Virus record (IMG/VR): IMGVR_UViG_3300035704_000396
Span: 6,651 to 70,650 of that record
DNA from: a virus
Length of the DNA stretch: 64,000 nt
Direction: 5' to 3' (one strand)
Shown: piece after piece, positions 1 through 64,000 of the stretch
Numbering within the stretch: position 1 is the first letter of the stretch
Layout: each line of letters opens with the position of its first letter
Program-made: the position numbers and the translations under genes
Notes under the pieces: generated by a model
Databases searched by the model: none
What the model saw: the letters and a program-made list of their open reading frames with translations, nothing else
What the model was told of the DNA's origin: nothing

Positions 1-169
1 CCACCCAGGCGATGTAGCCGCCGCAGTACTTGGCGGTGGGCGTGGCGTGCGGGCCCGGCGGGTGGTGTTCGATCAGGCCGACCACGCGGCCGTCCTGTTC
101 GGTCCAGACGAACGAGTGGCCATCGCCCAGGTCGTGTTCGTGGTCGCGGGCCAGGTAGGTGGTCGGCAT
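1..169 (-). CDS. hypothetical phage-type protein, partial (runs off window start)
   Basis: Manual translation from ATG at 169: MPTTYLARDHEHDLGDGHSFVWTEQDGRVVGLIEHHPPGPHATPTAKYCGGYIAWV; follows the peptidase stop in the same orientation. Confidence 0.65.
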   Translation of the reverse strand, partial: MPTTYLARDHEHDLGDGHSFVWTEQDGRVVGLIEHHPPGPHATPTAKYCGGYIAWV

Positions 170-184
170 GTCAGGCCGCCCTGC

Positions 185-925
185 TCACATCACCGGTTGG
201 ACGACGTCCCCGCCCAGATGCAGCAGCAGGTCGACCTGGTCCCAGGTGAACGTGGCCGATCCGCCCACCGCCCAGGCGTCGCCCCACGAGTTGTCCATCT
301 TCACCTTGCGGTTGGCCACGTCGATCGCCGAGCACACGAACTGGTGGCCCCCGGCCAGGCCGGAGTCCTGGTCGACGTCCATCGACCCGTCCGAGTTGGG
401 GGTGAACATGGATTGGAACCAGGGCACCCCGAACGACACCGGGCCGGCGACCAGCAGTTGCAGCATCGTGTTCAGGTCGGTGGTGTGCTGCCAGGAGGTG
501 ATCCACCCGTTGCGCTGCAACGCCATCATCGACCACGGCCCGGACGATCCGGTGTCGGTGGGCGGGTAGTGGCCGGGGATCTGCGAGTCGTCGATGCGGG
601 TTTCGAGTTCGTACAGCGAGACGCAGGCCGGTTCGGTGAAGTTCCATCCGGTTCGGTGGTAGGGCTCGGTCATCAGCACGCCCAGCGCGCCGTTGGCGGT
701 GCAGGAGCCGATCTTGCCCTGGTTCCAGATGGTGGTGAGCCGTTGGTGGGCGGCGTCGGCCAGTTCGGCGTCGCCGTCGCGTTGGGCGGCCAGTTCGGGC
801 AGCAGCAGCTGGTGCATCTGGTGGCGGCCCAGCCGGAACGGGTTGGTCGGATCTTCCAGCAGCACCCGGAACAGCGGGTTGCGCGGCGCCTCGGTGGCCT
901 GCTCGGTCGTGTCGGTGGACATCAT
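185..925 (-). CDS. papain-like (C1 family) cysteine peptidase
   Basis: NQGKIGSC (catalytic Cys), GGHQ (His) and DNSWG (Asn) papain motifs in the correct order. Confidence 0.85.
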   Translation of the reverse strand: MMSTDTTEQATEAPRNPLFRVLLEDPTNPFRLGRHQMHQLLLPELAAQRDGDAELADAAHQRLTTIWNQGKIGSCTANGALGVLMTEPYHRTGWNFTEPACVSLYELETRIDDSQIPGHYPPTDTGSSGPWSMMALQRNGWITSWQHTTDLNTMLQLLVAGPVSFGVPWFQSMFTPNSDGSMDVDQDSGLAGGHQFVCSAIDVANRKVKMDNSWGDAWAVGGSATFTWDQVDLLLHLGGDVVQPVM

Positions 926-950
926 TGCTGGTGGGGCCCTTCCTGTCGGG

Positions 951-1559
951 TTACTGGCAGACGGTGCGCGGTGGCGCCGGGTAGGGGTGTTCGGCCTGCT
1001 GTCGTTTCAGCGCGGCCCGTTTGGCCTGGTACTGGGCGATGGCCCGTTGGAAGTCGCCGGCGCCGACCTGCCCGCCGTGCAGTGCCGCGCCGACCGCGGT
1101 GACCAGTTGGTCCAGGGCGTCCTGCGCGGTGGCCGAGGCCGTGGAGCGGGCGTCGATGGCGTCGGCCAGCCGGTTGCTGTAGCTGGACTGGCAGTGGGTG
1201 AGCCGCTGGGTGGCCTGGCCTTCGACGACGCCTTGGGCGACGGTGGCGATGGCCAGCAGCAGCACCACGATCGCGGTCATCCGCTGGCTGGTGACACGGT
1301 CCAGGCGGCGGGCCCAGCGCCGGGCCCGCCGCTCTGGCTGCGGCGGCGGCGATGCTGGCGGCTGGTCGGGCGTGGATGGCATGTCAGGGCCTCCGCTGGC
1401 GTGCCCGGGTCGGTCCGGTGTGGTCGGCGGTTCGGGTTGGACGGCCTGGGCGATGTGGCGGACGTCGCGGGCGGTGCGGCCCACCACCAGGCCGCCGACG
1501 AACCCGGCGCCGGCCCAACCGGCCGACTGGACCAGGTAGGCGATCGGGGCGGTCATCAC
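951..1559 (-). CDS. membrane protein, possible lysis accessory
   Basis: Two hydrophobic segments; overlaps the stop of the upstream ORF; lies next to the peptidase. Confidence 0.6.
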   Translation of the reverse strand: MMTAPIAYLVQSAGWAGAGFVGGLVVGRTARDVRHIAQAVQPEPPTTPDRPGHASGGPDMPSTPDQPPASPPPQPERRARRWARRLDRVTSQRMTAIVVLLLAIATVAQGVVEGQATQRLTHCQSSYSNRLADAIDARSTASATAQDALDQLVTAVGAALHGGQVGAGDFQRAIAQYQAKRAALKRQQAEHPYPAPPRTVCQ

Positions 1560-1942
1560 CGCTCCCCCACGTCATCGGCGGTCTCCTGGCCGGGTCGAGC
1601 GCCGGGCCGATCGCCCGGTGGGTGTTCGGGTGGGTGTTGGCTGTGGTTGCGGGTGGGCGGGTCGCTGCTGCGCCGGTGCGGATGGCGCTCCGGGCCGTAT
1701 GCCTCCGCCGGTTCGTCCGGCTCGTCCTGGTCGCCGGCGATGAGCCGTCCAAGTCGCCGGCGCGCGTCCTTCAATCCGTCCTCGCGCTTTCCCACTGCGA
1801 AGACGGCACCCACCGCCAGCGCGAAGACCGCGTTGATGCTGGGGTCGTGCCGGCTGGGGTCGATGAAGCCGATCACGACGTTGCCGGCCCATACCGCCGC
1901 GATGAGCAACGTCAGCGCGATCATCAGCGGTCGCGGCAGCAT
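1556..1942 (-). CDS. small two-TM membrane protein (holin-like candidate)
   Basis: Two hydrophobic helices then a charged tail; translationally coupled. Confidence 0.55.
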   Translation of the reverse strand: MLPRPLMIALTLLIAAVWAGNVVIGFIDPSRHDPSINAVFALAVGAVFAVGKREDGLKDARRRLGRLIAGDQDEPDEPAEAYGPERHPHRRSSDPPTRNHSQHPPEHPPGDRPGARPGQETADDVGER

Positions 1943-1948
1943 GGCCGG

Positions 1949-2248
1949 TCACCGCCGCCGTCTGCGGTGGGCGACCACGACGGCGACCAGACCGAACGCG
2001 ATTCCCGTGCTGTTGAGCCACAACCGGTAGGTCACCGGCGCGCCGACGTGTGTCCATTCTGTGCCGATGGCACTGGCACACAGCAACGCCAGCGCCAGGT
2101 AGCCCAGCCGCAGCTGCGGTGTCGTGTCCTCCGGGTCGATGAGTCTTGCCCCAGCCCCGGCCGCCAACATGCAGCCACCCAGCACGCAGAACACACGCAG
2201 CACGTCGGCGAAGGCAAGCCACGGGGTGGCGAACGGGGTGTGGGTCAC
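1949..2248 (-). CDS. small three-TM membrane protein (holin-like candidate)
   Basis: Three hydrophobic segments, poly-Arg C-terminus, GGAGG RBS. Confidence 0.55.
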   Translation of the reverse strand: MTHTPFATPWLAFADVLRVFCVLGGCMLAAGAGARLIDPEDTTPQLRLGYLALALLCASAIGTEWTHVGAPVTYRLWLNSTGIAFGLVAVVVAHRRRRR

Positions 2249-2353
2249 CGGGTTCCTCCCGGATCGGGACGGGGCACAGGCGGGTGTCGACGGCTGCCCA
2301 GGCCGGGGATGGCCGGCCTGGGCAGCGTCCTGGTGGTGGGCGGTTGTGCACGG

Positions 2354-3220
2354 TCACCGGCCCACCCCCGCCGGCGGCGGGCCGGCCCGGCCGCTCGAAG
2401 CGGGGGTGGGCACGGTGACCGTGGCGGTGGTGGTCGCCGAGTGGTCGCCGATGTCGGTGAGGGTCACCGTGTAGGTGCCGGCCGCGGTGTAGGTGTGCTG
2501 CACCGGCAGCGGCACGACGGCCGTGTCCACCATGTTGGTGTCGCCCCAGTGCAGTGCGGCGCCGTAGGCGCCGAACCCGGCCGGGGTGACGGTGACCGTC
2601 ATCGGGTCGCTGGTGGAGGGTTGCACCGTCAGGCTCAGCTGCAGCGGGCAGCAGTTGCCCCGCACCAGTTGCGCGGTCAGCACGGTGGCGGCGCAGCCGC
2701 CGTCCGGGCCGTCGTGGTGCAGGCTGACGATCTGCCAGTTGACGCCCTGTTGGCCCAGCGGGCCGCACAGAAACGCCCGGTGCAGCGCCATCGCGTCCTG
2801 CACCATGCCGAAGGCGTACCCGTCGACGGTGGCGACGTCCGGCGCGGCGGCGGTCGGGTCCAGGGTGGGGGCACAGCGGTGCACCCCCAACTCCACGGTC
2901 AACAACAATTCGCCGGTGTTGCAGTTGCTGGGCACCCGGTTCAGACCGGACACCCCCAGCTCTGTGGTGGCATTGGTCATCCGCAGCCACGCCGAGCCCT
3001 GCCCGGCCGGCTGGGACGGGTCGTCCTCGCAGGTGCAGTCGCACCAGTCGGCCGGCATCGGGGTGTTGCCGGCGTAGATGACGAACACGCACACCGGCCG
3101 CTGGCTGATGCCCAGCTGGGCGGCGGCGGACAGCCGCAGCTGTTCCAGCACGGGCCACAGCACCGGTTCGGTGTCGGCCATGGTGGGGGCGTCGGCCTGG
3201 TCGGGCGGGCCGGCGGTCAT
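2354..3220 (-). CDS. tail terminator-like protein with C-terminal PKD/Ig-like domain
   Basis: ATGA overlap at 3217-3220; GQGSAWLR, ELGVHRC and GPDGGC motifs typical of actinophage neck proteins; HWGD...HTYTAAGTYTVTLT is a PKD signature. Confidence 0.65.
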   Translation of the reverse strand: MTAGPPDQADAPTMADTEPVLWPVLEQLRLSAAAQLGISQRPVCVFVIYAGNTPMPADWCDCTCEDDPSQPAGQGSAWLRMTNATTELGVSGLNRVPSNCNTGELLLTVELGVHRCAPTLDPTAAAPDVATVDGYAFGMVQDAMALHRAFLCGPLGQQGVNWQIVSLHHDGPDGGCAATVLTAQLVRGNCCPLQLSLTVQPSTSDPMTVTVTPAGFGAYGAALHWGDTNMVDTAVVPLPVQHTYTAAGTYTVTLTDIGDHSATTTATVTVPTPASSGRAGPPPAGVGR

Positions 3221-4206
3221 GGTGTGCTGTCCGGGGTGTAGACGCCGGTGGTGGCCACCGACACCGGGCCGGGCAGGTCCGGGGAGTAGACGGCGGCCGG
3301 CGAGCGGTGCCGGTAGGGGTTGGCCGCCACCACCCACAGGTCCACCTCGGTGATCCCCGTCCGCCCCTCGTCCAGGAAGGACTGCGGGTCGATCTGGTAG
3401 GACACGCCCTGCCGTTGGATTTCGGTGACCCGCGCGGTGATCCGGCAGGCGGCGCCGGTGCACGCGGCGACCAGTTCGGCGGCGAAGATGGCGGCGGCGC
3501 GGCGGCCGCCGGTGGGCACCGGGTGGCCCCGCCAGAAGCTGATGCCGAACGTGCCCTCCTGCGACAGGGGCCGGTCCAGGTGTTGGCTGACCGGCCAGCG
3601 GCCGCCGTCGGTGCGGCCCAGCCGGTCGCCGTTGCCCAGCCACAGCAGCGTTTCGTCGACGGCCAGGCCGTCGACGGTGACGGTGATGCCGCAGCGGGGC
3701 ATCCCGTCGGGGGCGGGCGGCGTGTCGGGTGGCTGCCAGAACACCGGGCCGGGCAGCGGCACCTGGGCGACCGGGCCGCAGCCGCACAGGTCCGGGTCGG
3801 GGTGGTGGCAGCCGATGCGCAGCCACGATTGGCCGCCGGGTAGCGCCGGGTTGAGGTCCAGGCCCGGCCGCCGGCCGTGGAACAGCCGCGGCGGCCGGCA
3901 GGGCCGCACCGTTTCCCGGCACAGCCCGTAGCGGCCGGCGGTCAGGCGCCACAGGATCTCGGAGGCGGTTTCGGCGGCGGCGCATTGCACCGCGTTCCAG
4001 GTGGCCGGGTCGGCGGGCAGCTGCGAACAGCTGGCGTCCAACGGCCAGGTCCGGCACGGCCCGCCGGCGGCCGGGTCCAGCGCCCAGGTGCCGTCGGGTT
4101 GCAGATCCGGCCTGTTCGGCGCCGGGGTGTCGGTGCGCACCGACCCGGGCGGGGTGGTGGGCGTCGACGGGGTCCAGCCGGGTCGCCGCCCGGTGGGCCG
4201 GGTCAT
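3217..4206 (-). CDS. head-to-tail adaptor
   Basis: LWRLTAGRYGLC..TVRPC, RQGVS and TGITEVDLWV..ANP motifs; position after the major tail gene. Confidence 0.75.
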   Translation of the reverse strand: MTRPTGRRPGWTPSTPTTPPGSVRTDTPAPNRPDLQPDGTWALDPAAGGPCRTWPLDASCSQLPADPATWNAVQCAAAETASEILWRLTAGRYGLCRETVRPCRPPRLFHGRRPGLDLNPALPGGQSWLRIGCHHPDPDLCGCGPVAQVPLPGPVFWQPPDTPPAPDGMPRCGITVTVDGLAVDETLLWLGNGDRLGRTDGGRWPVSQHLDRPLSQEGTFGISFWRGHPVPTGGRRAAAIFAAELVAACTGAACRITARVTEIQRQGVSYQIDPQSFLDEGRTGITEVDLWVVAANPYRHRSPAAVYSPDLPGPVSVATTGVYTPDSTP

Positions 4207-5384
4207 CCGGTGCGGCGCCGGCCGCCGCCCTTGCCGCCGGTGTCGCCGCCCGGTTTGGCACCGCCGCTCGGGCCGGCCGGGCTGGCCTCGGAGCTGCTGT
4301 CGGCGGCCGTGTCGGCGGCCGTGTCCGGTTGTTCCAGGCCGGACGCGGCCGGGGTGAACGTGGTGGACACCGGCGTCGCCCCGTTGCCCGGGGTGAACGT
4401 GATGGTCTGTTCGATGCCGGCCTGGTCGGCGGCGTAGGCGTGGCTGGCGACGCCGACGGTGGCGGCCAGCATCGCCGCGATCGTGCCGTCACCCCAGTCG
4501 ACGGTGCCCGCATTGCCCACCAGGGCGAAGTTGGACACGGTCAGGGTGGCCGAGAGGGTGTCGCCGACGGTGGGTGCGGCCGCGAGCTGCGGCGCGGTCG
4601 CGCTGGGGTTCCACAGCGGCCGGCCGCCGCAGGTGGTCACGGGCGGGGCGACGGTGACCAGTTCGCCGTGGAAGTGGTCCGGGTCCGAGGAGACCAGGTC
4701 GATGGCCGGCCAGTCGAAGCCGGGGTCGATCGGGTCCAGCAGCGGCGCGGGCATGCCGTCGATGTCGCGGGTCACGTTGTAGGGGCCGTGTCCCCACAGG
4801 CTGCCCGGCTTGGTCTTGCCTTTGAGCTTGAAGCTCATCGGATTGTTTTCCACGGTCAGGCTGTCCATGCCCAGGGCGATGCAGTAGGGCAGCAGGAAGT
4901 AGCCGCACACCTGGAAGGTGGGGTCGTTGGGGTCGCCGGTCAGGCACGCCTGCCCGGCGCCGGGCCCGGTCACCTTGGGCCACAGTTCCAGGGCGTAGCC
5001 CAACGTGTTGGACACCTGCTGGCCGATGCGGAACCCGGTGGCGGTGCGCCGGGAGGCGTCGGTGACCGTCTTCCAGGTCCGGTTGAGCATCACGTACAGC
5101 GCCGGATCCACCTGGCAGAACTCGAAGTTCAACGCGATGTACTTCACGTTGTCCGGGCCGCGGTCGTTGATGCACAGCTCACCGGCGGCGTTCTTGGCGC
5201 TGTAGTCGTCGCCGTCCTCCACCTCCGGTGCCAGCTCCACCGACACGAACCCCGACGACACCACCTGGCTGTTGGGGCCGTATACGGGTCGCCCGCAGGC
5301 GTCGACCAGGGTGGCGCGCATCCGGCTGGCGCCGATGTAACCGGCACACAGGGCGGCGGGCACGGGCAGCGTGGGAGCGGTCAT
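4203..5384 (-). CDS. major tail protein with C-terminal PKD-like domain
   Basis: Start MTAPTLP coupled (TGATG); RATLVDACG, SGFVSV, KNAAGELC, FCQVDP and ALELW motifs; C-terminal VDWGDGT. Confidence 0.8.
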   Translation of the reverse strand: MTAPTLPVPAALCAGYIGASRMRATLVDACGRPVYGPNSQVVSSGFVSVELAPEVEDGDDYSAKNAAGELCINDRGPDNVKYIALNFEFCQVDPALYVMLNRTWKTVTDASRRTATGFRIGQQVSNTLGYALELWPKVTGPGAGQACLTGDPNDPTFQVCGYFLLPYCIALGMDSLTVENNPMSFKLKGKTKPGSLWGHGPYNVTRDIDGMPAPLLDPIDPGFDWPAIDLVSSDPDHFHGELVTVAPPVTTCGGRPLWNPSATAPQLAAAPTVGDTLSATLTVSNFALVGNAGTVDWGDGTIAAMLAATVGVASHAYAADQAGIEQTITFTPGNGATPVSTTFTPAASGLEQPDTAADTAADSSSEASPAGPSGGAKPGGDTGGKGGGRRRTG

Positions 5385-6331
5385 CAGATCTCCTCGGCCG
5401 GGTCGGTGGCGCCGATGTGGCCGGGGGGGGCGCCCCGACCGGCGACATCGGCTGTGATGGGGGTTTGGTTCAGGGCGGCCACGAACCCGGGCCGTGTCAG
5501 CGTGGTTTTGGCGGCCGCGGTGCCGCCGGCCCAGTCGGCGACGTAGAGCCGCTCGGACAGCAGGGAACCCAGGTTCTGGCTGCGGTCGAACGCGCCGCTG
5601 GCCCATTCGCCCGGTTCGATGATCGGTCCACGGCGGACGGTGACCTGGCCGGTGGCGTACAGCCATAGCGCGCCGTCGTCGGGGTCGGTGACCGAGGTGG
5701 GCGGCGTGGCCGGGTAGCCGGCGCCGAACACCCACGTCGACCCGAGCAGGGTGGAGGCGGTGGGGCCGGCGACGAACACCTGCCGCTGCTCGCGCAGCCG
5801 GGGCGCTGACCACAGCGGGGCGTGCAGCACACCCACGCAGCCGGTGTCGGCCAGCCACTGTTCGAGTTGGCCGACCGCGTCGACCAGCTCCAGGGCGGCG
5901 CCGCCGGCCACCACGTCGGCGGCGGCCAGGTTGGGCTGGTTGCCCAGCAACCCGGTGAACACCACCTGTTCGACCGCGGTTTCCTCGCCGGCGGTGAACC
6001 GCTGCCGCAGCTGGCGGCGGGCCACCAGTGGGTCGCGGCCCAGGACACACCGGTCGGCCGCATACACCGCGAACGGGGTGCCGGTGACCGTGCTGGTGGT
6101 CTGCTGCGCCAGTTTCTGGCCGTCGGGCAGACCGTCGGGCACGGTCGGTTCACACGAGGCCGGCCAGGGCGCCACCGCCGCCGAGGTGACCGCCTCGTAT
6201 TCGACGCCCAGCAGGGCGTGCGGTTCGACGTTTTCCAGCAGCGCGGCGGCGACGAACAGGCCGAACCGGTGCGGGCCGGCAGCAGGTGGGCTGTCGACCA
6301 GCATCCGGGGCGCCGCCACCGGCACGGACAT
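5384..6331 (-). CDS. second capsid protein (pentamer-type)
   Basis: FGLF, PFAVYA, GEE..VE, GVLH, WVFGAGY, WLYATG and ERLYV motifs; between major capsid and major tail. Confidence 0.65.
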   Translation of the reverse strand: MSVPVAAPRMLVDSPPAAGPHRFGLFVAAALLENVEPHALLGVEYEAVTSAAVAPWPASCEPTVPDGLPDGQKLAQQTTSTVTGTPFAVYAADRCVLGRDPLVARRQLRQRFTAGEETAVEQVVFTGLLGNQPNLAAADVVAGGAALELVDAVGQLEQWLADTGCVGVLHAPLWSAPRLREQRQVFVAGPTASTLLGSTWVFGAGYPATPPTSVTDPDDGALWLYATGQVTVRRGPIIEPGEWASGAFDRSQNLGSLLSERLYVADWAGGTAAAKTTLTRPGFVAALNQTPITADVAGRGAPPGHIGATDPAEEI

Positions 6332-6343
6332 CGGCGTGGCGCC

Positions 6344-8647
6344 TTACTTGCCGCGGCGGTTGGTCGGCCTGGTCGTGGCCGCCTTGGCCGGCCCGCCGCC
6401 GTCACCGTCGCCGCCGTCGTTGCCCGTCTGCGCGTCGGCGTCCGCGGCGGCGTCGCCGCTGTCGACGCGGTCGCCGGTGGCCGGGTCGTCGGCCGGGGTG
6501 GGTGACACGACGATGTTGCGCGTGGAATCGGCTGTCTCACCGGTGTTGCCGCTGCTGATGTTGACCAGGCCGGCGGTGGGCGGCGGGCAGATGTCGCGGG
6601 CCGGGCCGACCGCGCCGTTGGTGCACAGGTCGGTCAACTGCACGAGGAACGTCCGGTTGCACCGGTTGATCAACATCCAGGCGTCTTCGGTGAACGAGCT
6701 GCTGTACTTGTTCTCCTGCAGCAGCTGCGCGTCGTACTGCACGCCCAGGGTGAGCACGTTGCCCTGCGAGAGCACCCACGATCCTGCCGGGTAGGCCATG
6801 ATGTTGACGGTGGTGGGCCATCCGGCGGGCGGCATGATCCGCCCACCCACGGCGGCGCCGTCACCCAGTTCCTGCCAGTCACGCACCCACTGCACCCGCG
6901 AGCTGTACTGGGCGAACAGGGCGGCGACCTCGGCGTCGGCCACCGCGCCGAAGGGCCTGTTCCGCTTGAGCTCCAGGTCCCGCTTGACGAAGTCCTTGAA
7001 CCACTCCGGAAGCACGACCTCCAACGTGGCGTTGGGCGCCATCTTGTAGCGGTTGCGGAACCACACGAGCAGCAGCCGCAGCCGGTCCACCGCCTCCACT
7101 GCCACCGACCCGGTCGCCGTGTCCGCTCCCGACACCGAGAACGCCGGCAGCACATCGGAGTTGGCCCCGATGTAGGCCAGGTAGGTCGAGTTCATGAAGT
7201 GGTTGTGGTGCACCAGCACGTCGGAGGCGAACCGTTCCTGGCCTTCCGGGAACGTGCGGTCGCGCAGGATGTCCGACTCGATGGACAGGTAGGCCAGGCT
7301 GGCGCGGACTTCCCGCCACGTCACACACGGCCCGGTGATCGACATCTTGACGTTGCCCAGGCCGTCCCCGGGCGGGGTGTCGTCCGCGGCGTGGTGGAAG
7401 TAGGTCGGGTTGTCCAGGCCCGCGCCGGGGCTGGCCGGCGCGGCCGGGTAGGTGATGGCGGTGCCGTGCCAGCCGTTGCGGGTGGCGTCGGCGGACTGGT
7501 CGGGGTATTGCGTCCACTGTGGAAACCGGATGCCGCCGCGGGCGGGCATGCCGGTGGTGGGCAGGTCCAGCATGCCGTCGTCGGTGGCCATCGGCGGACA
7601 CAACGTGTAGTCCGTCTCCGAGGGGGTGCACCACACGTCGTTGATGGTCGAGGGCGCCGTGTCGGCCGCGGTCAACGCGCGCTGCACGGCCGCCACCAGC
7701 GACCCGCCGGGCAGCCGCCGCTCGTCGGCCACGTCGTCCAGGGTGCGGATGTCCCGGTTGTCGCCCATCAGCCGCCGATCCTCGGCGAAATGCCGGGTGA
7801 TGCGGGCGACGTTGGCTTTGATCGGCGCCGACGCGGCCTGCCCGACGGGCAGCGCGGCGAACCGGGCGCAGGCGGCCTCGCCCAGCTCCCGCACCGTCAA
7901 CTGCTGCCCGAACGTGAAATCGGTGTTCTCGGCCGATGCGGTGATCGAGTAGGACCGGGTGATCCGTGCCGGCGCCGGGTCGGCGGGCGGCGCACCCCGG
8001 CCGGACGCGACCGCGGCGGCGGTCGGGGTGCGCCGCGGCACAGGCGGCGGGGGCGCCGAGGCGGCCACCGGCAGCACGTCAGTGGCCGGCTCGGCGGTCT
8101 GTGGTGGGTCCACGGTCGGGGCGGCGGGGGCATCGCCGCCCCGAGCCGTGGACTGCGAACCTGGTGCCGGCTCGGCGCGCTGCGCGGCTGCGCCGGCCCC
8201 ACCAGGTCCCTCGGCCGGGTGTGGGGTCGCCTCGGGAAGCCCGTCGGGAGCCACCTGGCCGGCTTCCCTGGCGCCCTGACCGCCGGGCTGTTGGCCCTCG
8301 CCGGCCGGGTCCTGGACGGGTTCGGCCGGCGACTGGACGCGGTCTGCCAGGGCCGAGACCCGCTGGTCCCTCTCCACCCGTTCCTGATCCCGCTCCAGCT
8401 TCAGCCGGCGCACTGCCTCCGTGACGTCGGCGAGTGCCTCCAGCGTGTCCGCGTCGGCGGGGCGGTAGTCGCCGTCGGCGTAGAGCTCGTTGAACCGCTC
8501 GACGGCGCCACCGTCCAGTTCGGCCAGGTCCACGTCGGGACCGGCCGCCTCGACCAGCGCTGTGTAGACGGCTGCGACCCGCTGTTCACCGGGCGGCGGC
8601 GCGTCCTTGGCGGTGGCAATGCCGAGCAGCTTCTTGAGCAGATCCAC
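6344..8647 (-). CDS. major capsid protein (hexamer-type) with N-terminal scaffold-like extension
   Basis: GTG at 8647 after GGGAGG; coiled-coil plus Pro/Ala linker, then WCTPSETDY.LC, LDLP..RGG, FPE, EVVLPEW, YPAG and FTED motifs. Confidence 0.85.
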   Translation of the reverse strand: MDLLKKLLGIATAKDAPPPGEQRVAAVYTALVEAAGPDVDLAELDGGAVERFNELYADGDYRPADADTLEALADVTEAVRRLKLERDQERVERDQRVSALADRVQSPAEPVQDPAGEGQQPGGQGAREAGQVAPDGLPEATPHPAEGPGGAGAAAQRAEPAPGSQSTARGGDAPAAPTVDPPQTAEPATDVLPVAASAPPPPVPRRTPTAAAVASGRGAPPADPAPARITRSYSITASAENTDFTFGQQLTVRELGEAACARFAALPVGQAASAPIKANVARITRHFAEDRRLMGDNRDIRTLDDVADERRLPGGSLVAAVQRALTAADTAPSTINDVWCTPSETDYTLCPPMATDDGMLDLPTTGMPARGGIRFPQWTQYPDQSADATRNGWHGTAITYPAAPASPGAGLDNPTYFHHAADDTPPGDGLGNVKMSITGPCVTWREVRASLAYLSIESDILRDRTFPEGQERFASDVLVHHNHFMNSTYLAYIGANSDVLPAFSVSGADTATGSVAVEAVDRLRLLLVWFRNRYKMAPNATLEVVLPEWFKDFVKRDLELKRNRPFGAVADAEVAALFAQYSSRVQWVRDWQELGDGAAVGGRIMPPAGWPTTVNIMAYPAGSWVLSQGNVLTLGVQYDAQLLQENKYSSSFTEDAWMLINRCNRTFLVQLTDLCTNGAVGPARDICPPPTAGLVNISSGNTGETADSTRNIVVSPTPADDPATGDRVDSGDAAADADAQTGNDGGDGDGGGPAKAATTRPTNRRGK

Positions 8648-8814
8648 CGTGGGCCTCCCAGACGCACACAGGAACGAGTGTGTGCATCCGGTCACGGTCG
8701 CCAGGCGATGCGAAAAGGCTGTCACCGACCCGCTGCGGGGTTGGGTTGCCTCGTCGCGGAGGATAGCCGCGACCCCCGCACCGGGCGAATCACCCCAGGT
8801 CTGACGCGCCGGGT

Positions 8815-9084
8815 TCACCCATCCGGGGGGTCGTCCACAGTAGCCGCCCCGTAGGCAGCCTCGGCGGCGGTGTCGACGTCGGCGTGGTCGTGCGAGCCCG
8901 GCTCGTGCAGCACGCCGCCGCCGTAGGCGTGGGCCTGGCGGGCCTTCCACTCCTGGTCGAACTCGGCTTGGACGCCGTTGGGGTAGACCACTTTCCACGG
9001 TGCCCGGTTGGGGGGCACCGCTGCCGTGGCCGCCGGTGCCCGGCCAAAGTTGGTCGTGGTGAAACTGCCGCCGCAGCACGCCAT
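8815..9084 (-). CDS. small Cys-start phage protein (MACCGG...)
   Basis: GGAG/GAGG RBS; this type of small gene often sits between head-maturation and capsid genes in actinophages. Confidence 0.65.
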   Translation of the reverse strand: MACCGGSFTTTNFGRAPAATAAVPPNRAPWKVVYPNGVQAEFDQEWKARQAHAYGGGVLHEPGSHDHADVDTAAEAAYGAATVDDPPDG

Positions 9085-9088
9085 GTCC

Positions 9089-11839
9089 TCACGCTCCCTG
9101 TCGGACCCGGTTGGCGGCCGCGGCGATCGCGGCCTGGTTGGTCAGCACCCGCCGCCGCGCGGCCCGCACCCGACCGTCAGCGGCCTGCGCGGCCTGCATC
9201 TGCCGATACAACGTCCACCCGTCCAACGCGCCCCCACCGGCCGCGGTGACGTCGCCGGCGCCGGGTTCGACGTCGGGCACCACGATCCCGGCGGCCACCA
9301 GGGCGACGATCACCCCGTCGTCGGTGATGTCCGCCTCGACGGTCGGGTCGGCCAGCATCACCTGGTCGCCGGCGGCGGCCGCCAACGCGAACACGCTGTC
9401 CGGGCCCAGGTCGAACGCCGGCGCGGTGACCGCGCACGAGGCGATCAGCTCACCTTCCCGCCAGTCCCCGGACTGCGAGTAAACGTCCAAAATGGACACC
9501 TGGAACGGGGCCACTCCGGGTCGCAACGCTCCTGCCGCCCAGATGCCGTAGGCGTCTTCGCCGACCCGCACATTCGCACCGACGAACCTGGGGTCGTCGT
9601 AGTGGGCCTGCGCGGCGGTCATGGTGACCCCACCGCGGGTGGAGGCGTGCCCGCCGGTGGCGATCGGCCCGGTCAACAGGCGTGGCCCTTCCACGGTGCG
9701 CACCGGATGCCGGTGGAAGCGCGGGTAGGAGCCGCCGTGCCGGCAGCGCGGCGGCGGGATCTTGTACACCTCGTGCAGCGCGTCCCACCGGGCGATGTGC
9801 CCGAACACGCGGCCCTCGTCGGTGACGTGCAACTTGGTCGGCCCGGACAGCTGCGGGTTGTCGAACCAGGCGGCCGCCGGCAGGTCGGGCACGTTGGCCG
9901 CGACCTGCTCGGCCCACGACAGCCGGTCCCCGGCGGCTGCGGCGACCGCGCGGGGCGTGGTGCGCGTCCGGGTGCGGCCTTTGCCGCCGCTGGTCTTGGC
10001 CCAGGGCGGGGTGCGGCGCATCTTCGTGTAGTAGGCGCCGATCTTGGCTTGCACGCCGGCCTTGTCCGAGTCGGGCATGTCGGTCTGGGACAGCCGGGCC
10101 GCGGCCGCCGACACACCGGCGGGCACCGCGACCAGTTCGCCGTCGACGACGGTGGCGAACGGCAGCGAGAAGTCGCCCTGTTTCGGGCCGTCCGGGCCGG
10201 CCGCCGACCGCTGGAAGAACGCGCGCCCGTACTTGGCCCAGTCCAGGGTGCCCGACGGTCGGGTCGCCCACTTCTTCACCTTGGCGACCGCGTCGTCGCG
10301 GCTCCACCGGGTGGCCTGGTCGGCCAGGCGCAGCCGGGTCGCGCCGGACGTGGCCGCGGTGACCTGGGTGTCGTCTGGCTCGTCGACCGGTGGGCCCTCG
10401 ACCGACTCGCCGTCGACCGGCTGGCTTTCGACGTCTGCCTGGTCGACGTCCGGGCCTTCGACGTCAGGCTGCTCACCGGTCGGCTCCGGTGCCGCGCCAG
10501 GCTGGTCGCCGGGGTCGACCTGTGCCGGGCGGCTGGCCGGGTCGGCGTCGGCCGGGTCGCCATCCGGCTGGCCGGCAGCAGTGACCGGGTCGGGTCCGTC
10601 GGCCGACTGCGCGGTCGGCGGTGCCGGCGGCTCGCCTCCCGGTTCCGGCGCCGGATCCGCCGGCGGCGCGCCGGCCGGATCAACGGCGGGCGCGGTATCC
10701 GGGTCGGTGGCCGGCGCCGACGCCGGCCCCGGTGGCGTCGGCGCCGACGTCTGTGTGCTGGCGGGGCCGGCCGCGGCCACCGTGGTGCCAGCGGTCGCAG
10801 CCTTGGACACGGTTGGTCCCATGGTCATGCTCCTCGAATGGGCGGTGGACGGTGCGCTGGACAGTGCAGTGAACGCCGCGGTGGACGCCGCACTGGACGG
10901 TGCGCTGGACGCTGCGGTGGCCGTCGCGCTGACGCCGATGCCGTCCACCCAGTCCAGGACGCACCGGCACATGATCACCTGATCGGGTGCGCCGGCCGGG
11001 TCGTGTGGATAGCGCATCGACGAGCCGCCCACGTCGAAGCTCTCGTCGGCGCCGACCACCGTGCCGTCGACGTCCATGTGGGTGGGCCGGGTGCGCCTGT
11101 CCCCCACGGCCACCCACTGCTTGTAGAGGGTGTCGCCGTAGGTGCGGACCCGGGCCATCCCGGCGGCGTAGGTGCCGGCGTTGCGGGCGGCCAGCGACTC
11201 GTTGCGGGCGATCATCACCGTGCGTCCGGCCCACCGGGCCAGGGTCAGCACGTTGGCCACCCGCTCGCGCAGCAGCGCCAACGGTTCGCGGGTGCTCACC
11301 GACAGGACCATCTGGGCGACTACCGCGTCGTAGACGTCGTCGGGCCAGGACGCGTCGTTGAGGCGGGCGGCGGCGTCGGCCAGGTGCTCGGCCAGGAAGT
11401 CGTCGGCGGACAGCTCGTCGGCCTGCTGCTGCGAGAGCGTGTCGTCCCAGCCCTCCCGCCACACGGTGCCGGTGGCCGACACCACGCCGACCACGGCGGC
11501 CTGCCACACCGAGCGGTGTGGCCAGGCGTCCAGGTTGGGTGGCAGGTCGGCGGCGGCCGCGTCGGCCACGACCTGGGCCAGCTGTGCGGCGACGTCGGTG
11601 TCCCGGTCCAGCAGCGCCGCCCGTGCGGCGTGCAGGAACCGGCGCAACGCCTGCTCGACTTTCGGCTGCAGCAGCTGCTCGGCGCGCAGGACCGCCAGGT
11701 GTCCGCGCATCGCGGCCGGTAGCCACGGCTCGCGTCCAGTCGGCAAGGCACACCACCACCGAGGGTCGTGTGCCCGGTCATGGCCACCAGCCGGCACCAA
11801 GTCTGTGCTGTCGGTGTGCAGGGTATCGCCGCAGGCCAT
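9089..11839 (-). CDS. MuF-like head morphogenesis protein fused to capsid-maturation-associated C-terminal domains
   Basis: KQWVAVGDRRTRPTH...MRYPHDP..VIMCRC (MuF); LDWAKYGRAFF..LPFA domain; WFDNPQL.GPT.L.VTDEGRVFGHIA.W domain; start could instead be 11710. Confidence 0.75.
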   Translation of the reverse strand: MACGDTLHTDSTDLVPAGGHDRAHDPRWWCALPTGREPWLPAAMRGHLAVLRAEQLLQPKVEQALRRFLHAARAALLDRDTDVAAQLAQVVADAAAADLPPNLDAWPHRSVWQAAVVGVVSATGTVWREGWDDTLSQQQADELSADDFLAEHLADAAARLNDASWPDDVYDAVVAQMVLSVSTREPLALLRERVANVLTLARWAGRTVMIARNESLAARNAGTYAAGMARVRTYGDTLYKQWVAVGDRRTRPTHMDVDGTVVGADESFDVGGSSMRYPHDPAGAPDQVIMCRCVLDWVDGIGVSATATAASSAPSSAASTAAFTALSSAPSTAHSRSMTMGPTVSKAATAGTTVAAAGPASTQTSAPTPPGPASAPATDPDTAPAVDPAGAPPADPAPEPGGEPPAPPTAQSADGPDPVTAAGQPDGDPADADPASRPAQVDPGDQPGAAPEPTGEQPDVEGPDVDQADVESQPVDGESVEGPPVDEPDDTQVTAATSGATRLRLADQATRWSRDDAVAKVKKWATRPSGTLDWAKYGRAFFQRSAAGPDGPKQGDFSLPFATVVDGELVAVPAGVSAAAARLSQTDMPDSDKAGVQAKIGAYYTKMRRTPPWAKTSGGKGRTRTRTTPRAVAAAAGDRLSWAEQVAANVPDLPAAAWFDNPQLSGPTKLHVTDEGRVFGHIARWDALHEVYKIPPPRCRHGGSYPRFHRHPVRTVEGPRLLTGPIATGGHASTRGGVTMTAAQAHYDDPRFVGANVRVGEDAYGIWAAGALRPGVAPFQVSILDVYSQSGDWREGELIASCAVTAPAFDLGPDSVFALAAAAGDQVMLADPTVEADITDDGVIVALVAAGIVVPDVEPGAGDVTAAGGGALDGWTLYRQMQAAQAADGRVRAARRRVLTNQAAIAAAANRVRQGA

Positions 11840-11854
11840 GGTCGGCGGTGCGGC

Positions 11855-12265
11855 TCAGGCGGCGGGTCGGCCCAGACAGCCCGATGCGTCGATCATCCTG
11901 GCCAGCACGCTGCGGCTGTGGTCCTTGCCCGCGCACACGGCGGTGCGCAGGTAGCATTCCAACGCTTCGCGCACGCACTGCGCGGTTTGCGCGTCGTGCG
12001 GCGCGGTCCGGTCGTAGAAGTCCAGGGCGTGGTCGAGCAGGGCGTCGATGTCCATGCCGGCCGCGGAGATCACCGTGTGCCGCTGGAAGCGGTCGACCGA
12101 GCGCAGCGGCCCGGCGTGGTGGCGGGCGGCGCGGCCCACCTTGTGCATCAGCCTGCCGCCGACGATCTCCAGGGCGTGCAGCGCGGCCAGTTCGGCGTAG
12201 GACACGACCCATTCGCGGTAGTCGTCGCCGGCGCGGTCGGGGGTGTGGTGGTGGGACGTGGTCAT
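11855..12265 (-). CDS. stand-alone protein resembling the C-terminal helical domain of actinophage portals
   Basis: AELAALHALEIVGGRL...HTVI...DALLDHA...ALECYLR..G.DH pattern; occupies the portal position; GGAG RBS. Confidence 0.5.
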   Translation of the reverse strand: MTTSHHHTPDRAGDDYREWVVSYAELAALHALEIVGGRLMHKVGRAARHHAGPLRSVDRFQRHTVISAAGMDIDALLDHALDFYDRTAPHDAQTAQCVREALECYLRTAVCAGKDHSRSVLARMIDASGCLGRPAA

Positions 12266-12281
12266 CGGGGTTGTTCTCCGG

Positions 12282-12662
12282 TCAGTCTGGGTCGGCGGCG
12301 GGGTTTTCGTGTTCGGCCAGCCAGCCCAGCACGTAGGCGGCGGCCAGGATCAGGACGGGGATGCGGTACCAGGGCGAACACCCGAACACGCGTCCTAACA
12401 AGACGACCACCGCGCACCACCAGAACCCGACGCACCAGTCGCAGGTCAGCAGCGAATGCAGCCACTGCCGGATGCCGGCGGCCCAGCGCCGGGTCGGCGG
12501 CGGCACGTTCGCCTTCGCGGCCAGGGCTCGCCGTTGCGGCCGGCTGTAGAGCACCCAGGTCAGCACCACCCGCCGGGCCGGTGCGGTGATCGTGTCGGTG
12601 ATGGTCAGCCGGGTCAGTCTCGCGGCCGCGAGGGCAACCACCACCAGTAGAAACAGTTTCAT
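12282..12662 (-). CDS. DUF1360-like membrane protein, first gene of the virion operon
   Basis: ARLTRLTITDTIT and LLTCDWCVGFW motifs; TAGGGT -10-like box 8 nt before the ATG (possibly leaderless). Confidence 0.75.
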   Translation of the reverse strand: MKLFLLVVVALAAARLTRLTITDTITAPARRVVLTWVLYSRPQRRALAAKANVPPPTRRWAAGIRQWLHSLLTCDWCVGFWWCAVVVLLGRVFGCSPWYRIPVLILAAAYVLGWLAEHENPAADPD

Positions 12663-12796
12663 GGGCCGCGACCCTACGTGCCCGATCGTGTACTCGCTGG
12701 TGGTGTGTGTCGCGGCCCGCCAAGACCACTCACCGTGGTGAATTATGTAACGCGCGGTACGCGAATCAGTACGCAGGCGACACGCCAGGGCTCGTT

Positions 12797-13591
12797 CTAG
12801 CCGGCTTGAGTGTCCAACTGGTCATATTCGCGGCGTAGCCGCTCGCCCAGCGTGCACCCGTCCCGCACCACCGGATCAGGTGACGCCGTAGCGCCGAGCA
12901 GGAACACCGCATACCCGATCGCGGCCGCGAACCCCCGCGTCGGCACCGCCCCCATCCCCTCACCCACCGCGTCGATCGCCTCCACCAGGCCAGCCTGCCG
13001 CGACGGCGCCACCAACCCGACCAGCTGGTCGCGGTGATCCACCAACATGTCCGCCACCACCAGCAGCTCGGTCCGCCGCGCCACCAGCCACTGCCCGACC
13101 GCCCCGGCCGCCGGCGCCGGCACCGGCCGGCCCCGCTCCCGCAGCACCACCCGCCGGTTGTGGATAGCCTGGCTGGTCGGAAACCCCAACGGCCCGCCGT
13201 AGCTGGCCGGCCGCGCCCCGGCCGCCACCCCCATGTCCAACACCCATAGCGACCGGGCCTCGTACCGGGCCTGCGCCTGCTGCCGCGCCCACTCCACCAA
13301 CACCGCCACATGCGGCAGTTCCGCCTGGCGCACCGCAGGCTCCACCGACACCGCCGGATCCGCCACGTAGGACAGCACCGCGTCCACGTCGTCGCCGTCG
13401 ACCACGTGCGCCGGCCACCACACCGACAGCCGCGGATCCCCCGCCTCGGCCCGCACCGCCCGGATCCCGGCCACCGCCGCCACCACGTCATCCCACCCGT
13501 AGACGCAGGTCAGCTCGGCGCGGCGCCGCCGCACCCGGCCCGTCCCGGGCCTGCCGCCGCCGGCCCGCCGACCTGTCGACCGTGCCGCCAC
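12797..13591 (-). CDS. hypothetical protein
   Basis: AGGAGG about 10 nt before GTG 13591; protein-like composition. Confidence 0.55.
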   Translation of the reverse strand: MAARSTGRRAGGGRPGTGRVRRRRAELTCVYGWDDVVAAVAGIRAVRAEAGDPRLSVWWPAHVVDGDDVDAVLSYVADPAVSVEPAVRQAELPHVAVLVEWARQQAQARYEARSLWVLDMGVAAGARPASYGGPLGFPTSQAIHNRRVVLRERGRPVPAPAAGAVGQWLVARRTELLVVADMLVDHRDQLVGLVAPSRQAGLVEAIDAVGEGMGAVPTRGFAAAIGYAVFLLGATASPDPVVRDGCTLGERLRREYDQLDTQAG

Positions 13592-13736
13592 CGCACACCA
13601 CCCTCCTGCCGTACATAGCCTATGTACGGCAGGGCTGGGACCGGGCCGACATGCCGGTGAAGGCTCGACTTCGGTCGTCACTGAACGCACAGTGCTAGTC
13701 ACCCGACCGCCGGGCGTGGCCAGCAGCCCCCCCCGA

Positions 13737-14714
13737 CTATGCCTCGACCAGCAGTTTCCTGACCTCGGCGAGCACGGCCGGCGGCAATCCGGCGCGCAGC
13801 GCGTCCACCACCTGCTCCGGGCCGCTGTGCCGGCGGATGGTGACCGGCTTGACCGTGTGCAGCTCGTCATCGGGCACGTCGACGTCCCGGTCCGCGTCCA
13901 GGCGACCGGGCGTGTAGGGCGTGCCCAACTCCAGCAACCGCCGCTGCTGGTCGTGGTCCAGCCTGGCCACCGGCAGCGCCTTCTCCACCGTCAACGTCTG
14001 GTCGCTGACCATGCCGCGGAACTCGTCGATCAGCTCCAGCAGCTGCAGCCGCTGGTTGACCTGGGTGTGGGACATGCCCAGCCGCCGGGCCAGCTCCCGC
14101 CTGGACAGGCTGCCGTCCTGCAGAATCGCCGCCATCTCGGCGCCCTCGCGGACCGCGTCAAACGGCTTGCGCTGGTAGTTCTCGATGATCGGCGCTTCCC
14201 GGGAGGCACGCCGCCCGGCCAGCTTGTCGTTGCGGTGGATCGGCAACCCGGCCAGGTCGGCGAAGACGGCGCCCGCCAGTCGCCGGTTGCCCATGACGAC
14301 CACCCACTGCACGCCCTCGTCGAACGAGTCGGCGTGCTCGGGGTGATGCTCCAGCCAGGCCGTCACCGACGTGACGGTCACCGGCTGCAGCACGCCGTAG
14401 GTGGTCACCGATTCGACGAACGCCGCCAGCTCAGGGTCTTGCGCCGGGTCGTATTCGCCGGCCCACCGCGGGTTGTCCGGCCGGTGCGCCAGGTGCTCCA
14501 ACAGGGCCCACGTGGCGTGCTCGGCCAGCCGGTCGGCCGCCTGCGGGGCTACCGGCTGTTCCGCTGGCCGGGCCGGCGCGCTGAGGACCCTCTGGATGAT
14601 GGCGTCGCCGTCGCTGTGCTGGCTGGACGGCAGTGGCGGCAGCACCGCGGTCTGCGCAGGCGCCTTCTGGTCGGGACGTGGTCGGCTCCCGGTTGGACGT
14701 TTCGGCGGCGGCAT
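13737..14714 (-). CDS. parB: ParB/Spo0J partition protein
   Basis: GVLQPVTV, VVMGNRRL (GxRR), IENYQRK and HTH LSRRELARRLGMSHTQVNQRL; coupled to parA (TGATG). Confidence 0.92.
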   Translation of the reverse strand: MPPPKRPTGSRPRPDQKAPAQTAVLPPLPSSQHSDGDAIIQRVLSAPARPAEQPVAPQAADRLAEHATWALLEHLAHRPDNPRWAGEYDPAQDPELAAFVESVTTYGVLQPVTVTSVTAWLEHHPEHADSFDEGVQWVVVMGNRRLAGAVFADLAGLPIHRNDKLAGRRASREAPIIENYQRKPFDAVREGAEMAAILQDGSLSRRELARRLGMSHTQVNQRLQLLELIDEFRGMVSDQTLTVEKALPVARLDHDQQRRLLELGTPYTPGRLDADRDVDVPDDELHTVKPVTIRRHSGPEQVVDALRAGLPPAVLAEVRKLLVEA

Positions 14715-15478
14715 CAGACGGCCGCCTCTGCGCCGGACACACCGGTGGACACAGCGCCGTTGTGCGCGGCCGGTGCCGCGTTGAACCCGGCGTTGGCCAG
14801 GATCTCCTCGGCCAGCTGCTGGTATTCGCCGACGTCCTCGGGGATGGTGCACACGAACTCGTCGTAGGCGACCGCGCGGGTGATCTCGGTGTCCAGCACG
14901 TCCAGGCCCAGCGCATAGGGAACGTCCGGGTCGTAGTTGCCTTCCGGGTCACGCAGATCGGTCGACAGCTCGGTCCGCGCCTTCTTGGCCTTGCCCAACC
15001 CGGGCTGCGGGCATCGGGTGAGCAGCACCGAGATCCGCAGCGTGCTGCCCGACGAGATCACCGCCTGGGCGTGCCGCACGGTCTCGACGATCCGCCGCAG
15101 CTCACCCCGCATCGGTCCGACCGGGCTGATCAGCCAGTCCGCGTACATGCAGCCGTGCAGGAAGGCTTCCGGCTGCTCCCCGCCGGTGTCGATGATGACC
15201 ACCTGTGCCCCGGTCTGGGTTTCGGCCCGGCTCGCGAAGTCGTACAGCGGCCCGTCGTGGTCGTGCCAAATGGCCAGCTGGAACGGCACCGTGTAACCGA
15301 CCCGTTGCGCCTCCTGTACCCAGTCGGTGGCCCCTCGGGTGCGGGTGTCAGCGCAGATCACCAGCACCGTGATGTCGCGGCGGGCCAGCGCGATCGCCAG
15401 CAGGATCGCTGACGTCGTCTTACCGGGACCGCCTTTCAGTGTCGCCACCAGCAGGCGCAGGACCCTCGTGTCCGTCAT
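14714..15478 (-). CDS. parA: ParA partition ATPase
   Basis: Deviant Walker A KGGPGKTT, VIIDTG Walker B; GGAGG RBS. Confidence 0.92.
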   Translation of the reverse strand: MTDTRVLRLLVATLKGGPGKTTSAILLAIALARRDITVLVICADTRTRGATDWVQEAQRVGYTVPFQLAIWHDHDGPLYDFASRAETQTGAQVVIIDTGGEQPEAFLHGCMYADWLISPVGPMRGELRRIVETVRHAQAVISSGSTLRISVLLTRCPQPGLGKAKKARTELSTDLRDPEGNYDPDVPYALGLDVLDTEITRAVAYDEFVCTIPEDVGEYQQLAEEILANAGFNAAPAAHNGAVSTGVSGAEAAV

Positions 15479-15555
15479 GGCCGTTCCTCCGACTTCCCTC
15501 ACACGCCGACGTCCCCCGGTCAGGGTCCCTGGCCCTCCTGCCCGGCGGCACCCGT

Positions 15556-15665
15556 CCGCTGGAAAGAGCCTTTCCAGCGGGGCGCCGGGACGACGCGGGT
15601 GGAAAGACTCTTTCCAGCGCCATGCCGGCGCGGTCGGGCGCACGCTGGAAAGACCCTTTCCAGCG
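15556..15665. repeat. three palindromes TGGAAAG-N3-CTTTCCA (candidate parS/operator)
   Basis: Copies at 15556-15580, 15600-15616 and 15643-15665, upstream of parA. Confidence 0.75.
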
Positions 15666-15954
15666 GCTACCGGCACACCTTGGTCGGAGCGTCACGATAG
15701 CCGATCGGCCCAGTTGCGACTGTGCAACGCGGGTGCGTCGACGGCACGATTCGGCTACATCGAGCCCCGCGGCGTCGCCGCCGACCGGTTGAACGCATGC
15801 AGGTCGCCAAACGATCAACCCATCGGGTACCCTTGGCGACGCCACCGTTCCGTGCCTTCTGGGCGCGAACATTTTCTCGCTTTGGTGGTGGGAAAACAGG
15901 CAACCGGGCCCCCGACCTCTGGTCGGGGGCCCGGCTTGATGTCCAGCCGACGGT

Positions 15955-16800
15955 TCAGCTGTTGCGGCGCATCGCCTTGCCGATCTGGGTCACCAGCTTG
16001 ATGGCCTTGGCGCCGGTCACGGCGTTGCGCTGGTACAGCTTGAACAACTCCCGATACTGGTCCACCTTGGCCGGCTCGTTCACCCGGACCTCACCGGTGA
16101 GCAGTTCGACCAGCACCTCCGACTCGTCGGACTCGGGCATGTCGTACAGGGTGAACTCGTGCCGCCACACCTCCCGCATGGCGGTGTTGGTGGGCAGGAC
16201 GCCCAGGTTCACAGCAGGCAGTCTGGCCAGCGCGGCAAGCCGGTCCAGCTGTTCGGCCATCAGATCCGGGCTGCCGAACGGCTGTTCGAGCACCGACTGT
16301 GTGATGACCACGTCCAGGTGCCGGCCGGTGAGGGTCAGCATCTCTTGTCGGCGCAGCCTGCCGGTGACGGCGTCCGGGATCTGGCTGGCGGCGACGCCCA
16401 ACACCTGGCCCATGAGGTGTTGGACGTAGCGGGAGGTTTGCAGCGGGCCGGGGATCAGGCTGTTCTGGTAGAGCGCCACCGAGGTCGCCTCGGCTTCCAG
16501 ATCCTCGTAGCGGCGTTGGTGGCGATCCCAGCCGACCTGCTGCAGTTCGGTCCACTCGGTGATGTCCGTGCCGGCCTGTTCGGCGAGGTACAGGATCCGT
16601 TCCCGCTTGTCGGCCGGCGGCCGCAGTACGTCGAGCCAGGCGCGGACCTCGTCGAGGTCGGGGGTGCGCCTTCCGGCCTCGGTCCTGCTCACCCGTGCCT
16701 GGTTGGTGCTCAACCGGCGCGCGAGTTCGTCCTGGAGCAGGCCGGCGTCCAGCCGTGCCTGTTTCAGGCTCTGGGCGAGCAGATCACGAGGCGTTCGCAC
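15955..16800 (-). CDS. XRE-family HTH regulator with DUF5753-type C-terminal domain
   Basis: LKQARLDAGLLQDELARRL..VSRTEAG HTH; IPGPLQT..Y, RLRRQ and EQLDRL motifs; AGGAG RBS. Confidence 0.9.
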   Translation of the reverse strand: MRTPRDLLAQSLKQARLDAGLLQDELARRLSTNQARVSRTEAGRRTPDLDEVRAWLDVLRPPADKRERILYLAEQAGTDITEWTELQQVGWDRHQRRYEDLEAEATSVALYQNSLIPGPLQTSRYVQHLMGQVLGVAASQIPDAVTGRLRRQEMLTLTGRHLDVVITQSVLEQPFGSPDLMAEQLDRLAALARLPAVNLGVLPTNTAMREVWRHEFTLYDMPESDESEVLVELLTGEVRVNEPAKVDQYRELFKLYQRNAVTGAKAIKLVTQIGKAMRRNS

Positions 16801-16808
16801 TGGTTCTC

Positions 16809-17354
16809 CTATCCGATGGGCATCCGGGCCGGCATCTTCACCGGCCGTCGGGGTGCGGGAATGTTGTCGTCGATGTGGAAGTCGGCCAGCGGCACGGCAG
16901 ACGCGACGATGGCGTCGCGGAGCTGCTGGTAGGGCGTCGGGTCGTCGACCAGGTCGGCGCCCAGGAACGCGCCGGCGGCGTCGTAGTTCATCAGCCATAC
17001 CTCGCGGCCGTCGAACATCCAGAAGTCCGGGGCGTCTGCCCAGCTGGCGTCCAGCAGGCGGCGGTCGACCAGGCGGACGTCTTCGCCGGCGGCGGTGTTG
17101 CCGGCGTAGGCCGCCAGTTCGAAGCGGGTGTAGCCGGTCACCGGGAAGCCGACCAGCCGCACCCGGCCCATGGACGCGCCGCGGGCGGTGGCGGCGCGGA
17201 TGGTGTCGCCCCATTCCGTGGACGGCGTGACCAGCCCGGTGCGCAGGTATTCGTCGATGTGGGCCGCTTCGCCGGGCACGTCGAACACGTCGCGCGCTTC
17301 CAGCCGCCACGCGGAGTGCTCGAAGGTGGCGAACCGCTCGCCCAGCCCGTTCAT
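16809..17354 (-). CDS. DUF6879-type protein
   Basis: FEHSAWRLEARD, RVRLV..P...Y.RFE, GEDVR and DFWMFD motifs. Confidence 0.85.
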   Translation of the reverse strand: MNGLGERFATFEHSAWRLEARDVFDVPGEAAHIDEYLRTGLVTPSTEWGDTIRAATARGASMGRVRLVGFPVTGYTRFELAAYAGNTAAGEDVRLVDRRLLDASWADAPDFWMFDGREVWLMNYDAAGAFLGADLVDDPTPYQQLRDAIVASAVPLADFHIDDNIPAPRRPVKMPARMPIG

Positions 17355-17593
17355 ACCGGCGCCACCGTCAGCGTGGCCAGGTAGTCGGCGACCAGCTGGT
17401 CGAAGACGTTCGGGGGGATGCGCACCAGGGTCTCGCCGGCGGGGACGGTGTAGCCGGGCGGCAGTTCGACGGCCGCCGGGTCGACGACGTAACCCTGCAC
17501 GAGGACGTCGCCGCCGCTGGCCAGCACGGTCGGGCAGTTGCCGCCGCTGCAGCTGGCGCTGTGGGCGAGGACTCGCGCGGTGGGGGGGTTCAT
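17351..17593 (-). CDS. small protein of XRE/DUF6879 modules
   Basis: CSGGNCPTV, VLVQGY and GETLVRIP motifs; GAAGGAG RBS. Confidence 0.8.
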   Translation of the reverse strand: MNPPTARVLAHSASCSGGNCPTVLASGGDVLVQGYVVDPAAVELPPGYTVPAGETLVRIPPNVFDQLVADYLATLTVAPV

Positions 17594-17615
17594 CAGCGTG
17601 TCTCCTTCCAGTCCT

Positions 17616-17740
17616 GCATATACCGCATATGCGCTGATGCTAGCCGTGCGGCTGCCCGGCCAGACCCCCCGCGAACTGTTGTCGCAGGTCAACGAGCCTT
17701 CGTCAGGACCAGTGTTGCATATTCACGTATATTCACGCTA
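17616..17740. promoter_or_regulatory. divergent promoter region with GCATAT and ATATTCACG direct repeats
   Basis: AT-richer intergenic DNA between divergent operons: gcatataccgcatatg and gcatattcacgtatattcacg. Confidence 0.45.
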
Positions 17741-17834
17741 CCGTCTCGTGCACGGGCGTGCACGAGACGTCACCACGGATCGGGCCCGCCCCACCCACCA
17801 CCAAGCAGGAATCCGCCGAGGCACAGGAGGATCG

Positions 17835-18290
17835 ATGGGCCGCACACGCAGCCGCAACCGCCGCCGTCGCCAAGTCCTGGCACAGCAGGTGTTCCACCTG
17901 GAACTGCTGCTGGCGACCGAGCCGGACCAGCCGAGCCGGCGCCAGCCGGGCAGGCGCCGGTTGCGGCTGCAACTGCGCCGGGCCCGCAACGAGTACGCCG
18001 GCCTGGTGATCGGCACCACCGTGTCCCCGAACCTGCGCCGGTCGCCGCCCGCGGTGGACGTCCACCAACAGCGGTGGCAGCGGCCGACCGCTGTCCCACC
18101 AGGCCGCTGCCAGGGTCGCTGCTGCCGGGTTCCCCTCGACGCCGTCGACCAGTACCTGCTGCTGGTGCCAGCGCCGCGCGCCCGGCCTGCCATCGCCGCG
18201 GACCTGGGCGCCCTGTCCCCGAACCTGCGCCGGCCGGTGCCCACGGCTCCCGGCCCGGCCGGCGCCACGTGCCTGGGCGGTGCCCGGTGA
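17835..18290 (+). CDS. hypothetical basic protein
   Basis: AGGAGG RBS; internal SPNLRR repeat; coupled to the next gene. Confidence 0.6.
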   Translation: MGRTRSRNRRRRQVLAQQVFHLELLLATEPDQPSRRQPGRRRLRLQLRRARNEYAGLVIGTTVSPNLRRSPPAVDVHQQRWQRPTAVPPGRCQGRCCRVPLDAVDQYLLLVPAPRARPAIAADLGALSPNLRRPVPTAPGPAGATCLGGAR

Positions 18291-18907
18291 CCGCCGACAC
18301 CACTGGTCAGACCGGCCACCCGGGCAGCAGCGCGGCGGCGAGCGTGCGCCGGCGCGCCACCCGGTTCGAAGACGCCGTCGGCGCGGCCGCCACCCCGGGC
18401 GACCAGGTGGCCGAGGCGAGCCGGGCCCTGCGGGCGCTTCTACCCAAGTCCCATCCCCTCACCGCGGCCTTCCTGGCCGGCCAGTTCGTCGAACTGGTCC
18501 GGGTGGCGATGCAGGCCGTACAGGCCGAGGCCGCCGGGCAGCGCCTGGCCGTCCCCCCGCCCACCAGCGCCCGGCGGCGTGGCCGCCGGGCCGCCGGGTG
18601 CGCCGCGCCCGGTGTGCGCGGTGTCGTCGCCCTCCTGACTTCCCCGCAGGATGGCGACGACTGGCGCCAGTCCGGCCTGTGCGGCCAGGCCGACCCCGAG
18701 GTGTTCCACCCCGAACGCGGCGGATCGGCCCGGCAGGCCAAGGCCACCTGCCACCGCTGCCCGGTGCAGGACCCGTGCCTGGAATGGGCGCTGGACCACC
18801 ACGAACACGGCGGCATCTGGGGCGGCCTGTCCGACCGGGAACGGCACGAGCTGGTCAAGACCCGCAAGGCCCGCCCGGACCAGGACGCCTCCGAACTGGC
18901 CAGCTAG
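18287..18907 (+). CDS. whiB: WhiB-family regulator with N-terminal extension
   Basis: Four Cys (C..DPEVFHP, AKATCHRCPV, C) and GIWGGLS..ER. Confidence 0.9.
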   Translation: MTADTTGQTGHPGSSAAASVRRRATRFEDAVGAAATPGDQVAEASRALRALLPKSHPLTAAFLAGQFVELVRVAMQAVQAEAAGQRLAVPPPTSARRRGRRAAGCAAPGVRGVVALLTSPQDGDDWRQSGLCGQADPEVFHPERGGSARQAKATCHRCPVQDPCLEWALDHHEHGGIWGGLSDRERHELVKTRKARPDQDASELAS

Positions 18908-18934
18908 CCCATCCGCAAGGGAGACATCGAGATC

Positions 18935-20143
18935 ATGAGGCCCAACCCGCCCGTGGCCCAGCCGGTCGACCTGGCCGACCTCTGGACGTCCACCGCCAGC
19001 CCGGTGCTGGTCCTGGTCGTGCTGGGGGCGCTGCTGGCTGTTGTGCTGCTCGCCGCGGCCGGCGCGCGCCTCGTTCGACGGCTGCCCGCCGGCACGCCGT
19101 GGTGGTACTACGGCGGCGCCCTGGGTGGCCTGTCGGTCTCCCTGGACACGTCGTGGCGGTTCTTCGGGGACAGGCTCGGCGTGGTCGGCGCCGAGCGGGT
19201 CGTCATGTTCTCCGTCGTCGAACTCGCGCTGATCGCCTGCGCGTTGGGCATGCGGGCCAACGTCCGCCACCTCCACCCGGAGACCGGCAAGCCCGGTTCG
19301 CCCGGTGCGCCGCGCACCGTGGCCTGGGTGCTGTGCGGCCTGTCCGGCTACGCCGCCGTGGTGCTGTCCGGGCCCATCGACGGCATCGCCCGGGTCGCCT
19401 TGGGCCCGATCTTGAGCTTGGTCATGCTCCACCTGGCGCTGGGCATCGAGATCCGCCACCGCGCCGGCGCCCAGACCGGCGTCTGGGCGCGGGTCGCCAG
19501 TGAACTGCGGGAGCGGTTCCTGTCCCGGCTGGGGCTGGCCGATGACAACCGGGACGCGGTCACCAGGACCCGTGAGCGGGCGGTGACCCGCGCGGCGCGA
19601 CTGGCGCTGGCCGAGCATGCGCTGTGCCGTTCGGCGCGGCTGGCGCGGGCGTTGCGGGCCGCACGGGTAGCGCACGAGCCGCTGCTGCGTGACCGCTTGC
19701 TGGCCGAGTTGGCGGTGCAACGGTCGGCCGCGCAACTAGCGACGCTGCCGCTGCGTTCACCGTGGCAACCGCTAGCGGTCACCAGCGCTACCGACGCCGA
19801 CACGGGCGGTGACGCGCAGCCGCTACCCGACCGCACCGGCAGCGCCGCTGCCGATGGTGGCGTGGTAGCGCGGCCGCTGCGGGTAGCGCCAGCGCCGGTA
19901 GCGCGCTTGGCCACCACGCAGCGCCGCCGGCCGGGGCAACTGGCCGGCGTGTCCAGGGCAGCCGGTGACAAGACAGCACTCATGCGGCAGGTGTTCGACC
20001 AGCACGTCGAGGCCGGCACCGTTGGCCAGCTCACCGGCACTGCACTGGCCAAGGCGGCCGGCGCGAACCCCAGCTACGGCCGGGCCAGGCTCGCCGAGTG
20101 GACCAGCCAGCTGGCTGGCCAGCAGACGCAGGCCGCCCGATGA
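18935..20143 (+). CDS. SpdB/DUF2637-like multi-TM plasmid spread protein with possible C-terminal HTH
   Basis: Several TM segments, SLDTSWRF motif, C-terminal LTGTALAKAAGANPSYGR; in the tra region. Confidence 0.7.
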   Translation: MRPNPPVAQPVDLADLWTSTASPVLVLVVLGALLAVVLLAAAGARLVRRLPAGTPWWYYGGALGGLSVSLDTSWRFFGDRLGVVGAERVVMFSVVELALIACALGMRANVRHLHPETGKPGSPGAPRTVAWVLCGLSGYAAVVLSGPIDGIARVALGPILSLVMLHLALGIEIRHRAGAQTGVWARVASELRERFLSRLGLADDNRDAVTRTRERAVTRAARLALAEHALCRSARLARALRAARVAHEPLLRDRLLAELAVQRSAAQLATLPLRSPWQPLAVTSATDADTGGDAQPLPDRTGSAAADGGVVARPLRVAPAPVARLATTQRRRPGQLAGVSRAAGDKTALMRQVFDQHVEAGTVGQLTGTALAKAAGANPSYGRARLAEWTSQLAGQQTQAAR

Positions 20144-20333
20144 CCTCCACCAACCGGACCGGCGCCGGGTGGCGCGCTGGTCGCGCCGCCACCCCAGCGG
20201 TAGCGCTGCCGCCGCGTCGGGCACGAGCGCTTGCCGGCCGGTGTCGCGCTACCGCTACCCCGCTGCCGCTGGCGCGGGTGGCGGGGGCAGCGCCTGGACC
20301 GTCAGCCGCTACCGCGCCACCGCTACCGCTACC
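19666..20333. repeat. cluster of about 12 CGCTACC/GGTAGCG heptamers
   Basis: Copies at 19666, 19786, 19821, 19864, 19882, 19897, 20199, 20247, 20253, 20307, 20321 and 20327, in both orientations. Confidence 0.7.
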
Positions 20334-20394
20334 GCTGCCTGTGGCGGCGCGGCCGGAAGCGGTGGCGCGGCGGGATGTCGGGGTGTCGACATGA
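20140..20394 (+). CDS. low-complexity hypothetical protein (may be a non-coding repeat locus)
   Basis: ATGA coupling at both ends, but dominated by heptamer repeats. Confidence 0.35.
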   Translation: MTSTNRTGAGWRAGRAATPAVALPPRRARALAGRCRATATPLPLARVAGAAPGPSAATAPPLPLPLPVAARPEAVARRDVGVST

Positions 20395-20654
20395 CCGCCG
20401 GGCAGCCCCGTCGCCGCACGCGCCGCGAAGCCCGTCCGGTCTACCGGGCCAAGGCGCTGCAGAACCGCATGGACGGCGCATCCAACGGGCGGGCGAAAGT
20501 CGCGGCCGCGTGCGATCACCTGCGGTCCGTGCTCGCCGACCCGCATCTACCGGCCGAACTGGCCGATGAGGCGGCCGACCGCACGGTCACATTCCTGGTC
20601 GCCATGGCCACCGAGATGGAGAAGGCCGCAGCCTCAACGAAAGGGAGGAAGTGA
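20391..20654 (+). CDS. hypothetical protein
   Basis: ATG 20391; helical, protein-like; coupled to the next gene. Confidence 0.65.
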   Translation: MTAGQPRRRTRREARPVYRAKALQNRMDGASNGRAKVAAACDHLRSVLADPHLPAELADEAADRTVTFLVAMATEMEKAAASTKGRK

Positions 20655-21082
20655 TCATGCCTGACACTCGGACGGACCAGCCCGCCGTCACGGACAGTCA
20701 ACCCACACCCGCACCCCACACTGCGGGTTTTGATCAACCCGAGGACCCGGGTGGGGGGCCAACGCGCACACGTGCACATGTGCGCGCGAGGCTAGCGCAG
20801 ATCCCCCCGGTACCGCCGATCCTCCGCGCCCTGTTCGTCAGTGACGCTCCGTCACCGTTGCGTGAGGTGTTTCCCCGCTGCAAGGCGCGCGTGGACTACG
20901 CCGTGCACGGCGAATGGTGCTCCCCGGAGGCCACCTTCTTGCGGCTGCTGATGCTGGTGTTCACCGTGCTGATCGGCTGCCCGATCGCGATCGCCATCGA
21001 CTTCCTCGACTGGGCCACATTCCCCGCCGGCCGCTGCGCGGCGTTCGCCCTGTTCATCGTTCTGATCGTCGCCCTGGCCTGA
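20651..21082 (+). CDS. membrane protein (transfer region)
   Basis: GGAGG RBS; two C-terminal TM segments. Confidence 0.65.
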   Translation: MIMPDTRTDQPAVTDSQPTPAPHTAGFDQPEDPGGGPTRTRAHVRARLAQIPPVPPILRALFVSDAPSPLREVFPRCKARVDYAVHGEWCSPEATFLRLLMLVFTVLIGCPIAIAIDFLDWATFPAGRCAAFALFIVLIVALA

Positions 21083-21097
21083 AAGGAGGCCCATCCC

Positions 21098-21664
21098 ATG
21101 TCCATTCACGACCTGCGCGCCATCCTCGTCACCACGGGCGGCGGGATCGCCATCATCGGCGTCGCCCTGCTGCTGCGCCGGATCGCCCGAGACCACTTCT
21201 GGCTGCACGCCGTGGTCATGCTCATCGGCGCCAGCTTCGCCGTGCCCGAACTGTCCTCGCTGCTCGGTCTGGCCCTGGACTTCGGCAAATGGCTGCTGCT
21301 GAAGTTCGCCGGGTGGCTGTCCACCAAAGGCCACGCCTGGTCGGTGGTCGGCACGTTCTTCCACGTGGTCGGCGACGGCCTGACCGTGATCTTCGCGTTG
21401 ATCCTGGTCGTGTGGCTGCTGTGGCACCTGTTCCCGCGCCTGCACACCCTTCGCGGCGGTGGCGGCGGCAGGACGCGGGTCGGTGGGGGAGCGACCACCG
21501 GCATGCCCTACGGCGTCCCCGGCGCCGGCGGTGGCCTGGCCGGGCGACTGTCCGGCCTGCACGCCGTCGAGCGCTACACCATGTGGCTGGCGTTCTTCAC
21601 GCCCGCCGCCGTGGTGCTGGCCACGCCCCTGTCGCACCTGGTGCGCATCCACGGGGGGGCGTGA
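21098..21664 (+). CDS. multi-TM membrane protein (transfer region)
   Basis: AAGGAGG RBS; about four TM segments. Confidence 0.75.
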   Translation: MSIHDLRAILVTTGGGIAIIGVALLLRRIARDHFWLHAVVMLIGASFAVPELSSLLGLALDFGKWLLLKFAGWLSTKGHAWSVVGTFFHVVGDGLTVIFALILVVWLLWHLFPRLHTLRGGGGGRTRVGGGATTGMPYGVPGAGGGLAGRLSGLHAVERYTMWLAFFTPAAVVLATPLSHLVRIHGGA

Positions 21665-21670
21665 CCTGCC

Positions 21671-23191
21671 GTGGAAATCGTGCTGGTGTGCCTGGCGGTC
21701 GGCTACATCTTCGCCTACCGCCTGCCCTTGACCGCCTACTGCGCGGTCACCGGCAAGACCACCCCGTGGGTGGCGGCCAAACAAGCCAGGATCGCCGAGA
21801 CCCACGGCACCGACGTGGGCAGTAGCTACGGCTCGTCCCACAACCCGCGCTCGCTGCGTGGCTTCTTCGCCTCGTGGTGGGGTGACCTGTGGGAGGACAT
21901 GCATGCCTGGCGGGCCGAACGGCGGGCCGGGCAGCCCGAGCGGCGTGCCGAACGGGAGGCCCGCCGGCGTAACGGTGAGTCCAGGATGGCCGGCGTGCGC
22001 GGCGGGTGGCAGCGTCTCCGGGACTGGCTGCGGTCGCTGCGCCGCGCCGGCCGGGGCGACCGGTCGGGCTGGCTACCGCAATGGTTGCCGTTGGTCGACC
22101 GGCCGGACAGCCCCGAAGGTGAGCATGCCGTGGTGCCCGAGGCACCCGAGGTGGCCTTGGCCGACACCGACGAGGCGCTCGCCTGGGCCTTGAACGACAC
22201 GGACACCTACGACCCCGACGCCCGCGTGCTGGTCGACCGCGCCAAGGCCGACCTGGGTGTCCCGGTGCCGGCCAGCCCGCCGCCGGACCGGGCCGCCGGC
22301 CCTGCGCCGGCGTCGCCGGCTCCTAGCGGCACCGAGCCGGCAGCCAACGGCAACAACAGCGGGAACCCGGCTCCGCCCCGACCGGCCGAGCCGATGTCCT
22401 GTGCCTGGCTGGATCCCATCAAGGTGGGAGACGACATCGTCGTCGGCACGTGCAGCATCCCGGCTGCGCCAGATAAATACCTGTGCGACTACCACCTGAG
22501 GCTCATCGACGCGGTCAGAACCCACACCGGCTGCCGGTGGGAGATCGGCGTGAAACCGCCGTGCCCCAACCCGATCGACCCACACGACGGGATGTTCTGC
22601 ACCGAGCATGTCAACGCACTCCACCGCCGGTACCTGGCCAGCCTCGACCCGGCGCCCGCCGACGTCCCCAAGGACGACGTCCCCAAGGACAGCCCAAGCG
22701 AGGCATCCGCCGAGCCCACGCCGGCGGTCGACTCCGGTGCGCCGGCCGTACCCCCGGCCACCCCGCAGGCACCACCGTCAGGCCGTCCGCACCTGACTGT
22801 GGTGCCCAACCCAGACCCCCCGGCACTCCCGTCGGGGCGCAGTGAAGGAGTTCCACCGATGGCAGACACCAAGACGGCGCCGGGTTTGACCGCCGAGGAG
22901 GCGGCCAGCGTCCAGGCCCTGGACCTCAACGCCGACGACATGCTGGGCAGCATGTCCAACCAGTGGCCCAGCTACATCGAGACGGTCGAGAACAACGTCG
23001 TGGCGGCCGGCCTGGCCGGCAACAAGGCCGTCAAGACAGCGATTGCTTCGTTCGACGAGGCCGTCGGGGCCGCGCGTGCCGCCGCGCAGGCGCTGAAGAC
23101 CGCCCTGAAGCCGCAGGTCGATCTGGCCAACAACGTGTCCGAGACCGAGGACCACGGCACCAACATGAAGGCGTACGAGAACACCGAGTGA
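21671..23191 (+). CDS. transfer-region protein: N-terminal TM, Cys/His repeats, C-terminal helical domain
   Basis: Immediately upstream of traB; two C-x-W...C...C-x2-H units; Ala-rich helical tail. Confidence 0.7.
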   Translation: MEIVLVCLAVGYIFAYRLPLTAYCAVTGKTTPWVAAKQARIAETHGTDVGSSYGSSHNPRSLRGFFASWWGDLWEDMHAWRAERRAGQPERRAEREARRRNGESRMAGVRGGWQRLRDWLRSLRRAGRGDRSGWLPQWLPLVDRPDSPEGEHAVVPEAPEVALADTDEALAWALNDTDTYDPDARVLVDRAKADLGVPVPASPPPDRAAGPAPASPAPSGTEPAANGNNSGNPAPPRPAEPMSCAWLDPIKVGDDIVVGTCSIPAAPDKYLCDYHLRLIDAVRTHTGCRWEIGVKPPCPNPIDPHDGMFCTEHVNALHRRYLASLDPAPADVPKDDVPKDSPSEASAEPTPAVDSGAPAVPPATPQAPPSGRPHLTVVPNPDPPALPSGRSEGVPPMADTKTAPGLTAEEAASVQALDLNADDMLGSMSNQWPSYIETVENNVVAAGLAGNKAVKTAIASFDEAVGAARAAAQALKTALKPQVDLANNVSETEDHGTNMKAYENTE

Positions 23192-23290
23192 CCCGGCTTC
23201 GGCCGTTCCCGGGCGGGCCAGCGCCACACCAGCGCTGGCCCGGCCCGGAATCAGCCGAAACCCACCACCAGGCTTGGAAGGGAGGCCCGC

Positions 23291-25492
23291 GTGACCGACA
23301 TCGACACCGATCCCGCCGCCGACACCGGCTCTGAGTTTGAAGTCGAGTGGCCGCCGTACTCGGGCGTACCCGCGTTCGACCCGGACGCCGACGAGTTCGC
23401 AGTGGACCCACCGGGGGAGAAGCCGTGGCGGGAGCACGTCGTCCGGCAGGCCATGCCGATCTCGGTGGCGGCGCTGCTGTGGGCGGCCGCCGAATCCGCC
23501 TACCTGGCACCGGAGACGTGGCCGGTGGGCGCTCCGGTCGCGGCCGGCGTGTATTTCGTAGCCGCCATCGGTATGTGGTCGGCGTGGGCGCGTAACAACC
23601 CGGCCAACCGGAAAGCGCGCCGCCGGTGGGCCTGCACTGTCATCGGCGCCGGCGGGGGGTGGCTGCTGTGGGCCGCGTCGTTCGGTGCCGGCCACGTTGC
23701 CACGATGTTGCTGGCCGTCGGTGGGGGTGCGCTGGCGCTGCCCTTCTGGGTGCGCAACGCCCTGTGGACCAACCCGCGGCGACCGGCCGAGCGTGAGCCT
23801 GAGCCGGTCGAGGACGACACATATGGGGACGAGGCGGTAGTCCCGGAGACCCCCGCCGTTGAGGTGGCGGCACCGGAACTGGACACCAATCAGCTGCTGT
23901 GGCAGCAGATGGTCGGCAGCCGTGACGGCCTGCTGCCCGGATCGGCGCTGCTGGATCCGAAGTGCTCGGAGATGTTCGACGAGTATCTGGCCCAGCTGGA
24001 CAACCGCAAACACACCTCGGAGTCGGCGTTCGCCGTGCGCCGCCGGATCGCCGCGTTGTGGGGCATGCCGCTGGCCTCCGTGTCGGTTCTGCCGCACCCG
24101 ATGGGTTTCGAGGACAAGGTGCTGGTTCGGTTTTCGCGGACCAACCCGTTGCAGGCCGCCAAGCCGTACCCGGGGCCGCAGCTGGCCATCGACCTGACCG
24201 GCGGCAACATCCGTGCGCTGATCGGCTACCGGGCCGACGGCTCCCCGGTGTGGTGGACGTTGTTCGAGGCCGGCTGGGGCATGCGCGGGGGCGCCGTGTT
24301 CGGCGACACCGGGTCAGGCAAGTCGGTGTTGCTGCGCAGCCTGATCACCTCGTTCGCCTACACAGGGCTGGTCATGCCGGTGGTGGGCTGCCCGCAGGGC
24401 GGCGGCTCGTACCCGATGTGGATCAAACATGCCCCGTGGCCGGCGCCCAGCGGCGACGAGATCCTCCACCAGGCGCGTGGCCTGCTGGCCGCGCACCGCC
24501 GCCGGTCGGCCATCAACAGGCTGCTGCGCCGAGACCTTCACGTCCCGACCCGCGACGCGCCACTGTTGCCGTGGATCGTGGACGAGCTCCACAAGATGCG
24601 GGAGCACCCGGCTCAAGACGAGTTCTACGCGATCGTCGACATCGTGGAGCGCGAGGGTCGCAAAACCGGCATCCGCATGGTCATCGCCGACCAGGACCCG
24701 TCGGTGCCCAACACGTTCAACAACCTCAACTCCATCCGGTCGTCGTTGATCGGCGCCGGCGGGCAGTGCGTGATCTTGCGGATCTCCAAGAACGTCGGCG
24801 CCCAGTTGCCCGGCGGCCTGGTGGACCCGCGGACCATCCCGACCAAATTCCCGGACGGCACGCCCACGACTGGCCTGGCCGTTCTGAACGGCGAACCGGA
24901 ACTGTTCCGGGTGGCCAACCTGCTCGACGCCGACGCGCTTGCCGCGGCCGCACCCACGTTGGAGCCAGAGCCGGCCATCGTCGGTGTCATGGGCGATCAC
25001 TACGGCAAGCGGCACACCCGGCGGGCCGAGGAAGACGGGCAGCTGGCCGTGCAGATCGCCCAGGACGACCCCGAGCTGTATGCGCAGCTGGTAGGGAACG
25101 ACCCGGTCCTGGCGGCCGCCGCCCAGGCCGCCGCCGAGGCCGCCCGGCAGGCCGCGTATGCCGCCCAGGCCGAGCAGGTCGAGCAGGTCGACGGCCCGTC
25201 CGCCGGTGGTCGGGCGGTGGTGACCCGCGTGCCGGTCCCACCGGTGCCGGCGATAAGGCGGATCACGTGGACCTGCGAGCAGCGGGTGCTGCAGGTGGTG
25301 CGCCGCGGTGTCACCAAGTTCGGCGACATCAAAGCCGAGGCGACCAAGCCGGACCGCTCCGAATATTCCGAGACGGCGCTGCGCGATGCCATCGCCAGCC
25401 TGGCCAAACAGGGCCTGGTCGATGCCAGCCAGTGGGGACGTGTGTTGCCCGTGGACCCTTCCGGACCGGCTGAGGGGAAGCGGACGGCATGA
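23291..25492 (+). CDS. traB: TraB FtsK/SpoIIIE-family conjugal DNA translocase
   Basis: N-terminal TMs, Walker A GDTGSGKS, Walker B WIVDELH, REGRKTGI, C-terminal wHTH-like segment; GGAGG RBS. Confidence 0.92.
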   Translation: MTDIDTDPAADTGSEFEVEWPPYSGVPAFDPDADEFAVDPPGEKPWREHVVRQAMPISVAALLWAAAESAYLAPETWPVGAPVAAGVYFVAAIGMWSAWARNNPANRKARRRWACTVIGAGGGWLLWAASFGAGHVATMLLAVGGGALALPFWVRNALWTNPRRPAEREPEPVEDDTYGDEAVVPETPAVEVAAPELDTNQLLWQQMVGSRDGLLPGSALLDPKCSEMFDEYLAQLDNRKHTSESAFAVRRRIAALWGMPLASVSVLPHPMGFEDKVLVRFSRTNPLQAAKPYPGPQLAIDLTGGNIRALIGYRADGSPVWWTLFEAGWGMRGGAVFGDTGSGKSVLLRSLITSFAYTGLVMPVVGCPQGGGSYPMWIKHAPWPAPSGDEILHQARGLLAAHRRRSAINRLLRRDLHVPTRDAPLLPWIVDELHKMREHPAQDEFYAIVDIVEREGRKTGIRMVIADQDPSVPNTFNNLNSIRSSLIGAGGQCVILRISKNVGAQLPGGLVDPRTIPTKFPDGTPTTGLAVLNGEPELFRVANLLDADALAAAAPTLEPEPAIVGVMGDHYGKRHTRRAEEDGQLAVQIAQDDPELYAQLVGNDPVLAAAAQAAAEAARQAAYAAQAEQVEQVDGPSAGGRAVVTRVPVPPVPAIRRITWTCEQRVLQVVRRGVTKFGDIKAEATKPDRSEYSETALRDAIASLAKQGLVDASQWGRVLPVDPSGPAEGKRTA

Positions 25493-26232
25493 AGCCTCTC
25501 GCCGGTCCCCGCGCGGTTGCGGCTGTGCCACCACCGCCACCGCCGGTCGTGGCCGCGCCGCACCGACCGGCCGACCCTGGCCGGGTGCACCGGCCGGGCC
25601 GGCCCGGGCCGCCCGCTGGCCGGCATGCCACCGGCCGGCATGCCACCACCGCTCGCCCGGTGCACCCGGCCAGGGTCTCCGCACATCCCGCGCCCCGGCG
25701 GCCAGCCCGCTCACGCGCCGGCGGCCGGGCCGGGGGAGCGGGGTCGTCGTCGCAGTGGCGGCCACCGATGTGGCTGATCATCGTGCTGATCGTCGCCGGG
25801 TTCGGCGGCGCCGGCGGTGTCGCGGTCGCTGCCAGCACATTGGGCGCCCCGCCGGCCGGGCAACCGGCCCCACCGGCCCAGGTGCAGACGTGGATCGCGC
25901 AGGCCAACCAGATCCTGCTCGCCCACGGCACCCCCGCCGGCGACCTGGACCCGGCCGACCAGTGGCTGATCATCCGGCACGAATCGGGCGGCAACCCCTT
26001 GGCCGAGAACCGCTCCGACTCCAACTTCGTGGCCGGCCACCCCTCGAAAGGGATCATGCAGACCATCGACTCCACGTTCCGGGCCAACGCGTTGCCCGGA
26101 CATGAGGACATCTGGATGCCGGTCGACAACATCATCGCCGGTTCGTTGTATGCGATCCGCCGCTACGGCTCGATCCGGAACGTGCCCGGCGTGGTCGCCG
26201 TGCATGAAGGCCGCCCCTACGTCGGCTACTGA
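25489..26232 (+). CDS. SLT-domain lytic transglycosylase
   Basis: IIRHESGGNP, SKGIMQTIDSTF and DNIIAG..YAIRRYG motifs; TM anchor. Confidence 0.9.
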   Translation: MKPLAGPRAVAAVPPPPPPVVAAPHRPADPGRVHRPGRPGPPAGRHATGRHATTARPVHPARVSAHPAPRRPARSRAGGRAGGAGSSSQWRPPMWLIIVLIVAGFGGAGGVAVAASTLGAPPAGQPAPPAQVQTWIAQANQILLAHGTPAGDLDPADQWLIIRHESGGNPLAENRSDSNFVAGHPSKGIMQTIDSTFRANALPGHEDIWMPVDNIIAGSLYAIRRYGSIRNVPGVVAVHEGRPYVGY

Positions 26233-26282
26233 TCATCCGAGTGTCGGCAGCCGCTGTTTCCCACCACTAGCAGGGAGTTCCC

Positions 26283-26971
26283 ATGCTCACACGCCACCTG
26301 CTCGACGTTCCTGAGTCGTTGCAGATCGCCTGGCCGTACCCGGGCCCGGACAACGCCCTCGACCTGTGGAACCGCGGCTACGTCCGCGGCCACATCGGTT
26401 ACCGGGCCGACGGCTCCCCGGTGTGGTGGACGTTCTACGACGGGTTGAGCTGGGGCTCCGCCCGGTGGTCAGCGAGCCGGTGTATGGCGACATCGACCCG
26501 ATCATCCGTCAGGCGCGGGACCTGCTCGCCGAGCACCGACGCCGGCAGGACGCGAACAAGCGGCTGCGCCGCAGGCTGCTGACGCCGGACCGTGACACGC
26601 CGCTGCTGCTGTGGATCGTCGACGACATCCACCAGATACCCGGCTCCTGGCGGGACGAGTTCTTCTCGATCGCCGTCACCCTGAACCGGGAGGGTTACAG
26701 GACCGGGATCAGCCTGGTCGTCTCCACTGTGGACCCCAGCTTGCCCATGTCGTTCGGCGGCTCCGCGGACCTGCGGGCGTCGCTGGTCAGGGCGCAGTGC
26801 GTGTGGCTGCGCATGGACGTCCGTTCCCACCTGGCCGAGTCCGGTGGTCGGGTAGACCCGACCACCATCCCGCCCCGGTTCTCCGACGGCATGCCCACGT
26901 CCGGCGTGGGTGTGGTGCCGGGCGAGCCGCACCTGTTCCGCGTCGCCTACCTGCCCGACGACGGCATGTGA
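26283..26971 (+). pseudogene. frameshifted partial TraB paralog lacking Walker A
   Basis: PYPGP..IGYRADGSPVWWT (first frame), then RQARDLLAEHRRR, WIVDDIH, REGYRTGI and DPTTIPPRFSDG (second frame) align to TraB; frame change near 26455. Confidence 0.8.
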
Positions 26972-27035
26972 CCACCGCCGGCGGCACCCCAGCCTGCGCC
27001 GGCGTCTTTCCACCAACTACTCGAGGAGAACCCCC

Positions 27036-27656
27036 ATGCGTGCGATGCCGCGTGCGACTCGGCAGCGCTGGCAGGAGGCGTCCACCCTGCGCGAGCTCGG
27101 GGAGCTGACCGCGCTGTGGCTGGAAGGCAAACTCGACTCCCAGCCCGGATATGTACCCCGCGTCGGCCCGGACAAGGAAACCACCGAACTGGTGGCCGTC
27201 CTGGCCCGACTCAACCGGATCGGCTACCTGACCGACAGCTCCCAGCCCGGTTGGGGACCAGCCCCGGCTACGACGGTGCGATCTGGTGCCAACGCGCCGC
27301 GGTGAGCGGCTTCGCCCCCGCCGGCTTGGCCGACGCCATCGCGCAGGCCGCGACGAAGGTCGGGATGCTGGTCAGCGCCGCCAATGTGCGAGGCGCACGT
27401 CGGCTTGGCCGGTTCCGCGATCCCGACGCCATCACCGTCACCACCCGCGCAGACAGGCCCTACACCGCGTTCGGCGGCAGCCGCACCGCCAGCGACCCTG
27501 GCGTTGAGCTACGACGAATGCTGCGACGCCGTGTGCGCCGCGGTGCAGCTCGCCGTCGTCGATCCCGAATGGGGCGAGCGCGACGCCCTGTGGTCCTTGC
27601 TGGACAGCTTCGTCGCCCATGCCGCCCGCCGAACCACGGCGGCGAGGTCACGGTGA
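27036..27656 (+). pseudogene. DUF6919-like protein split by two frameshifts
   Basis: W..A.TL.ELG.L.A.WLEG..QPGY, LARLNR.GYLT..SQPG / QRAAVSGF / VVDPEWG.RD.LW spread over three frames. Confidence 0.65.
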
Positions 27657-27706
27657 CCGACCCACTGGGTCGGGTGTCATTTCCCACCACCACTGAAGGA
27701 GAACCC

Positions 27707-28180
27707 ATGCACGACGTGCAACAGCAGCAGCAGTTGGATCAGGAGGCCCGGACCACATGGGCCGCGTTGTTGGGCGCCCGGCTCGGCGCGTTGCCGGGGA
27801 CGGCGTTGTTGGGGCGTCAGGTCCGCGAGGCGTACACGGACTTCACGCTGGAACTGGTGCCGGGCATGCAGACGGTGGAGACGGTGGCCGCGGCGCGGCA
27901 GCTGATCGCCACGGCCTACGGGTGGCCGCTGACCCACGTGGTGGTCCTGCCGCACCCGCACCCGGCCCGCCAGGCGAGTTGGGCGCTGGTCCGGTTCGTC
28001 AGGACCGACTCGCAGCGTGTGGTCGCCCGCCGGCGCCACGGCGGGCTGCGTGGCCGTGCCGTCCAGGAAGGCGACAGCGGCACCGTGCTGGGCTGTCGCG
28101 GCAGCCGGCTGTTCGTCGCGTGGGACCACGCCGGGCAGGCCGTGGAGTCGCGGGACGACTATGTCGGGACGCTGGCGTGA
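27707..28180 (+). CDS. stand-alone copy of the TraB pre-ATPase (alpha-like) domain with a different C-terminus
   Basis: W..LLG.R.G.LPG.ALL, R..IA...G.PL..V.VLPHP and LVRF.RT match TraB; GAAGGAG RBS. Confidence 0.75.
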   Translation: MHDVQQQQQLDQEARTTWAALLGARLGALPGTALLGRQVREAYTDFTLELVPGMQTVETVAAARQLIATAYGWPLTHVVVLPHPHPARQASWALVRFVRTDSQRVVARRRHGGLRGRAVQEGDSGTVLGCRGSRLFVAWDHAGQAVESRDDYVGTLA

Positions 28181-28593
28181 GCAGGGCACGGCGGGCAGCC
28201 AGTGTGCTGCTGATCGTGCCGCTGCTGGCGGCATGCGCGAACCCGGGCACCACAGTGCCCAGGGCGGCCACACCTGGCCACCAGGCCACCGTGTGGGTCG
28301 TCTACAAGCACCTCCCGCCGGGCCGCGTGTTGTGCACCACGGAGGCGGCCAACCTCAACTGGCGTCTGATCGACACGAGGGCTGACGCGGTCACATCAGC
28401 GGACGTGATGCGCGGCTTCCCACCTGTGTGCCCGAACGGTCATGTCGCCGCGTCCGGCCCTGGGTTCGTGGTCTCCACCGGGACCGGCGTGCTGGATGTG
28501 CTGTGCAACGTCGACGGCACTGTCCGGGACTCGGATCCTTCCGACGCTGCCAGCCTCGGGGAGGCGAAGCGGATCTGCGCGCCGTCGACGTGA
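28177..28593 (+). CDS. putative lipoprotein
   Basis: Basic N-terminus, hydrophobic core, LAAC lipobox; GTGA coupling. Confidence 0.7.
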   Translation: MSRARRAASVLLIVPLLAACANPGTTVPRAATPGHQATVWVVYKHLPPGRVLCTTEAANLNWRLIDTRADAVTSADVMRGFPPVCPNGHVAASGPGFVVSTGTGVLDVLCNVDGTVRDSDPSDAASLGEAKRICAPST

Positions 28594-28620
28594 CAGCCGC
28601 CCGTTGAACCTGTGCTCGAC

Positions 28621-28656
28621 GAAGCCGGCCCCGTCCAGTTGGACGGGGCCGGCTTC
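28621..28656. terminator. bidirectional hairpin between convergent operons
   Basis: GAAGCCGGCCCCGTCC-agtt-GGACGGGGCCGGCTTC, perfect 16-bp stem. Confidence 0.8.
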
Positions 28657-28667
28657 ATGTTGTCCGG

Positions 28668-29150
28668 TCAGCTGACGTGTCGTTGTGGCTCGCTGACCGT
28701 TCCGAGGGCGGCCCGGTTGCTGACCGCGCCCATGGTGGACACGGGCAGGCACAGCGCGTCGCGCAGGATCAGGACCACGAACAGGTTGCGGTCGGCGCCG
28801 TGGTCGAACAGCCGGGTCAGCCGGCCGCCGGTGTCGGCGTCGATGTCGGCGGCGTCCAGGTCGTGCAGCACCAGCAGCAGGCCCCGCCACTGCTGGCCGA
28901 ACCCGGGGCTTTCCCCGGTGACGTACGTGGCCGCAGCGGTGATCATGTTGCGGGGGTTGCGGGTCTCGACCCATGCCGCGGCCGGCATGTCGACGGTGTG
29001 GCTGGCCAGCCACACGATCCGTTGGCCGGCGCGGCCGTTGTCCACGGTGCGGCGGACCAGCTCGACGCGGGCCAGGTCGGTGCCGCCGGCGACGCACACG
29101 TGCCGCGGGTGGGTGTCCATGTGGTCGAGGGCGGTCAGGGCGTCGTTCAT
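28668..29150 (-). CDS. degenerate P-loop/FtsK-like protein
   Basis: VCVAGGTDLARVEL (decayed Walker A position), LLLVLHDL (Walker B-like), G...NLFVVL. Confidence 0.5.
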   Translation of the reverse strand: MNDALTALDHMDTHPRHVCVAGGTDLARVELVRRTVDNGRAGQRIVWLASHTVDMPAAAWVETRNPRNMITAAATYVTGESPGFGQQWRGLLLVLHDLDAADIDADTGGRLTRLFDHGADRNLFVVLILRDALCLPVSTMGAVSNRAALGTVSEPQRHVS

Positions 29151-29449
29151 GTGGCCACCGCCAGCGCGCCGGCGGCGACGGTCGTGTCGGTGTCGGTGTC
29201 GGTGCGGACCAGGAGGACGTCGCCGGCGACGCTGCGCCGCAGCTGGTGGCCGGCCGGTACGGCGTTGGCGGCCAACCACGCCCATGCCTGGTCGGAGGTG
29301 GCCTGGACGCCGGCCTGGTCGCTGTTGGCCATCAGCGGGCCGAGCAGGTTGATGGCGTGCTGGTCGGCCCAGCCGTTGCGCACGGCCAGGCGGATGACGT
29401 CGAGGGCATCGGTGGCCAGGGGTTGCCCGTTCTTTTTCGGTGTGAGCAT
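29147..29449 (-). CDS. hypothetical protein
   Basis: ATG 29449 after AAGGGA; coupled to the next gene. Confidence 0.6.
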   Translation of the reverse strand: MLTPKKNGQPLATDALDVIRLAVRNGWADQHAINLLGPLMANSDQAGVQATSDQAWAWLAANAVPAGHQLRRSVAGDVLLVRTDTDTDTTVAAGALAVAT

Positions 29450-29490
29450 TTTCGGTCCCTTTGGTGGTGGGTTTGGTGGTGCTTCGCCGG

Positions 29491-30396
29491 TCAGGCTGTG
29501 ATCAGCCGGCCGGACGTGGTGGTGTTGCAGGCGGCCAGCAGCCGCTGGTAGCAGCGGTCGCCGTTGCGGGTGAGGCTGAGGGTGCCGCCGGGTTGGTCGC
29601 GGGCCAGCCGCTCGTTGCGGGTGACGTCGACTGCCAGCTCCACGATGTCCGGGTGGTCGCCGGTCCAGTCGGCCAACAGCCGGTGCGGGTCTTCCCAGGG
29701 TGCGGCGTCGTGGACGGCGATGACCACGAGGTCGGGGGACAGGCTGGTCACGGGGATGTCGGCGCCGGGCCGGCCGGGGTGGGCGGGCAGGCCGAAGTGG
29801 CCGTGGCGGCGCAGCAGCAGCGCGAGGTGGCGGCGGCCGCGTGGCCACCGGCGGGGCGCGCAGCGGGCCTGCTGGCGTACCCGGGCCGCGTCCAGCCACC
29901 AGTGGGCGTGGCCCAGGTGGCTGTGGTCGACGCCGGCGCGGTCGAGTCGTTGCGCCCTGCCGGTCAGGGTGTCGATCAGCCAGGCGCACAGGTCGACGCC
30001 GGTGGCGTCGGGGCGGTGGCCGGCCAGCTGCTGGTCCAGCCAGTCCAGTTCGTCGGCGCGGCCGCGGCGGCCGGCGTGGTGGACGGCGACCCGGCCGGTC
30101 CAGAATGTGCGTTCGTCGTGGCCGTCGGGCCAGGGCGGCGCGCCTGGGTGGGTGTGGTCGACCGGTCTCGGGTCGAGTGGGGCAGCGGCCGCCGCTGCTG
30201 CCAGCAGCCGGTCGGCGGCGGCCGTGATCTGGCGGTGTCGTTGCTGCTCGTCCAGCTGCGGCCAGAACGGGTCGCGGTCGGCCAGCCGCCAGGAGGCGGC
30301 GGCCAGGTCGGTGACGGTGTCGGCGGTGTAGCCGTAGCGCGGGCCACACACGGTGTCGACTGGGCTGTCGGTAGGGCATGGGGTCGGGGTGTTCAT
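29491..30396 (-). CDS. hypothetical protein
   Basis: ATG 30396 after GGGGA; protein-like 301 aa. Confidence 0.6.
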   Translation of the reverse strand: MNTPTPCPTDSPVDTVCGPRYGYTADTVTDLAAASWRLADRDPFWPQLDEQQRHRQITAAADRLLAAAAAAAPLDPRPVDHTHPGAPPWPDGHDERTFWTGRVAVHHAGRRGRADELDWLDQQLAGHRPDATGVDLCAWLIDTLTGRAQRLDRAGVDHSHLGHAHWWLDAARVRQQARCAPRRWPRGRRHLALLLRRHGHFGLPAHPGRPGADIPVTSLSPDLVVIAVHDAAPWEDPHRLLADWTGDHPDIVELAVDVTRNERLARDQPGGTLSLTRNGDRCYQRLLAACNTTTSGRLITA

Positions 30397-30674
30397 GCGG
30401 GGTTCCCCCGTCGGGGTGGACGGGCGAGGACCAGGCCGGCGTCGCCGAGGGGTGCAGCGGCGGCCTGGTCCTCGCGGGCCGACGAGCCCCGGCATGGACC
30501 CGTCGATGCTGGCGGTGCGGTCCGGGCCTGCGGACGGGAGCCTCGCCTGGTCGCGGCCCGGACCGGACCGCTCGCCGGGCGGGCCGACGCGGCCCTGCCC
30601 GGCGGGTTGTCGCCACCGTCGGGGTGCGGCCCGCAGGTGCCGGCGCCGTGACTGCCAGGCAGTCGTGTCGACAC
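30393..30674 (-). CDS. small Pro/Gly-rich hypothetical protein
   Basis: GTG after AAAGGGGG; ATGA coupling to the next gene; low complexity. Confidence 0.3.
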   Translation of the reverse strand: MSTRLPGSHGAGTCGPHPDGGDNPPGRAASARPASGPVRAATRRGSRPQARTAPPASTGPCRGSSAREDQAAAAPLGDAGLVLARPPRRGNPA

Positions 30675-30840
30675 GGCACCCCCTTTGGGCCGGGGCGGCG
30701 GCCCGGGCCTGTCCGTGGTGGTGGGAAAGTGTGCCCGCGCGGGGCGGGGCACACGGACGGGCACGATGGTCGCCGCGGTGGCGGCGGTGGGGCCTCGGCT
30801 CGATCGGGGGTCCAAACCGAGGCCACACCACCCGTCGGGG

Positions 30841-30894
30841 TCTACCAATACCCCGACATAGCCAATACCGTAGCGCGGTGTGGGTATTGGTAGA
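30841..30894. promoter_or_regulatory. 13-bp inverted repeat TCTACCAATACCC...GGGTATTGGTAGA with an internal third CCAATACC
   Basis: In the divergent promoter region upstream of the XRE gene. Confidence 0.6.
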
Positions 30895-30996
30895 CACCCC
30901 TCCGGACGGGTGATTCACGCCCCGCGCACCGCTACTGCCAGTACATATGTCGGTGACGGCAGGTGCGCTGTCGTCGAGGAGGATGGGAGCGACCCC

Positions 30997-31875
30997 GTGC
31001 AGTTGGTGCTCACCCCGAGCGTGGCCCGCAGGCTGCTGGGCTACAGCCTGCGCCGCTACCGGCTGATGGCCGGCAAAACCCAGGAGCAAGCCGCGGAGCG
31101 GGTCGACATCAAACAGGGCTCGCTGGCCGGTTTCGAGACCGCTCGTGCCGCGCCCGGCCAGCCGGTGCTGGAGCTGCTGCTGGACTTCTACGGGCGCGGA
31201 TCGGCGTTCCCGCAGATGGCGGTGGTGCGCCGGATCGCCGCCCAGACCCACCGCGACGACCAGCAGCAGGCCGTGCAACGCACCGACCTGGTCGACTTCG
31301 ACCTGTACCGGGGCCTGGAGTGGTTCGCCCGGCGGATCGAGGCGTACGAACCGGCGCTGGTGCACGGCTTGCTGCAGACCGAGGCCACGGCCCGCGCGGT
31401 GCTGGAAGACCACGCCCGGCACACCGGCGGCGTGGACGTCGACGCCGCCCTGCGGGAACGGCTCGACCGACAAGGCGTCCTGTACCGGGACGAATCCGAC
31501 GATCTACCATCACCGTGTCTGCGGCTCTACATCGAGGCGGACCGGCTGCGCCGGCCCGTGGTCGACCGGCAGTCGCAGGCCGAGCAGCTTGACCACCTGG
31601 CGACGGCGATGGCCCGGACCAACGTGGAGGTCCGGGTCATCCCCGACGAGGTGGCCATCCACCCGGCCCAGCGGGGCACCGCCACCCTGCTGGACATGGG
31701 CGACTGGCAGGTCGGCTACGCCGAGACGTGGCAGACCGCCTCCTACTACGACCACCCGGAGGCGATCGGCGCACTGACCCGGATCATGGCCCACCTGCAG
31801 GCCGTCAGCCTCGGCCCAGAGGACTCGCTGGCGTACATCGTCAGCACAGCCAACCAACTACGCGGGGGGAGGTGA
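30997..31875 (+). CDS. XRE-family HTH regulator with DUF5753-type domain
   Basis: RRLLGYSLRRYR..AGKTQEQAA HTH; VHGLLQT, RLDRQ and EQLDHL motifs; start uncertain. Confidence 0.88.
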   Translation: MQLVLTPSVARRLLGYSLRRYRLMAGKTQEQAAERVDIKQGSLAGFETARAAPGQPVLELLLDFYGRGSAFPQMAVVRRIAAQTHRDDQQQAVQRTDLVDFDLYRGLEWFARRIEAYEPALVHGLLQTEATARAVLEDHARHTGGVDVDAALRERLDRQGVLYRDESDDLPSPCLRLYIEADRLRRPVVDRQSQAEQLDHLATAMARTNVEVRVIPDEVAIHPAQRGTATLLDMGDWQVGYAETWQTASYYDHPEAIGALTRIMAHLQAVSLGPEDSLAYIVSTANQLRGGR

Positions 31876-31879
31876 ACAC

Positions 31880-32071
31880 ATGAGGATCACGTGGAGGACG
31901 TCGAGCTACACCTCCGGCGGTGGCCAGTGCGTGGAGATGGGCTGGGACGCCGGCAAGCTGGCCGTCCGCGACACCAAGCAGGCCGGCGGACACCAGCCGG
32001 TGATGCTGGTGACCGGCCCGACCGGCCAGGCATTCCTGGCCGCGGCGAAAGCCGGTCGACTGGACCGGTAG
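31880..32071 (+). CDS. DUF397 family protein
   Basis: WRTSSYT..GGQCVE, VRDTK and AFLAAAK motifs; GGAGG RBS. Confidence 0.92.
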   Translation: MRITWRTSSYTSGGGQCVEMGWDAGKLAVRDTKQAGGHQPVMLVTGPTGQAFLAAAKAGRLDR

Positions 32072-32193
32072 CGGTTGAACGGCGCATCCGCGCTGGTGGT
32101 GGCCCCGGACCGCCCTGGAGTCCGGGGCCGCAGCCATGTCCGTGACCTGGCCGCCCGGCGCCGGGTCGAGGTACAACCAATACCCGCCCTCCA

Positions 32194-33285
32194 TCAATGA
32201 GCCGCTGAGACGTCCCGTATCGGTTGGTCGGGGGTATTGGGTTCGGGGACCCCGGTTCGTCCGCCTGTGGACCTGTCAGGCCCCGAAACCGGCCTCCTGG
32301 CGGGCGTGGTGCACCTGCCCCTGGCCCGAGCGGGTGCCTCGGTGAGCGCCCTGGCCTTGGCCTCGAAGGCCACCAGGGTGGCGGCCCGGCCGTACGCCTG
32401 GATGTGGGTCAGCCGCGGAAACTGCTCGGAGATGACCTTCGCCAGGTCGTCGGCGCTGATCAGCGGGTTGTCGTCGATGGCGGCGCATGCCTGCGTGCCG
32501 GCCTTGTCGCGCGCACGTACGCGTAGTGGGTCACCTACAGACTCACCTTCCGTAGAAACCACCTGAGCAGCGTTAGCGGGTGGTTTCGTTCCAGCCGCGT
32601 CAGCGGCTGGGTCCGGGGGGTTCGAGGGGGGCGGGCCCCCCTGGACTGTTTCAAGGTCCAGTTTCGTAGAGGACTGTTTTGGGGGTCTAACAGTCCCCCC
32701 TGCTGGGACTATTAGTCCCCCCTCGTCGGGACTATTAGTCCCCCCTGGGGCGGGTTGGGCCGCCGGTTCGGCAGGGGGGACTGTTAGACCCCCCTGCGAC
32801 TCGAACAGGTCCGGCGTCAGGGGCTGTGAGCTGTCGCTTTCCTCTGCCTTGGGTGGCCGGGAGACGCCCTTGTCGGCGCGCGGCTTGCGTCCCGTGCGGG
32901 CCGGCTCGGCCAGTGGCGGACGCATCTGGGCCGTCAACGGCGGGAGGCCCCGTTCGGCGCGGTCGCGGTTGACCTCGTCGACCTGGCTCGCGGAGTACCA
33001 GTCGAACGGGATCATCAGGTCGTAGACCTTCGGCCGGTATCGCTTCGGAATGCTCCGGGCCAGCCGCTGATCGCCCAGCTTGATGACCTTGCGGCGCAGC
33101 ATCGCGGCCAGGCGCCGCTCGATGGTCTTCTCGTCGCATAGCGCGTACTCGGCCATCGACCGAATCGAGGGATACGCTCCCGTGCCGTCCGAGCGGGCGC
33201 GGTGCGCCATCTGCGTGCTGATCGCCCGCTCGTACACGTCGGCCACGGGCGCCGCCTCGGCCCACGCGATCGCCAGGAAGCTCAT
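32194..33285 (-). CDS. HTH-type replication initiator (Rep)
   Basis: MSFLAIAWA, DGTGAYPSI..MA, TIERRL..M and RYRPKVYDL motifs of actinobacterial plasmid/phage initiators; contains iterons. Confidence 0.8.
   Translation of the reverse strand: MSFLAIAWAEAAPVADVYERAISTQMAHRARSDGTGAYPSIRSMAEYALCDEKTIERRLAAMLRRKVIKLGDQRLARSIPKRYRPKVYDLMIPFDWYSASQVDEVNRDRAERGLPPLTAQMRPPLAEPARTGRKPRADKGVSRPPKAEESDSSQPLTPDLFESQGGLTVPPAEPAAQPAPGGTNSPDEGGLIVPAGGTVRPPKQSSTKLDLETVQGGPPPSNPPDPAADAAGTKPPANAAQVVSTEGESVGDPLRVRARDKAGTQACAAIDDNPLISADDLAKVISEQFPRLTHIQAYGRAATLVAFEAKARALTEAPARARGRCTTPARRPVSGPDRSTGGRTGVPEPNTPDQPIRDVSAAH
32681..32795. repeat. four palindromic iterons (candidate origin) inside rep
   Basis: GGGACTATTAGTCCCCCCT at 32705 and 32728; GGGGGTCTAACAGTCCCCCCT at 32681 and its reverse complement at 32773. 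Confidence 0.8.
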
Positions 33286-33995
33286 CGCTCGGCCGCTGTC
33301 GTGCGCAGTTCGGCCACGGCTGCCGACACTGCGGCAACCGGGTCGGCCTGGTCGAAGTCGAACCACTCACCCGTGGTGCGCTGTAGCCCGAACTTACGGT
33401 GCAGCGTGCGTTCTAGGCGGATTCCTCCCTCGGTCTGCCACAGCAGCCGCAGCGTCATACCTGAGCCGGTCTGCAACTGGGCGAGCCTCCGTTCCGGATG
33501 CTCAGACACCCCGATCTTGACCAGCCCGCGTTCGCCACCGATGACGTACACGAACGTCGACCGCGCCGGTGGTTGCAGACGTAGCGCAGCCTGCGACCGA
33601 TCATCTGTCCTGGTCAGCACGCCCTGCTTCTCCAGCACGGCCAGCGCGTCGTTCAGCGCGGTGCCTCCCATGGACTTGCCGTTCACGCCCGGCACCAGGT
33701 ACATCAACTGGTCGTTGGACAGGTCCGGCACAGTGCCGTCGGGTCCGCACAGCGAGGCCAAGATGGCGTAAACCCGGAACGCGGTGTGCGGGATCTCCGG
33801 ATGCAGTGCGATCCATTGCATGACACGCGCGAAGTGGAAGCCGACGTCGTCGGCGTCGAGGATCGGGCTGGGCGTGGTCTCATCGACGCTGCCGTCCGCG
33901 TCGCCGGCCCCCTCGACGTCACGGTCGGACGTCTGCTCCAGCAGCTCGTCGTCGACGTCGTGCTCGGCTTGCGCGGCCGATGGATTCTGATCCAC
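33282..33995 (-). CDS. GIY-YIG (T5orf172-like) domain protein with N-terminal helical domain
   Basis: FVYVIG, VKIGVS.HPERRLAQLQTG, LERTLHRKF and GEWF motifs; coupled to rep. Confidence 0.85.
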   Translation of the reverse strand: MDQNPSAAQAEHDVDDELLEQTSDRDVEGAGDADGSVDETTPSPILDADDVGFHFARVMQWIALHPEIPHTAFRVYAILASLCGPDGTVPDLSNDQLMYLVPGVNGKSMGGTALNDALAVLEKQGVLTRTDDRSQAALRLQPPARSTFVYVIGGERGLVKIGVSEHPERRLAQLQTGSGMTLRLLWQTEGGIRLERTLHRKFGLQRTTGEWFDFDQADPVAAVSAAVAELRTTAAER

Positions 33996-34316
33996 CGGTG
34001 GTCCTTCCCGGCCGATCGGGTGACCCGAATCCCGTGTCGTGCCGGGGTGGCCAATGGAGATTGGCCCGCTCGCCCGGTAGACTGGCCGGTGAGTCGGGGA
34101 CGTGAATCCCCGACGACTGGGTCACCTACGACCTTGTCAGTGGTGTTCGTAGGTGGCTTGGGAGCCGAAGGACTCTGGTCCTCAAGAAGCGCGCGTCACC
34201 GGTTGCGGAGCCGGAGGCGCGCGTTTCCCGTTTCGACGACCGTTGTCTGACCCGACTCTTGATCGTGCACTCTAGACCGTCGAAGGTCGTTGATCACGTC
34301 ACCCGACGTGATCAAC
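33996..34316 (-). promoter_or_regulatory. structured leader upstream of the rep operon
   Basis: Hairpins GGCCAAT/ATTGGCC, GTCGGGGA/TCCCCGAC, CACCTACGA/TCGTAGGTG, GCGCGC stem, 12-bp IR at 34289-34316, TAGAGT -10-like box. Confidence 0.55.
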
Positions 34317-34413
34317 CAGTGGGCTCCGACCGTGCACCGCCGAATCTCCACGACGCCTACCAGCGGAAACCGGTTCGTGCTGTCGGCGTGGACGGTTTCG
34401 TCGGTGCACGCTG

Positions 34414-34944
34414 CTATGCGCGTGTCGTTTCGGGTTGCTCGTCGGCAACACCCGGCCCGCCCCGGTCGGCCAGCTGGTTGGCCGCGTCCAGCCCTTCGGC
34501 GACGTCGAGCAGCGCCTGCGCGGCCGCCATGTCCTCATCCCGGCCGTGCACGTCGCGGTACTCCACGAACAGCTCCACCGCGGCCGCCGGCGACTGCTGC
34601 ACGTCGCGCAGCAGCTGGCGCACCGTGGCCTGGCGGGCGGTCACCTCGTCGCACAGTCGCCGGATCCGACCCTCCGGGATTGCCGGCAGGCCGTCCTTCG
34701 GGTCGGCCAGCAGGTAGGCCGGGACGGATCCGGTCACCTGCCCGATCTGGCCGTGGAGCTGGCCCACCACCCGGGCGCCGGCCGCCTCGGCGTCCACGCC
34801 CAGCTGGCCGGTCAACGTGCGAAAGCTGGCCACGGCCTGTTCGGCGAACGTGGCGGCGGCCTGGCGCAGTCCTGCGGCGGCCTGGTCGAGCTGGGCGAGC
34901 TGCGCGGCCAGCCGACGGGTCGGCGCCCCTGTCCGTTCGGTCAT
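34414..34944 (-). CDS. hypothetical helical protein
   Basis: ATG 34944 after GAAGGA/AGGA; protein-like. Confidence 0.65.
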   Translation of the reverse strand: MTERTGAPTRRLAAQLAQLDQAAAGLRQAAATFAEQAVASFRTLTGQLGVDAEAAGARVVGQLHGQIGQVTGSVPAYLLADPKDGLPAIPEGRIRRLCDEVTARQATVRQLLRDVQQSPAAAVELFVEYRDVHGRDEDMAAAQALLDVAEGLDAANQLADRGGPGVADEQPETTRA

Positions 34945-35065
34945 TCCTGTGTTCCTTCCACCGCTGGCAGGGCTGTTTTCTCGGACGAACCGGGACACGC
35001 TGACGTCGGCGGCGCTGGGCCGCTTCGTCCAGCACCCGCCGCCGTTCGGGCGGCACGGTCGGCTG

Positions 35066-35569
35066 TCATGGCCGTGACCCCACTCGGGTGGGGGCCCACA
35101 CGGTGACGTGGCCCAGCGGCCAGGGCGGCACCCACGTCGTGTCCGGCAGCCCGTCCTCCAACGACCGGCTGGTGATGGCCTGCCAGCCGCCGCCCAGTCC
35201 CGAGTCACCGGCCAGGCGGGCGCCGCCCATGTCCAGCCGCCACCCGCCCAGGTGCAGCGGCATCCGTCCGACGATGCCGGTGGCCTGCCCGGCCACCCGC
35301 ATCAGCACCCCCGGGTCGCACAGCCGGCCGGCCAGCCGAGCCGGTGCGTCGGCGAGCACGACGAAGCAGTGCCGCCCGGTCAACGCCATCACCGCCCACA
35401 CCCCGGCCAACTCGTCGTCGCTGACCGTGTCCGGGTCGGCCAGGTCGGGGCCGCCGGCGACCAGGACGGTGCGGGGCTGCCGCCACCGCAGCGGGTCCGG
35501 CATGGCCGCGTCCCGCCCGGGCCGCCACGGCGTCGGCGACCACAGGGCATGCCGCTGCCGGCCGCTCAT
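35066..35569 (-). CDS. degenerate DUF5131 (phage Gp37/Gp68)-like fragment
   Basis: PLRWRQPR, DL..D.V.D..LA.VWAVMALT.RH.F.VL and WPL.HV motifs; no Cys cluster. Confidence 0.6.
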   Translation of the reverse strand: MSGRQRHALWSPTPWRPGRDAAMPDPLRWRQPRTVLVAGGPDLADPDTVSDDELAGVWAVMALTGRHCFVVLADAPARLAGRLCDPGVLMRVAGQATGIVGRMPLHLGGWRLDMGGARLAGDSGLGGGWQAITSRSLEDGLPDTTWVPPWPLGHVTVWAPTRVGSRP

Positions 35570-36090
35570 GTGGCCGCCGTCCAGGCCACCAGCGCGCCGT
35601 CCAGCTCGGCGCCGGCCAACAGGTCGGCGTCGCGGCGGCCGTAGGCGACCAGACAGCTGGGGGCGCCGGCGTTGTCGGCCGCCCTGCTGCCGTCGGACCG
35701 GTGGAAGTGCAACCGGCCGGCCAGGAACAGGATCGCGTCGGCGCGGGTCCACACGTGTTGGGCGAACCAGGCGGTCTCGGTGCGGGCGAACACCAGCGCG
35801 GTGCCAATGCCGTGGTCGGCGAGCTTGGCCAGCCAGGCGCCGACGTCGCGGCTGTAGGGCGGGTTGAGCCACACCCGGCCCTGCCAGTGCAGGGCCAGGC
35901 CGTCGCCGTCGGCGGCGGTGTTGTGCCGGCGGGCGGTGGGCCACGGACGCGGCGCCGGGGCGGCGCACGGGTCCAGCGTGAACGAGTCCGCCCCACCCAG
36001 CGCGGCGAGGATGGCCGGCGGGGTCAGCCACACGTCGCAGGCCGCGCGTGCCGACTGGTGGCCGCCCATGGCGCAGGCGACGCTGCTCAC
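35566..36090 (-). CDS. phage-type DNA N6-adenine methyltransferase
   Basis: WLTPP, FTLDPCA, DGL..W.GRVWLNPPY, ARTET.WF and GRL.F motifs; GGAGG RBS. Confidence 0.88.
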   Translation of the reverse strand: MSSVACAMGGHQSARAACDVWLTPPAILAALGGADSFTLDPCAAPAPRPWPTARRHNTAADGDGLALHWQGRVWLNPPYSRDVGAWLAKLADHGIGTALVFARTETAWFAQHVWTRADAILFLAGRLHFHRSDGSRAADNAGAPSCLVAYGRRDADLLAGAELDGALVAWTAAT

Positions 36091-36597
36091 TCGGGCACCT
36101 CCGACCATTGGTCGTCCGGCGATGCACGCTGGACCAGCATGCCGCCGTGCCGGGCGGCCTCGGACCGGGCCTCGGCTTCCTCCAGCGGCGCTACCCAGAC
36201 GCTGTTGGGCCAGCGGCCGTCGAACGTCTTCCAACTGGTGTGGTCGCCGTATGCCTCGTACCCAGCGCGTGCGTGGTCATGTCTGCCGTTCCTCAGTGCC
36301 GCAAGCGCGGTCTGGCTGGGTGGCCAGCTCGTCGGCTCGGTAACGCCATGCCCGCGCCCGGTCGATCAGGTGGGCCATGGTGTGGCCGCGTGCTTCACCG
36401 AGGGCATCGGCCAGGGCCACACGCGCCTGCTCCTGTTCGGCCAGCCGCGGCGACACCACGGCCTCGTCAACGATGCGCGCGATCTCGCCGTAGTCGATGT
36501 CCAGCGTGTCAGTGACCGGGTCGATGGTCGTGAACTCGCTCGGACACTCCTGCAGCGCCTGCGAGATCGCCTCTCGCATCTCGCGTTCGGTTGTCAC
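36087..36597 (-). CDS. hypothetical protein, probably one gene with a frameshift near 36320
   Basis: ORF 36277-36597; an alternative frame ALAALRNGRHDHARAGYEAYGDHTSWKTFDGR...VPE continues to TGA at 36087, overlapping the MTase start. Confidence 0.45.
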
Positions 36598-36844
36598 CGG
36601 ACCAGCCCCTCACGATTGAACGCGCGCCTAGCGCGCGACACCGGTCACAGGCGTCGTTTTCGTCGAACTGCTCACCCATCTCGTCGGCTGGGCATTCGCA
36701 GGGCAGTGACATCACCACGTCCCGCAACCGGGTCACGGCGCACATCACGATGTGCACCTCGGCGGCTTCATCCTCTGCCGGGTTGCAGGCCGCGATGATG
36801 TGGTCAGCCAGTAGCCGGTACGCGGTCTCGTCGTCGGTTGTCAC
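36591..36844 (-). CDS. small Cys-containing hypothetical protein
   Basis: GTGA-coupled; CECP and CDRC motifs. Confidence 0.6.
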
Positions 36845-37038
36845 CGGCCAGCCTCGATGATGTTGTGGACCTGACGCTCCAACCGGGCCGCGTGCCACTG
36901 GCGGTGCTTGTCACAGAACCGGCCGTGAGGGGAGCCGTCCTCGCAGCCGATCCAGCCGCACTGGTCGCGCTCGCGCTCATCCCGGTAGACCTCATCCGGG
37001 GGAAGATTGATCAGCTCAGGTGGACAGAACATGGTCAC
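36841..37038 (-). CDS. small hypothetical protein
   Basis: GTGA-coupled; C-x4-C...C-x2-H; ends EAGR. Confidence 0.6.
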   Translation of the reverse strand: MTMFCPPELINLPPDEVYRDERERDQCGWIGCEDGSPHGRFCDKHRQWHAARLERQVHNIIEAGR

Positions 37039-37238
37039 CGGCCAGCCTCCAGTTCCTTCGGGTCCGGCATACCCGGCTCCGTCTCCCACTGCCGGTTCTG
37101 GATGTCGGACTGGATGGCGTACAGGGCCGAGCCGACGTCATCCCATGCGCCTGACGACCCGAACCCGACGTCGACCCAGTCTTCACCGCTGTCGATGGCC
37201 TGGATCGTGTACTCGATCCGGAACTCGCGTTCGCTCAC
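37035..37238 (-). CDS. small acidic hypothetical protein
   Basis: GTGA-coupled; ends EAGR. Confidence 0.65.
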   Translation of the reverse strand: MSEREFRIEYTIQAIDSGEDWVDVGFGSSGAWDDVGSALYAIQSDIQNRQWETEPGMPDPKELEAGR

Positions 37239-37462
37239 CGGCCAGCCTCCCTAATCTGTCCCACACGCCTGTTCCGCATGCGCTGCGGCATGTCCACCAG
37301 ATGCCGATAAGCAGCGATCGTTGACGCCGCCCACAACAGGTCCTCCCTCGTTGGCGTGCCGTACCGCAGCCTCCACTCGACCTCGCCGGGGTCGGCAGGA
37401 TTGGGCCACGCCATGATCGAGTCCGGCTCGCTGGGGTCGATCACGCGAAGGTGCCCGCTCAC
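37235..37462 (-). CDS. small hypothetical protein
   Basis: GTGA-coupled; ends EAGR. Confidence 0.6.
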   Translation of the reverse strand: MSGHLRVIDPSEPDSIMAWPNPADPGEVEWRLRYGTPTREDLLWAASTIAAYRHLVDMPQRMRNRRVGQIREAGR

Positions 37463-38058
37463 TGCTGCTTCCCCCTCAGTGCCGCAAGAGCGGCGCGGCG
37501 AAGCTCGTGTGCAGGGAAGCGGCACTGCCCGTCTCCTGGCGCGTCGCAGTCGCACATGGTGTCGTGGATGGCCTTCTCGGTGCGCTCGGCGGCGGCATCA
37601 TCGGCCGGACTGGCCAGCCGTTCCTGTACGCAGTTGACGACCAAGTATGGGTCGCTCGTGTCGCGCGGCAGTCCCACAGCCTCAGCGAGATCGGCGATTG
37701 CCTGGCGGGCTTCGTCGTCCGGCTGTGCCGCTGGGGCAGCGGCCTGCACCGTGTACCGAGTGACCCGCAGGCCGTCAGCGAGGATGTCGGCCGCGTCGCG
37801 GGCTTCCGGCTCGGTGGCATAGACCCCGCTCACCTCCTCGTCGGCGTCGTGCGAGCCCACGACGCCGACGACTGGGCCGGCGGTCGGCGCTGCGTCGGCT
37901 GCCCCGAAGCGCCAGCCGGCGTCCAGCAGCCCGTCGGCGACCGCGTCGAGGTAGGCCGGGCCCGGGGTTTGCCACCCGGTCGTGTCGTTCCAGTCGGCGT
38001 CGACGCGGGTCAGGTCGGCGATCAGCGCTGCGCGCTGCGACTGCTGGCTGCTGGTCAT
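37459..38058 (-). CDS. mosaic hypothetical protein
   Basis: GGAGG RBS; ATGA coupling. Confidence 0.6.
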   Translation of the reverse strand: MTSSQQSQRAALIADLTRVDADWNDTTGWQTPGPAYLDAVADGLLDAGWRFGAADAAPTAGPVVGVVGSHDADEEVSGVYATEPEARDAADILADGLRVTRYTVQAAAPAAQPDDEARQAIADLAEAVGLPRDTSDPYLVVNCVQERLASPADDAAAERTEKAIHDTMCDCDAPGDGQCRFPAHELRRAALAALRGKQQ

Positions 38059-38864
38059 TCGGCACCTCCGTGTGCGCCTCGGATCGTGGGTTGCACGAGC
38101 TGCTGGTAGCCCTGCTGGTACCAGCCGCACTGGCACAACACCTGGCCGGTGCCGTCCGGTCGGCGGTGGGTGAGACAGCCGGCGTGGTAGCGGTCGACGG
38201 CGGCCAGCAGCGTGGGGTGTGCCTGACCGGCCAGGGCGAGGCTGCCGCTGGGGGCAGGCCACCCGTTCCACCGGTGCACCACCTCGACCCCCAGGTCGGT
38301 GAGCACCGCCTGCCAGACGTCCAGTTCACCGCGGCCCAGCCGGGTCAACGGCAGGCCATGCTCGTCGCCGACGTGGCTGGCCACGTCGACCGCGATCACC
38401 GGGTGTCCACCCCATCCGCGCGGGCACAGCACGATCGATCGGTTGTCGACCACCATCTGCACTCTCATGCCGTGGTGTTGCAGGATCGCGTCGTCGGGCT
38501 GTTGGGTGTCCACCAGCCAGCGCAGGCCGGCGGCCAGCAGTTCACGCGGGCCGGGCAGTTCCACGGTGACGGTGCGCCGGATGGTGGCGCTGTCCATGAT
38601 CTGCACGTCGGCGCGGGGGTAGCGGCGGGGCCGGTTGGCCACGACGAACCGGCCTTTCTCGGTGAGCAGCCGCTGCTCGTCCTCGAGTAGCCGCTGGCGG
38701 CGCAGCAGCGCCAGGCAGGCCGGGTTGATCCGGGAGTGTGGGTCGCCGGCCAGGGCGACCAGCGCTGCCCGCGACGGCGCCGGCAGCGCTTCGAAGGTGC
38801 GCTGCGCCTGGTAGGGGCCCATCAGCGGGCGCGGGTTGTCGAAGGTGGTCATGGTGTTCCTCAT
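38055..38864 (-). CDS. hypothetical protein with C-terminal Cys/His cluster
   Basis: Coupled ORF; YHAGC..H and CQCGWY motifs; start may be 38852. Confidence 0.65.
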   Translation of the reverse strand: MRNTMTTFDNPRPLMGPYQAQRTFEALPAPSRAALVALAGDPHSRINPACLALLRRQRLLEDEQRLLTEKGRFVVANRPRRYPRADVQIMDSATIRRTVTVELPGPRELLAAGLRWLVDTQQPDDAILQHHGMRVQMVVDNRSIVLCPRGWGGHPVIAVDVASHVGDEHGLPLTRLGRGELDVWQAVLTDLGVEVVHRWNGWPAPSGSLALAGQAHPTLLAAVDRYHAGCLTHRRPDGTGQVLCQCGWYQQGYQQLVQPTIRGAHGGAE

Positions 38865-39376
38865 CGGGTGTCGCGGACTGTGGCGAACCTGCGGTCGCCT
38901 TCACACATCCAGTGGTCGAACCTGTGCCGCATGACGTGCCCGACGATCAGCAGGTCGTCGAACGCGGGCCCCTGGTTGCGCCAGGTCTGCTGGTGTAGCT
39001 CGTCGATCGGTTGCCAGCGGGCGGTGGCGGTGCGCGGTGGGACCGGGGCGGCGAGCACGGCCCCGTACGCGGCGGTGATCACTTCGCCGTGGGCGCCCCG
39101 CGCGGGCACGTCGAAGATCCCGGCGAACCGCAGTTCGGCGGGATGCACGGTCAGGCCGGTCTGTTCGGCCAGGGCCAGCGATGCCGCGTCGACCGGGTCT
39201 CGGCCGCCCAGCAACGCGAAGGGCAGTTCGGGCAGCCCGGCGAACGGGGCGGCCGGTCGGGTGACCATCAGGACGTGGCAGGCGTGGTCGCGGTTGCCGC
39301 GGTGCAGAAGCACCGCGGCCGCCGCCCACTGCAGGGGCGCGTTGAGCGCGGCCAGCGGGTGTCGGGATGTGCGCAT
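38861..39376 (-). CDS. NUDIX-fold protein with degenerate NUDIX box
   Basis: VLMVTR...PFAG..ELP, AAS.ALAEQTGL, D.P.R and AFDD..IV motifs; catalytic Glu residues substituted. Confidence 0.6.
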   Translation of the reverse strand: MRTSRHPLAALNAPLQWAAAAVLLHRGNRDHACHVLMVTRPAAPFAGLPELPFALLGGRDPVDAASLALAEQTGLTVHPAELRFAGIFDVPARGAHGEVITAAYGAVLAAPVPPRTATARWQPIDELHQQTWRNQGPAFDDLLIVGHVMRHRFDHWMCEGDRRFATVRDTR

Positions 39377-39430
39377 GGTGGTGGGGAGGTCCGTTCGCTT
39401 GGTGGTGGGAATGGTGGTGGGACGGGTCGG

Positions 39431-39946
39431 CTACAGCGGTGGGGCGTCGGTGGCCCGGCGGCGGGCCGCGTCGAGGGCCCGGTTGCGGGCGGCCCAGCCG
39501 GCGCACAGCAGGCCGGGTTGGCCGTCGGCCTGGTAGGGCACGCCGGCGCGTTGGGTGGGCCGGTAGCAGCCGGGTTCGGCCGGGATCTGGGTACCGGCCG
39601 GGTGGCGCCATGCCACGATGCGGCGCAGCCCGTCGTGGCACCAGAACCGTTCCCCGCTGGCGGCCAGCCCTTCCAGCATGTCGGCGTCGCCGTTGAACCG
39701 GGGGTCGCCGGTCTTCTCGAAGCTGTCGGGCCGGTAGGCGCAGTCGCCGCACATGCCCTGGCGGGTGACCGGCTGCACGCCGGCGGCCAGCAGCCCGGCG
39801 GCCTCCTCGTCGACGGGCTGCTGGTGGGCGCTGTACACGGGTTCCCAGCAGGTGCACGATCCGGGGCCGTCGAGGACGGCGCCTTCGCAGCATTCGCCGT
39901 CGCCGACGGCCGGGAAAGCGGGCGAGTAGTCCAGTTTTATGCACAT
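39431..39946 (-). CDS. Cys-rich metal-binding hypothetical protein
   Basis: CTCW, CGDCAYRP, FWCH and LCAGW motifs; AGAGGAG RBS. Confidence 0.7.
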   Translation of the reverse strand: MCIKLDYSPAFPAVGDGECCEGAVLDGPGSCTCWEPVYSAHQQPVDEEAAGLLAAGVQPVTRQGMCGDCAYRPDSFEKTGDPRFNGDADMLEGLAASGERFWCHDGLRRIVAWRHPAGTQIPAEPGCYRPTQRAGVPYQADGQPGLLCAGWAARNRALDAARRRATDAPPL

Positions 39947-40566
39947 GCTGCGCTCCTCTGGTCGTAGTCGGGGTCCGCGCGGCGCAGCGCCGCCACCAGG
40001 TCGGGGGACAGCGGGAACGATCCCGGTGGTGTGCGCCGTCGCCGAGGCGGCCCGGACCGGCCGTGCCGCTGCCGGCTGTAGCAGCTGGTGCACTGCGTGC
40101 CCGAGCCTCGGCAGACCACCCGCAATGCGGTGGTGCGGGCGTCCTGGTACAGACCCTTGCGGATCATGGTGCGGCCGCAGCCGGTGCACGGCGACTCGTC
40201 GGGTCCGCGCACGGCCGGTGCGGCCGGTCCGGGTTTGCCCCGGCATTGCCGGCCCTGGCAGGACACGCACAGCTGGCCGCCGCCGTGTTTGACCTTGCCC
40301 TGGGCGCGGAGCGCCGGGTCCCACAGGTCGGGTCGGATCTTGGTGCGGCCGCAGCCGGCGCATGGGGTTTCGTCGGGCACCCGTTGCGCCGGTCGGGCCG
40401 GCCCGGCGTTGCCGCGTAGGCGGCGGTCGTTGCAGCTCACGCACAGCTGGCCGGCGCCGTGGCGGACTTTGCCCTGGCCGCGGAGCGCCGGGTCCCACAG
40501 GTCGGGTCGGATCTTGGTGCGGCCGCAGCCGGCGCACGGCGTCTGGCCCGGAATCGGCGTGGCCAT
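39937..40566 (-). CDS. protein with three tandem C4 zinc-finger-like repeats
   Basis: PC.GCGRT.IR..L.D....C.SC three times; 180-bp DNA period for the first two. Confidence 0.7.
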   Translation of the reverse strand: MATPIPGQTPCAGCGRTKIRPDLWDPALRGQGKVRHGAGQLCVSCNDRRLRGNAGPARPAQRVPDETPCAGCGRTKIRPDLWDPALRAQGKVKHGGGQLCVSCQGRQCRGKPGPAAPAVRGPDESPCTGCGRTMIRKGLYQDARTTALRVVCRGSGTQCTSCYSRQRHGRSGPPRRRRTPPGSFPLSPDLVAALRRADPDYDQRSAACA

Positions 40567-40967
40567 CACAACCAGTCCGCCCCGGGCCGGGGTCGCTGCG
40601 CCGCCTCGGCGTGGTGGTGGCGGCACAGCGGCAGCGGTGAACCGCCGGTCTGTGGCGATTCCCGCCAGCGCACCGGTCCGTTGCATGCCGGGCCCTGTTT
40701 GAGGCACACGATGTTCTGCGCGGCCGCCACCGGATCGGGGTGGCGGCGCAGGATCGCGGCGGCGAGCGCGTCGGCCTTGTCGGCCGGCACGGTGGGCAGG
40801 TGCGCCGCGTCGAGGATGTCCAGGTGCCGCAGCGCCAGGATCAGCGCGGTGGCGGCGCCGAAGGACAGGCCCAGCTCGACACGGATGTTGTCGATCAACG
40901 AGTTCTGGGTGGCGGTCACCAGCCTGGCCGCGTTGGCCAGCGTGGCGCGGTCACGGTTGTCGGGCAT
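40566..40967 (-). CDS. hypothetical protein
   Basis: Coupled ORF; C-terminal Cys/His residues. Confidence 0.6.
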   Translation of the reverse strand: MPDNRDRATLANAARLVTATQNSLIDNIRVELGLSFGAATALILALRHLDILDAAHLPTVPADKADALAAAILRRHPDPVAAAQNIVCLKQGPACNGPVRWRESPQTGGSPLPLCRHHHAEAAQRPRPGADWL

Positions 40968-40973
40968 CGCCGC

Positions 40974-41642
40974 TCACCCGCCGGCCGGGCAGCGGTCCAG
41001 CATGCCGGTCAGCGCGCCGCGTTCGGTGCTGGTGACGGTCAGGTGGTAGGCGAGTTTCACCGCGACCCAGCGTTGCGCGTACTGGCAGTCGTCGGCGGTG
41101 TCGGGCGGTTGGTAGCCAGGGGGTGCCTCGTCGCCTTTGGAGCGGTTGGAGTGTGCGGTGACGGCGACCAGTTCGCGGTGCACGTCGTTGGCGAAGCTCA
41201 CCCGCTGGGCGGTGGTCCACGACCGGGCGCCGGTGACCCAGGCGTTGGCCAGCGGCACGATGTGGTCGATGTCCAGCTGGTGGGGCGAGGTGACGGTGAC
41301 CCCGTCGTAGAGGGATGTCCACCGGCCGCCGGTGACGGTGCAGCCGTGCCGGGTGACGCCGGTGCCGTCGGCCAGCAGCACGTCGACGCGGGAGTCGCAG
41401 CCGTCGGGTTGGGTGGCCCACCCGTCGCCGAACCGGGTGCGGCTGTAGCCGGCCATGCTGGCGTCGGGGGCGACGGTCAGCGCGTCCAGTTCGGCCACCG
41501 TGGTCGCGGCCGGCGGGTCGGTCTGGGCGTTGGCGCCGTGGTGCCCGGCGTCGCAGGCCGTGTACAGGATCAGCGCCACAGTGCCGATCAAGCCCAAGGT
41601 CCACAGGCCGGGCCGGGCGCGGGTCTTCGTTGGGATGCGCAT
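40974..41642 (-). CDS. secreted HNH nuclease (DUF1524-type)
   Basis: Signal/TM, GYSRTRF, CDSR..VL, DIDHIVPL.NAW..GA, FAND, SNRSKGD and W.AVK.AY.L motifs. Confidence 0.88.
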   Translation of the reverse strand: MRIPTKTRARPGLWTLGLIGTVALILYTACDAGHHGANAQTDPPAATTVAELDALTVAPDASMAGYSRTRFGDGWATQPDGCDSRVDVLLADGTGVTRHGCTVTGGRWTSLYDGVTVTSPHQLDIDHIVPLANAWVTGARSWTTAQRVSFANDVHRELVAVTAHSNRSKGDEAPPGYQPPDTADDCQYAQRWVAVKLAYHLTVTSTERGALTGMLDRCPAGG

Positions 41643-41687
41643 GGGGTTCCTCGCGTGGTGGTGGGAGTTGGTGAGCGTGGTGGGATT

Positions 41688-42071
41688 TCAGGTGCGGCCG
41701 GGATGGGTGCGGGCCAGCACTCGGATGCCGAGCACGGCCGCGCCGCCCAGGCCGGCCAGGCCGATGGGAAGCCAGCCCTCGACGATGAGCCCGACGATGG
41801 CCAGTGCCGTCAATGCTGCGATCGCGGCGGGCAGGCCGACGCGTTCGACACGGCCCAGCGGCCGGGCCAGCGGGGTCAGCTCGTCTTCGTTGGCCTCGAC
41901 GAGGACGCCGAACTGGTTGGGCTCGTAGGCGGTGCCGTGCTGGTCGACGGCGACCGCCCAGTCGGCGCCGTCTCGCGGGTTGCGGGCGGCCAGAAACCCG
42001 GTGAACCAGGTCTGGTCGGGCCGCTGGCAGTGGACTCGTTCGCCGACGTCGAACAGGCGGGATGCCGTCAT
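41688..42071 (-). CDS. membrane protein
   Basis: Two C-terminal TM segments. Confidence 0.6.
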   Translation of the reverse strand: MTASRLFDVGERVHCQRPDQTWFTGFLAARNPRDGADWAVAVDQHGTAYEPNQFGVLVEANEDELTPLARPLGRVERVGLPAAIAALTALAIVGLIVEGWLPIGLAGLGGAAVLGIRVLARTHPGRT

Positions 42072-42115
42072 CGGGCACCGCCGCCGTTGCGGGTGACAAA
42101 AATCGACATATCATG

Positions 42116-42140
42116 ATCCTATCATGATATGTCGGCGATA
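42116..42140 (-). promoter_or_regulatory. conserved promoter/operator TATC-N8-ATCATGATAGGAT (copy 1)
   Basis: Same motif at 51976 and 55524; TAGGAT -10-like box 45 nt before the start at 42071. Confidence 0.7.
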
Positions 42141-42196
42141 GCAGGGTGAAACTGGACGTCAGGGCAAGGCAACGCCCGAATGTTGGGAGGCTGCCG

Positions 42197-42940
42197 CTAC
42201 TGCTGGGGGTCGGCGAACGGCGGCCACTGGGACAGCAGCGCCCGGAACGTGACGACGTCGGCGCGGGCCACCGTGACCGTGCCGTCGGTGGCCGCCTGGA
42301 ACGCCGCCGCCTCCTGCTCGGTGATGCCCTCCTGTACGGCGCCACCCAGTTCACCCCGGTAGCCGCCGCGGGCGACGCGTTGCAACCCGCGCTGCGCCGA
42401 CCGGTAGCCGAACCGCCGGGTCGGCTGACCCGCCAACAGGACGGCCAGTCCACGCGCCGCCGCGTCCAGCGTGAACTCGTGCGGCGCGTTCAGCTGCACC
42501 GCCGAGGCGCCGGTGTCGGTGGTGTGCCGGTTCCACAGCCGTGGCTGCGGCACGTCAGCCGGCCGTGCGGCGGCCGCGATCGCGGCCAACAGTTCGGCCC
42601 GCTGGTCGTCGGGCAGGAAGATCCGCAACTCCGGCAGCAACGTCCGGTAGCGGGCCACGGCGGCCGGTTCGGCGTCGGCCCGGCGGCGCAGCAGGTGTTC
42701 GCGCAGCGCCCGGTTCAACGCTTCGCGTACGGCGTTCTCGCCGCGCCGCATCGGCTGGCCGGCGAACGCCAACGCCAACGCGGCCGCGCAGTCGTCCTCG
42801 GTCAACAGGTGTTCGGTGAGCACCCGCAACGTCGGCCGGCCGGCCGGCATCGGGTTGGATGGCATCGCGGGTGGCTCCCTCTCGGCGACTGGCCATGACA
42901 CTGGCCATGACGTCGGCATGATATCTCTCCGATCACTCAC
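42197..42940 (-). CDS. hypothetical protein
   Basis: Protein-like ORF after the helicase; start uncertain. Confidence 0.6.
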   Translation of the reverse strand: MSDRRDIMPTSWPVSWPVAEREPPAMPSNPMPAGRPTLRVLTEHLLTEDDCAAALALAFAGQPMRRGENAVREALNRALREHLLRRRADAEPAAVARYRTLLPELRIFLPDDQRAELLAAIAAAARPADVPQPRLWNRHTTDTGASAVQLNAPHEFTLDAAARGLAVLLAGQPTRRFGYRSAQRGLQRVARGGYRGELGGAVQEGITEQEAAAFQAATDGTVTVARADVVTFRALLSQWPPFADPQQ

Positions 42941-42944
42941 CGGA

Positions 42945-44651
42945 TCATGAACTGACGTCGGGGCCGGGCCGCAGGAAACCGTCCTTGGCCAGGGCGGCGA
43001 CGATCAGGTCGGCGGTGCCGTCCAACTCCATGCCCGGCCACATGTCCTGCCACACGCCGCGCGCCACCCGCACCGCCGGGTGCAGGTGGCGGGGGATGGA
43101 CGCCGGGATCGGCATGCCGACCACCGGCGCCCGCCGGTCTGCTCGACCGGCCTGCTGGTAGGCGGTGCCGCGCGGCACCGACCGGTCCGCCGCCCATTCG
43201 GCCAGCCAGGCCAGCCCGCCCACATCCAGCCGGTGGCGGGGTCGGGTCAGCGCCACGTAGGCCAGGCGCCCGTCGGAGGGTCGGACCGGGCGCCGGTTGC
43301 CGCGCTCCCAGCCGGGCGAGGGCAGGTCGTCCCCGCACCGCACCGATGGCCATTCCAGGCCCTTGGCGCCGTGCACCGTGGACATCACCACGTCGGTCCG
43401 CGGCTGCGCGGCAATCGTGTCCACCAGCCGGATCAACCCGTCGGGCTGGTGTTCGCGTACCAACCCGACCGGCATGGTCAGGTCAGCGGCGCCCTCGTCG
43501 TCGCTGTCCACGTAGTCGCACACGGCCTCCCAGTTGGGGAAGGCGAAAAGGTCCGGGTGGTCCACCGGCAGTCCGTCCATCAACCGCTGCGCGGCCTGGG
43601 CGAACTCCCTGATCGGGCCGGCCCCGGCGGCCAGGGCCGGGCGCCGCCCGGCCTCCAACGCGGCGATCGCGGCGGCGACCGCGCCGGCGTTGGTGCGGCA
43701 CAGCACCGCGTCGGGTGCCGCCGACCGTCCCACCGCCGAGTCGACGCCGGGCGTGCCCCGCAGCCGCAGCGGACTGCCCAGCAGGTCCAACGCCAGGTTG
43801 GCCTCGTCGGCGATGGCCTGGCCGAAGCGGAACGACTGGGACAGCCACAGGGTGGGGCCGGGCCAGCGGGTCAACGCGTCCACAGCGCCGCGCCATTCGT
43901 AGAGGGCCTGCGCCGAGTCACCGACCGCCACCAGCTGGGCGTGGTCGCGTTGCGCCATCAGGATCGCCTCGGCCAGCACGTTGGTGTCCTGGGCCTCGTC
44001 CAGCAGGATGTAGTCGGTGCGCATCCGGGCCCGGCCGGTGTCCCACCACATCCGCATGTACGCATCGTGGCTGACGGTGAGCCGGCCGTTGTCCAGGTCG
44101 CAGATGTCGCGCCAGGCCCGGCGGGCCAGCGCGACCACGCCGGCGGCCAGTTCGGCGTTGCCGGCGGGGGTGAGCATCTTCTGCGGCGCGACGTGCGCGG
44201 CGGTGATGTGCGGGTCGATGCCCAGGCACCACTGGTTGACCGCGGCGATGGCCAGGCCGCCCAGGCGGGCCGCTGACACCGGGATCCCGTCGCAGTGCAG
44301 TGAGCTGGTGATGTCGAGGATGGCGGCGACGTCGCGGCCGTACTGGCGGCGTGGGCCCTTGGTGGTGGCGCCGGGCGGCATGGGCACGCGGTTGCGTTCG
44401 GCGTAGAGGCGGCCGATGTGCCATGCCTGGCCGTGCATGGTGGAGCAGCGCACGGTGGCCGGGAACATGGCCTTGGCCGCCCGCGCGGCCGCCCGGTTGT
44501 AGGTCAGCAGGCGGCCGTCGCGGCGGCCGGCCGCGCGGGCGGCGGCGACCAGCGTGGACGACTTGCCGCAGCCGGCGCCGGCCTGTCCCGACATGTGGCC
44601 GCCGGCGCGGAAGGTGTCGACAAAGTCGACCTGTTCGTCGGTCAGCTGCAC
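42945..44651 (-). CDS. UvrD/Rep-like SF1 DNA helicase
   Basis: AGAGCGKS, LTYN, LLDEAQD, VGDSAQALY.WRGA, SFRF, STVHGAKGLEW and YVALTR motifs; AGGAGG RBS. Confidence 0.92.
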   Translation of the reverse strand: MQLTDEQVDFVDTFRAGGHMSGQAGAGCGKSSTLVAAARAAGRRDGRLLTYNRAAARAAKAMFPATVRCSTMHGQAWHIGRLYAERNRVPMPPGATTKGPRRQYGRDVAAILDITSSLHCDGIPVSAARLGGLAIAAVNQWCLGIDPHITAAHVAPQKMLTPAGNAELAAGVVALARRAWRDICDLDNGRLTVSHDAYMRMWWDTGRARMRTDYILLDEAQDTNVLAEAILMAQRDHAQLVAVGDSAQALYEWRGAVDALTRWPGPTLWLSQSFRFGQAIADEANLALDLLGSPLRLRGTPGVDSAVGRSAAPDAVLCRTNAGAVAAAIAALEAGRRPALAAGAGPIREFAQAAQRLMDGLPVDHPDLFAFPNWEAVCDYVDSDDEGAADLTMPVGLVREHQPDGLIRLVDTIAAQPRTDVVMSTVHGAKGLEWPSVRCGDDLPSPGWERGNRRPVRPSDGRLAYVALTRPRHRLDVGGLAWLAEWAADRSVPRGTAYQQAGRADRRAPVVGMPIPASIPRHLHPAVRVARGVWQDMWPGMELDGTADLIVAALAKDGFLRPGPDVSS

Positions 44652-44752
44652 CCCAACCCCTCCTATCTCCGTCTTATCGCGACGATATCATGACGTGAAC
44701 ATGGCCGGTGACGCCGCGACTGGCCGGTCGCCGCGCCACCGCCTCCGTGCCG

Positions 44753-45586
44753 TCAGCCGGCCAGCTCGCGCCCTGCCGGCTCGTCGACCCGGTGCTGGCC
44801 CAGGTCGGCCCGGTTGGCGCCGCGTCGACCGTCGTGCTCGCCGCTGCCGCCGCTTTTGACGATGTCGTCTTTCACGTCGTCGCCGTAGGTGGCCTCGGCG
44901 GTCTGCTTGGCTCGGGCGGCCCGGTCCACCAGCACCAGTTCGGCGCCGCTGCCGCTGCCGGTGGCCTGGTCCAGGCCGGCCTGGCGGATCTGGTGCAGCC
45001 GCACATGGATGCGGCGGGTGAAGCCCAGGAGCCAGCTGGCCCGGTAGGTGCCCAGGTCTTCGCGCGGGTTGGCCGGCCGGTCGTGGGCCATCAGCCGGTT
45101 GGCCTGCAGCAGCAGCGAGGTGAACAGCATCTCGAACTGCTCGATGTCCGCGGCGGTGCCCCACAGTCGCAGGCTCAGGCCTTTGACGTAGGACCAGTTG
45201 CCGTTGCGCGTGGTGGCGTAGAGGGCCAGCGTGTGCACGGAGCTGAGGGCGGCGATGTGGCGGGCCAGCTCGCACTTTTCGCGGGCGTAGGGCGCGGCGA
45301 TGCGGATCGTCTTGCACACCACCTCGGTGTTGGCCGGCGTGGCTGCTCCGGACAGTGCGAGGGTGGCCGCGTCGATCTGGTATTCGAACAGCAGCCTGGC
45401 GGCCTTGTCGCTGTACGCCTCGGCTTCGGCTGCGAACGCGGCGGCATCCTCGGGTGTGGTGTCTGTGCGGGCGGAGTTGGCGGCGCTGCGCTCGGCGGCG
45501 GCCAGCAGTTCGCGGATGCGCCGCAGCACCCGGTCATGCGGGATCTTCTGGTCGCCGTCGCGGGGTTCGGTGCTGGTGGTGGACAT
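44753..45586 (-). CDS. DUF2786-domain protein
   Basis: VLRRIRELLAAAE..EAEAYSDKAARLL, G...DIE..EMLFTSLLLQA and YRASWLLGF motifs. Confidence 0.85.
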   Translation of the reverse strand: MSTTSTEPRDGDQKIPHDRVLRRIRELLAAAERSAANSARTDTTPEDAAAFAAEAEAYSDKAARLLFEYQIDAATLALSGAATPANTEVVCKTIRIAAPYAREKCELARHIAALSSVHTLALYATTRNGNWSYVKGLSLRLWGTAADIEQFEMLFTSLLLQANRLMAHDRPANPREDLGTYRASWLLGFTRRIHVRLHQIRQAGLDQATGSGSGAELVLVDRAARAKQTAEATYGDDVKDDIVKSGGSGEHDGRRGANRADLGQHRVDEPAGRELAG

Positions 45587-45677
45587 GCGGTCCTCGCTCA
45601 TCTGGTGGTGGGGCTCCCGGCCCGGGTCGCTCCCACGTGATCCCGGGCGGAGGGTTGTGGTGAAGTGGAACAAGATC

Positions 45678-45705
45678 ATTCTAGCAATCTGAGTCCACTG
45701 TGGAC
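45678..45705 (-). promoter_or_regulatory. promoter with palindrome GTCCACTGTGGAC
   Basis: TAGAAT -10-like box plus palindrome; similar element at 58572-58589. Confidence 0.55.
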
Positions 45706-45814
45706 CACAAATGGGCGTGGTTGATCCGCAGGTCACACAACGGTTTCCGCCGCCACCAACGACCGTGGGCCCCGCCGCCACCAGGGTGGCGGCGGGCCCA
45801 CGGCGACGTGGCCG

Positions 45815-46282
45815 CTACGACTGCCGACCGGGCCGTGCCCGCAGCTGCGCCAGCATGGCCTCCTTCTCCGCGTCGACCGTGGCCTGGTCGACGTCGACCC
45901 ACCGGGCCAGCAGCGCGGCGATCGTCTCGTAGTGCTGCACCAGCTCGTCGTGCCGGTCGTAGCGCGCCAACACCAGGCCCTGTCCGGCCAGCCATTTCAG
46001 GAACGCGCCGACCGGCTGGGTGCGGCCGGCGGCCGCGGCCATCTTGGCGTGCTCCGGGAACGGCGAAGGATCGGGCTGGCCGGCCAGGTCCCGGAACTCG
46101 CGGGTGCTGTAGAAGGGCAGCGCGCTCACCGTGGCACCCAACGCGCGCAGCGGCCCGGCCTCCCGCTCCGCCGCCTGCTCGCTGTACACCGGTCCGGCCA
46201 CGCACTGTGTCCCGTCGACGTCGGTGATGAGCAGGCCACGCCGGTTGGTGCCGGCGTCGCCGCGCACCGTGGAACGGCTCAT
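45815..46282 (-). CDS. hypothetical phage-type protein
   Basis: FPEHAKM, GAFLKWL and LLARW..VD...VDAEK motifs; coupled. Confidence 0.7.
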   Translation of the reverse strand: MSRSTVRGDAGTNRRGLLITDVDGTQCVAGPVYSEQAAEREAGPLRALGATVSALPFYSTREFRDLAGQPDPSPFPEHAKMAAAAGRTQPVGAFLKWLAGQGLVLARYDRHDELVQHYETIAALLARWVDVDQATVDAEKEAMLAQLRARPGRQS

Positions 46283-46914
46283 GCGTCACCACCTGCCGTG
46301 CCGCGCAGGCGGACCTGCAGCATGGTGACGCGCACCGCGTCGCGCAGCGACCGCAGCGCCGACTCGATGGCGTCGCCCAGGTCGAGCAGATCGTGGCCGG
46401 GGCCGACCATCTCGATCAGGGAGAGGTCGTCGTCGACGTCCTGGGCGGCGACCCACCCGTTGAAGCGGATCTTGGCCACGTTGGCGGCGCCCAACGCGGT
46501 ACGCACCGCCTCGTCCAGCATGACCATCTCGCCCTGTTCGGCGGCCTGCCCGGCGGCCTCGGTGACCGCGGTGGCCGCGCACGGGCCGCACCGGCCGCAC
46601 CCGCTGGTGCGGCATTCCCGGATGGACGCGCCGTACACCCGGTCGCTGATCGGCACCCACATCTGGGTGCCCTCCACGGTCTGCTGCTGCCACAGGCCCG
46701 GCCTGCCGACCGCTTCCAGGTCGGCCACCCAGTGCGGGTCGGCGTAGGGCCAGAACGTGAACGGGAACGCGGTGCGGTAGCGGTCGGCCGGCAGCGGCGC
46801 GTCATGCTCGGCGATGACCAGGACGTCGGCGCAGATCGCCGAATGCCCGGTGGCCGGGCAGCCGCAGTGCGGGTTGACCGGCGGCGGTGCGCCACCGACC
46901 TCATGGGGTTGCAT
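46279..46914 (-). CDS. hypothetical protein
   Basis: GAGAGG RBS; Cys clusters. Confidence 0.65.
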   Translation of the reverse strand: MQPHEVGGAPPPVNPHCGCPATGHSAICADVLVIAEHDAPLPADRYRTAFPFTFWPYADPHWVADLEAVGRPGLWQQQTVEGTQMWVPISDRVYGASIRECRTSGCGRCGPCAATAVTEAAGQAAEQGEMVMLDEAVRTALGAANVAKIRFNGWVAAQDVDDDLSLIEMVGPGHDLLDLGDAIESALRSLRDAVRVTMLQVRLRGTAGGDA

Positions 46915-46929
46915 GGCTGGGTGTTCCTC

Positions 46930-47607
46930 TCACTTGGTGGTGGGGTAGTCGGCCGCCCAGGCGCGCAACCGTGCCCGTGCGTTGGCCGCGATCCGGTCCA
47001 ACGTCTCGGCGTGCATCGGCACGCCGTGCAGGCGCACGGTCCAGCCACGGCGCACCCGGGCGGCGTAGATCCGCATCCGCCACGCCTCGTCGGCGGCCCG
47101 CAGCATGGTGCGTTGGGCGCTGGTGCGGCGCCGCCGCGTCGGGATCGGCCAGGGATAGCCGGCGTCCCGGATCATCGCCAGCTTGGCCGGGAACGCGCCG
47201 CGTCGGCGAGGCACGGGCACGGGTGCGGCCGGGTGTGGTCGCGGTGCCAGGATCTTCGGTTGCGGGGCGGCCACCGGCCGTGCAGGCAGCCGTGCAGGCG
47301 GTGGTGCCGGCGGTGGTGGTGGCTTGGTCGGGGCGTCGGGCCGCGGTGGCGCCGGCGTGGCCGACTCCTGGTGCGGCTGCGCCGATGTCGGCCCGACCGG
47401 TTCGCGCTCGGGCGGCCCAGCGGGCGCCGGGGCGGTGCACAGCTGGCGGCACGACCGGCACATGCCGTCGTCCACGTCGAGGTGACGTATGTCCAACAGC
47501 CGCCGGTCCTTCGCGCATACCTGGCACAGGCCCAGCTCGTCGGCCTGGTCGCCGGCGTGGAGTACCAGCTGCGTGCTGGCCGCCGGTGGGACGTCGTGGC
47601 CGGCCAT
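46930..47607 (-). CDS. zinc-ribbon and Pro-rich hypothetical protein
   Basis: CQVC...CRSC; TGATG coupling. Confidence 0.55.
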   Translation of the reverse strand: MAGHDVPPAASTQLVLHAGDQADELGLCQVCAKDRRLLDIRHLDVDDGMCRSCRQLCTAPAPAGPPEREPVGPTSAQPHQESATPAPPRPDAPTKPPPPPAPPPARLPARPVAAPQPKILAPRPHPAAPVPVPRRRGAFPAKLAMIRDAGYPWPIPTRRRRTSAQRTMLRAADEAWRMRIYAARVRRGWTVRLHGVPMHAETLDRIAANARARLRAWAADYPTTK

Positions 47608-48077
47608 CAGAGCGGCGGTCGCTGGTCGGCGGGCAGGCCGGCGATGACCGCCAGGTCCAGTGCGTCCTGGGCGTCGGTCAACCGCTGCTCGGCTTCCGCG
47701 ACGGTGACCGCCCTGCCGGCTTGGTTGACGCCGAAGGTCAGACCGCGCCGGACGCGGCGCACCTGGATGCTGGCCTGCCACGTCGCGTTGGTCAGCACCA
47801 GCAGCTCGATCTGCTCGGGGGTGCGCTGCTCACGCGGTGGGATCGGCGCGTAGTAGCCGGCCCGGCGCAGCAGGGACAGCTTGGCCCGGTGCGCGCCCAC
47901 CGCCCGGCGGTGGGGCTGGTCGCCGTCGCAGGCGTCCCACGGGCACGTCCCCGCGCCGATCGGCACGCCGGCGATGCGGTGCCATTCGCGGTGCTCGTCG
48001 GCCATCGTGGTCGGCGGCGCGGTCCGTTCGGCTTCCTGTTCGTCGTACGCTTCTTGGCTCACTGCAAGGGGGTACAT
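47607..48077 (-). CDS. hypothetical protein
   Basis: AAGGA RBS; H.EWH..AG and CPWDAC motifs. Confidence 0.65.
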   Translation of the reverse strand: MYPLAVSQEAYDEQEAERTAPPTTMADEHREWHRIAGVPIGAGTCPWDACDGDQPHRRAVGAHRAKLSLLRRAGYYAPIPPREQRTPEQIELLVLTNATWQASIQVRRVRRGLTFGVNQAGRAVTVAEAEQRLTDAQDALDLAVIAGLPADQRPPL

Positions 48078-48165
48078 CGCTTTTCCTTTGGTGGTGGGAA
48101 AATCCGGCGTCACCGCCGGGGTCGTGGGTGCCGGCGTGGCAGGCCCGCCGGCGGGTCGGTGCTGC

Positions 48166-48918
48166 TCAGTTGCCGTGCACCTGCAGGGCGTTGCGGGTCA
48201 CCTTGCGGATGTCGGTGCCGTGCAGCCGTAGCGCCTGCTCGACGGTGATGTCCTCGGCGGTGTCGTGGACGTAGAGGGCGGGCCCGTCCACCCCGGTCCA
48301 CGACTGGCCACCGCGGACCAGCACGTACTGGTAGAAGCCGCGGCGCCGGCGCATCTCCACCGGCGCCGCTGAGCTGGCCACCTGGGCGTCCAGGTTGACG
48401 ATCTGGCCGGCGTCCACCGCCTGCCACCAGGCCGCCAGGTCGAGGAAGTCCTGGCCGTCGCGGCCGGTGCGGTGCAGGTGCTCGGGCTTGTCGGTGCCGC
48501 GCAGCATGAAGCAGGCGTGCCGCATGTCGTCGGCCGCACCGTCGGCCTGCCATCCGAAGATCAGGACGGTGGTCCGGCCGTCGGACCGGTAGCCGTGGAT
48601 CGGGCCGGGCAGCGGTATGGGCAGGGCGCCGGCCAGCAGGTCGACCAGCCCGGCCGGCACCGGGGTGTCCGACTTGTCGAAGTCGATCGTCTCGCCGTGG
48701 CCGTCCGGACTGGCCCACGCACCGGTGGCGGCGAACGTGCGCGTGTCGGCCTCCAGCGGGTCGATGTAGAACGTGCCGTCTTCGGACACCAGTTGCAGCT
48801 GCCGGCCGTCGTCGGCCTGCAACCAGGCCACGTCCTCGTCGACTGCGTGCCGTGCGGTGGCCTGCGCCCACTGCCGGGCGGCCAGCGCGTACAGGGTCTC
48901 TGGCTGCGGATCGGTCAT
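48166..48918 (-). CDS. hypothetical protein, paralog of 48915-49682
   Basis: LY.LAARQW, VAW.QA..G.QL, DTPVPAGL, IHGYR.DG and WTGV.GPALY shared. Confidence 0.75.
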   Translation of the reverse strand: MTDPQPETLYALAARQWAQATARHAVDEDVAWLQADDGRQLQLVSEDGTFYIDPLEADTRTFAATGAWASPDGHGETIDFDKSDTPVPAGLVDLLAGALPIPLPGPIHGYRSDGRTTVLIFGWQADGAADDMRHACFMLRGTDKPEHLHRTGRDGQDFLDLAAWWQAVDAGQIVNLDAQVASSAAPVEMRRRRGFYQYVLVRGGQSWTGVDGPALYVHDTAEDITVEQALRLHGTDIRKVTRNALQVHGN

Positions 48919-49682
48919 GGCCGTGTCCTTCGAAGCTCGGGAGCGTGGAGCTGGCGGCGGATGTCGGCGCCCTGCCGCGCCAACGCCTGTTCGACGGTGA
49001 CGTCGGCCGCGCCCGCGTTGGCGTAGAGGGCGGGGCCCGCCACACCGGTCCAGGTCTCGGTGCCCCGGCACAGCACGAACTGGCCGCGACCGTTGAGGGT
49101 GTGCGCCTCCACCGGCTGGGTGGAGGCGACCAGCTGGGCGTCCAGGATGACGATCTGCCGGGCGTCGACCGCCGGCCACCAAGCGGCCATGTCCAGGTAG
49201 CGGACGCCGTCACGGATGCTGTAGAGGTGCTCGGGTCGGGCGGCGCCACGCAGCACGTAGGTGGTGCTGGACAGGCCCTGCCAGTTGCCCTCGGGTTCCC
49301 AGATGTAGATCAGCGCGGTGGTCACGCCGTCCTGGCGGTAGCCGTGGATCTGGTCGGGCCGCGGGACCGGCAGCGCGTTGGTGAGCATCTCGGTCAGGCC
49401 GGCCGGCACCGGGGTGTCGGTGCGTTCGCCGCCTACCGAGACACCTTCGGCGTGCTGGGTGGCCCAGCCGCCGTCGGTGTGCGTGCGGGTGGCGAAGTCG
49501 ACCGGGTCCACCCAGAACTCGGCGCCGCGCCGGTGGGGGGTCTTGCACAGCAGCAGTTGCTGGCCGCCGGGGGCCTGCATCCAGGCGACGCAGCCGGCGT
49601 GCACGCCGCCGCGTTCGGTGGCCCGCTGCCACTGGCGGGCGGCCAACTCGTAGAGGGGGCTGGTGGGTGTGGGTTGTGCCAT
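48915..49682 (-). CDS. hypothetical protein, paralog of 48166-48918
   Basis: GAAGGA RBS; full-length similarity to its neighbour. Confidence 0.75.
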   Translation of the reverse strand: MAQPTPTSPLYELAARQWQRATERGGVHAGCVAWMQAPGGQQLLLCKTPHRRGAEFWVDPVDFATRTHTDGGWATQHAEGVSVGGERTDTPVPAGLTEMLTNALPVPRPDQIHGYRQDGVTTALIYIWEPEGNWQGLSSTTYVLRGAARPEHLYSIRDGVRYLDMAAWWPAVDARQIVILDAQLVASTQPVEAHTLNGRGQFVLCRGTETWTGVAGPALYANAGAADVTVEQALARQGADIRRQLHAPELRRTRP

Positions 49683-49760
49683 GGTCGGTCCTTCGGTTTG
49701 GTGGTGGGGGTCGCGGGCCGGCGCCGGCCACCCGAGGTCATGTGGCCGGCGCCGGGGGTC

Positions 49761-50459
49761 TCAGCAGGCCGCCCGTCCGGGTCGGCCGGGGCCGATGGGA
49801 GTGGTGCCGAACTCGGCGCGCTGCACGAAGCGGGGTGCGCGGTCCAGCGGCAGCCAGAACGCGGCCTTGCCGACCGCGTACCAGCGGGTCTGGCCGTCGT
49901 CGCATTCGACGCCGACCAGGTCGCCGATGGCCAGGCTGCGGTTGCCCCGCGTCGCGTAGGCCAGGGCGCGGTCGTCGGTTTCGGAGCTGCCGCGCCGCCG
50001 GCCGATCTCGATCATGTCGAAGGCGTTGTGCAGCGGGTGGCCATCGCCTTCACGTGTCGCGTAGGTGAACACCTCGCACACCGTGTCGGTGGCCCGGTAG
50101 CCGTAGGTCGAGGCGTCGCGGTGGTTGTTGTTGTGGCACACGCGGATGCGGCGGGGATCCGGGATGCTCGGGTTGGTCAGCGCGGCGATGGCGGCGCGGA
50201 GCCCGCGTTCCACGGCGTCGACGCGGGTCTGGAAGCGGCGCGGCGCGGCGTCCACAACGATGCCCTCGGCGGTGGGCAGCGGCGCCGTCCCGCCTTCGCG
50301 CACCGTCTGCAGGTCGCGGCGCGCCGTCCACAACTGGCGGGCCTGGTCGAGCAGGTCCCGCTCGAACGTCAACAGCTGGTCGTCGTTGAGGATGGCGTAG
50401 CCGGCGTCGCGGACGATGCCGCGCAGGTCGTCGAAGGTCGGGTCGGGTGTGTCGGTCAT
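49761..50459 (-). CDS. hypothetical protein with C-terminal YodL-like motif
   Basis: RSLAIGDLVGV...WYAV; ATGA coupling. Confidence 0.6.
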   Translation of the reverse strand: MTDTPDPTFDDLRGIVRDAGYAILNDDQLLTFERDLLDQARQLWTARRDLQTVREGGTAPLPTAEGIVVDAAPRRFQTRVDAVERGLRAAIAALTNPSIPDPRRIRVCHNNNHRDASTYGYRATDTVCEVFTYATREGDGHPLHNAFDMIEIGRRRGSSETDDRALAYATRGNRSLAIGDLVGVECDDGQTRWYAVGKAAFWLPLDRAPRFVQRAEFGTTPIGPGRPGRAAC

Positions 50460-50866
50460 CGCGCCAACAGCTCCGCCCAGGTGGTGTCCTCGGCCATGCA
50501 GTCGCACAGGAACGTGTCGTGGGCGGGCCGGTCGGCGGCGGGGGTGGCGTAGAAGCTGTTGGCGTAGGTCGCGGCGAACCGGTGGGCCGCCAGTTCGTTG
50601 AACCGGTCGCGGCCCCACCGGTAGGCGGCCTCGTGCAGGTCGCTGTGCGCGGAGCGTTGCGCGTCGGACAGGTCGTTGAAGCAGGTGCCTTCCCGGCCGT
50701 GCTGGCAGACCGGCACCACCGCGTAGACGCGGAAGTTGCCGCCGCACACCGAGCGGATGGTCTGGCCGGCCCGGTAGTCGATGGTGGTGATCTCGACGGT
50801 GACCGTACCGGCCAGGGTGCCGGTCAGATGCTGTTTGGTGACCCGGAAGAACTGGGTGCTGTCCAT
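50456..50866 (-). CDS. hypothetical protein
   Basis: GAGG RBS; Cys residues. Confidence 0.65.
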   Translation of the reverse strand: MDSTQFFRVTKQHLTGTLAGTVTVEITTIDYRAGQTIRSVCGGNFRVYAVVPVCQHGREGTCFNDLSDAQRSAHSDLHEAAYRWGRDRFNELAAHRFAATYANSFYATPAADRPAHDTFLCDCMAEDTTWAELLAR

Positions 50867-50908
50867 CGGTGCCTCGCTTGGTGGTGGGGTGTGGTGGTGG
50901 GTGTTGGG

Positions 50909-51328
50909 CTACTGGTCGGCCGTCGGGTCGGCCGGCAGCGTCAGGTGCGGGTCGTGTGCGGGGCGGCCCTGTTCGATCCGGAACGCCAGGGTGTGGACCA
51001 GGACCGGGGCCTGGTGGTGCGGCTCGTCGTAGCAGCGCAGCCGCAGCTGGTCGCCGATGGCGACGGCGACGACGTGCGGGGCCAGTTGGGGGCGGGCCGC
51101 GATGACGGTGGCCTGGCAGACCAGGAACGCCCAGGGGCCGGGCACCTGCGGGCCGCCCGACTCCTGGCGGGCTTTGCCGTCCGGGCCGATCAGATGCACC
51201 GAGAAGTTGCGTTCGCCGCCCTGGAGCCGGCTGTAGAGCCGGATGTACTGGCCTTCGGGCGTGGCCCATTCGTCGGTGCCGGGGCGCCAGCTGGGGTGCC
51301 TGCTCAACGCGAGCTCGTGCGTGGCCAT
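50909..51328 (-). CDS. hypothetical protein
   Basis: GAGGA RBS; GPWAF motif. Confidence 0.65.
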   Translation of the reverse strand: MATHELALSRHPSWRPGTDEWATPEGQYIRLYSRLQGGERNFSVHLIGPDGKARQESGGPQVPGPWAFLVCQATVIAARPQLAPHVVAVAIGDQLRLRCYDEPHHQAPVLVHTLAFRIEQGRPAHDPHLTLPADPTADQ

Positions 51329-51359
51329 CGGGTTGTCCTCGCTTGGTGGTGGGTGGCGG

Positions 51360-51929
51360 TCAGGCGGCGTCGGCCTGGAGGTCGGCGGTCGGGCCGGTGT
51401 TGCCCAGGGCGGTCTGGTAGCCGGTCCAGGCGCCGCTGCCGGTGGAACGCATCGGGCGGCCCGCCTCCGGGTCGCACTTGGCGCGTACCGCCGTCTCCAC
51501 CTGGTGGCGGGTCATGGCCGGGTCGAGCAGGGCCAGGCGGAAACCCAGCAGGATCGAGGAGCGAAACGTGCCGGTGTCCTCGCCCGTGGGTTCGGCGGTG
51601 GTGTCCATGACCCGTTGCACCGTGGCCATGGCGGCGGCGAAGTCGGCGCGGGCCGCGTCGATGTCCTGGCCGAAGCCGTAGAGGCTCACGTCGATGCCCT
51701 TGCTGTAGCGGCCGCCGGACAGCCGGTTGGTGCCCACCGCCATCACGTGGTGGGTGGCGGCCACCGCGCCCAGCAGTAGCCGCTGCTCCTTGGCGTAGGG
51801 GGCCTGCACGGTGGCCGCCAGGGAGGTCAGGTCGGTGCGGGGCCGGTCGGGGTGCGCGGCCAGCGCGGCGTCCATCATCGCGTGCAGCTGGGCCTTGGCC
51901 CGGTCCAGCATGTCGGTCTCGGTACTCAC
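51360..51929 (-). CDS. protein resembling the C-terminal part of the DUF2786 protein
   Basis: APYAKE, LYG...DID and FRSSILLGF parallel APYAREK, LWG...DIE and YRASWLLGF at 44753-45586. Confidence 0.65.
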   Translation of the reverse strand: MSTETDMLDRAKAQLHAMMDAALAAHPDRPRTDLTSLAATVQAPYAKEQRLLLGAVAATHHVMAVGTNRLSGGRYSKGIDVSLYGFGQDIDAARADFAAAMATVQRVMDTTAEPTGEDTGTFRSSILLGFRLALLDPAMTRHQVETAVRAKCDPEAGRPMRSTGSGAWTGYQTALGNTGPTADLQADAA

Positions 51930-51975
51930 GTCTGTCTCCTGTGGAGTGTGGTGGTGGGGTGGAACAGATACCATA

Positions 51976-52000
51976 ATCCTATCATGATCACACGCAGATA
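51976..52000 (-). promoter_or_regulatory. conserved promoter/operator (copy 2)
   Basis: ATCCTATCATGAT-cacacgca-GATA on the + strand. Confidence 0.7.
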
Positions 52001-52061
52001 GACGGCGCTGATTCTACGAGGTTGCGCGGCTGGATGTGATGTGCACCAACAAAAGCGCTGG

Positions 52062-52889
52062 CTACAGCGTCTTCCACGCCCCGCCGTCGAGGTACTGGAT
52101 CTCGCCTGCGCCGCAGTCGGGCTGGGACAGGTCGTCCAGGGGTCCGAACTCGGCCTCGCCGGGGGCGTCGTCGGCCATCAGGAGCCGGCCGGAATGCACC
52201 AGCCGCCCAGCCAACGGCACGTCCACCTCGTCGTAGAGGGTCCGCCAGCGGGTGCCCTGCCCGGCTTCCAGGCGCCGCAGCAGCGGCCCGGCCGCCCGCC
52301 GTGGCCCGGTCAGGCCGGCCCGGCTGCCCGGCTGGCCGGGCGGCGTGGTGTGGTCGGTGTCGCAGACCCAGGCGTAACGCGCCGACGCCCGACAGGAGGA
52401 CTGCAGGTGCGCGACCAGCGCCCACTTCAGGCGTAGCGCGCCGACGCCGGCCCGGCCGGCCGGCACCTGGTCGCCCAGCTCGACCACCAGGGCGACGGTG
52501 ACCGGCTGGCGGCACCGCGGGCATAGCAGCACCGCCTGGCCCTGCTCGGCGTCGACCGCGTGGCCGTTGCCGGCGGCCAGTTCGGCCGTGCGCACCAGTT
52601 CGGCGGCGTCGTCCACCGGCCGCAGCAGCAGGCCGAACGTGACCGGCGTGGTGGGCCATTCGGCCAGCCGCAGTGGGCTGCCCAGCTTGTCGGCGGTGAT
52701 CCGACGCTTGCCGCGCCGCATGTCACGCAACTCGGTGACCGTGCACCAGCCCTGCTGGAAGATCCGGTCGCCGACGATCAGGTCGCCGTAGGTGGCCTGC
52801 CACAGGGTCTGGGTGACGGCGCCGTTGTCGCCGACTTCGAGTTCGCCGGGCATCAGCATGATGGGTTGCTCCGTTGCGTTGGCGGTCAT
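52062..52889 (-). CDS. hypothetical protein
   Basis: ATG 52889; CPRC and H..SC motifs. Confidence 0.6.
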   Translation of the reverse strand: MTANATEQPIMLMPGELEVGDNGAVTQTLWQATYGDLIVGDRIFQQGWCTVTELRDMRRGKRRITADKLGSPLRLAEWPTTPVTFGLLLRPVDDAAELVRTAELAAGNGHAVDAEQGQAVLLCPRCRQPVTVALVVELGDQVPAGRAGVGALRLKWALVAHLQSSCRASARYAWVCDTDHTTPPGQPGSRAGLTGPRRAAGPLLRRLEAGQGTRWRTLYDEVDVPLAGRLVHSGRLLMADDAPGEAEFGPLDDLSQPDCGAGEIQYLDGGAWKTL

Positions 52890-53050
52890 GACCAGCCGCC
52901 GGGCTGGTCGCAGACGTCGGGGTTGTCGAAGCGGTGGCACACGCAGTCGGCGGTGCAGCGGTGTTCGCCGTCCGGGCAGCGGTGGCCGACCTGGTCGGTG
53001 TGGCAGCCGGGCACGACACACCGCCCGGCCGACTGGTCAGTGGGTGGCAT
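52886..53050 (-). CDS. 54-aa Cys/His-rich peptide (not in the ORF track)
   Basis: MPPTDQSAGRCVVPGCHTDQVGHRCPDGEHRCTADCVCHRFDNPDVCDQPGGWS; fills the gap and is ATGA-coupled to 52889. Confidence 0.5.
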   Translation of the reverse strand: MPPTDQSAGRCVVPGCHTDQVGHRCPDGEHRCTADCVCHRFDNPDVCDQPGGWS

Positions 53051-53453
53051 GGAACGTCGAACCCTTGAACGGGCCGGGCGCCCCGTCGTGCACCAGGTAG
53101 GCGTAGTGGTACTCGGTGACGGTGGCCGGCTGGTTGGGGTAGGTGTCCTGGACGCGGGAGGCGCCCAACAGCCGGTCGACGACGTGCTTGTGGACGTGGA
53201 CGGCGTCGACGCTCACCTGGACGTAGTAGGGGCCGATGTTGGCGGTGTAGCCGGGTGTGGGCACGTTCGGGTCCGGGTTCCAGTCGGCGCCGTTGCCGTT
53301 GGTCAGGCGCACCGGGTAGCTGCCCGGTGCGATCCGGAACAGGTTGTAGTTGCTGGCGGTCTCCATGTGGCGGGTGTGCTCGGCCGGTTCGGGCACCACC
53401 AGCACGTAGCGGGTGGCGGCGAAGTGGACGACACGCTCCTCGAGGGTGTCCAT
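53037..53453 (-). CDS. hypothetical protein
   Basis: GGGAG RBS; protein-like. Confidence 0.7.
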   Translation of the reverse strand: MDTLEERVVHFAATRYVLVVPEPAEHTRHMETASNYNLFRIAPGSYPVRLTNGNGADWNPDPNVPTPGYTANIGPYYVQVSVDAVHVHKHVVDRLLGASRVQDTYPNQPATVTEYHYAYLVHDGAPGPFKGSTFHATH

Positions 53454-53481
53454 GGCGGGTTCTCCCTGGGTGGTGGTGGGG

Positions 53482-54123
53482 TTAGGACCGGCCGCCGCGG
53501 TGGGCGGCGACGAGCAGGCCGTCAGCGGCGACGGTGAACCGGGCGGTGTAGCCGATCTCGCCGTAGCCTTCGTCTTCGCGGGTCAGGTTCACCGTGTACA
53601 GGCGGCGGCAGCGGCAGCAGGCGGCCAGGCGGGGAACGTCGGCCAGGGCCGGCAGTCGCACCGCCCGGTCGCAGCAGGGCAGTTCGGCGAGCACGAACCG
53701 GCCGGTGCGACCGTGGGCGTCGGCTTCGGTCCACCGGTCGGCGCTGTCGCCGACCAGCAGGTCGTCCAGGTCGCCGACGGTGACGGCGGCGGCGATGTGG
53801 CGGTAGCGGCGTGGCTGCGGATCCTGGTGGGCCAGCCGGTGGGTGGCGGCGTCGTCGGTGTCGATGACCACGTCGGTCCGCACCAACACGTGACTGTCGA
53901 GCGACACGGTGCGCACCACCCGGTCGAACAGGGAGGTGCGCAGCTGGAAGTGGACGCGGTCGCTGGTTTCCTGCACGTGCTGGACCACGGCCCATTCGCC
54001 CAGGTACGAGGCGAGCATGCCGACCTTCAGGTCGGTGGCCGGAAGGTGGTCGGACTGGGACGGGCCGCCGTCCGGCCCGGCCTGTTGCAGGCCGGGCACG
54101 GCGTCGGCCGGCAGGGTGATCAC
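53482..54123 (-). CDS. hypothetical protein with zinc-ribbon-like Cys pairs
   Basis: PCCD and CCRC; GTGA coupling. Confidence 0.65.
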   Translation of the reverse strand: MITLPADAVPGLQQAGPDGGPSQSDHLPATDLKVGMLASYLGEWAVVQHVQETSDRVHFQLRTSLFDRVVRTVSLDSHVLVRTDVVIDTDDAATHRLAHQDPQPRRYRHIAAAVTVGDLDDLLVGDSADRWTEADAHGRTGRFVLAELPCCDRAVRLPALADVPRLAACCRCRRLYTVNLTREDEGYGEIGYTARFTVAADGLLVAAHRGGRS

Positions 54124-55112
54124 GAGTCACCCCGTGCTTCCAGCCAGGCGATGACGTCGCCCCAGCGTTCACGCACCGCCACCAGGTCGGACCGCTCGGC
54201 CTCCATCGCGTTGGTGGACGCCGCCCACTGGGCCTCGTCCCGGTACTGGGCGACCGCGTCACGGATCAGCCCGTCCAGCACAGTCGGGTCCAGCGCGTCC
54301 AGCTCCCACGACTCGCCGCCGTAGCGGGCGATGTAGCCGGTGGCCCGCGAATCGGTCAGCTTCGCCGGGTTGGGCGGCGGCTGGAACTGTTGGATCTGCG
54401 CCATGTTCAGCGCGATCCGCACCACCTTGGTGGAGGCGCCGAACAGGGTCAACCGGTCGGTGACGTCGCGGGTCATGTCCACACCGGACGGGTCGTGGTC
54501 GCCGAGGTGGATCACCACTACTTTCTGCCCGCGCCGCTCATAGCCGATGTGCCGACGTGCCGCAGCCCACAGCTCGGACTGGCTGGTGTAGCCACGGCAG
54601 GAGAACCACGGCACGTCCAGCGCTTCAGCGGTCCGGCCGATCACGCCGGTCAGGGCGTCCTTCTCCACCCAGACCTCCACCCGGTAGGGCTGGTGGGCCC
54701 ACCGGTCGGTGCGGTACTGGGTGGCGACCGCGTCGATGATCGATTCGGGGTCACGCCAGTGCGCCAGGTCGCGCAGGTTGCGGGTCCGGTCGACCAGGTG
54801 GTCCCAGTCCATGACGCCGGCTAGCCGCGCGTCGTTGACCAACGAGCCCAGCCACTTGTAGTTGGGGTCGGCGTTCTTCGTCGACGCCGGGTTGGTGTGC
54901 TCAGGATCGGCGATCCACTTGCGGCTGTTCTCGTTCCACCAGAACCAGCGTGCCTCCGGGAAAATGTCCCTAGAAATGAACTGGTAGTAGAGCTGCCGCA
55001 GCGTCAGGTCGAAGCCCTGGGCGGCGTAGTCCTGGCAGACCGCGTCAGCCAGGTCGATGACCGCGCGGCTGCCTGCCGAGAACCGTCTTTCGACGTAGGT
55101 GATGCGTGGCAC
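54120..55112 (-). CDS. TopoVI-A/Spo11-like (wHTH + Toprim) protein
   Basis: LTLRQLYYQ, EVWVEKDAL, CRGY.S, GDHDPSG (DxD) and WELDAL motifs. Confidence 0.85.
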   Translation of the reverse strand: MPRITYVERRFSAGSRAVIDLADAVCQDYAAQGFDLTLRQLYYQFISRDIFPEARWFWWNENSRKWIADPEHTNPASTKNADPNYKWLGSLVNDARLAGVMDWDHLVDRTRNLRDLAHWRDPESIIDAVATQYRTDRWAHQPYRVEVWVEKDALTGVIGRTAEALDVPWFSCRGYTSQSELWAAARRHIGYERRGQKVVVIHLGDHDPSGVDMTRDVTDRLTLFGASTKVVRIALNMAQIQQFQPPPNPAKLTDSRATGYIARYGGESWELDALDPTVLDGLIRDAVAQYRDEAQWAASTNAMEAERSDLVAVRERWGDVIAWLEARGDS

Positions 55113-55480
55113 TAGCCCGCCTTCCTGTCCTGGCCGGCCCGGGTGATGCGGCGGGCGCGGCGGGGCTGGGGGACGGCGGTGCGGTCGGTGCGGCGCGTGT
55201 GCAGCGGCCCGAACACGCCGTTCTCGTCGGGGGCGAACCCGAGGTGCTCGGCGGTCACCGTGACCAGGGAGGTGCCGGGCATGCCGAACCGGTCGCGGAT
55301 GAGGGCGGCCAGGCCGGTCAGGGTGGCGCCGGGGCCGGCCAGGGTGCTGGCGACCAACGCGACCACGTCGGTGGCCCGCTGCGGGTCCAGGGCAGGCCGG
55401 TGCGCGTCGACCAGAAGGTCGGCGACCTCGGCGTGCAGGTCGCGGTCATCGGTGGGCCGCAGCCCACTCACGGTGATCAT
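55112..55480 (-). CDS. hypothetical protein
   Basis: AGGAG RBS; downstream of promoter copy 3. Confidence 0.65.
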   Translation of the reverse strand: MITVSGLRPTDDRDLHAEVADLLVDAHRPALDPQRATDVVALVASTLAGPGATLTGLAALIRDRFGMPGTSLVTVTAEHLGFAPDENGVFGPLHTRRTDRTAVPQPRRARRITRAGQDRKAG

Positions 55481-55523
55481 GGGTTGGCTCCTGGTAGTTG
55501 TCAGGTGGTGGTGAACTACCGAC

Positions 55524-55548
55524 ATCCTATCATGATCTGTCCGCGATA
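55524..55548 (-). promoter_or_regulatory. conserved promoter/operator (copy 3)
   Basis: ATCCTATCATGAT-ctgtccgc-GATA on the + strand. Confidence 0.7.
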
Positions 55549-55735
55549 AGCAGGAGATAACACGTCGATCGGGCCGTGTTTGCCGACACCAGGACACAGG
55601 TCCGGGCCCGATCGTCAGGCCGCTGTACCGGGCCCGGCAGGGCAGTTGTCACCGCGCGGTGGGCACCGCGTGCGCGGTCGGCGGGGCCGCCGCACGCTGC
55701 GAGGTCGGCGCAGCGGCGGTGTGGCCGGCCGGCGG

Positions 55736-56044
55736 TCAGTCGCGTTTGCGGATCGCCGACTCGGGCAGCAACATGGTCAACTCGGCGGTGTGCTCGCCCT
55801 CGCCGCCCACCCGCACCTGCACGGTCACCAAGCCGCACCAGTCGCCGGCCATGGTCTGCCACCACTCGAACAGCAGGCCGGGCAGCGGATCCCGCAGGTC
55901 CAGGCCGGCCTTGCGAAGCCAGATCGGGGTGTCTTTGCCCCAACGGGTGCGGGTCGGCCCCCACAGCCGGGCCGGGTCGACCCACACCGGCCGGGGCGAG
56001 TCCAGCACCCGCCACGGTTGAAATCGGTCGGCCTCGTCGAACAC
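55736..56044 (-). CDS. hypothetical protein
   Basis: RPVWVD, PGLL.EW and GDWCGLV motifs; start uncertain. Confidence 0.6.
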   Translation of the reverse strand: MFDEADRFQPWRVLDSPRPVWVDPARLWGPTRTRWGKDTPIWLRKAGLDLRDPLPGLLFEWWQTMAGDWCGLVTVQVRVGGEGEHTAELTMLLPESAIRKRD

Positions 56045-56171
56045 CCGAACTACCCTAGAGTCCGGCGCGGCCCGCGCGGGGCAACGCACAGCCGGCGCCC
56101 CCCGGTCCCCACCGGTGCGCGGGCCGACCGCCGCTACCAGCCACGATCGGGGCACATGTCACCATGTCGGC

Positions 56172-56426
56172 GTGACCACCCCGCTGCCCCCTGGCCGGCT
56201 GTTCGTGTGCCCGGCCTGCGACAGCCCTTCCAGCAACCCGGATGACGCCGCCGACGGCTTCTGCGGCCACTGCCACTGGCAGACCGGCGACCGGGTGCAG
56301 GCGTCGCTACGGCCCGACCTGTTCGAGGCGCACGGCCGCCGCCCACCCGACACCGAGGCGGCCCGGCTGCTCGCCGCGCAGCTGCCCCACCAGCACACCC
56401 GCGGGGAGCACGACGAGCATGGGTAG
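56172..56426 (+). CDS. zinc-ribbon protein
   Basis: FVCPAC...FCGHCH. Confidence 0.65.
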   Translation: MTTPLPPGRLFVCPACDSPSSNPDDAADGFCGHCHWQTGDRVQASLRPDLFEAHGRRPPDTEAARLLAAQLPHQHTRGEHDEHG

Positions 56427-56604
56427 CTGCCACCGGTGCGACCAGCCGATGCCCGACGAGCAGCAACTGGGCGAGCACCTGCGGCTGGCGCACCCCGACC
56501 TCGTCGACGACGGGTTCGCCACCTGGCCCGACGGCGACCTGGTCGTCGTCGACCTGGATCCGACGCCCGCCGAGTTCACCGACCCACCGCAGGGGCCGTC
56601 GTGA
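56419..56604 (+). CDS. small C2H2 zinc-finger-like protein
   Basis: CHRC...HLRLAH; GGGGAG RBS. Confidence 0.65.
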   Translation: MGSCHRCDQPMPDEQQLGEHLRLAHPDLVDDGFATWPDGDLVVVDLDPTPAEFTDPPQGPS

Positions 56605-56888
56605 GGCCGCCGGTCACCGTGGAGGTGTTGCTGGAGGTGCTGCGTTCTGCGCTGCGCCATCCCGACGTGTGCCCGGCGACGCCCTGCCGCGGTCACGTCG
56701 CAACGTCCAACTGGCGCCACCACTTCACCCCGGTGGTGGTGTTCGACGTCGCCTATGCCGTGCGCGCCGAAGGGCTCGCGGAGGGCTGCTGGGAACTGCT
56801 CGGCCAGGTCGAATACCTGCTGTCGCGGCTGTTGGCCCGCCACGACCAGCGGCGCGCGGCCCGGCTGGCCGCCCTATGGGCCCGCTGA
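56601..56888 (+). CDS. hypothetical protein
   Basis: GTGA coupling. Confidence 0.55.
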   Translation: MRPPVTVEVLLEVLRSALRHPDVCPATPCRGHVATSNWRHHFTPVVVFDVAYAVRAEGLAEGCWELLGQVEYLLSRLLARHDQRRAARLAALWAR

Positions 56889-57106
56889 CCTGGCCGCGCG
56901 CCGGCTGTTAGCCTGGCCGCTCCCTCGAGTTCGCCCGGCCGACGACGGCCGATGCTCAGGTCCGCCGGCGGCGTCCCCGGGGGCAGGTCGGTCCGGGTGG
57001 TCTGCGCATCAACCTGGGAAGCTGTGTGGCCCGTGTTCGGTGGTGACAAACGGAGGCCACCGGGCTGACCTTCCCCTGGCCGCGCCGATCTTGTCGACCA
57101 GCCGGG

Positions 57107-57709
57107 GTGACGGTGCCCGCTTACAGTGTCGCCGTGCCCACCACCGCGCCGGCCGAGCTGCTCGCCGAACTGCCGCCGCAGACCCGCCGCTGCCTGGATG
57201 TGGCCGCCAACGTCGAACGGATGCTGCACGCCAAGTTCGGCTGGTACGTGCAGGGCGTGCTGCTCGTGTTCAGCCAGCACCAGAAAGGCGGACCGGTGCA
57301 CGGCGAGATCCTGCCGCTGACACTGGACCCCAACAGTCGGCAACTGGTCGACCTGCTGCGCGCCACCGTCGACCGTCGCCCGGTCCGCCCGGATGAGGGC
57401 GTCGCCATCGGTGGCTGTGTCATCGCCAGCGGCCTGGACCTGTCCGCCGGGGTGAGCATCCCGACCGGCCTGTCCCGCGCCGAACTGGCCGCCGAACACG
57501 ACCGGCTCACCGCCAGCGGCCAGGCCCGCATGTTCAACGCCGTCATCGGCGCGCTGCGCTCGGGGTGGCGGTGGCGGCTCTACCGCTACCGGTCGATCAC
57601 CCGGGCCCGACCGGCCAGCGTCCAGTGGTTTCCGCCCGGCGCGCCACAGCCACCCAACTCGTTGGCCATGGCGTTGGACGAGGTGCTGGACACGCTGGAC
57701 GTGCCCTAG
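57107..57709 (+). CDS. hypothetical protein
   Basis: Protein-like 200-aa ORF. Confidence 0.6.
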   Translation: MTVPAYSVAVPTTAPAELLAELPPQTRRCLDVAANVERMLHAKFGWYVQGVLLVFSQHQKGGPVHGEILPLTLDPNSRQLVDLLRATVDRRPVRPDEGVAIGGCVIASGLDLSAGVSIPTGLSRAELAAEHDRLTASGQARMFNAVIGALRSGWRWRLYRYRSITRARPASVQWFPPGAPQPPNSLAMALDEVLDTLDVP

Positions 57710-57984
57710 CGTCGAGGCTGGCGGGTGCGTCGAGAATCGACGGTGCGGCGTCGAATTTCGACGCCTGTGCCGGCGGCGGTCGGGCCGGGCCGGCGCGGCC
57801 GATCGTGTGTCCGGCCACCGCAGACCCCTCTCATGCTGCGGGGACGGGGGCACGCGCCATCGATGGCGCGGTGCGCTGCGGCGTGAGATCCTCGATCTTC
57901 GCCAGGTCGCTGGCGGCCTTCGGGCCGCGGCCCGCCCACCACGTCGACTTGGCAGACAGCGGGGGGCGGGTCGCGGACCCCGGG

Positions 57985-58230
57985 TCACGTCCGGGTGGCG
58001 CGGCGCCGGCTGATCGCCTCCCGTGCTGCCGACCGGCGGTTGTCGAACGCCAGGTCGGGGACGTCCGGGTGGACGTAGAACCACTCGCCGACCGCCTGGC
58101 GTTGCCGGTGGCCCAGCCGGTGCGACGCGGCCCGGTCGGCCCGCTGCTGGCTGGTGTAGCGCTGGAACCGGCGTTCGACGCGCCGCATCTGGGCGGCCAA
58201 CTCGGGATCGTCCGGGGTCCGGTCAGGCAC
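57985..58230 (-). CDS. small basic hypothetical protein
   Basis: GEWFYVHPDVPDLAF motif. Confidence 0.6.
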   Translation of the reverse strand: MPDRTPDDPELAAQMRRVERRFQRYTSQQRADRAASHRLGHRQRQAVGEWFYVHPDVPDLAFDNRRSAAREAISRRRATRT

Positions 58231-58275
58231 TGGTGAACGCCACCTTGACCACCCGCGGATCGGTGGTCACCGCCA

Positions 58276-58521
58276 TCACTGCGCGGTGGTGGCGGCGGGG
58301 GGCTGGATGTCGGCGGCGATGACCTGCTCGGCGGTGACGTCTTCGACCAGCGCCGAGCAGAACCCTGGGGTGTCGTCGGCGGTGATGCCCAACTTGGAGC
58401 CGATGCCGTTGACGGTGCCGGTCAACTGCCGGTGTCCGTGGACGAACGTCACGCGCAACGATTCGTCGCGGTCCATGCCGCGGAACGCGGCGCGCAGCAG
58501 TGCAAGCGGGTAGTAGGCCAT
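58276..58521 (-). CDS. hypothetical protein
   Basis: AGGAG RBS; downstream of a promoter-like element. Confidence 0.65.
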   Translation of the reverse strand: MAYYPLALLRAAFRGMDRDESLRVTFVHGHRQLTGTVNGIGSKLGITADDTPGFCSALVEDVTAEQVIAADIQPPAATTAQ

Positions 58522-58673
58522 GTCCGTGCGTCTCCTGTGGTGGTGGGGTCGTGTTGCGGTACAACATGATCAGTCTATCCACAGTGGACCTGCAGGACCA
58601 GCGGGTTGGGCGTTCAGGGCGCGCACGGTTGCCGTGGAACGGGTCACACGGGGGCGGCTGGTCGGCGCCAGTG

Positions 58674-59021
58674 TCAGAATCGGCGGCCGCGCACCGGCAC
58701 GGTGCGGGAACCGACCAGCCAGAGCCGCGACTTGGGCACGCTGTTGTAGATCCGGATTTCCTCGATCCGGTTGCCGAAGAACTCCCGGACGTGCACCTCG
58801 TCGGTCGGGTCGAGGCTGACCTGCCAGCAGTCCCACTCCTGGCCCCGCTCGCCGAACACGCGGGCCGACAGCGACCACGCCAGACTGGGGGAGGACGACG
58901 TGCACACGTAGCCCATCCGGAACGTGTGCGCCACCGGCCGCGCGTTGAGCAGCAGGCCGCGCCGCTGGATCCGCGTGCGCCGGTCTGCGGGCGACCAGTG
59001 AAACAGCGGGTGCAGGATCAC
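58674..59021 (-). CDS. putative ADP-ribosyltransferase-fold small protein
   Basis: LFHWSP..R..I.RRGL, YVCTSSSP and EEIRI: H-S-E-like spacing. Confidence 0.45.
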   Translation of the reverse strand: MILHPLFHWSPADRRTRIQRRGLLLNARPVAHTFRMGYVCTSSSPSLAWSLSARVFGERGQEWDCWQVSLDPTDEVHVREFFGNRIEEIRIYNSVPKSRLWLVGSRTVPVRGRRF

Positions 59022-59341
59022 CCGATCCCGCCCAGCGCCTGGTTGATCGTCGCGTGCAGCTCGTCGCGCCGGGTCGAGCCGCCGATGCCCAGGTAGTTGG
59101 CGTCCAGCTCCAACACGTCTTCCACCACCGAGGGACGCGCGCCGAGGACGACGGTCACCACCAGGTGGCGGCGCAGCAGCCCGCGCAGCAGGTCTCGCCA
59201 CCCGATCCGCACCGTGTGCCGGACGAACGGGTCGTCGATCGGCTGTTGGAAGGCGATCGTCCGGTCGTCCAGCTGGGTGGTCACGTGGTAGGACGGGCCG
59301 GTTTCGCGGCTGTCGTAGGTCGGGTGGATCGAGGTGCGCAC
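59018..59341 (-). CDS. hypothetical protein
   Basis: AGGAG RBS; coupled. Confidence 0.65.
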   Translation of the reverse strand: MRTSIHPTYDSRETGPSYHVTTQLDDRTIAFQQPIDDPFVRHTVRIGWRDLLRGLLRRHLVVTVVLGARPSVVEDVLELDANYLGIGGSTRRDELHATINQALGGIG

Positions 59342-59390
59342 CGCAGCGTTCTCCTATCACCGGGCGGCCACGGCCGGCGGCCGATGCGCT

Positions 59391-60170
59391 TCACCGGTCG
59401 TTGTCGCGTTGTGTCCGCCAGAACGCTTCCCCGGCCGGCCGTCCAGGTGGCCGGCCGGCGCTGGCCAGGTCGGCGAACGCGGCCCGGCCGTCAGGGCCAA
59501 CGGCCCATGCCTCGTGTTCGGCGGGCGAGGCGTCGAAGTCGCCGGCGATGACACGCTGCGCTGTCGCCTCGTGCCCGGCCTGCCGCAGGTCGGCGACCAG
59601 TTGCGTCTCGGGCAGGGCCAGCGGGGACAGGAAGTCGTGGTAGTGGCCGCGACGTGCCAGCTTGATCATGTCCCGCAGGGCGGGGTCGTCCAGTGCCTCC
59701 AATGCGCGGGCCAGCTTCTCGGTGGTGTGCAGTTCGTCGCCGGGTTCGGGTGGGAAGCCCTTGCAGTCGGCTTCCCACCGGGGGCCGCGGCGGCGCCACC
59801 GGCACAGCCCGGCGGCGCGGATCTCGTCTTCGGTCCACACCTTGCCGTCCGGGCGGGTGGCACCCGGATAGGCCGTGGCACCCTCGTCGCTCAACGCGAT
59901 CAAGCCGCCGCAGTTCTGGCACTGGGCCCCGGTGAGCAGCCGGGTCGCCAGGGCTTCCATCGCCTCCACCGGGCCGGCCTGGTGTTCGACGGTTATCGCG
60001 CCGTCCTGGAAGGTGGCCTTGGCCCACCAGTCGGCCAGGTGGACGGGGACGTTCTCGTGCAGGAAGCCGTAGTCCAGTTCCCGCGCCCCGGTCCGGCCCA
60101 CCAGGTCGGCCGCGGCGCGGACCGCCTCGTCGTCGATCAGGCCGTCGACCAGGCCGTCGTTTCCGCTCAC
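59391..60170 (-). CDS. hypothetical protein with zinc-ribbon and GHYHDF domain
   Basis: CQNCG, GHYHDFLSPL and VIAGDFD motifs; GGAGG RBS. Confidence 0.7.
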   Translation of the reverse strand: MSGNDGLVDGLIDDEAVRAAADLVGRTGARELDYGFLHENVPVHLADWWAKATFQDGAITVEHQAGPVEAMEALATRLLTGAQCQNCGGLIALSDEGATAYPGATRPDGKVWTEDEIRAAGLCRWRRRGPRWEADCKGFPPEPGDELHTTEKLARALEALDDPALRDMIKLARRGHYHDFLSPLALPETQLVADLRQAGHEATAQRVIAGDFDASPAEHEAWAVGPDGRAAFADLASAGRPPGRPAGEAFWRTQRDNDR

Positions 60171-60490
60171 CGGGCCTCCTCATCATCGGTGCCCGCGTCC
60201 GTGGATCGGTCCGGCGGCGTCTCGGTGTGGTCCTCGACCAGGTCGGCGCGCACGTTCATCTCGCCGGCCAGGTGCCGGGCCTGCGTGCTGTCCAGGAACA
60301 GCGGGAACCGGGTGCTGCTCTGCTCGTCGAAGATCCACACCTTGATGTTGCCGTCGCCGGCGGCGCTCTGTTCGACGATCAGCGTGCGGCTGGCTGGCCG
60401 GTCGAACAGGCCGCGCCGGACCGGCCGGCACGAGGTGTAGGTGACGCCGGGCCGCACCGTGGGTGGCCGCTTCTGGTCGGGGGCGCTCAT
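60167..60490 (-). CDS. hypothetical protein
   Basis: Coupled at both ends. Confidence 0.6.
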   Translation of the reverse strand: MSAPDQKRPPTVRPGVTYTSCRPVRRGLFDRPASRTLIVEQSAAGDGNIKVWIFDEQSSTRFPLFLDSTQARHLAGEMNVRADLVEDHTETPPDRSTDAGTDDEEAR

Positions 60491-60783
60491 CGCTGGCCAT
60501 GTTCGGTCGTGGCGGGTTGCTCGTTCGGCTTGCGCAACACGTTGGGTTGCTCCGTGGTGAGCCGGTCGTTCAACCACCGCAACACGCGCAGCAACTCGTC
60601 GGACCGTAGGCAGCGCAGGGCCGCGTAGGCCGTGTTCATCGCCGCCAGCTCCGCCGCGGCCGAGTCGCCGCCCGCGTCATCGGCCGTAATGGACGCCCAG
60701 GCACCGGCAGACCCGTCGTCGTCCGGGGGATACCGGTCGGGCGCCGAGGTTCTGCCCGGGGTGTCGCGGCGATCCTGGGCCAC
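60487..60783 (-). CDS. hypothetical protein
   Basis: AAGGAG RBS; RVLRWLNDRL motif. Confidence 0.65.
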   Translation of the reverse strand: MAQDRRDTPGRTSAPDRYPPDDDGSAGAWASITADDAGGDSAAAELAAMNTAYAALRCLRSDELLRVLRWLNDRLTTEQPNVLRKPNEQPATTEHGQR

Positions 60784-61005
60784 GCCCGCTCCTTTCGCTG
60801 GGGTGCGCGCTTGGCACCGCAGCGTACGGCGCGCTCACCGGCCACGAACGGGTGACAGCCCGCGCTCCCGGGATCACTGGGCCTGCGGCAGCGGCCGGCC
60901 GGGTACCGGTTTCCAGCCGTCGCCGTGCAGCACCCGGTAGTGCTGCTCCCACACCCCAGTAACAGCACGGCAGCAGGTACGCCATCGTGGAGTCGGCCTT
61001 GCCGG

Positions 61006-61392
61006 TCACTCCCCCACCGGCTTCATCTCGTCAGTCGTGACCTCGAACATCGACCGGACGGTGCCCACAGTCGGCTGGCCGAGATACGGCGGGACGTACT
61101 CGATCCCATCAACGTGGAAGACGTTGGTCACAACGTACTTCCGCATCCCGTACTCGTCCTCACCGAGTTCGTAGAACGTCATCTCGTCGACCTCGCGGCC
61201 TCGGAATGCCGTCGCGGCCGGATCAACCTTCACCGGCCGCGGCAGCCGCCTCACCGCGGGCATCAGCCGACCATCCCGAGCAGGTGGCCATTCGCTTTCA
61301 ACAACCAGGTGGGAGTCGCCGTCGGTGAACGTCACACCTTGAACGTCGCACGTCAGGCGGTTGGAACGTGGTATCCGGTTCATTCCGCGCAT
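61006..61392 (-). CDS. hypothetical protein, lower GC
   Basis: Protein-like; start at 61392 or 61383. Confidence 0.55.
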   Translation of the reverse strand: MRGMNRIPRSNRLTCDVQGVTFTDGDSHLVVESEWPPARDGRLMPAVRRLPRPVKVDPAATAFRGREVDEMTFYELGEDEYGMRKYVVTNVFHVDGIEYVPPYLGQPTVGTVRSMFEVTTDEMKPVGE

Positions 61393-61659
61393 CAGGCATC
61401 CGCCTTGTTCATCACCAGCACGATCGAGCGGATGAACTGCGCCAGATGCTCGCGCTCGGCGCACATTTCTGTCCATTCCCTGCGAGGTGGGTGGGGTTTT
61501 TGTTGGTAACAACATAATCGTATACTGAATGGACGCTATGGGCCATTAAAAGGGGGCTTGCCGCGCTATTTGTTTTGTGGTGCCACTCACACGTTTACGC
61601 AGGTCAGAGCGCCGCTCATTCGCGCAGCCGGGGGGCAGGCCGTCACCTGCGGGCCGCGT

Positions 61660-62022
61660 TCATCGCTGGTCTCGGTGTAGAAGCGCTGCATGATGCGAGC
61701 CAACCTGTCCGCGGTCACGCCCGGCAGGTTCAGGCTCGTCCTGATCGGGTCGTCGGCCAGCTGCGGGGCCCGCGCCGGCAGGTGCGCCACGATGGCCGCC
61801 ACCTGCTCCACGGACAGCGGCTCGCAACAGGTCGATCACCGGCCCAGGCTCCCCGGGGTGGCGCACACGACGTCCTGCACCCGCTGGTCGCGGCCATCCA
61901 GTTCCAGGATGCCGACGGCCCGCGCGGCCGCCGGATCGGCGAGCAGCCGGCGCAGGTCGACGGTCAGCTCAGCGGGTGGGCGGCGCGCCGTGCAGGTATC
62001 CGAATGTCAGCAACTCGACCAT
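61660..62022 (-). pseudogene. RapZ C-terminal-domain-like gene, frameshifted
   Basis: MVELLTFGYLHGAPP / AELTVDLRRLLADP...LDGRD..V..VV.ATPG / VIDLL...GGGHR spread over different frames. Confidence 0.6.
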
Positions 62023-62023
62023 G

Positions 62024-62053
62024 TTTCGATCATCGGTTCACCGATGATCGAAA
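62024..62053. promoter_or_regulatory. perfect 14-bp inverted repeat
   Basis: TTTCGATCATCGGT-tc-ACCGATGATCGAAA abutting the RapZ-like ATG. Confidence 0.55.
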
Positions 62054-62110
62054 GACCGGTGTTGGCTGTGTCCGGTCGGTGCTGGAAACAGGCAAACACC
62101 GGGCCTTGGT

Positions 62111-62908
62111 CTACCGGTTCGGCGTGGCCGTGCGCCGCCCGTCGTGCCGCGGATGCAGCCGCAGCCGCTCGTCGTGCCAGGCTTCGGCCTCCACCAGGCA
62201 GCTCACGCAGCTGCGATGCCAGGCCGTGCAGGCCGGGTGTTTCGTGCCGCGCCACCGTGCGGCCGCCGACCACCCCATCGAGTCGACGTCGTCGAACAGG
62301 TCCACCGCATCGTCTTTCACCCCGTAGCCGTGCAGCCTGCCGGTGGTGCGTTGCCGCAGCGCCGCCACCACGGCGCCGATGTCGGCGGTGTGTTCGCGCC
62401 GGCACATCGACCCCACCGCGATCACCGGCTGACCGGCCAGGTCGACACCCAGCCGGGCGAACTCGTCCCAGCACCACAGGTAGTCGGCGGCATCCCAGCC
62501 TTGCAGGACCGGCCGGAACGGTGAGGGCTCCTTTGGCGCCAGCCGCTCCCACCACTGGGTGAGCTCGACGTAGGACCGGGCGGACAGGCGGCCGTGTTCG
62601 CGGGGTGTGGCGCCGGTCGCGGCCAGCGCCTCGGCCTCGCACGGATAGTCCTGCGGCGCGGCCCACACCAACTGGCCGACGCGGCGGGCGTAGCGGCGCA
62701 CGGCCAGCGCATAGGTTTGCGGGTCGTCGGGGAACCGGCCGTGCCGGGTGATCACGTCATAAGCCCCCGAGTCGAGCAGCCACGGCGTGTACGCCACCGG
62801 CAGGGCCTGCATGCTGCGCAGCCGCCGAAGCCGGTTGTGCGACACCATCAGCGGCCGGCGGCTGACGGCCAGCCAGGACGGCTCCGGAGCGCCCAGCCAG
62901 AACGTCAC
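62111..62908 (-). CDS. TGT/DpdA-like (queuine tRNA-ribosyltransferase-like) protein
   Basis: WLLDSGAY, WAAPQDYPCE, PVLQGW, VGSMCRR, LHGYGVK and DSMGWS motifs. Confidence 0.82.
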   Translation of the reverse strand: MTFWLGAPEPSWLAVSRRPLMVSHNRLRRLRSMQALPVAYTPWLLDSGAYDVITRHGRFPDDPQTYALAVRRYARRVGQLVWAAPQDYPCEAEALAATGATPREHGRLSARSYVELTQWWERLAPKEPSPFRPVLQGWDAADYLWCWDEFARLGVDLAGQPVIAVGSMCRREHTADIGAVVAALRQRTTGRLHGYGVKDDAVDLFDDVDSMGWSAAARWRGTKHPACTAWHRSCVSCLVEAEAWHDERLRLHPRHDGRRTATPNR

Positions 62909-63225
62909 GCCCTCACGTCCGTGACGTCGGGCAGCACGCACGACACGACGGCCGGGTCGGCGAGCTGCGTGAACCGGTCGCCGCGCAACTCGTCCACCGT
63001 GACCTGGCCTATCGGGCCGGCCAGCACCGCAGGCTGGTCGGCGGCCGCCCACACCCGGCGGTCGGCGTGCCAGGACCACTCGCCGCGGTCGACGTCGACG
63101 GTGAACGCCACGCCCTCGACCACGGCGACGATCACGAACCACCGCACACTGCGGTAGGCCGCGGTGTGGACGTGGCGGCCCTCATCCCATAGCTGGCCGC
63201 GTCCCGGCGTTTCCCAACCCCCCAT
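62905..63225 (-). CDS. hypothetical protein
   Basis: GTGA-coupled to the TGT-like gene; start uncertain. Confidence 0.5.
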   Translation of the reverse strand: MGGWETPGRGQLWDEGRHVHTAAYRSVRWFVIVAVVEGVAFTVDVDRGEWSWHADRRVWAAADQPAVLAGPIGQVTVDELRGDRFTQLADPAVVSCVLPDVTDVRA

Positions 63226-63467
63226 TCCAGTCCCCTTTGTTCCGGGCAGGGTCCGACCGGTCGAATACGCGTGCGCATATTCGACCGGCTGACCGTGCGT
63301 CAGTGTTGGCGCAGGTCACAGCCACGGATGCGGACGTGTGACAGGCGCACGTCACCCATTGCCTCATTCGGTTGGGGTGACGTTCCTATTCTATCCGACA
63401 AACATTCGGAGTGGCATGGAATCGGTCTGGTTATCGCTTTCAGCTCGCCGGCGGCACGGCCCAGCGG

Positions 63468-63794
63468 TTATGCGGCGGAGAGCGGGAGCGGCGCCAGCCG
63501 ACTGTGGAATTGTTGGCAGGGGCAGGGCAGCCATTCACGCCGGTAGCCGATGCCCTGTTTGTGGACCGAACGTTCCACCTGGTCGTGGCACTCGCCGTAC
63601 CGGACACTGCCGTCAGCATCGGCCAGTTCCTTGTGCGAGGTGATCGGGTGTCCGCACCGGCAGTTGTCGTCGGCCGGATCGGTGCCCAGCCGCCGGGCCT
63701 GGCCGAACACGCTGGCCCGGCCGGCAGCGAACAGGCCACCACCGCTCAGCAACCCCACGGTGAAGATGGCCACGTCGAGGCCGACAGGATTCAC
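63468..63794 (-). CDS. membrane-anchored Cys/His protein
   Basis: N-terminal TM; CRCGH..H, C and CPC motifs. Confidence 0.65.
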   Translation of the reverse strand: MNPVGLDVAIFTVGLLSGGGLFAAGRASVFGQARRLGTDPADDNCRCGHPITSHKELADADGSVRYGECHDQVERSVHKQGIGYRREWLPCPCQQFHSRLAPLPLSAA

Positions 63795-64000
63795 CGGCGC
63801 TCACCACCAGCGGTGCGGGTGCGGGTGTTGCGCTCAACCCAGACCTGGCCGCGGATGCCGCCGCAGGAGCACCGGTAGATGAACAGGCCCTGATCGAAAC
63901 CCACCGTGTGGGCGCGGCAGCGGTGGTCGCTGGGCGGCGGCTCGGTCTGGTACCACCAGCTGCCGTCGCGGGGCACCGCGACCGCCGTGGTGCCGGCCAG
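63791..64000 (-). CDS. hypothetical protein, start possibly beyond the window
   Basis: WWY..PP...H.C..HT.G, RCSCGG and WVERN motifs; GTGA-coupled. Confidence 0.55.
   Translation of the reverse strand: MAGTTAVAVPRDGSWWYQTEPPPSDHRCRAHTVGFDQGLFIYRCSCGGIRGQVWVERNTRTRTAGGERR

Follow-up and report, generated by a model that had tools for sequence, protein, structure and literature searches.

How can an operon for head, tail-tube and neck proteins lie beside partition genes on an actinomycete replicon where neither terminase, portal body nor tape measure genes are visible? The layout most likely reflects trimming of the virus record combined with a dispersed gene arrangement found throughout the clade, and is probably not a domesticated capsid system. 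The window, that is the whole stretch of 64,000 nucleotides analysed, is part of a record of 70,650 b classified as a provirus, with an estimated completeness of 58%.

Organization and products of the virion operon

The virion genes form an intact and tightly coupled string on the minus strand, running from 12662 to 185, as defined by third-position GC gene calls and HMM scans (Table 1). They are transcribed in the order DUF1360, p136, MuF fusion, p89, major capsid protein, p315, tail tube, adaptor, p288, three membrane protein genes and a peptidase gene. The 13 consecutive genes are open with coupled junctions, their spacing ranging from -4 to +25 nt with the sole exception of a 105-nt gap after p288, and no terminator-like site was found inside the string. 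Gene calls, HMM scans and junctions thus confirm the coupled, intact operon of the original prediction, and the HTH_ParB and CbiA/phrog_164 matches confirm the parB and parA genes that it placed directly upstream, on the same strand. ParA also matches NF041546 (E 1.5e-13, under that model's cut-off), and a hairpin of 16 pairs with a T-run is found just upstream of its gene (15936-15902, minus strand). The true ParB start is probably downstream of 14852. The h357 product, encoded between parB and the operon, had no family in profile scans and no usable lead in a Protein Atlas look-up. The DUF1360 protein encoded by the first gene of the string has two hydrophobic segments.

The MuF fusion matches phrog_859 (E 2.8e-63) along with phrog_18402, annotated "head maturation protease" (E 4.7e-25, residues 658-852), and its residues 637-809 are 46% identical to a gene product of Gordonia phage Bakery annotated as capsid maturation protease. 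The following small gene, p89, has a GC3 of 0.88 versus 0.57 for the capsid frame, and homologues at the same position in the relatives G002 and G004. It occupies the interval between the MuF and capsid genes, and the capsid start formerly placed at 9079 is corrected to the GTG at 8647, which is preceded by GGGAGG and agrees with a 767-aa database gene call (P0001). The amino terminus of the capsid protein features a long coiled-coil and a low-complexity region. That the operon codes for two capsid proteins, as originally proposed, is borne out by the NF033847 match of the major capsid protein and by the predicted HK97 fold of p315. The AlphaFold2 model of p315 has a core (residues 84-283) with pLDDT of about 70-90 and a whole-protein mean of 60. 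Its Foldseek comparison with the PDB gave 48 matches at E <= 1e-3, all 35 of those listed being HK97-fold shells of phages, GTAs or encapsulins, with TM-scores of only 0.22-0.35. The annotation "major capsid pentamer protein" is carried by one of the 12 listed phage rows matching p315, which is probably a penton protein.

The tail tube protein and the adaptor show 32% and 35% identity, respectively, to Bakery gene products annotated as major tail protein and head-to-tail adaptor. The p288 model (mean pLDDT 76) has Foldseek matches at E 6e-5 to 6e-3 to the P74-26 neck, the Milano tail-neck junction, the Mu terminator, the lambda tail cap, gpU and T5 p142. Its carboxyl terminus has Foldseek matches to PKD domains, and a weak PKD_4 match (E 1e-4) falls under the cut-off. 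The presence of a tail tube and a tail terminator implies a tail of controlled length.

No family match was obtained in profile scans for the three small membrane genes. The peptidase reaches only E 0.29 against Pfam Peptidase_C1 and contains GSCTANG, GGHQF and NSWG, which we take to be the Cys, His and Asn motifs of papain. Assignment of the membrane genes and the peptidase to a holin-endolysin cassette was dropped as unproven, the peptidase looking papain-like and unlike known endolysin families. Further downstream (G000, 4407-6619) there are small proteins with two helices and a GH25 match, itself weak (E 0.072).

Table 1. Features of the window and of the distant modules in its relatives
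Element	Feature	Position	Strand	Evidence
Window	Papain-like (C1-type) cysteine peptidase candidate, 246 aa	185..925	-	phrog_16701 "peptidase", E 5.3e-27
Window	Three small genes (99/128/202 aa), predicted membrane helices	951..2248	-	Hydropathy segments
Window	p288, tail-terminator-fold with C-terminal PKD/Ig-like domain	2354..3220	-	phrog_810, E 2.4e-9
Window	Head-to-tail adaptor, 329 aa	3217..4206	-	phrog_783, E 2.4e-59
Window	Major tail (tube) protein, 393 aa	4203..5384	-	phrog_792, E 1.8e-60
Window	p315, second HK97-fold capsid protein, candidate penton	5384..6331	-	phrog_779, E 1.6e-50
Window	Major capsid protein, 767 aa	6344..8647	-	NF033847 MCP_Sipho, E 6.7e-102, above cut-off; phrog_777, E 1.7e-81
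Window	p89, small conserved gene between MuF and capsid genes	8815..9084	-	GC3, homologues
Window	MuF-like domain fused to prohead-protease-like C-terminal domain, 916 aa	9089..11839	-	PF04233, E 1e-12, residues 205-295
Window	p136, stand-alone homologue of long-portal C-terminal domain	11855..12265	-	BLASTP, phrog_776
Window	DUF1360 membrane protein, first gene of the virion string	12282..12662	-	PF07098, E 2.2e-9; phrog_781, E 3.2e-18
Window	h357, conserved, between parB and operon	12797..13870	-	41% identity to G004 35879-36751
Window	ParB-like (HTH_ParB)	13737..14852	-	PF17762, E 1.5e-8; phrog_6218, E 2.1e-16
Window	ParA-like partition ATPase, 320 aa by first start codon	14714..15676	-	CbiA, E 1.1e-7; phrog_164, E 2.6e-17
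Window	FtsK/SpoIIIE-like ATPase, TraB-like candidate	23291..25492	+	PF01580, E 3.2e-5, 23.9 bits vs cut-off 24
Window	SLT-domain protein, after FtsK-like ATPase	25489-26232		SLT PF01464, E 2.6e-8
Window	Replication-initiator-like protein	32194-33366		phrog_1032, E 3e-10
G003	Tape measure	16294-18942		phrog_1272, E 9e-127
G003	TerS	29305-29850
G003	TerL ATPase	29854-30657		phrog_7579, E 1.8e-46; Terminase_6N, E 1.2e-17
G003	Portal	31463-32941		phrog_776, E 5.8e-106
G004	Tail genes	37-45 kb
G004	TerS, TerL, portal	68.1-72.1 kb
Kutzneria	Operon	475-488 kb
Kutzneria	Tail module	540-549 kb
Kutzneria	TerS, TerL, portal	565-568.8 kb

A portal in two genes and a virion gene set in three modules

The p136 product was first described as a portal-like fragment. 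Its homology to portals holds, and is to their carboxyl terminus domain: a first scan gave a weak match to the last 100 positions of the portal family phrog_776 (E 0.0076) and a second one matched positions 489-617 of 620 (E 5.4e-6). By BLASTP, it aligns to residues 532-645 of the 653-aa L014 portal (E 5e-14), 629-734 of the 747-aa L013 portal (E 7e-12) and 716-814 of the 843-aa portal of plasmid pSTRVI02 (E 3e-6). A separate p136 gene is found in G002, G003, G004 and L009 (32-52% identity), and in Kutzneria p136 and DUF1360 lie within one open frame. On the L014 portal, residues about 24-526 are covered by the portal bodies of G003, G004 and Kutzneria, and residues 512-650 by the p136 family. 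As judged from these alignments, the portal is split into two genes in this clade, spaced by 26-90 kb. The p136 gene is a conserved separate gene for the portal carboxyl domain and not a portal remnant. No phage paper describing a split portal was found in a narrow phrase search of the literature. The possibility that p136 is the positional homologue of the small post-portal gene of Bakery was dropped, there being no similarity (E 0.61).

Relatives were identified with an alignment of 16 capsid homologues, the capsid gene as single-protein query having found no close relatives among viral and genome contigs. The five in-clade relatives include the fragments G005 (24 kb, 20% complete) and G002 (52.7 kb, 43% complete); relatives are found in Kutzneria and in further contigs assigned by their sources to Pseudonocardiaceae genera. 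The gene order DUF1360-p136-MuF-capsid-p315-tube-adaptor-p288 recurs in G002, G003, G004, Kutzneria (L008) and L009 with 32-59% amino acid identity, while in L012 the adaptor and p288 fall across the record ends. DUF1360, p136 and MuF are spaced by just 60-250 b in the relatives, which leaves no room for a portal. By the synteny of the capsid homologues, it is normal in this five-element clade for the operon to have no terminase, portal body, chaperone or tape measure genes beside it.

The genes for TerS, TerL, portal body and tape measure are found in separate modules 21-78 kb from the operon in G003, G004 and Kutzneria. Three of the five in-clade relatives thus have the terminase, portal and tape measure whose presence elsewhere on the element had been at issue, the other two being fragments. 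In this clade the TerL ATPase is encoded by a stand-alone ORF of about 270 aa. G003, an apparently circular contig of 64.9 kb, also encodes minor tail proteins, an endolysin and a holin. ParA-type partition genes belong to the clade backbone (G003, G004), and ParA adjoins the operon in G003 too. Starting from the operon of G003, G004 or Kutzneria, one meets first the tail module, next TerS-TerL-portal and then the helicase block before reaching the operon again. The helicase block of the window (42945-52000) lies on the far side of its operon, and with the conserved order this leads one to expect the packaging module beyond the cut right end.

The clade consists of temperate, phage-plasmid-like elements, large in size (65 to over 120 kb), whose hosts are mycelial actinomycetes and whose morphogenesis genes lie in three distant modules. 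Automatic provirus callers fragment such elements. The IMG/VR record of the Kutzneria element (L015) has 29,403 b out of more than 100 kb and carries the operon alone, the other modules being 52-78 kb further on in the genome. As a result, capsid islands will be counted as "defective" or "satellite-like" too often. In G002, 41 kb downstream of the operon are without tail or packaging genes. The contexts of the operon are mosaic and mobile (a plasmid-like record, a Kutzneria prophage, the circular-looking G003) and do not define one conserved chromosomal locus.

Origin of the incomplete gene set

Neither in the 16 + 85 ORFs of the window nor in the 15 ORFs of the preceding 6,650 b of the record did profile scans detect a TerL, a portal body, a tape measure or a tail-tip gene, and tblastn with the relatives' proteins detected none either. 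The absence of terminase, portal body and tape measure noted in the original prediction consequently holds for the 70,650-b record. The terminase search with phrog_38 was weak, the Kutzneria TerL being missed as well. The only PHROG tape-measure matches in the record are to the SLT domain of a 247-aa protein. No integrase was found in the record by profile scans.

The record is incomplete. On the left it ends exactly on a stop codon, the outcome expected of trimming at a gene edge; on the right it breaks off inside an ORF with a GC3 of 0.91, and Logan contigs from two soil metagenome runs extend 1,404 and 1,375 letters past window position 64000. The capsid protein is found on a record from a contig of 122,652 b, about 52 kb of which are outside the virus record. 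As the record is a fragment, its lack of packaging genes does not show that the replicon lacks them. A search with the G004 TerL ATPase, in which all 3,537 candidates were scored and the best 120 of 241 matches listed, identified clade TerLs with 58-81% identity on contigs of 116,743, 75,960, 200,350, 815,621, 64,929 and 122,036 b, five of these six sizes recurring in the capsid search. No clade TerL on the 122,652-b contig is among these best 120 of 241, which suggests that the window's own contig probably lacks a separate clade-type TerL ATPase of 150-480 aa. The portal search gave 14 matches, none on that contig, but carries no weight, as it missed also the known G003 and Kutzneria portals. 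Provirus callers place their cuts according to gene content; if this applies here, hallmark genes are unlikely within the approximately 52 kb left out.

The window has a plasmid-type block that G003, G004 and Kutzneria do not have, composed of the FtsK-like ATPase and the SLT-domain protein. The PF01580 match of the ATPase covers the Walker A region only and no NCBIfam model is passed. Its sequence is 28-30% identical across about 335 aa to proteins from 49 records of actinomycete plasmids, a number of which are annotated as conjugative DNA transfer proteins. At this identity, and with a score just short of the Pfam cut-off, the earlier naming as TraB is too firm for what is an FtsK-like ATPase and a TraB-like candidate. 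Megablast of positions 16000-38000 against PLSDB found only a 155-b match in a methyltransferase gene, and a 506-aa protein (21671-23191) had no usable lead in a Protein Atlas look-up. Plasmid maintenance genes (ParA, ParB, replication-initiator-like) and virion genes are carried on the same molecule, and phage-type genes of the window include DpdA, Dam, a phage helicase, phrog_421 and T5orf172.

Selection was assessed by relative rates instead of dN/dS, the capsid of the closest relative being 57-59% identical, so that synonymous sites would saturate. The tree was built on 1,625 columns free of gaps (from MuF, capsid, p315 and tube), and in it the end branch of the window is 0.44, which is the median (Kutzneria 0.57, G003 0.49). 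The structural proteins of the window show no accelerated evolution relative to those of complete relatives. Relaxed selection on the capsid genes, the sign of simple decay, is not seen: all genes are open and the branch equals the median.

The rearranged phage-plasmid put forward in the original prediction fits the clade-wide layout and the distant modules of three of the five relatives, and that the operon is such a module seen in a truncated record is the likely explanation. The flagged genes would form one module, for head, tail tube and neck, in a siphovirus-like phage-plasmid that is large and temperate and has mycelial actinomycetes as hosts. This module would supply the MuF-prohead-protease fusion, tube, adaptor, terminator and a detached portal carboxyl terminus domain, together with a capsid protein whose amino terminus may act as a built-in scaffold and a second HK97-fold protein that probably forms pentons. 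In the clade, the portal body has been moved beside TerS and TerL, and tape measure, tail-tip and lysis genes make up a third module, each module being tens of kilobases from the head operon. A tail tube, a terminator and a retained gene for the portal carboxyl domain make sense only with a tape measure and a portal body. The missing genes thus most likely reflect the incomplete record; the element would carry packaging and tail-tip modules outside the visible 70.6 kb, just past the right end, and is expected to make particles. This requires an element larger than the 122.6-kb contig. Also counting against it, packaging and tail-tip genes were seen neither for the window's element nor in the 41 kb downstream of the G002 operon. 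Absence of an integrase and presence of a plasmid-type block not shared with G003, G004 and Kutzneria also make the architecture of the window different from theirs.

An alternative is a helper-dependent or defective derivative, a plasmid (ParAB, Rep-like, FtsK/TraB-like) that would have kept only the head, tube and neck operon with the portal carboxyl domain and lost the packaging and tail-tip modules. Infectious particles would then arise only with a co-resident clade member supplying portal body, terminase, tape measure and tail tip. It is favored by the 70,650 b being devoid of TerL, portal body, tape measure and integrase, by the contig having no clade TerL among the best 120 of 241 matches, by the plasmid-type block being unique to this element among the relatives compared and by structural genes that are intact, unaccelerated and so still under selection. 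Helpers would be common in soil, there being at least about 40 clade TerL clusters, and the element is found in two metagenome runs. However, the record is cut where the gene order predicts the packaging module, and the DNA continues there. Known phage satellites are small and have their own integrase and helper-sensing switch, and no satellite-type integrase or switch was found in the record. To our knowledge, capsid and tube without portal body or terminase match no described satellite type, which further weakens a reading that is unlikely, if worth retaining. Slightly less probable again is its specific form, a satellite-like phage-plasmid, self-transmissible by a TraB-type system, that hijacks the lost parts from a co-resident clade member. 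If true, it would be the first satellite-like phage-plasmid also carrying an actinomycete conjugation ATPase, able to spread both by hyphal conjugation and in borrowed virions. In a metagenome-derived record whose plasmid block is not common to its relatives, one might suspect a prophage decaying on a plasmid, or a chimera assembled from plasmid and phage DNA. Either is very unlikely given the 13 open coupled genes, lengths and domain order kept at 32-59% identity, the average branch length and a ParA beside the operon also in G003. Moreover, positions 52001-64000 are covered in two runs from different studies, those of run X1 being long pieces with 0-1 differing letters, which speaks against a chimera in that part. 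Most improbable of all is a particle system domesticated for the host or the plasmid (non-packaging shell, GTA-like agent, spore or surface particle), for which only the apparent lack of packaging genes in the visible DNA and the intact structural genes can be invoked. The element is amid phage-type genes, the operon's relatives are carried by mobile elements that have all virion genes and lie in mosaic contexts at no single chromosomal locus, and tail tube, terminator and adaptor speak against a bare shell. The domesticated shell, satellite head or spore particle suggested in the original prediction is left unsupported by the average rates, the tail tube and terminator and the conserved p136.

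Relationship to known systems

Capsid-forming PICIs are integrated elements of about 10-20 kb that carry portal and small-terminase functions and borrow tails. The likeness would lie in a mobile element that encodes part of a virion and takes what it lacks from elsewhere, but the visible set of the window is the reverse one, with tube and terminator but neither portal body nor terminase seen, and with at least 70 kb and no integrase in the record it is not a small integrated island of this type. Nor is the layout that of a gene transfer agent, a vertically inherited, compact head-tail cluster on the chromosome with a terminase and portal of its own: no terminase or portal body is adjacent, and the context is mobile and mosaic. 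An encapsulin, an HK97-fold shell holding cargo and lacking tail or neck genes, is at odds with tail tube, adaptor, terminator and MuF in the same operon.

Gordonia phage Bakery (Wizardvirus) shares with the window phrogs 776, 777, 783 and 792 and the order capsid, tube, adaptor, with about 31% identity between the capsid proteins; phrog_779 is seen in related Gordonia and Microbacterium phages. Bakery was compared together with further actinophages in which a "major capsid hexamer protein" is annotated. Unlike the window, Bakery has one contiguous block from terminase to minor tail, a separate protease and a portal gene adjoining MuF.

The Streptomyces plasmid-phage pZL12/phiZL12 and its relative pSLE1 are actinomycete replicons with ParA, ParB and phage particle proteins, pSLE1 carrying two integrases (PMC4487206, PMC5431353). 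The window resembles pZL12 in having partition and particle genes on one actinomycete replicon. Streptomyces violaceusniger pSTRVI02 (NC_015952.1, 191 kb) is a plasmid with the same virion gene order (DUF1360, portal, MuF/protease-like, capsid, p315-like, tube, adaptor) and a capsid protein 31-44% identical to that of the window, in two pieces. It differs by a single portal of 841-843 aa that includes the p136-like domain at residues 716-814, and by a tape-measure-like 832-aa gene that follows within 8 kb. Saccharomonospora phage PIS 136 (JX006077.1, 94,870 b) was isolated as a phage of a Pseudonocardiaceae host. Its DUF1360, MuF, capsid, p315-like, tube, adaptor and gp10-like proteins are like those of the window (25-35% identity), and an FtsK/SpoIIIE gene, WhiB, an integrase and an HTH_31 and DUF397 pair are annotated in its genome. 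In both pSTRVI02 and PIS 136 the DUF1360 gene precedes the portal, the same position as in the window. PIS 136 nevertheless has the classical order, with large tail genes nearby and the portal-sized Pas4 (624 aa) between DUF1360 and MuF, the place taken in the window's clade by only the 136-aa gene for the portal carboxyl domain.

Gene organization of the virion operon

The genes flagged in the original prediction form a single minus-strand run transcribed from position 12662 to 185 (see table). Because the window DNA has a G+C content of ~72%, genes were called by third-position GC, and families in the operon were assigned with Pfam, PHROGs and NCBIfam. Gene junctions range from -4 to +25 nt, with the exception of 105 nt after p288, and no terminator-like site was found within the string; a 16-pair hairpin is located upstream of parA. 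ParA, ParB and a 357-aa protein without family are encoded directly upstream of the operon on the same strand. The family assignments, the junctions and the upstream parAB thus bear out the predicted gene list.

In its carboxyl-terminal third, the MuF protein has a prohead-protease-like domain (phrog_18402, E 4.7e-25), 46% identical to a Gordonia phage Bakery gene annotated as capsid maturation protease. According to its structural model (core pLDDT ~70–90), p315 folds as a second capsid protein of HK97 type. Foldseek returned 48 PDB matches at E <= 1e-3, all those listed being shell proteins, with TM-scores of just 0.22–0.35, and a homologue is called “major capsid pentamer protein” in one related phage record. 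The predicted structure of p288 combines a tail-terminator fold with a PKD-like domain, and its matches include lambda gpU, T5 p142 and the Mu terminator. The peptidase candidate carries GSCTANG, GGHQF and NSWG in that order, which we take to be the papain Cys/His/Asn motif order; its match to Pfam Peptidase_C1 is E 0.29 at best. A candidate papain-like enzyme behind a virion operon is unusual as a lysis gene.

In the part of the record that immediately precedes the window, downstream of the operon, lie genes that could form a lysis cassette: one for a protein of 378 aa that matches GH25 weakly (E 0.072), and after it genes for small proteins, each with a pair of hydrophobic helices. In the relative G002, the corresponding place is taken by an endolysin-like gene. 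For a 215-aa protein from the same stretch of the window's record, the family match is phrog_5 (“tail completion or Neck1”; E 5.8e-10), and its homologues have conflicting public annotations: “tail assembly chaperone” in Bakery (36% identity) and “HK97 gp10 family” in plasmid pSTRVI02 (34%).

Features of the window's element and of its relatives. Unprefixed coordinates are those of the window; G000 is its whole virus record, L005 the stretch of G000 just before the window, L028 a stretch of the relative G003; p136, p89, p315 and p288 are named by length
Feature	Coordinates	Strand	Basis
DUF1360 membrane protein	12282–12662	-	Pfam/PHROGs/NCBIfam
p136	11855–12265	-	p136 family, homologue of portal C-terminal domain
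MuF protein, 916 aa	9089–11839	-	Pfam/PHROGs/NCBIfam
p89	8815–9084	-	third-position GC call
Major capsid protein, 767 aa	6344–8647	-	Pfam/PHROGs/NCBIfam
p315	5384–6331	-	HK97-type fold, model and Foldseek
Tail tube	4203–5384	-	Pfam/PHROGs/NCBIfam
Head-to-tail adaptor	3217–4206	-	Pfam/PHROGs/NCBIfam
p288	2354–3220	-	predicted tail-terminator fold and PKD-like domain
Three proteins with predicted membrane helices	951–2248	-	
Candidate peptidase, 246 aa	185–925	-	
HTH_31/DUF5753 regulator and DUF397 partner	30880–32071		
Phage Dam methyltransferase	35566–36234		phrog_111, E 1.9e-39
Helicase block	42945–52000		
tRNA-Ser (GCT)	58113–58194	+	
89-b repeated stretch	61653–61741		
DpdA	62111–63142		PF23859, E 8.1e-58
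215-aa protein	G000 3711–4358 (L005)		phrog_5
Candidate lysis cassette	G000 4407–6619 (L005)		
Clade TerL	L028:9854–10657 (G003)		Terminase_6N, E 1.2e-17
270-aa ORF coupled to TerL	L028:10654–11466 (G003)		
TerL and following ORF	Kutzneria 565597–567173		
DAM-like-phage1/GNAT and ParB-like nuclease locus	L028:7716–9281 (G003); G004 66462–67916; Kutzneria 563501–565543		Pfam, E 5.8e-91 and 6e-52
Kutzneria DUF1360/p136 frame	L008:2904–3707		

Split portal and dispersed modules in the relatives

Among phages the capsid protein has no close relatives: 855 records were found, none reaching 60% identity and the best at ~31%. An alignment of 16 capsid homologues, taken from metagenomes and genomes, led to related loci on one chromosome contig of Kutzneria viridogrisea, in seven IMG/VR records and on five metagenome contigs. 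The order DUF1360-p136-MuF-capsid-p315-tube-adaptor-p288 is common to five elements of the clade (G002, G003, G004, Kutzneria and L009; 32–59% identity), and in all five p136 is the sole gene between DUF1360 and MuF. The more distant relatives L013, L014, pSTRVI02 and phages PIS 136 and Bakery carry a portal of full size there. Three long portals, those of L014 (653 aa), L013 (747 aa) and pSTRVI02 (843 aa), match the relocated portal body that each of G003, G004 and Kutzneria encodes over residues ~24–526 (L014 numbering), and the p136 family over residues ~512–650 (window p136, E 5e-14). These alignments to separate parts of one protein show that the clade's portal is encoded as two pieces. 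The portal body was relocated beside the terminase, leaving the carboxyl-terminal domain at the ancestral place as a gene of its own. The “portal-like fragment” of the original prediction is thus portal-related, but p136 is a conserved gene rather than a remnant. In Kutzneria, no stop separates the DUF1360 and p136 homologues, which share a single open frame; they are either fused or two coupled genes, and within the frame, at 3309, there is an ATG that has a GGGA-type ribosome site.

A comparison of synteny around the capsid homologues, as had been proposed, showed no full portal adjoining the operon in any of the five in-clade elements, and distant modules in three. The ends of G003 (64,929 b) abut inside the operon, so that it is probably circular. 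It codes for TerS, a 267-aa TerL ATPase, a conserved 270-aa ORF and a 492-aa portal at 29.3–32.9 kb, carries an inverted module at 10–20 kb (882-aa tape measure, minor tail genes, endolysin, holin), and has two integrases and ParA. G004 (91,306 b) has the operon at 6.3–19.5 kb, tail genes at 37–45 kb, and TerS, TerL, portal and integrase at 68–73.7 kb. In Kutzneria the operon (475–488 kb) and integrase (497–498 kb) are followed by a 42-kb stretch with few matches, the tail module (540–549 kb), TerS, TerL and portal (565–568.8 kb) and a helicase block (574–577 kb); its IMG/VR entry is just 29,403 b, the operon alone. The circular order of all three is operon, tail module, TerS-TerL-portal, helicase block and back to the operon. 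The other two are fragments: no match to a portal was found in G005 (24 kb, rated 20% complete), and the 41 kb downstream of the operon in G002 (52.7 kb, rated 43% complete) hold neither tail nor packaging modules. The clade-wide split portal and the three-module layout are new elements; a narrow phrase search of the literature found no phage paper speaking of a split portal.

The clade TerL is an ORF of ~270 aa with the ATPase domain only, and ~40 clusters of this short length are among the matches listed in a search with the G004 TerL. The conserved ORF coupled to it has no family match and is 65% identical between G003 and Kutzneria; the large terminase of the clade may be split in two ORFs. 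Divergent beside TerS are genes for a DAM-like-phage1/GNAT-phage-like protein and a ParB-like nuclease. They are the clade's most conserved genes (55–71% identity), and the window's record has neither.

Limits of the record and interpretation

TerL, portal body, tape measure, tail-tip gene and integrase were found neither among the 16 + 85 window ORFs, nor in the 15 ORFs of the 6,650 b preceding the window, nor by tblastn of the record with proteins of three relatives. This record (70,650 b, class provirus) is rated 58% complete. Its left end is exactly a gene's stop codon, as gene-edge trimming would leave, and its right end interrupts an ORF with GC3 0.91; contigs from two soil metagenome runs extend 1,404 and 1,375 letters past window position 64000. 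Since the record is incomplete, its right end cut and the DNA continues, absence from the replicon cannot be asserted: the claim of an operon without terminase, full portal and tape measure holds for the 70,650-b record and cannot be extended to the whole replicon. Between the operon and the window's helicase block, which lies on the operon's far side, are parAB and a plasmid-type block. From this place and the gene order of the relatives, the packaging module is expected just past the right end, precisely where the record is cut mid-ORF and the DNA continues. The 89-b stretch is repeated with 6 differing letters ~1,315 letters past the record end, and the Logan contigs of both runs break at its copies; it could be an assembly-stopping repeat or a site of the element.

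The likeliest reading, which we favor with reasonable though not full confidence, is that the operon would supply head, tube and neck to a temperate, phage-plasmid-like element whose morphogenesis modules are dispersed and of which the record covers only a part. The window's own capsid protein was recorded from a contig of 122,652 b, ~52 kb of which were trimmed off the virus record. Evidence against the favored reading comes from that contig. Provirus callers trim by gene content; if this was followed here, hallmark genes are unlikely to be among what was removed. When the G004 TerL ATPase served as query and all 3,537 candidates were scored, clade TerLs (58–81% identity) were found on contigs of 116,743, 75,960, 200,350, 815,621, 64,929 and 122,036 b, five of these six sizes being also among the capsid matches, and none on the 122,652-b contig among the best 120 of 241 matches. 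That contig probably has no clade-type TerL ORF of 150–480 aa, which is compatible with an element that continues beyond the contig, past the cut right end, and also with gene loss. The latter would suit a helper-dependent derivative, a reading we regard as doubtful. Decay of the operon is unlikely: in a maximum-likelihood tree of eight elements (1,625 gap-free columns of MuF, capsid, p315 and tube) the window's end branch, 0.44, equals the median, and the longer branches of Kutzneria (0.57) and G003 (0.49) belong to elements with full gene sets. Branch lengths in this tree give no sign of relaxed constraint on the window's structural genes, so that the relaxed selection on capsid genes considered with the original prediction is not indicated. 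A domesticated shell and a chimeric assembly are likewise unlikely.

Accessory genes and known systems

DpdA, of the 7-deazaguanine DNA-modification type, and a phage Dam methyltransferase are encoded in the window, whose element probably modifies its own DNA. The tRNA-Ser gene lies within a block of small minus-strand genes. The element differs from its relatives in that the record has no integrase while an FtsK-like ATPase and an SLT protein are present, which also counts against the favored reading. Saccharomonospora phage PIS 136, the closest cultured relative, has the classical gene order, its own FtsK/SpoIIIE gene and, as in the window, an annotated HTH_31 and DUF397 pair (PIS_120/PIS_119). 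That an actinomycete plasmid can also be a phage is an established idea, with pZL12, cited in PMC4487206 and PMC5431353, as the example.

What the first reader, a model, noticed from the sequence alone, without database searches (positions are those of the whole stretch)
2331..58547. Element-wide start-associated decamer CCCACCACCA upstream of non-coupled genes
Seen: about 21 exact intergenic or gene-boundary copies, all in the sense orientation of the downstream gene and mostly 10-20 nt before the start codon, just 5' of the SD. Plus strand: 17794, 23261 (traB), 27683. Minus strand: 2331, 15883, 29462, 30716, 39376/39400/39412 (triple), 41656, 45603, 46935, 48089, 49699, 50879/50892 (double), 51344, 51949, 53471, 58538. 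Variants occur at 26260, 27010 and 55506. I noticed only one antisense copy (1480, within a CDS). The motif flips strand with gene direction, is absent at ATGA/GTGA-coupled junctions and is nearly absent from capsid/tail genes. Known analogy: start-associated sequences of cluster K mycobacteriophages. Inference: an RNA-level control system for early and transfer genes (translational enhancer or standby site, RNA-binding protein site, or processing site), or a microhomology for gene-cassette shuffling.
Basis: partly seen in the sequence, partly recalled or inferred. Interest (0 to 1): 0.85.

Follow-up and report, generated by a model that had tools for sequence, protein, structure and literature searches.

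The report
Private start-codon tag of a phage-plasmid
A soil phage-like plasmid element places the exact ten-letter word CCCACCACCA just ahead of the ribosome-binding site of about twenty of its separately started non-structural genes, which looks like a private gene-expression tag similar to the still unexplained start-associated sequences of some mycobacteriophages.

Summary
CCCACCACCA occurs 23 times in the window against 0.37 expected and 29 times on the 70,650-bp contig against 1.7 expected. All 25 intergenic copies are sense to the downstream gene. 19 of 25 lie 8-25 nt before the start codon, against 7.2 expected when each copy is re-placed within its own gap. No coupled gene carries it (0 of 39); 21 of 68 uncoupled genes do.

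It lies inside leaders and intercistronic spacers, just 5' of the SD. It is predicted single-stranded (0.74 vs 0.40), and its genes are ATG-enriched (18/20 vs 46/85). The exact word is selected, not general C/A-richness.

It is private to this element:
- relatives' whole records: 0-1 copies
- 80 related early-region loci: at most 1 copy
- 61 genomes of a likely host order: no more than control

I found no mirror-image sRNA, no special 16S pairing and no Cluster-A-type repressor.

Best reading (0.42): an mRNA-level, sequence-specific start-associated tag. Main rival (0.22): a DNA-level, stoperator-like site. This scan has noted different start-associated words in other phages. Verdict: new variant of a known kind.

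The parts
1480..1489 (+). Exact decamer, the only antisense copy, inside CDS 951-1556 (-); probably chance
2331..2340 (-). Exact decamer 14 nt after the stop of 2354-3220, followed by a strong hairpin; 82 nt before GTG 2248. In the fold its first 6-7 nt pair with an upstream GGGUGGG
   Evidence: sense-strand fold z = -3.6
12246..12255 (-).
15883..15892 (-). Exact decamer abutting a terminator-like hairpin plus T-run; 10 nt before ATG 15872 (150-aa ORFan upstream of ParA/ParB)
17794..17803 (+). Exact decamer 31 nt before ATG 17835 (ORFan coupled to the WhiB-domain gene 18287-18907)
23261..23270 (+). Exact decamer 20 nt before GTG 23291 (733-aa FtsK/TraB-like protein)
27683..27692 (+). Exact decamer abutting a terminator-like hairpin plus T-run; 14 nt before ATG 27707
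29462..29471 (-). Exact decamer 12 nt before ATG 29449, preceded by a partial CACCACCA
30716..30725 (-). Exact decamer between two hairpins in the long leader of 29491-30396 (319 nt from ATG 30396); not start-proximal
39376..39421 (-). Three exact decamers (39376, 39400, 39412) before ATG 39376; the last A of the proximal copy is the A of the ATG
41656..41665 (-). Exact decamer 13 nt before ATG 41642 (GmrSD_C-like protein). In run X2's variant no listed change falls in the decamer; the adjacent base 41655 differs
45603..45612 (-). Exact decamer 16 nt before ATG 45586 (phrog_421 protein)
46935..46944 (-). Exact decamer 20 nt before ATG 46914; overlaps the last codons of the upstream gene 46930-47607
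48089..48098 (-). Exact decamer after a hairpin plus TTTT; 11 nt before ATG 48077
49699..49708 (-). Exact decamer 16 nt before ATG 49682
50879..50901 (-). Two exact decamers (50879, 50892), 12 and 25 nt before ATG 50866
51344..51353 (-). Exact decamer 15 nt before ATG 51328, 12 nt after the upstream stop codon
51949..51958 (-). Exact decamer 19 nt before GTG 51929, 17 nt downstream of a TAGGAT -10-like box
53471..53480 (-). Exact decamer 17 nt before ATG 53453
58538..58547 (-). Exact decamer 16 nt before ATG 58521, 24 nt downstream of a TAGACT box that follows the palindrome GTCCACTGTGGA
26260..26269 (+). One-mismatch variant CCCACCACTA after a T-run; 13 nt before ATG 26283
27009..27018 (+). 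Degenerate variant TCCACCAACT (3 mismatches) after a T-run, before GAGGAG and ATG 27036
55506..55515 (-). Two-mismatch variant TTCACCACCA, 9-10 nt downstream of a TAGGAT box, before AGGAG and ATG 55480
4152..4161 (-). One-mismatch variant CCCACCACCC, 11 nt before the start of the head-tail adaptor gene 3217-4140

Best explanation
CCCACCACCA is a lineage-private start-associated tag that acts on the mRNA.

Shown:
- It is transcribed as part of 5' leaders, starting 17-25 nt downstream of -10-like boxes, and as part of intercistronic spacers.
- It sits 0-11 nt 5' of the Shine-Dalgarno element of about 21 independently initiated, mostly non-structural cistrons.
- It is predicted to be single-stranded.
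- It is kept as an exact word.

Inferred:
- This position is where mRNA leaves the 30S subunit (the standby zone; recalled knowledge, not from a call). There the tag would serve as a docking site for one sequence-specific trans-acting reader.
- Translationally coupled genes need no tag because they inherit ribosomes from the upstream cistron.
For: - Enrichment and privacy.
- Orientation: 25 of 25 intergenic copies are sense. Position: 19 of 25 lie 8-25 nt from the start against 7.2 expected within their own gaps.
- Coupling: 0 of 39 coupled genes against 21 of 68 uncoupled genes carry it.
- Location in transcripts: the copies lie downstream of, never inside, -10-like boxes (6 genes; sequences). 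Others lie directly after upstream stop codons.
- At 46935 the word overlaps the last codons of the upstream gene and still keeps 20 nt to the next ATG.
- Predicted unpaired probability is 0.74 for 19 tagged genes, against 0.40 at the equivalent place of 39 untagged uncoupled genes.
- ATG starts: 18 of 20 tagged genes against 46 of 85 others, Fisher p = 0.004. A DNA roadblock has no reason to care about start-codon identity. Cluster K SAS show the same bias, 80 of 93.
- The distribution is bimodal: 20 genes have the exact word, 5 of 39 have a variant with 2 or fewer mismatches, and the rest are at background. This points to a sequence-specific reader, not a composition effect.
- The flanks are not conserved beyond about 3 nt, so the copies are not duplicated segments.
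Against: - There are no expression data: no RNA run is listed for this DNA, so transcription, 5' ends and translation effects are all unobserved.
- No reader was identified. Pfam and PHROGs found no RNA-binding domain among the roughly 90 proteins scanned.
- Exact conservation of an asymmetric word co-oriented with transcription is also what a DNA-binding repressor site looks like.
- Four copies directly abut terminator-like hairpins, so those genes need read-through for the tag to be in RNA at all.
- SD strength is the same with and without the tag, so no compensatory role is visible.
- Two intergenic copies (2331, 30716) are not start-proximal.
- Start codons are my own calls, and the caller mildly favours ATG.
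Confidence: 0.42

Rival explanations
1. DNA-level oriented repressor site, working like the stoperators of Cluster A mycobacteriophages. A monomeric regulator of the element binds the asymmetric 10-bp word and blocks elongating RNA polymerase at the entrance of each uncoupled gene, silencing the set during plasmid or prophage carriage.
For: - 29 copies of an asymmetric word, 28 of 29 syn-oriented with transcription, dispersed in short intergenic spaces. This matches the description of stoperators in passages of PMC9283540 and PMC6550527.
- Near-exact conservation is typical of protein-DNA sites.
- The element is temperate or plasmid-like (ParA/ParB) and so needs silencing.
- Copies sit about +10 to +18 of the predicted transcripts, a workable roadblock position.
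Against: - 0 of 7 promoter-proximal copies overlap a -10-like box, whereas some Cluster A sites are true operators inside promoters.
- The element has separate palindromic operator-like boxes at its promoters.
- The position tracks the SD and start codon even in gaps of 99-241 nt.
- ATG enrichment and predicted single-strandedness are unexplained by a DNA site.
- The three positional repressor candidates have no sequence match to the solved Cluster A repressor.
- Relatives have no related word, unlike Cluster A, where motif and repressor co-vary across relatives.
Confidence: 0.22
2. Passive C/A-rich, G-free unstructured platform (ribosome standby site or translational enhancer) that needs no specific reader. 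The identical spelling would reflect recent spread or copying, not recognition.
For: - The word contains no G or T and is predicted unpaired.
- It lies immediately upstream of the SD. ACA-containing C/A-rich enhancer sequences lie there in enterobacterial GcvB targets (abstract of PMC3879156).
- Degenerate C/A versions occupy the same position at 27009 and 55506.
Against: - 34 of 39 untagged uncoupled genes have no C/A tract above the level of coupled genes (median longest A/C run 5 in both).
- 20 exact copies against 5 variants with 2 or fewer mismatches is not what a composition requirement gives.
- The flanks are unrelated, so the copies are not recent duplications of larger pieces.
- The decamer itself contains no ACA.
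- SD strength does not differ.
Confidence: 0.12
3. Single-element promoter read by an element-specific sigma-like factor, giving each tagged gene its own short-leader transcript.
For: - This would explain the sense orientation, the absence at coupled junctions, and the copies that directly follow terminator-like hairpins with no room for another promoter.
Against: - Spacing to the start varies from 10 to 23 nt.
- In at least 8 sites an SD-like element begins 0-4 nt after the word (sequences). A sigma-type -10 element there would leave the SD out of the transcript.
- The word has no T, unlike actinobacterial TANNNT boxes (recalled).
- Pfam found no sigma factor or RNA polymerase among the proteins scanned.
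- Six tagged genes already have a -10-like box 17-25 nt upstream.
Confidence: 0.07
4. RNA processing or stability signal: a single-stranded C-rich cleavage or entry site that separates cistrons of polycistronic transcripts.
For: - Intercistronic, single-stranded, often flanked on the 5' side by stable hairpins.
- From recall, mycobacterial RNase E prefers to cut 5' of cytidines in unpaired RNA.
Against: - A nuclease preference does not need an exact decamer.
- The recalled RNase E consensus includes a U, which the word lacks.
- Six copies lie close to predicted 5' ends, where no separation is needed.
- ATG enrichment is unexplained.
Confidence: 0.07
5. Recombination linker: microhomology at gene boundaries that promotes cassette exchange.
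For: - It lies at gene boundaries.
- There are tandem copies at three genes.
- An earlier scan note reports a junction motif marking swap points in another phage (e1-3296527, unchecked).
Against: - Recombination needs neither the sense orientation (25 of 25) nor a fixed distance to the SD and start.
- No other retrievable element carries the word, so there is no exchange partner.
- The ends of X2's variant contig pieces do not coincide consistently with the decamers (table 8).
Confidence: 0.04

Closest known systems
Start-associated sequences (SAS) of Cluster K mycobacteriophages (Pope et al. 2011, PMC3203893; passages read)
   Same: - A short asymmetric word in many copies per genome.
- One orientation, immediately upstream of start codons.
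- Confined to non-structural genes.
- ATG-enriched.
- Sometimes overlaps the upstream gene's end.
- Essentially absent from host-like genomes.
- Function still untested (the limitations paragraph of PMC12699233).
   Different: - SAS is the 13-mer GGGATAGGAGCCC. It occupies the RBS position 3-7 bp from the start and contains the AGGAG core.
- Here the word is a G-free 10-mer that lies 5' of a separate SD, 10-23 nt from the start.
- The SAS consensus is absent here (0 hits at 2 or fewer mismatches).
- There are no ESAS-like inverted repeats.
- SAS is shared across Cluster K subclusters; this word is not shared by relatives at 37-58% capsid identity.
Stoperator and operator sites of Cluster A mycobacteriophages (L5 gp71, TipsytheTRex repressor; PMC9283540 and PMC6550527, passages read)
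   Same: - 20-30 asymmetric sites per genome.
- Dispersed in short intergenic spaces.
- Syn-oriented with transcription.
   Different: - Stoperators are 13-14 bp double-stranded DNA sites. Some lie inside promoters and some inside genes, and they are read by a known two-domain monomeric repressor.
- Here none overlaps a -10-like box.
- The position tracks the SD and start.
- No such repressor was found by sequence.
C/A-rich (ACA) translational enhancers upstream of the SD that are silenced by the G/U-rich sRNA GcvB (Yang et al. 2014, PMC3879156; abstract read)
   Same: A G-poor C/A element immediately upstream of the SD in the mRNA of a set of genes.
   Different: - Those enhancers are degenerate and depend on ACA. 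Here an exact decamer without ACA is kept.
- No exposed complementary RNA was found on the element.
Start-associated tags noted by this scan in other phages, several said to be mirrored by a phage sRNA (e1-6079712, e1-6118604, e1-5889633, e1-3276128; AI notes, unchecked by me)
   Same: A private word, sense-oriented, just before the starts of a fraction of non-structural genes. One of them (CCCTACCAC, from a soil prophage) is also C/A-rich.
   Different: Here the only exact mirror copy lies inside a CDS (1480), and the partial mirrors are buried in stems. The sRNA reading is therefore not supported for this element.

Membership tests
Cluster K SAS | Short asymmetric repeat in many copies per genome (11-19 in Cluster K) | tested here: met
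   29 exact copies on the 70.65-kb contig
Cluster K SAS | Consensus GGGATAGGAGCCC with 2 or fewer deviations | tested here: not met
   0 matches in the window at up to 2 mismatches
Cluster K SAS | Occupies the RBS position 3-7 bp from the start codon and contains the AGGAG core | tested here: not met
   The decamer has no G. It ends mostly 10-23 nt before the start, with a separate SD between
Cluster K SAS | One orientation; non-structural genes; ATG-enriched | tested here: met
   25 of 25 intergenic copies sense. One intergenic copy in the virion operon. ATG 18 of 20 against 46 of 85
Cluster K SAS | About half of sites carry an extended SAS (17-bp imperfect inverted repeats upstream) | tested here: not met
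   No conservation beyond about 3 nt either side in the flank profile of 26 sites
Cluster K SAS | Shared across related phages; absent from the host genome | tested here: inconclusive
   Relatives have 0-1 copies and 80 early-region loci at most 1, so it is not shared. 61 genomes of a likely host order are at control level.
Cluster A stoperators | 20-30 asymmetric 13-14-bp sites syn-oriented with transcription | tested here: met
   29 sites, 28 syn-oriented. Length is 10 bp, with weak preferences at 3 flanking positions
Cluster A stoperators | A subset are true operators inside promoters | tested here: not met
   0 of 7 promoter-proximal copies overlap a -10-like box; they start 17-42 nt downstream. 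The promoter calls are consensus-based only
Cluster A stoperators | Monomeric repressor with an HTH plus a second stoperator domain | tested here: inconclusive
   No PDB sequence match for 3 positional candidates. Pfam finds only HTH_31/DUF5753 regulators, ParB and WhiB. No fold comparison was done
Cluster A stoperators | Repressor binding blocks elongation in an orientation-dependent way | not testable with these tools
   Needs reporter and binding assays
C/A-rich (ACA) enhancers targeted by an sRNA | C/A-rich element just upstream of the SD in the mRNA | tested here: met
C/A-rich (ACA) enhancers targeted by an sRNA | A complementary G/U-rich seed in a trans-acting sRNA | tested here: not met
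   No Rfam family. The only exact mirror is in a CDS. Partial mirrors are paired in stems. Opposite-strand folds at 2331 and 30716 are not significant. A host-encoded sRNA cannot be excluded

The most novel reading that the evidence does not exclude
The decamer is an mRNA address label read by a dedicated single-strand-specific RNA-binding protein, encoded among the element's ORFans. The protein would gate translation of the roughly 21 tagged early, accessory and transfer cistrons as one regulon. This would be a translational counterpart of the stoperator system, letting a phage-plasmid switch between quiet carriage and lytic or transfer programmes without changing transcription.
Probability: 0.25. 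Interest if true: 0.8.

Novelty: new variant of a known kind. Interest (0 to 1): 0.55.

Why it matters
Start-associated sequences were described in 2011 and remain functionally untested. The limitations paragraph of a 2025 comparative paper says so.

This element offers an unusually clean second example with a different design. The tag is physically separate from the SD, G-free, exact, and present in 29 copies. The contributions of tag and SD could therefore be separated in reporters, which is not possible for the Cluster K SAS because it contains the SD core.

It could also yield a portable translational control module for Streptomyces-type hosts.

If the word turns out to be a DNA roadblock site, it would extend stoperator-like silencing beyond mycobacteriophages. 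Either outcome is informative.

Tried and rejected
**16S rRNA pairing.** The longest complement in the 16S of the Kutzneria relative's host is 7 nt, and 1442 of 2000 shuffled motifs do as well or better. Rejected, with the caveat that this is a proxy host.

**Mirror-image sRNA** (lead).
- The only exact mirror copy is in a CDS, at 1480.
- Partial mirrors at (+)32094, (-)57935 and (-)11751 are paired in stems.
- Opposite-strand folds at 2331 and 30716 give z of about -1.1, and I saw no AT-rich -10 box nearby in the sequence.
- There is no Rfam hit.

**KOPS- or Chi-like polar sequences.** Rejected by reasoning: such words are not start-proximal.

**Finding elements that share the word.**
The best candidates had 2-6 copies per record, near control.
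- Megablast of 20 kb against phages and plasmids: no hit in phages, and one 96-bp hit in plasmids.
- Protein anchors gave only relatives at 27-66% identity.

**Own words in relatives.** G001's ACTGGGGCGA is a coding repeat, and its CCAGTTGAG is tied to a promoter box. The repeated 10-mers in the 80-locus panel are tandem coding repeats or iteron-like arrays.

**Expression.** No RNA holder is listed for this DNA.

**Contigs of run X2.** They show a diverged variant, but the list of differences is truncated (1264 not shown), so site-by-site conservation could not be scored.

**Other limits.**
- The consensus promoter and terminator scanner is too strict for this GC content and found few sites.
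- Supplementary tables of the SAS and stoperator papers were not seen. They may hold exact site-to-start distances that bear on the comparison.

Full report
**What the element is.**
- The window is bases 6651-70650 of a single 70,650-bp contig at 72% G+C. The tools treat it as a virus record.
- PHROGs identify a major head protein (6344-9079), a head-tail adaptor (3217-4140), a major tail protein (4203-5384) and a MuF/portal-like protein (9089-11710).
- Pfam adds ParB, ParA, two HTH_31/DUF5753 regulators, a WhiB-domain protein, a weak FtsK/SpoIIIE (TraB-like) hit just under the curated cut-off, an SLT transglycosylase, Dam, GmrSD_C, a UvrD helicase and DpdA.
- The nearest capsid relatives are at 50-66% identity. 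Where a source names them, they come from Amycolatopsis, Saccharothrix, Kutzneria and Prauserella.
- TraB-like hits in plasmids are at about 30% identity in Streptomyces and Kitasatospora.
- It is therefore a phage-plasmid-like element of a high-GC actinomycete. The host is unknown.

**The observation.**
- CCCACCACCA occurs 23 times in the window against 0.37 expected, and 29 times on the contig. It is the top-ranked 10-mer there, against 1.66 expected under an order-3 Markov model.
- With my gene calls (corrected), 25 copies are intergenic and all 25 are sense to the downstream gene.
- Of the four copies in or overlapping a CDS, three are sense and one (1480) is antisense. That gives 28 of 29 sense (p = 1.1e-7).
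- Nineteen of the 25 intergenic copies end 8-25 nt before the start codon. Random placement of each copy within its own gap gives a mean of 7.2 and never more than 17 in 20,000 trials.
- In the 15 cases where the gap exceeds 60 nt, the distances are 10-22 nt for 11 copies and 31, 38, 51 and 82 nt for the rest.
- No gene with an upstream gap of 10 nt or less has the word (0 of 39). Among the others 21 of 68 do, including 7 of 11 genes with gaps of 26-60 nt.
- At 46935 the word is written into the last codons of the upstream gene and still keeps 20 nt to the next ATG.

**Where it sits in transcripts.**
- The flanks carry no conserved sequence beyond about three positions on either side. The copies are therefore independent, apart from one paralogous pair outside the window.
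- Six tagged genes have a -10-like box (TAGACT, TAGGCT, TAGGAT or TAGAAT) 17-25 nt upstream of the word. These boxes are often next to palindromes such as GTCCACTGTGGA or ATCATGAT. One such promoter is also called by the strict consensus scanner.
- In those genes the word starts at roughly +10 to +18 of the predicted leader.
- Other copies follow the upstream stop codon by a few bases.
- Four exact copies directly abut a stable hairpin plus T-run. The scanner independently calls two of these as terminators.
- An SD-like element follows the word after 0-11 nt.
- The word is therefore a leader or intercistronic element, not a promoter core.

**RNA-level indicators.**
- In folds of -70 to +40 around the start, the decamer has a mean unpaired probability of 0.74 in 19 tagged genes. 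The equivalent stretch of 39 untagged uncoupled genes scores 0.40.
- Tagged genes start with ATG in 18 of 20 cases, against 46 of 85 for all other genes (p = 0.004). Cluster K SAS show the same bias, 80 of 93.
- Predicted SD strength is the same with and without the tag (-7.5 against -7.0 kcal/mol, p = 0.72). The tag does not compensate for poor SDs.
- The distribution of best matches upstream of genes is bimodal. Twenty genes have an exact copy, and 5 of 39 untagged uncoupled genes have a variant with 2 or fewer mismatches.
- The remaining genes are at background. The median longest A/C-only run is 5 in both untagged uncoupled and coupled genes. What is conserved is the word, not a composition, which implies a sequence-specific reader.

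**Privacy.**
- Five relatives at 37-58% capsid identity, scanned as whole records of 24-91 kb, have 0-1 copies, the same as the reversed-word control.
- My gene-call and upstream-word pipeline finds CCACCACC before 23 genes here against 1.4 expected. In four relatives no upstream word occurs more than 7 times.
- Eighty loci (1.16 Mb) around relatives of the early protein 54120-55112 contain the word in only 2 loci, once each.
- In 61 genomes of the order that contains Kutzneria, the word is no more frequent than its reversed control. For example, one 10.2-Mb genome has 136 against 150, about 13 per Mb. The element has 29 in 70.65 kb, about 410 per Mb (one of the 61 genomes is unpublished, and the claim does not depend on it).
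- The tools may withhold records very near the window, so sister strains cannot be judged.
- A second soil metagenome run holds 28% of the sampled words of a 9-kb stretch, which indicates a diverged variant. At the one site that a listed contig covers, no listed difference falls inside the decamer and the adjacent base differs. The list is truncated, so this is weak.

- The word has no unusual complement in a proxy host's 16S rRNA.
- There is no Rfam family on the contig, and only one doubtful ARAGORN tRNA.
- Following a lead from earlier notes of this scan, that such tags can be mirrored by a phage sRNA, I looked for mirror copies. The only exact one lies inside a CDS (1480). Three partial ones in non-coding contexts are buried in stems.
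- The two atypical, hairpin-flanked copies (2331, 30716) do not fold significantly on the opposite strand (z about -1.1).
- On the sense strand the 2331 locus is significantly structured (z = -3.6), with the first 6-7 bases of the word paired to an upstream GGGUGGG. I cannot interpret this possible cis-sequestered copy further.
- Three positional repressor candidates have no sequence match to the solved Cluster A repressor. Pfam and PHROGs give no RNA-binding domain.

**Weighing the explanations.**
- Three findings favour action on the mRNA at translation initiation: the tie to the SD and start codon even in long gaps and across a gene end, the ATG bias, and the predicted single-strandedness. 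The exactness of the word favours a specific reader. I put this at 0.42.
- A DNA-level, stoperator-like site explains orientation, dispersion and exactness equally well, and it has an experimentally proven precedent in actinophages. It does not explain the ATG bias or the SD tracking. None of the copies is in a promoter core, the element has separate palindromic operator-like boxes, and no matching repressor was found. I put it at 0.22.
- A passive C/A standby site (0.12) is weakened by the bimodal distribution.
- A single-element promoter (0.07) is weakened by the variable spacing and by SDs that begin right after the word.
- A processing site (0.07) and a recombination linker (0.04) have little specific support.

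**Comparison with what is known.**
- The behaviour matches Cluster K SAS, but the defining sequence and placement do not. The SAS consensus is absent, the word lies 5' of the SD and does not contain it, there is no ESAS partner, and relatives do not share it.
- It is therefore not a member of that family. It is a new variant of the same kind of feature.
- For the decamer itself in print, a full-text search returned 318 papers. The 15 listed were unrelated uses such as primers and repeats, and I did not inspect the rest. The search for 'start-associated sequence' plus 'phage' returned 8 papers: Cluster K phage papers, one broader mycobacteriophage review that mentions them, and one Citrobacter phage genome announcement.
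- This scan has noted other private start-associated words in other phages. The phenomenon may be more common than the literature suggests.

Noticed in passing
window 42104-42134, 44693, 51987, 55535; 58586; contig base 3148 (window -3503, in L121): Recurrent promoter-region boxes. ATCATGATAGGAT includes a 31-bp perfect palindrome at 42104-42134. GTCCACTGTGGATAGRCT pairs a palindrome with a -10-like box. They look like conventional operators of one or two regulators, and another note of this scan flags them (e1-6188196).
   Followed up: partly
contig bases 311, 885, 2655 (window -6339, -5765, -3995, in L121) and window 61571: A conserved box of about 25 nt ending in ccacaa(a/g)(a/t)cAAATAGCG. 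In three of the four cases a GC-rich hairpin and an AT-rich promoter-like stretch follow it. It lies upstream of several small tagged genes.
   Followed up: no
window 2255-2400 (-): A significantly structured intergenic RNA (z = -3.6) within the virion operon. One decamer copy is paired to an upstream GGGUGGG, followed by a 13-17-bp hairpin. It could be a cis-sequestered or decoy copy, or a terminator.
   Followed up: partly
window 30640-30930: A long structured leader upstream of gene 29491-30396. It holds a palindrome (GGTCTACCAATACC...GGTATTGGTAGACA) in the divergent promoter region shared with the HTH/DUF5753 regulator gene 30997-31875, and a decamer copy between two hairpins.
   Followed up: partly
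window 58113-58194 (+): ARAGORN calls a tRNA-Ser(GCT) that overlaps my ORF 57985-58230 (-). Rfam gives no tRNA hit at gathering score, so one of the two calls is doubtful.
   Followed up: no
window 54120-55112 (-): This 330-aa ORFan has no Pfam hit but has 234 relatives in viral contigs across a very wide GC range (0.30-0.73) at 43-66% identity. It is a widespread phage early protein of unknown function.
   Followed up: no
relative record G001 (L130-L134), 49.5-90.6 kb: Eight copies of a promoter-like box GATATGATTAC. Several are followed within 5-14 nt by CCAGTTGAG in the leader, which is a different, promoter-linked word in a relative at 57% capsid identity. The same record has 10 coding DWGDG repeats at 15-21 kb.
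   Followed up: partly
L121:880-1464 (-): A 194-aa protein with a HAD_SAK_2 domain (the HAD domain of Swiss Army Knife RNA repair proteins; E = 1.4e-6, just above the cut-off). It is preceded by the one-mismatch variant CCCACCACCG.
   Followed up: no
window 6344-9079 (-): The major head protein ORF is 767-911 aa, with a long N-terminal extension before the capsid fold region (PHROG match from residue 184). Relatives are 643-1016 aa long.
   Followed up: no
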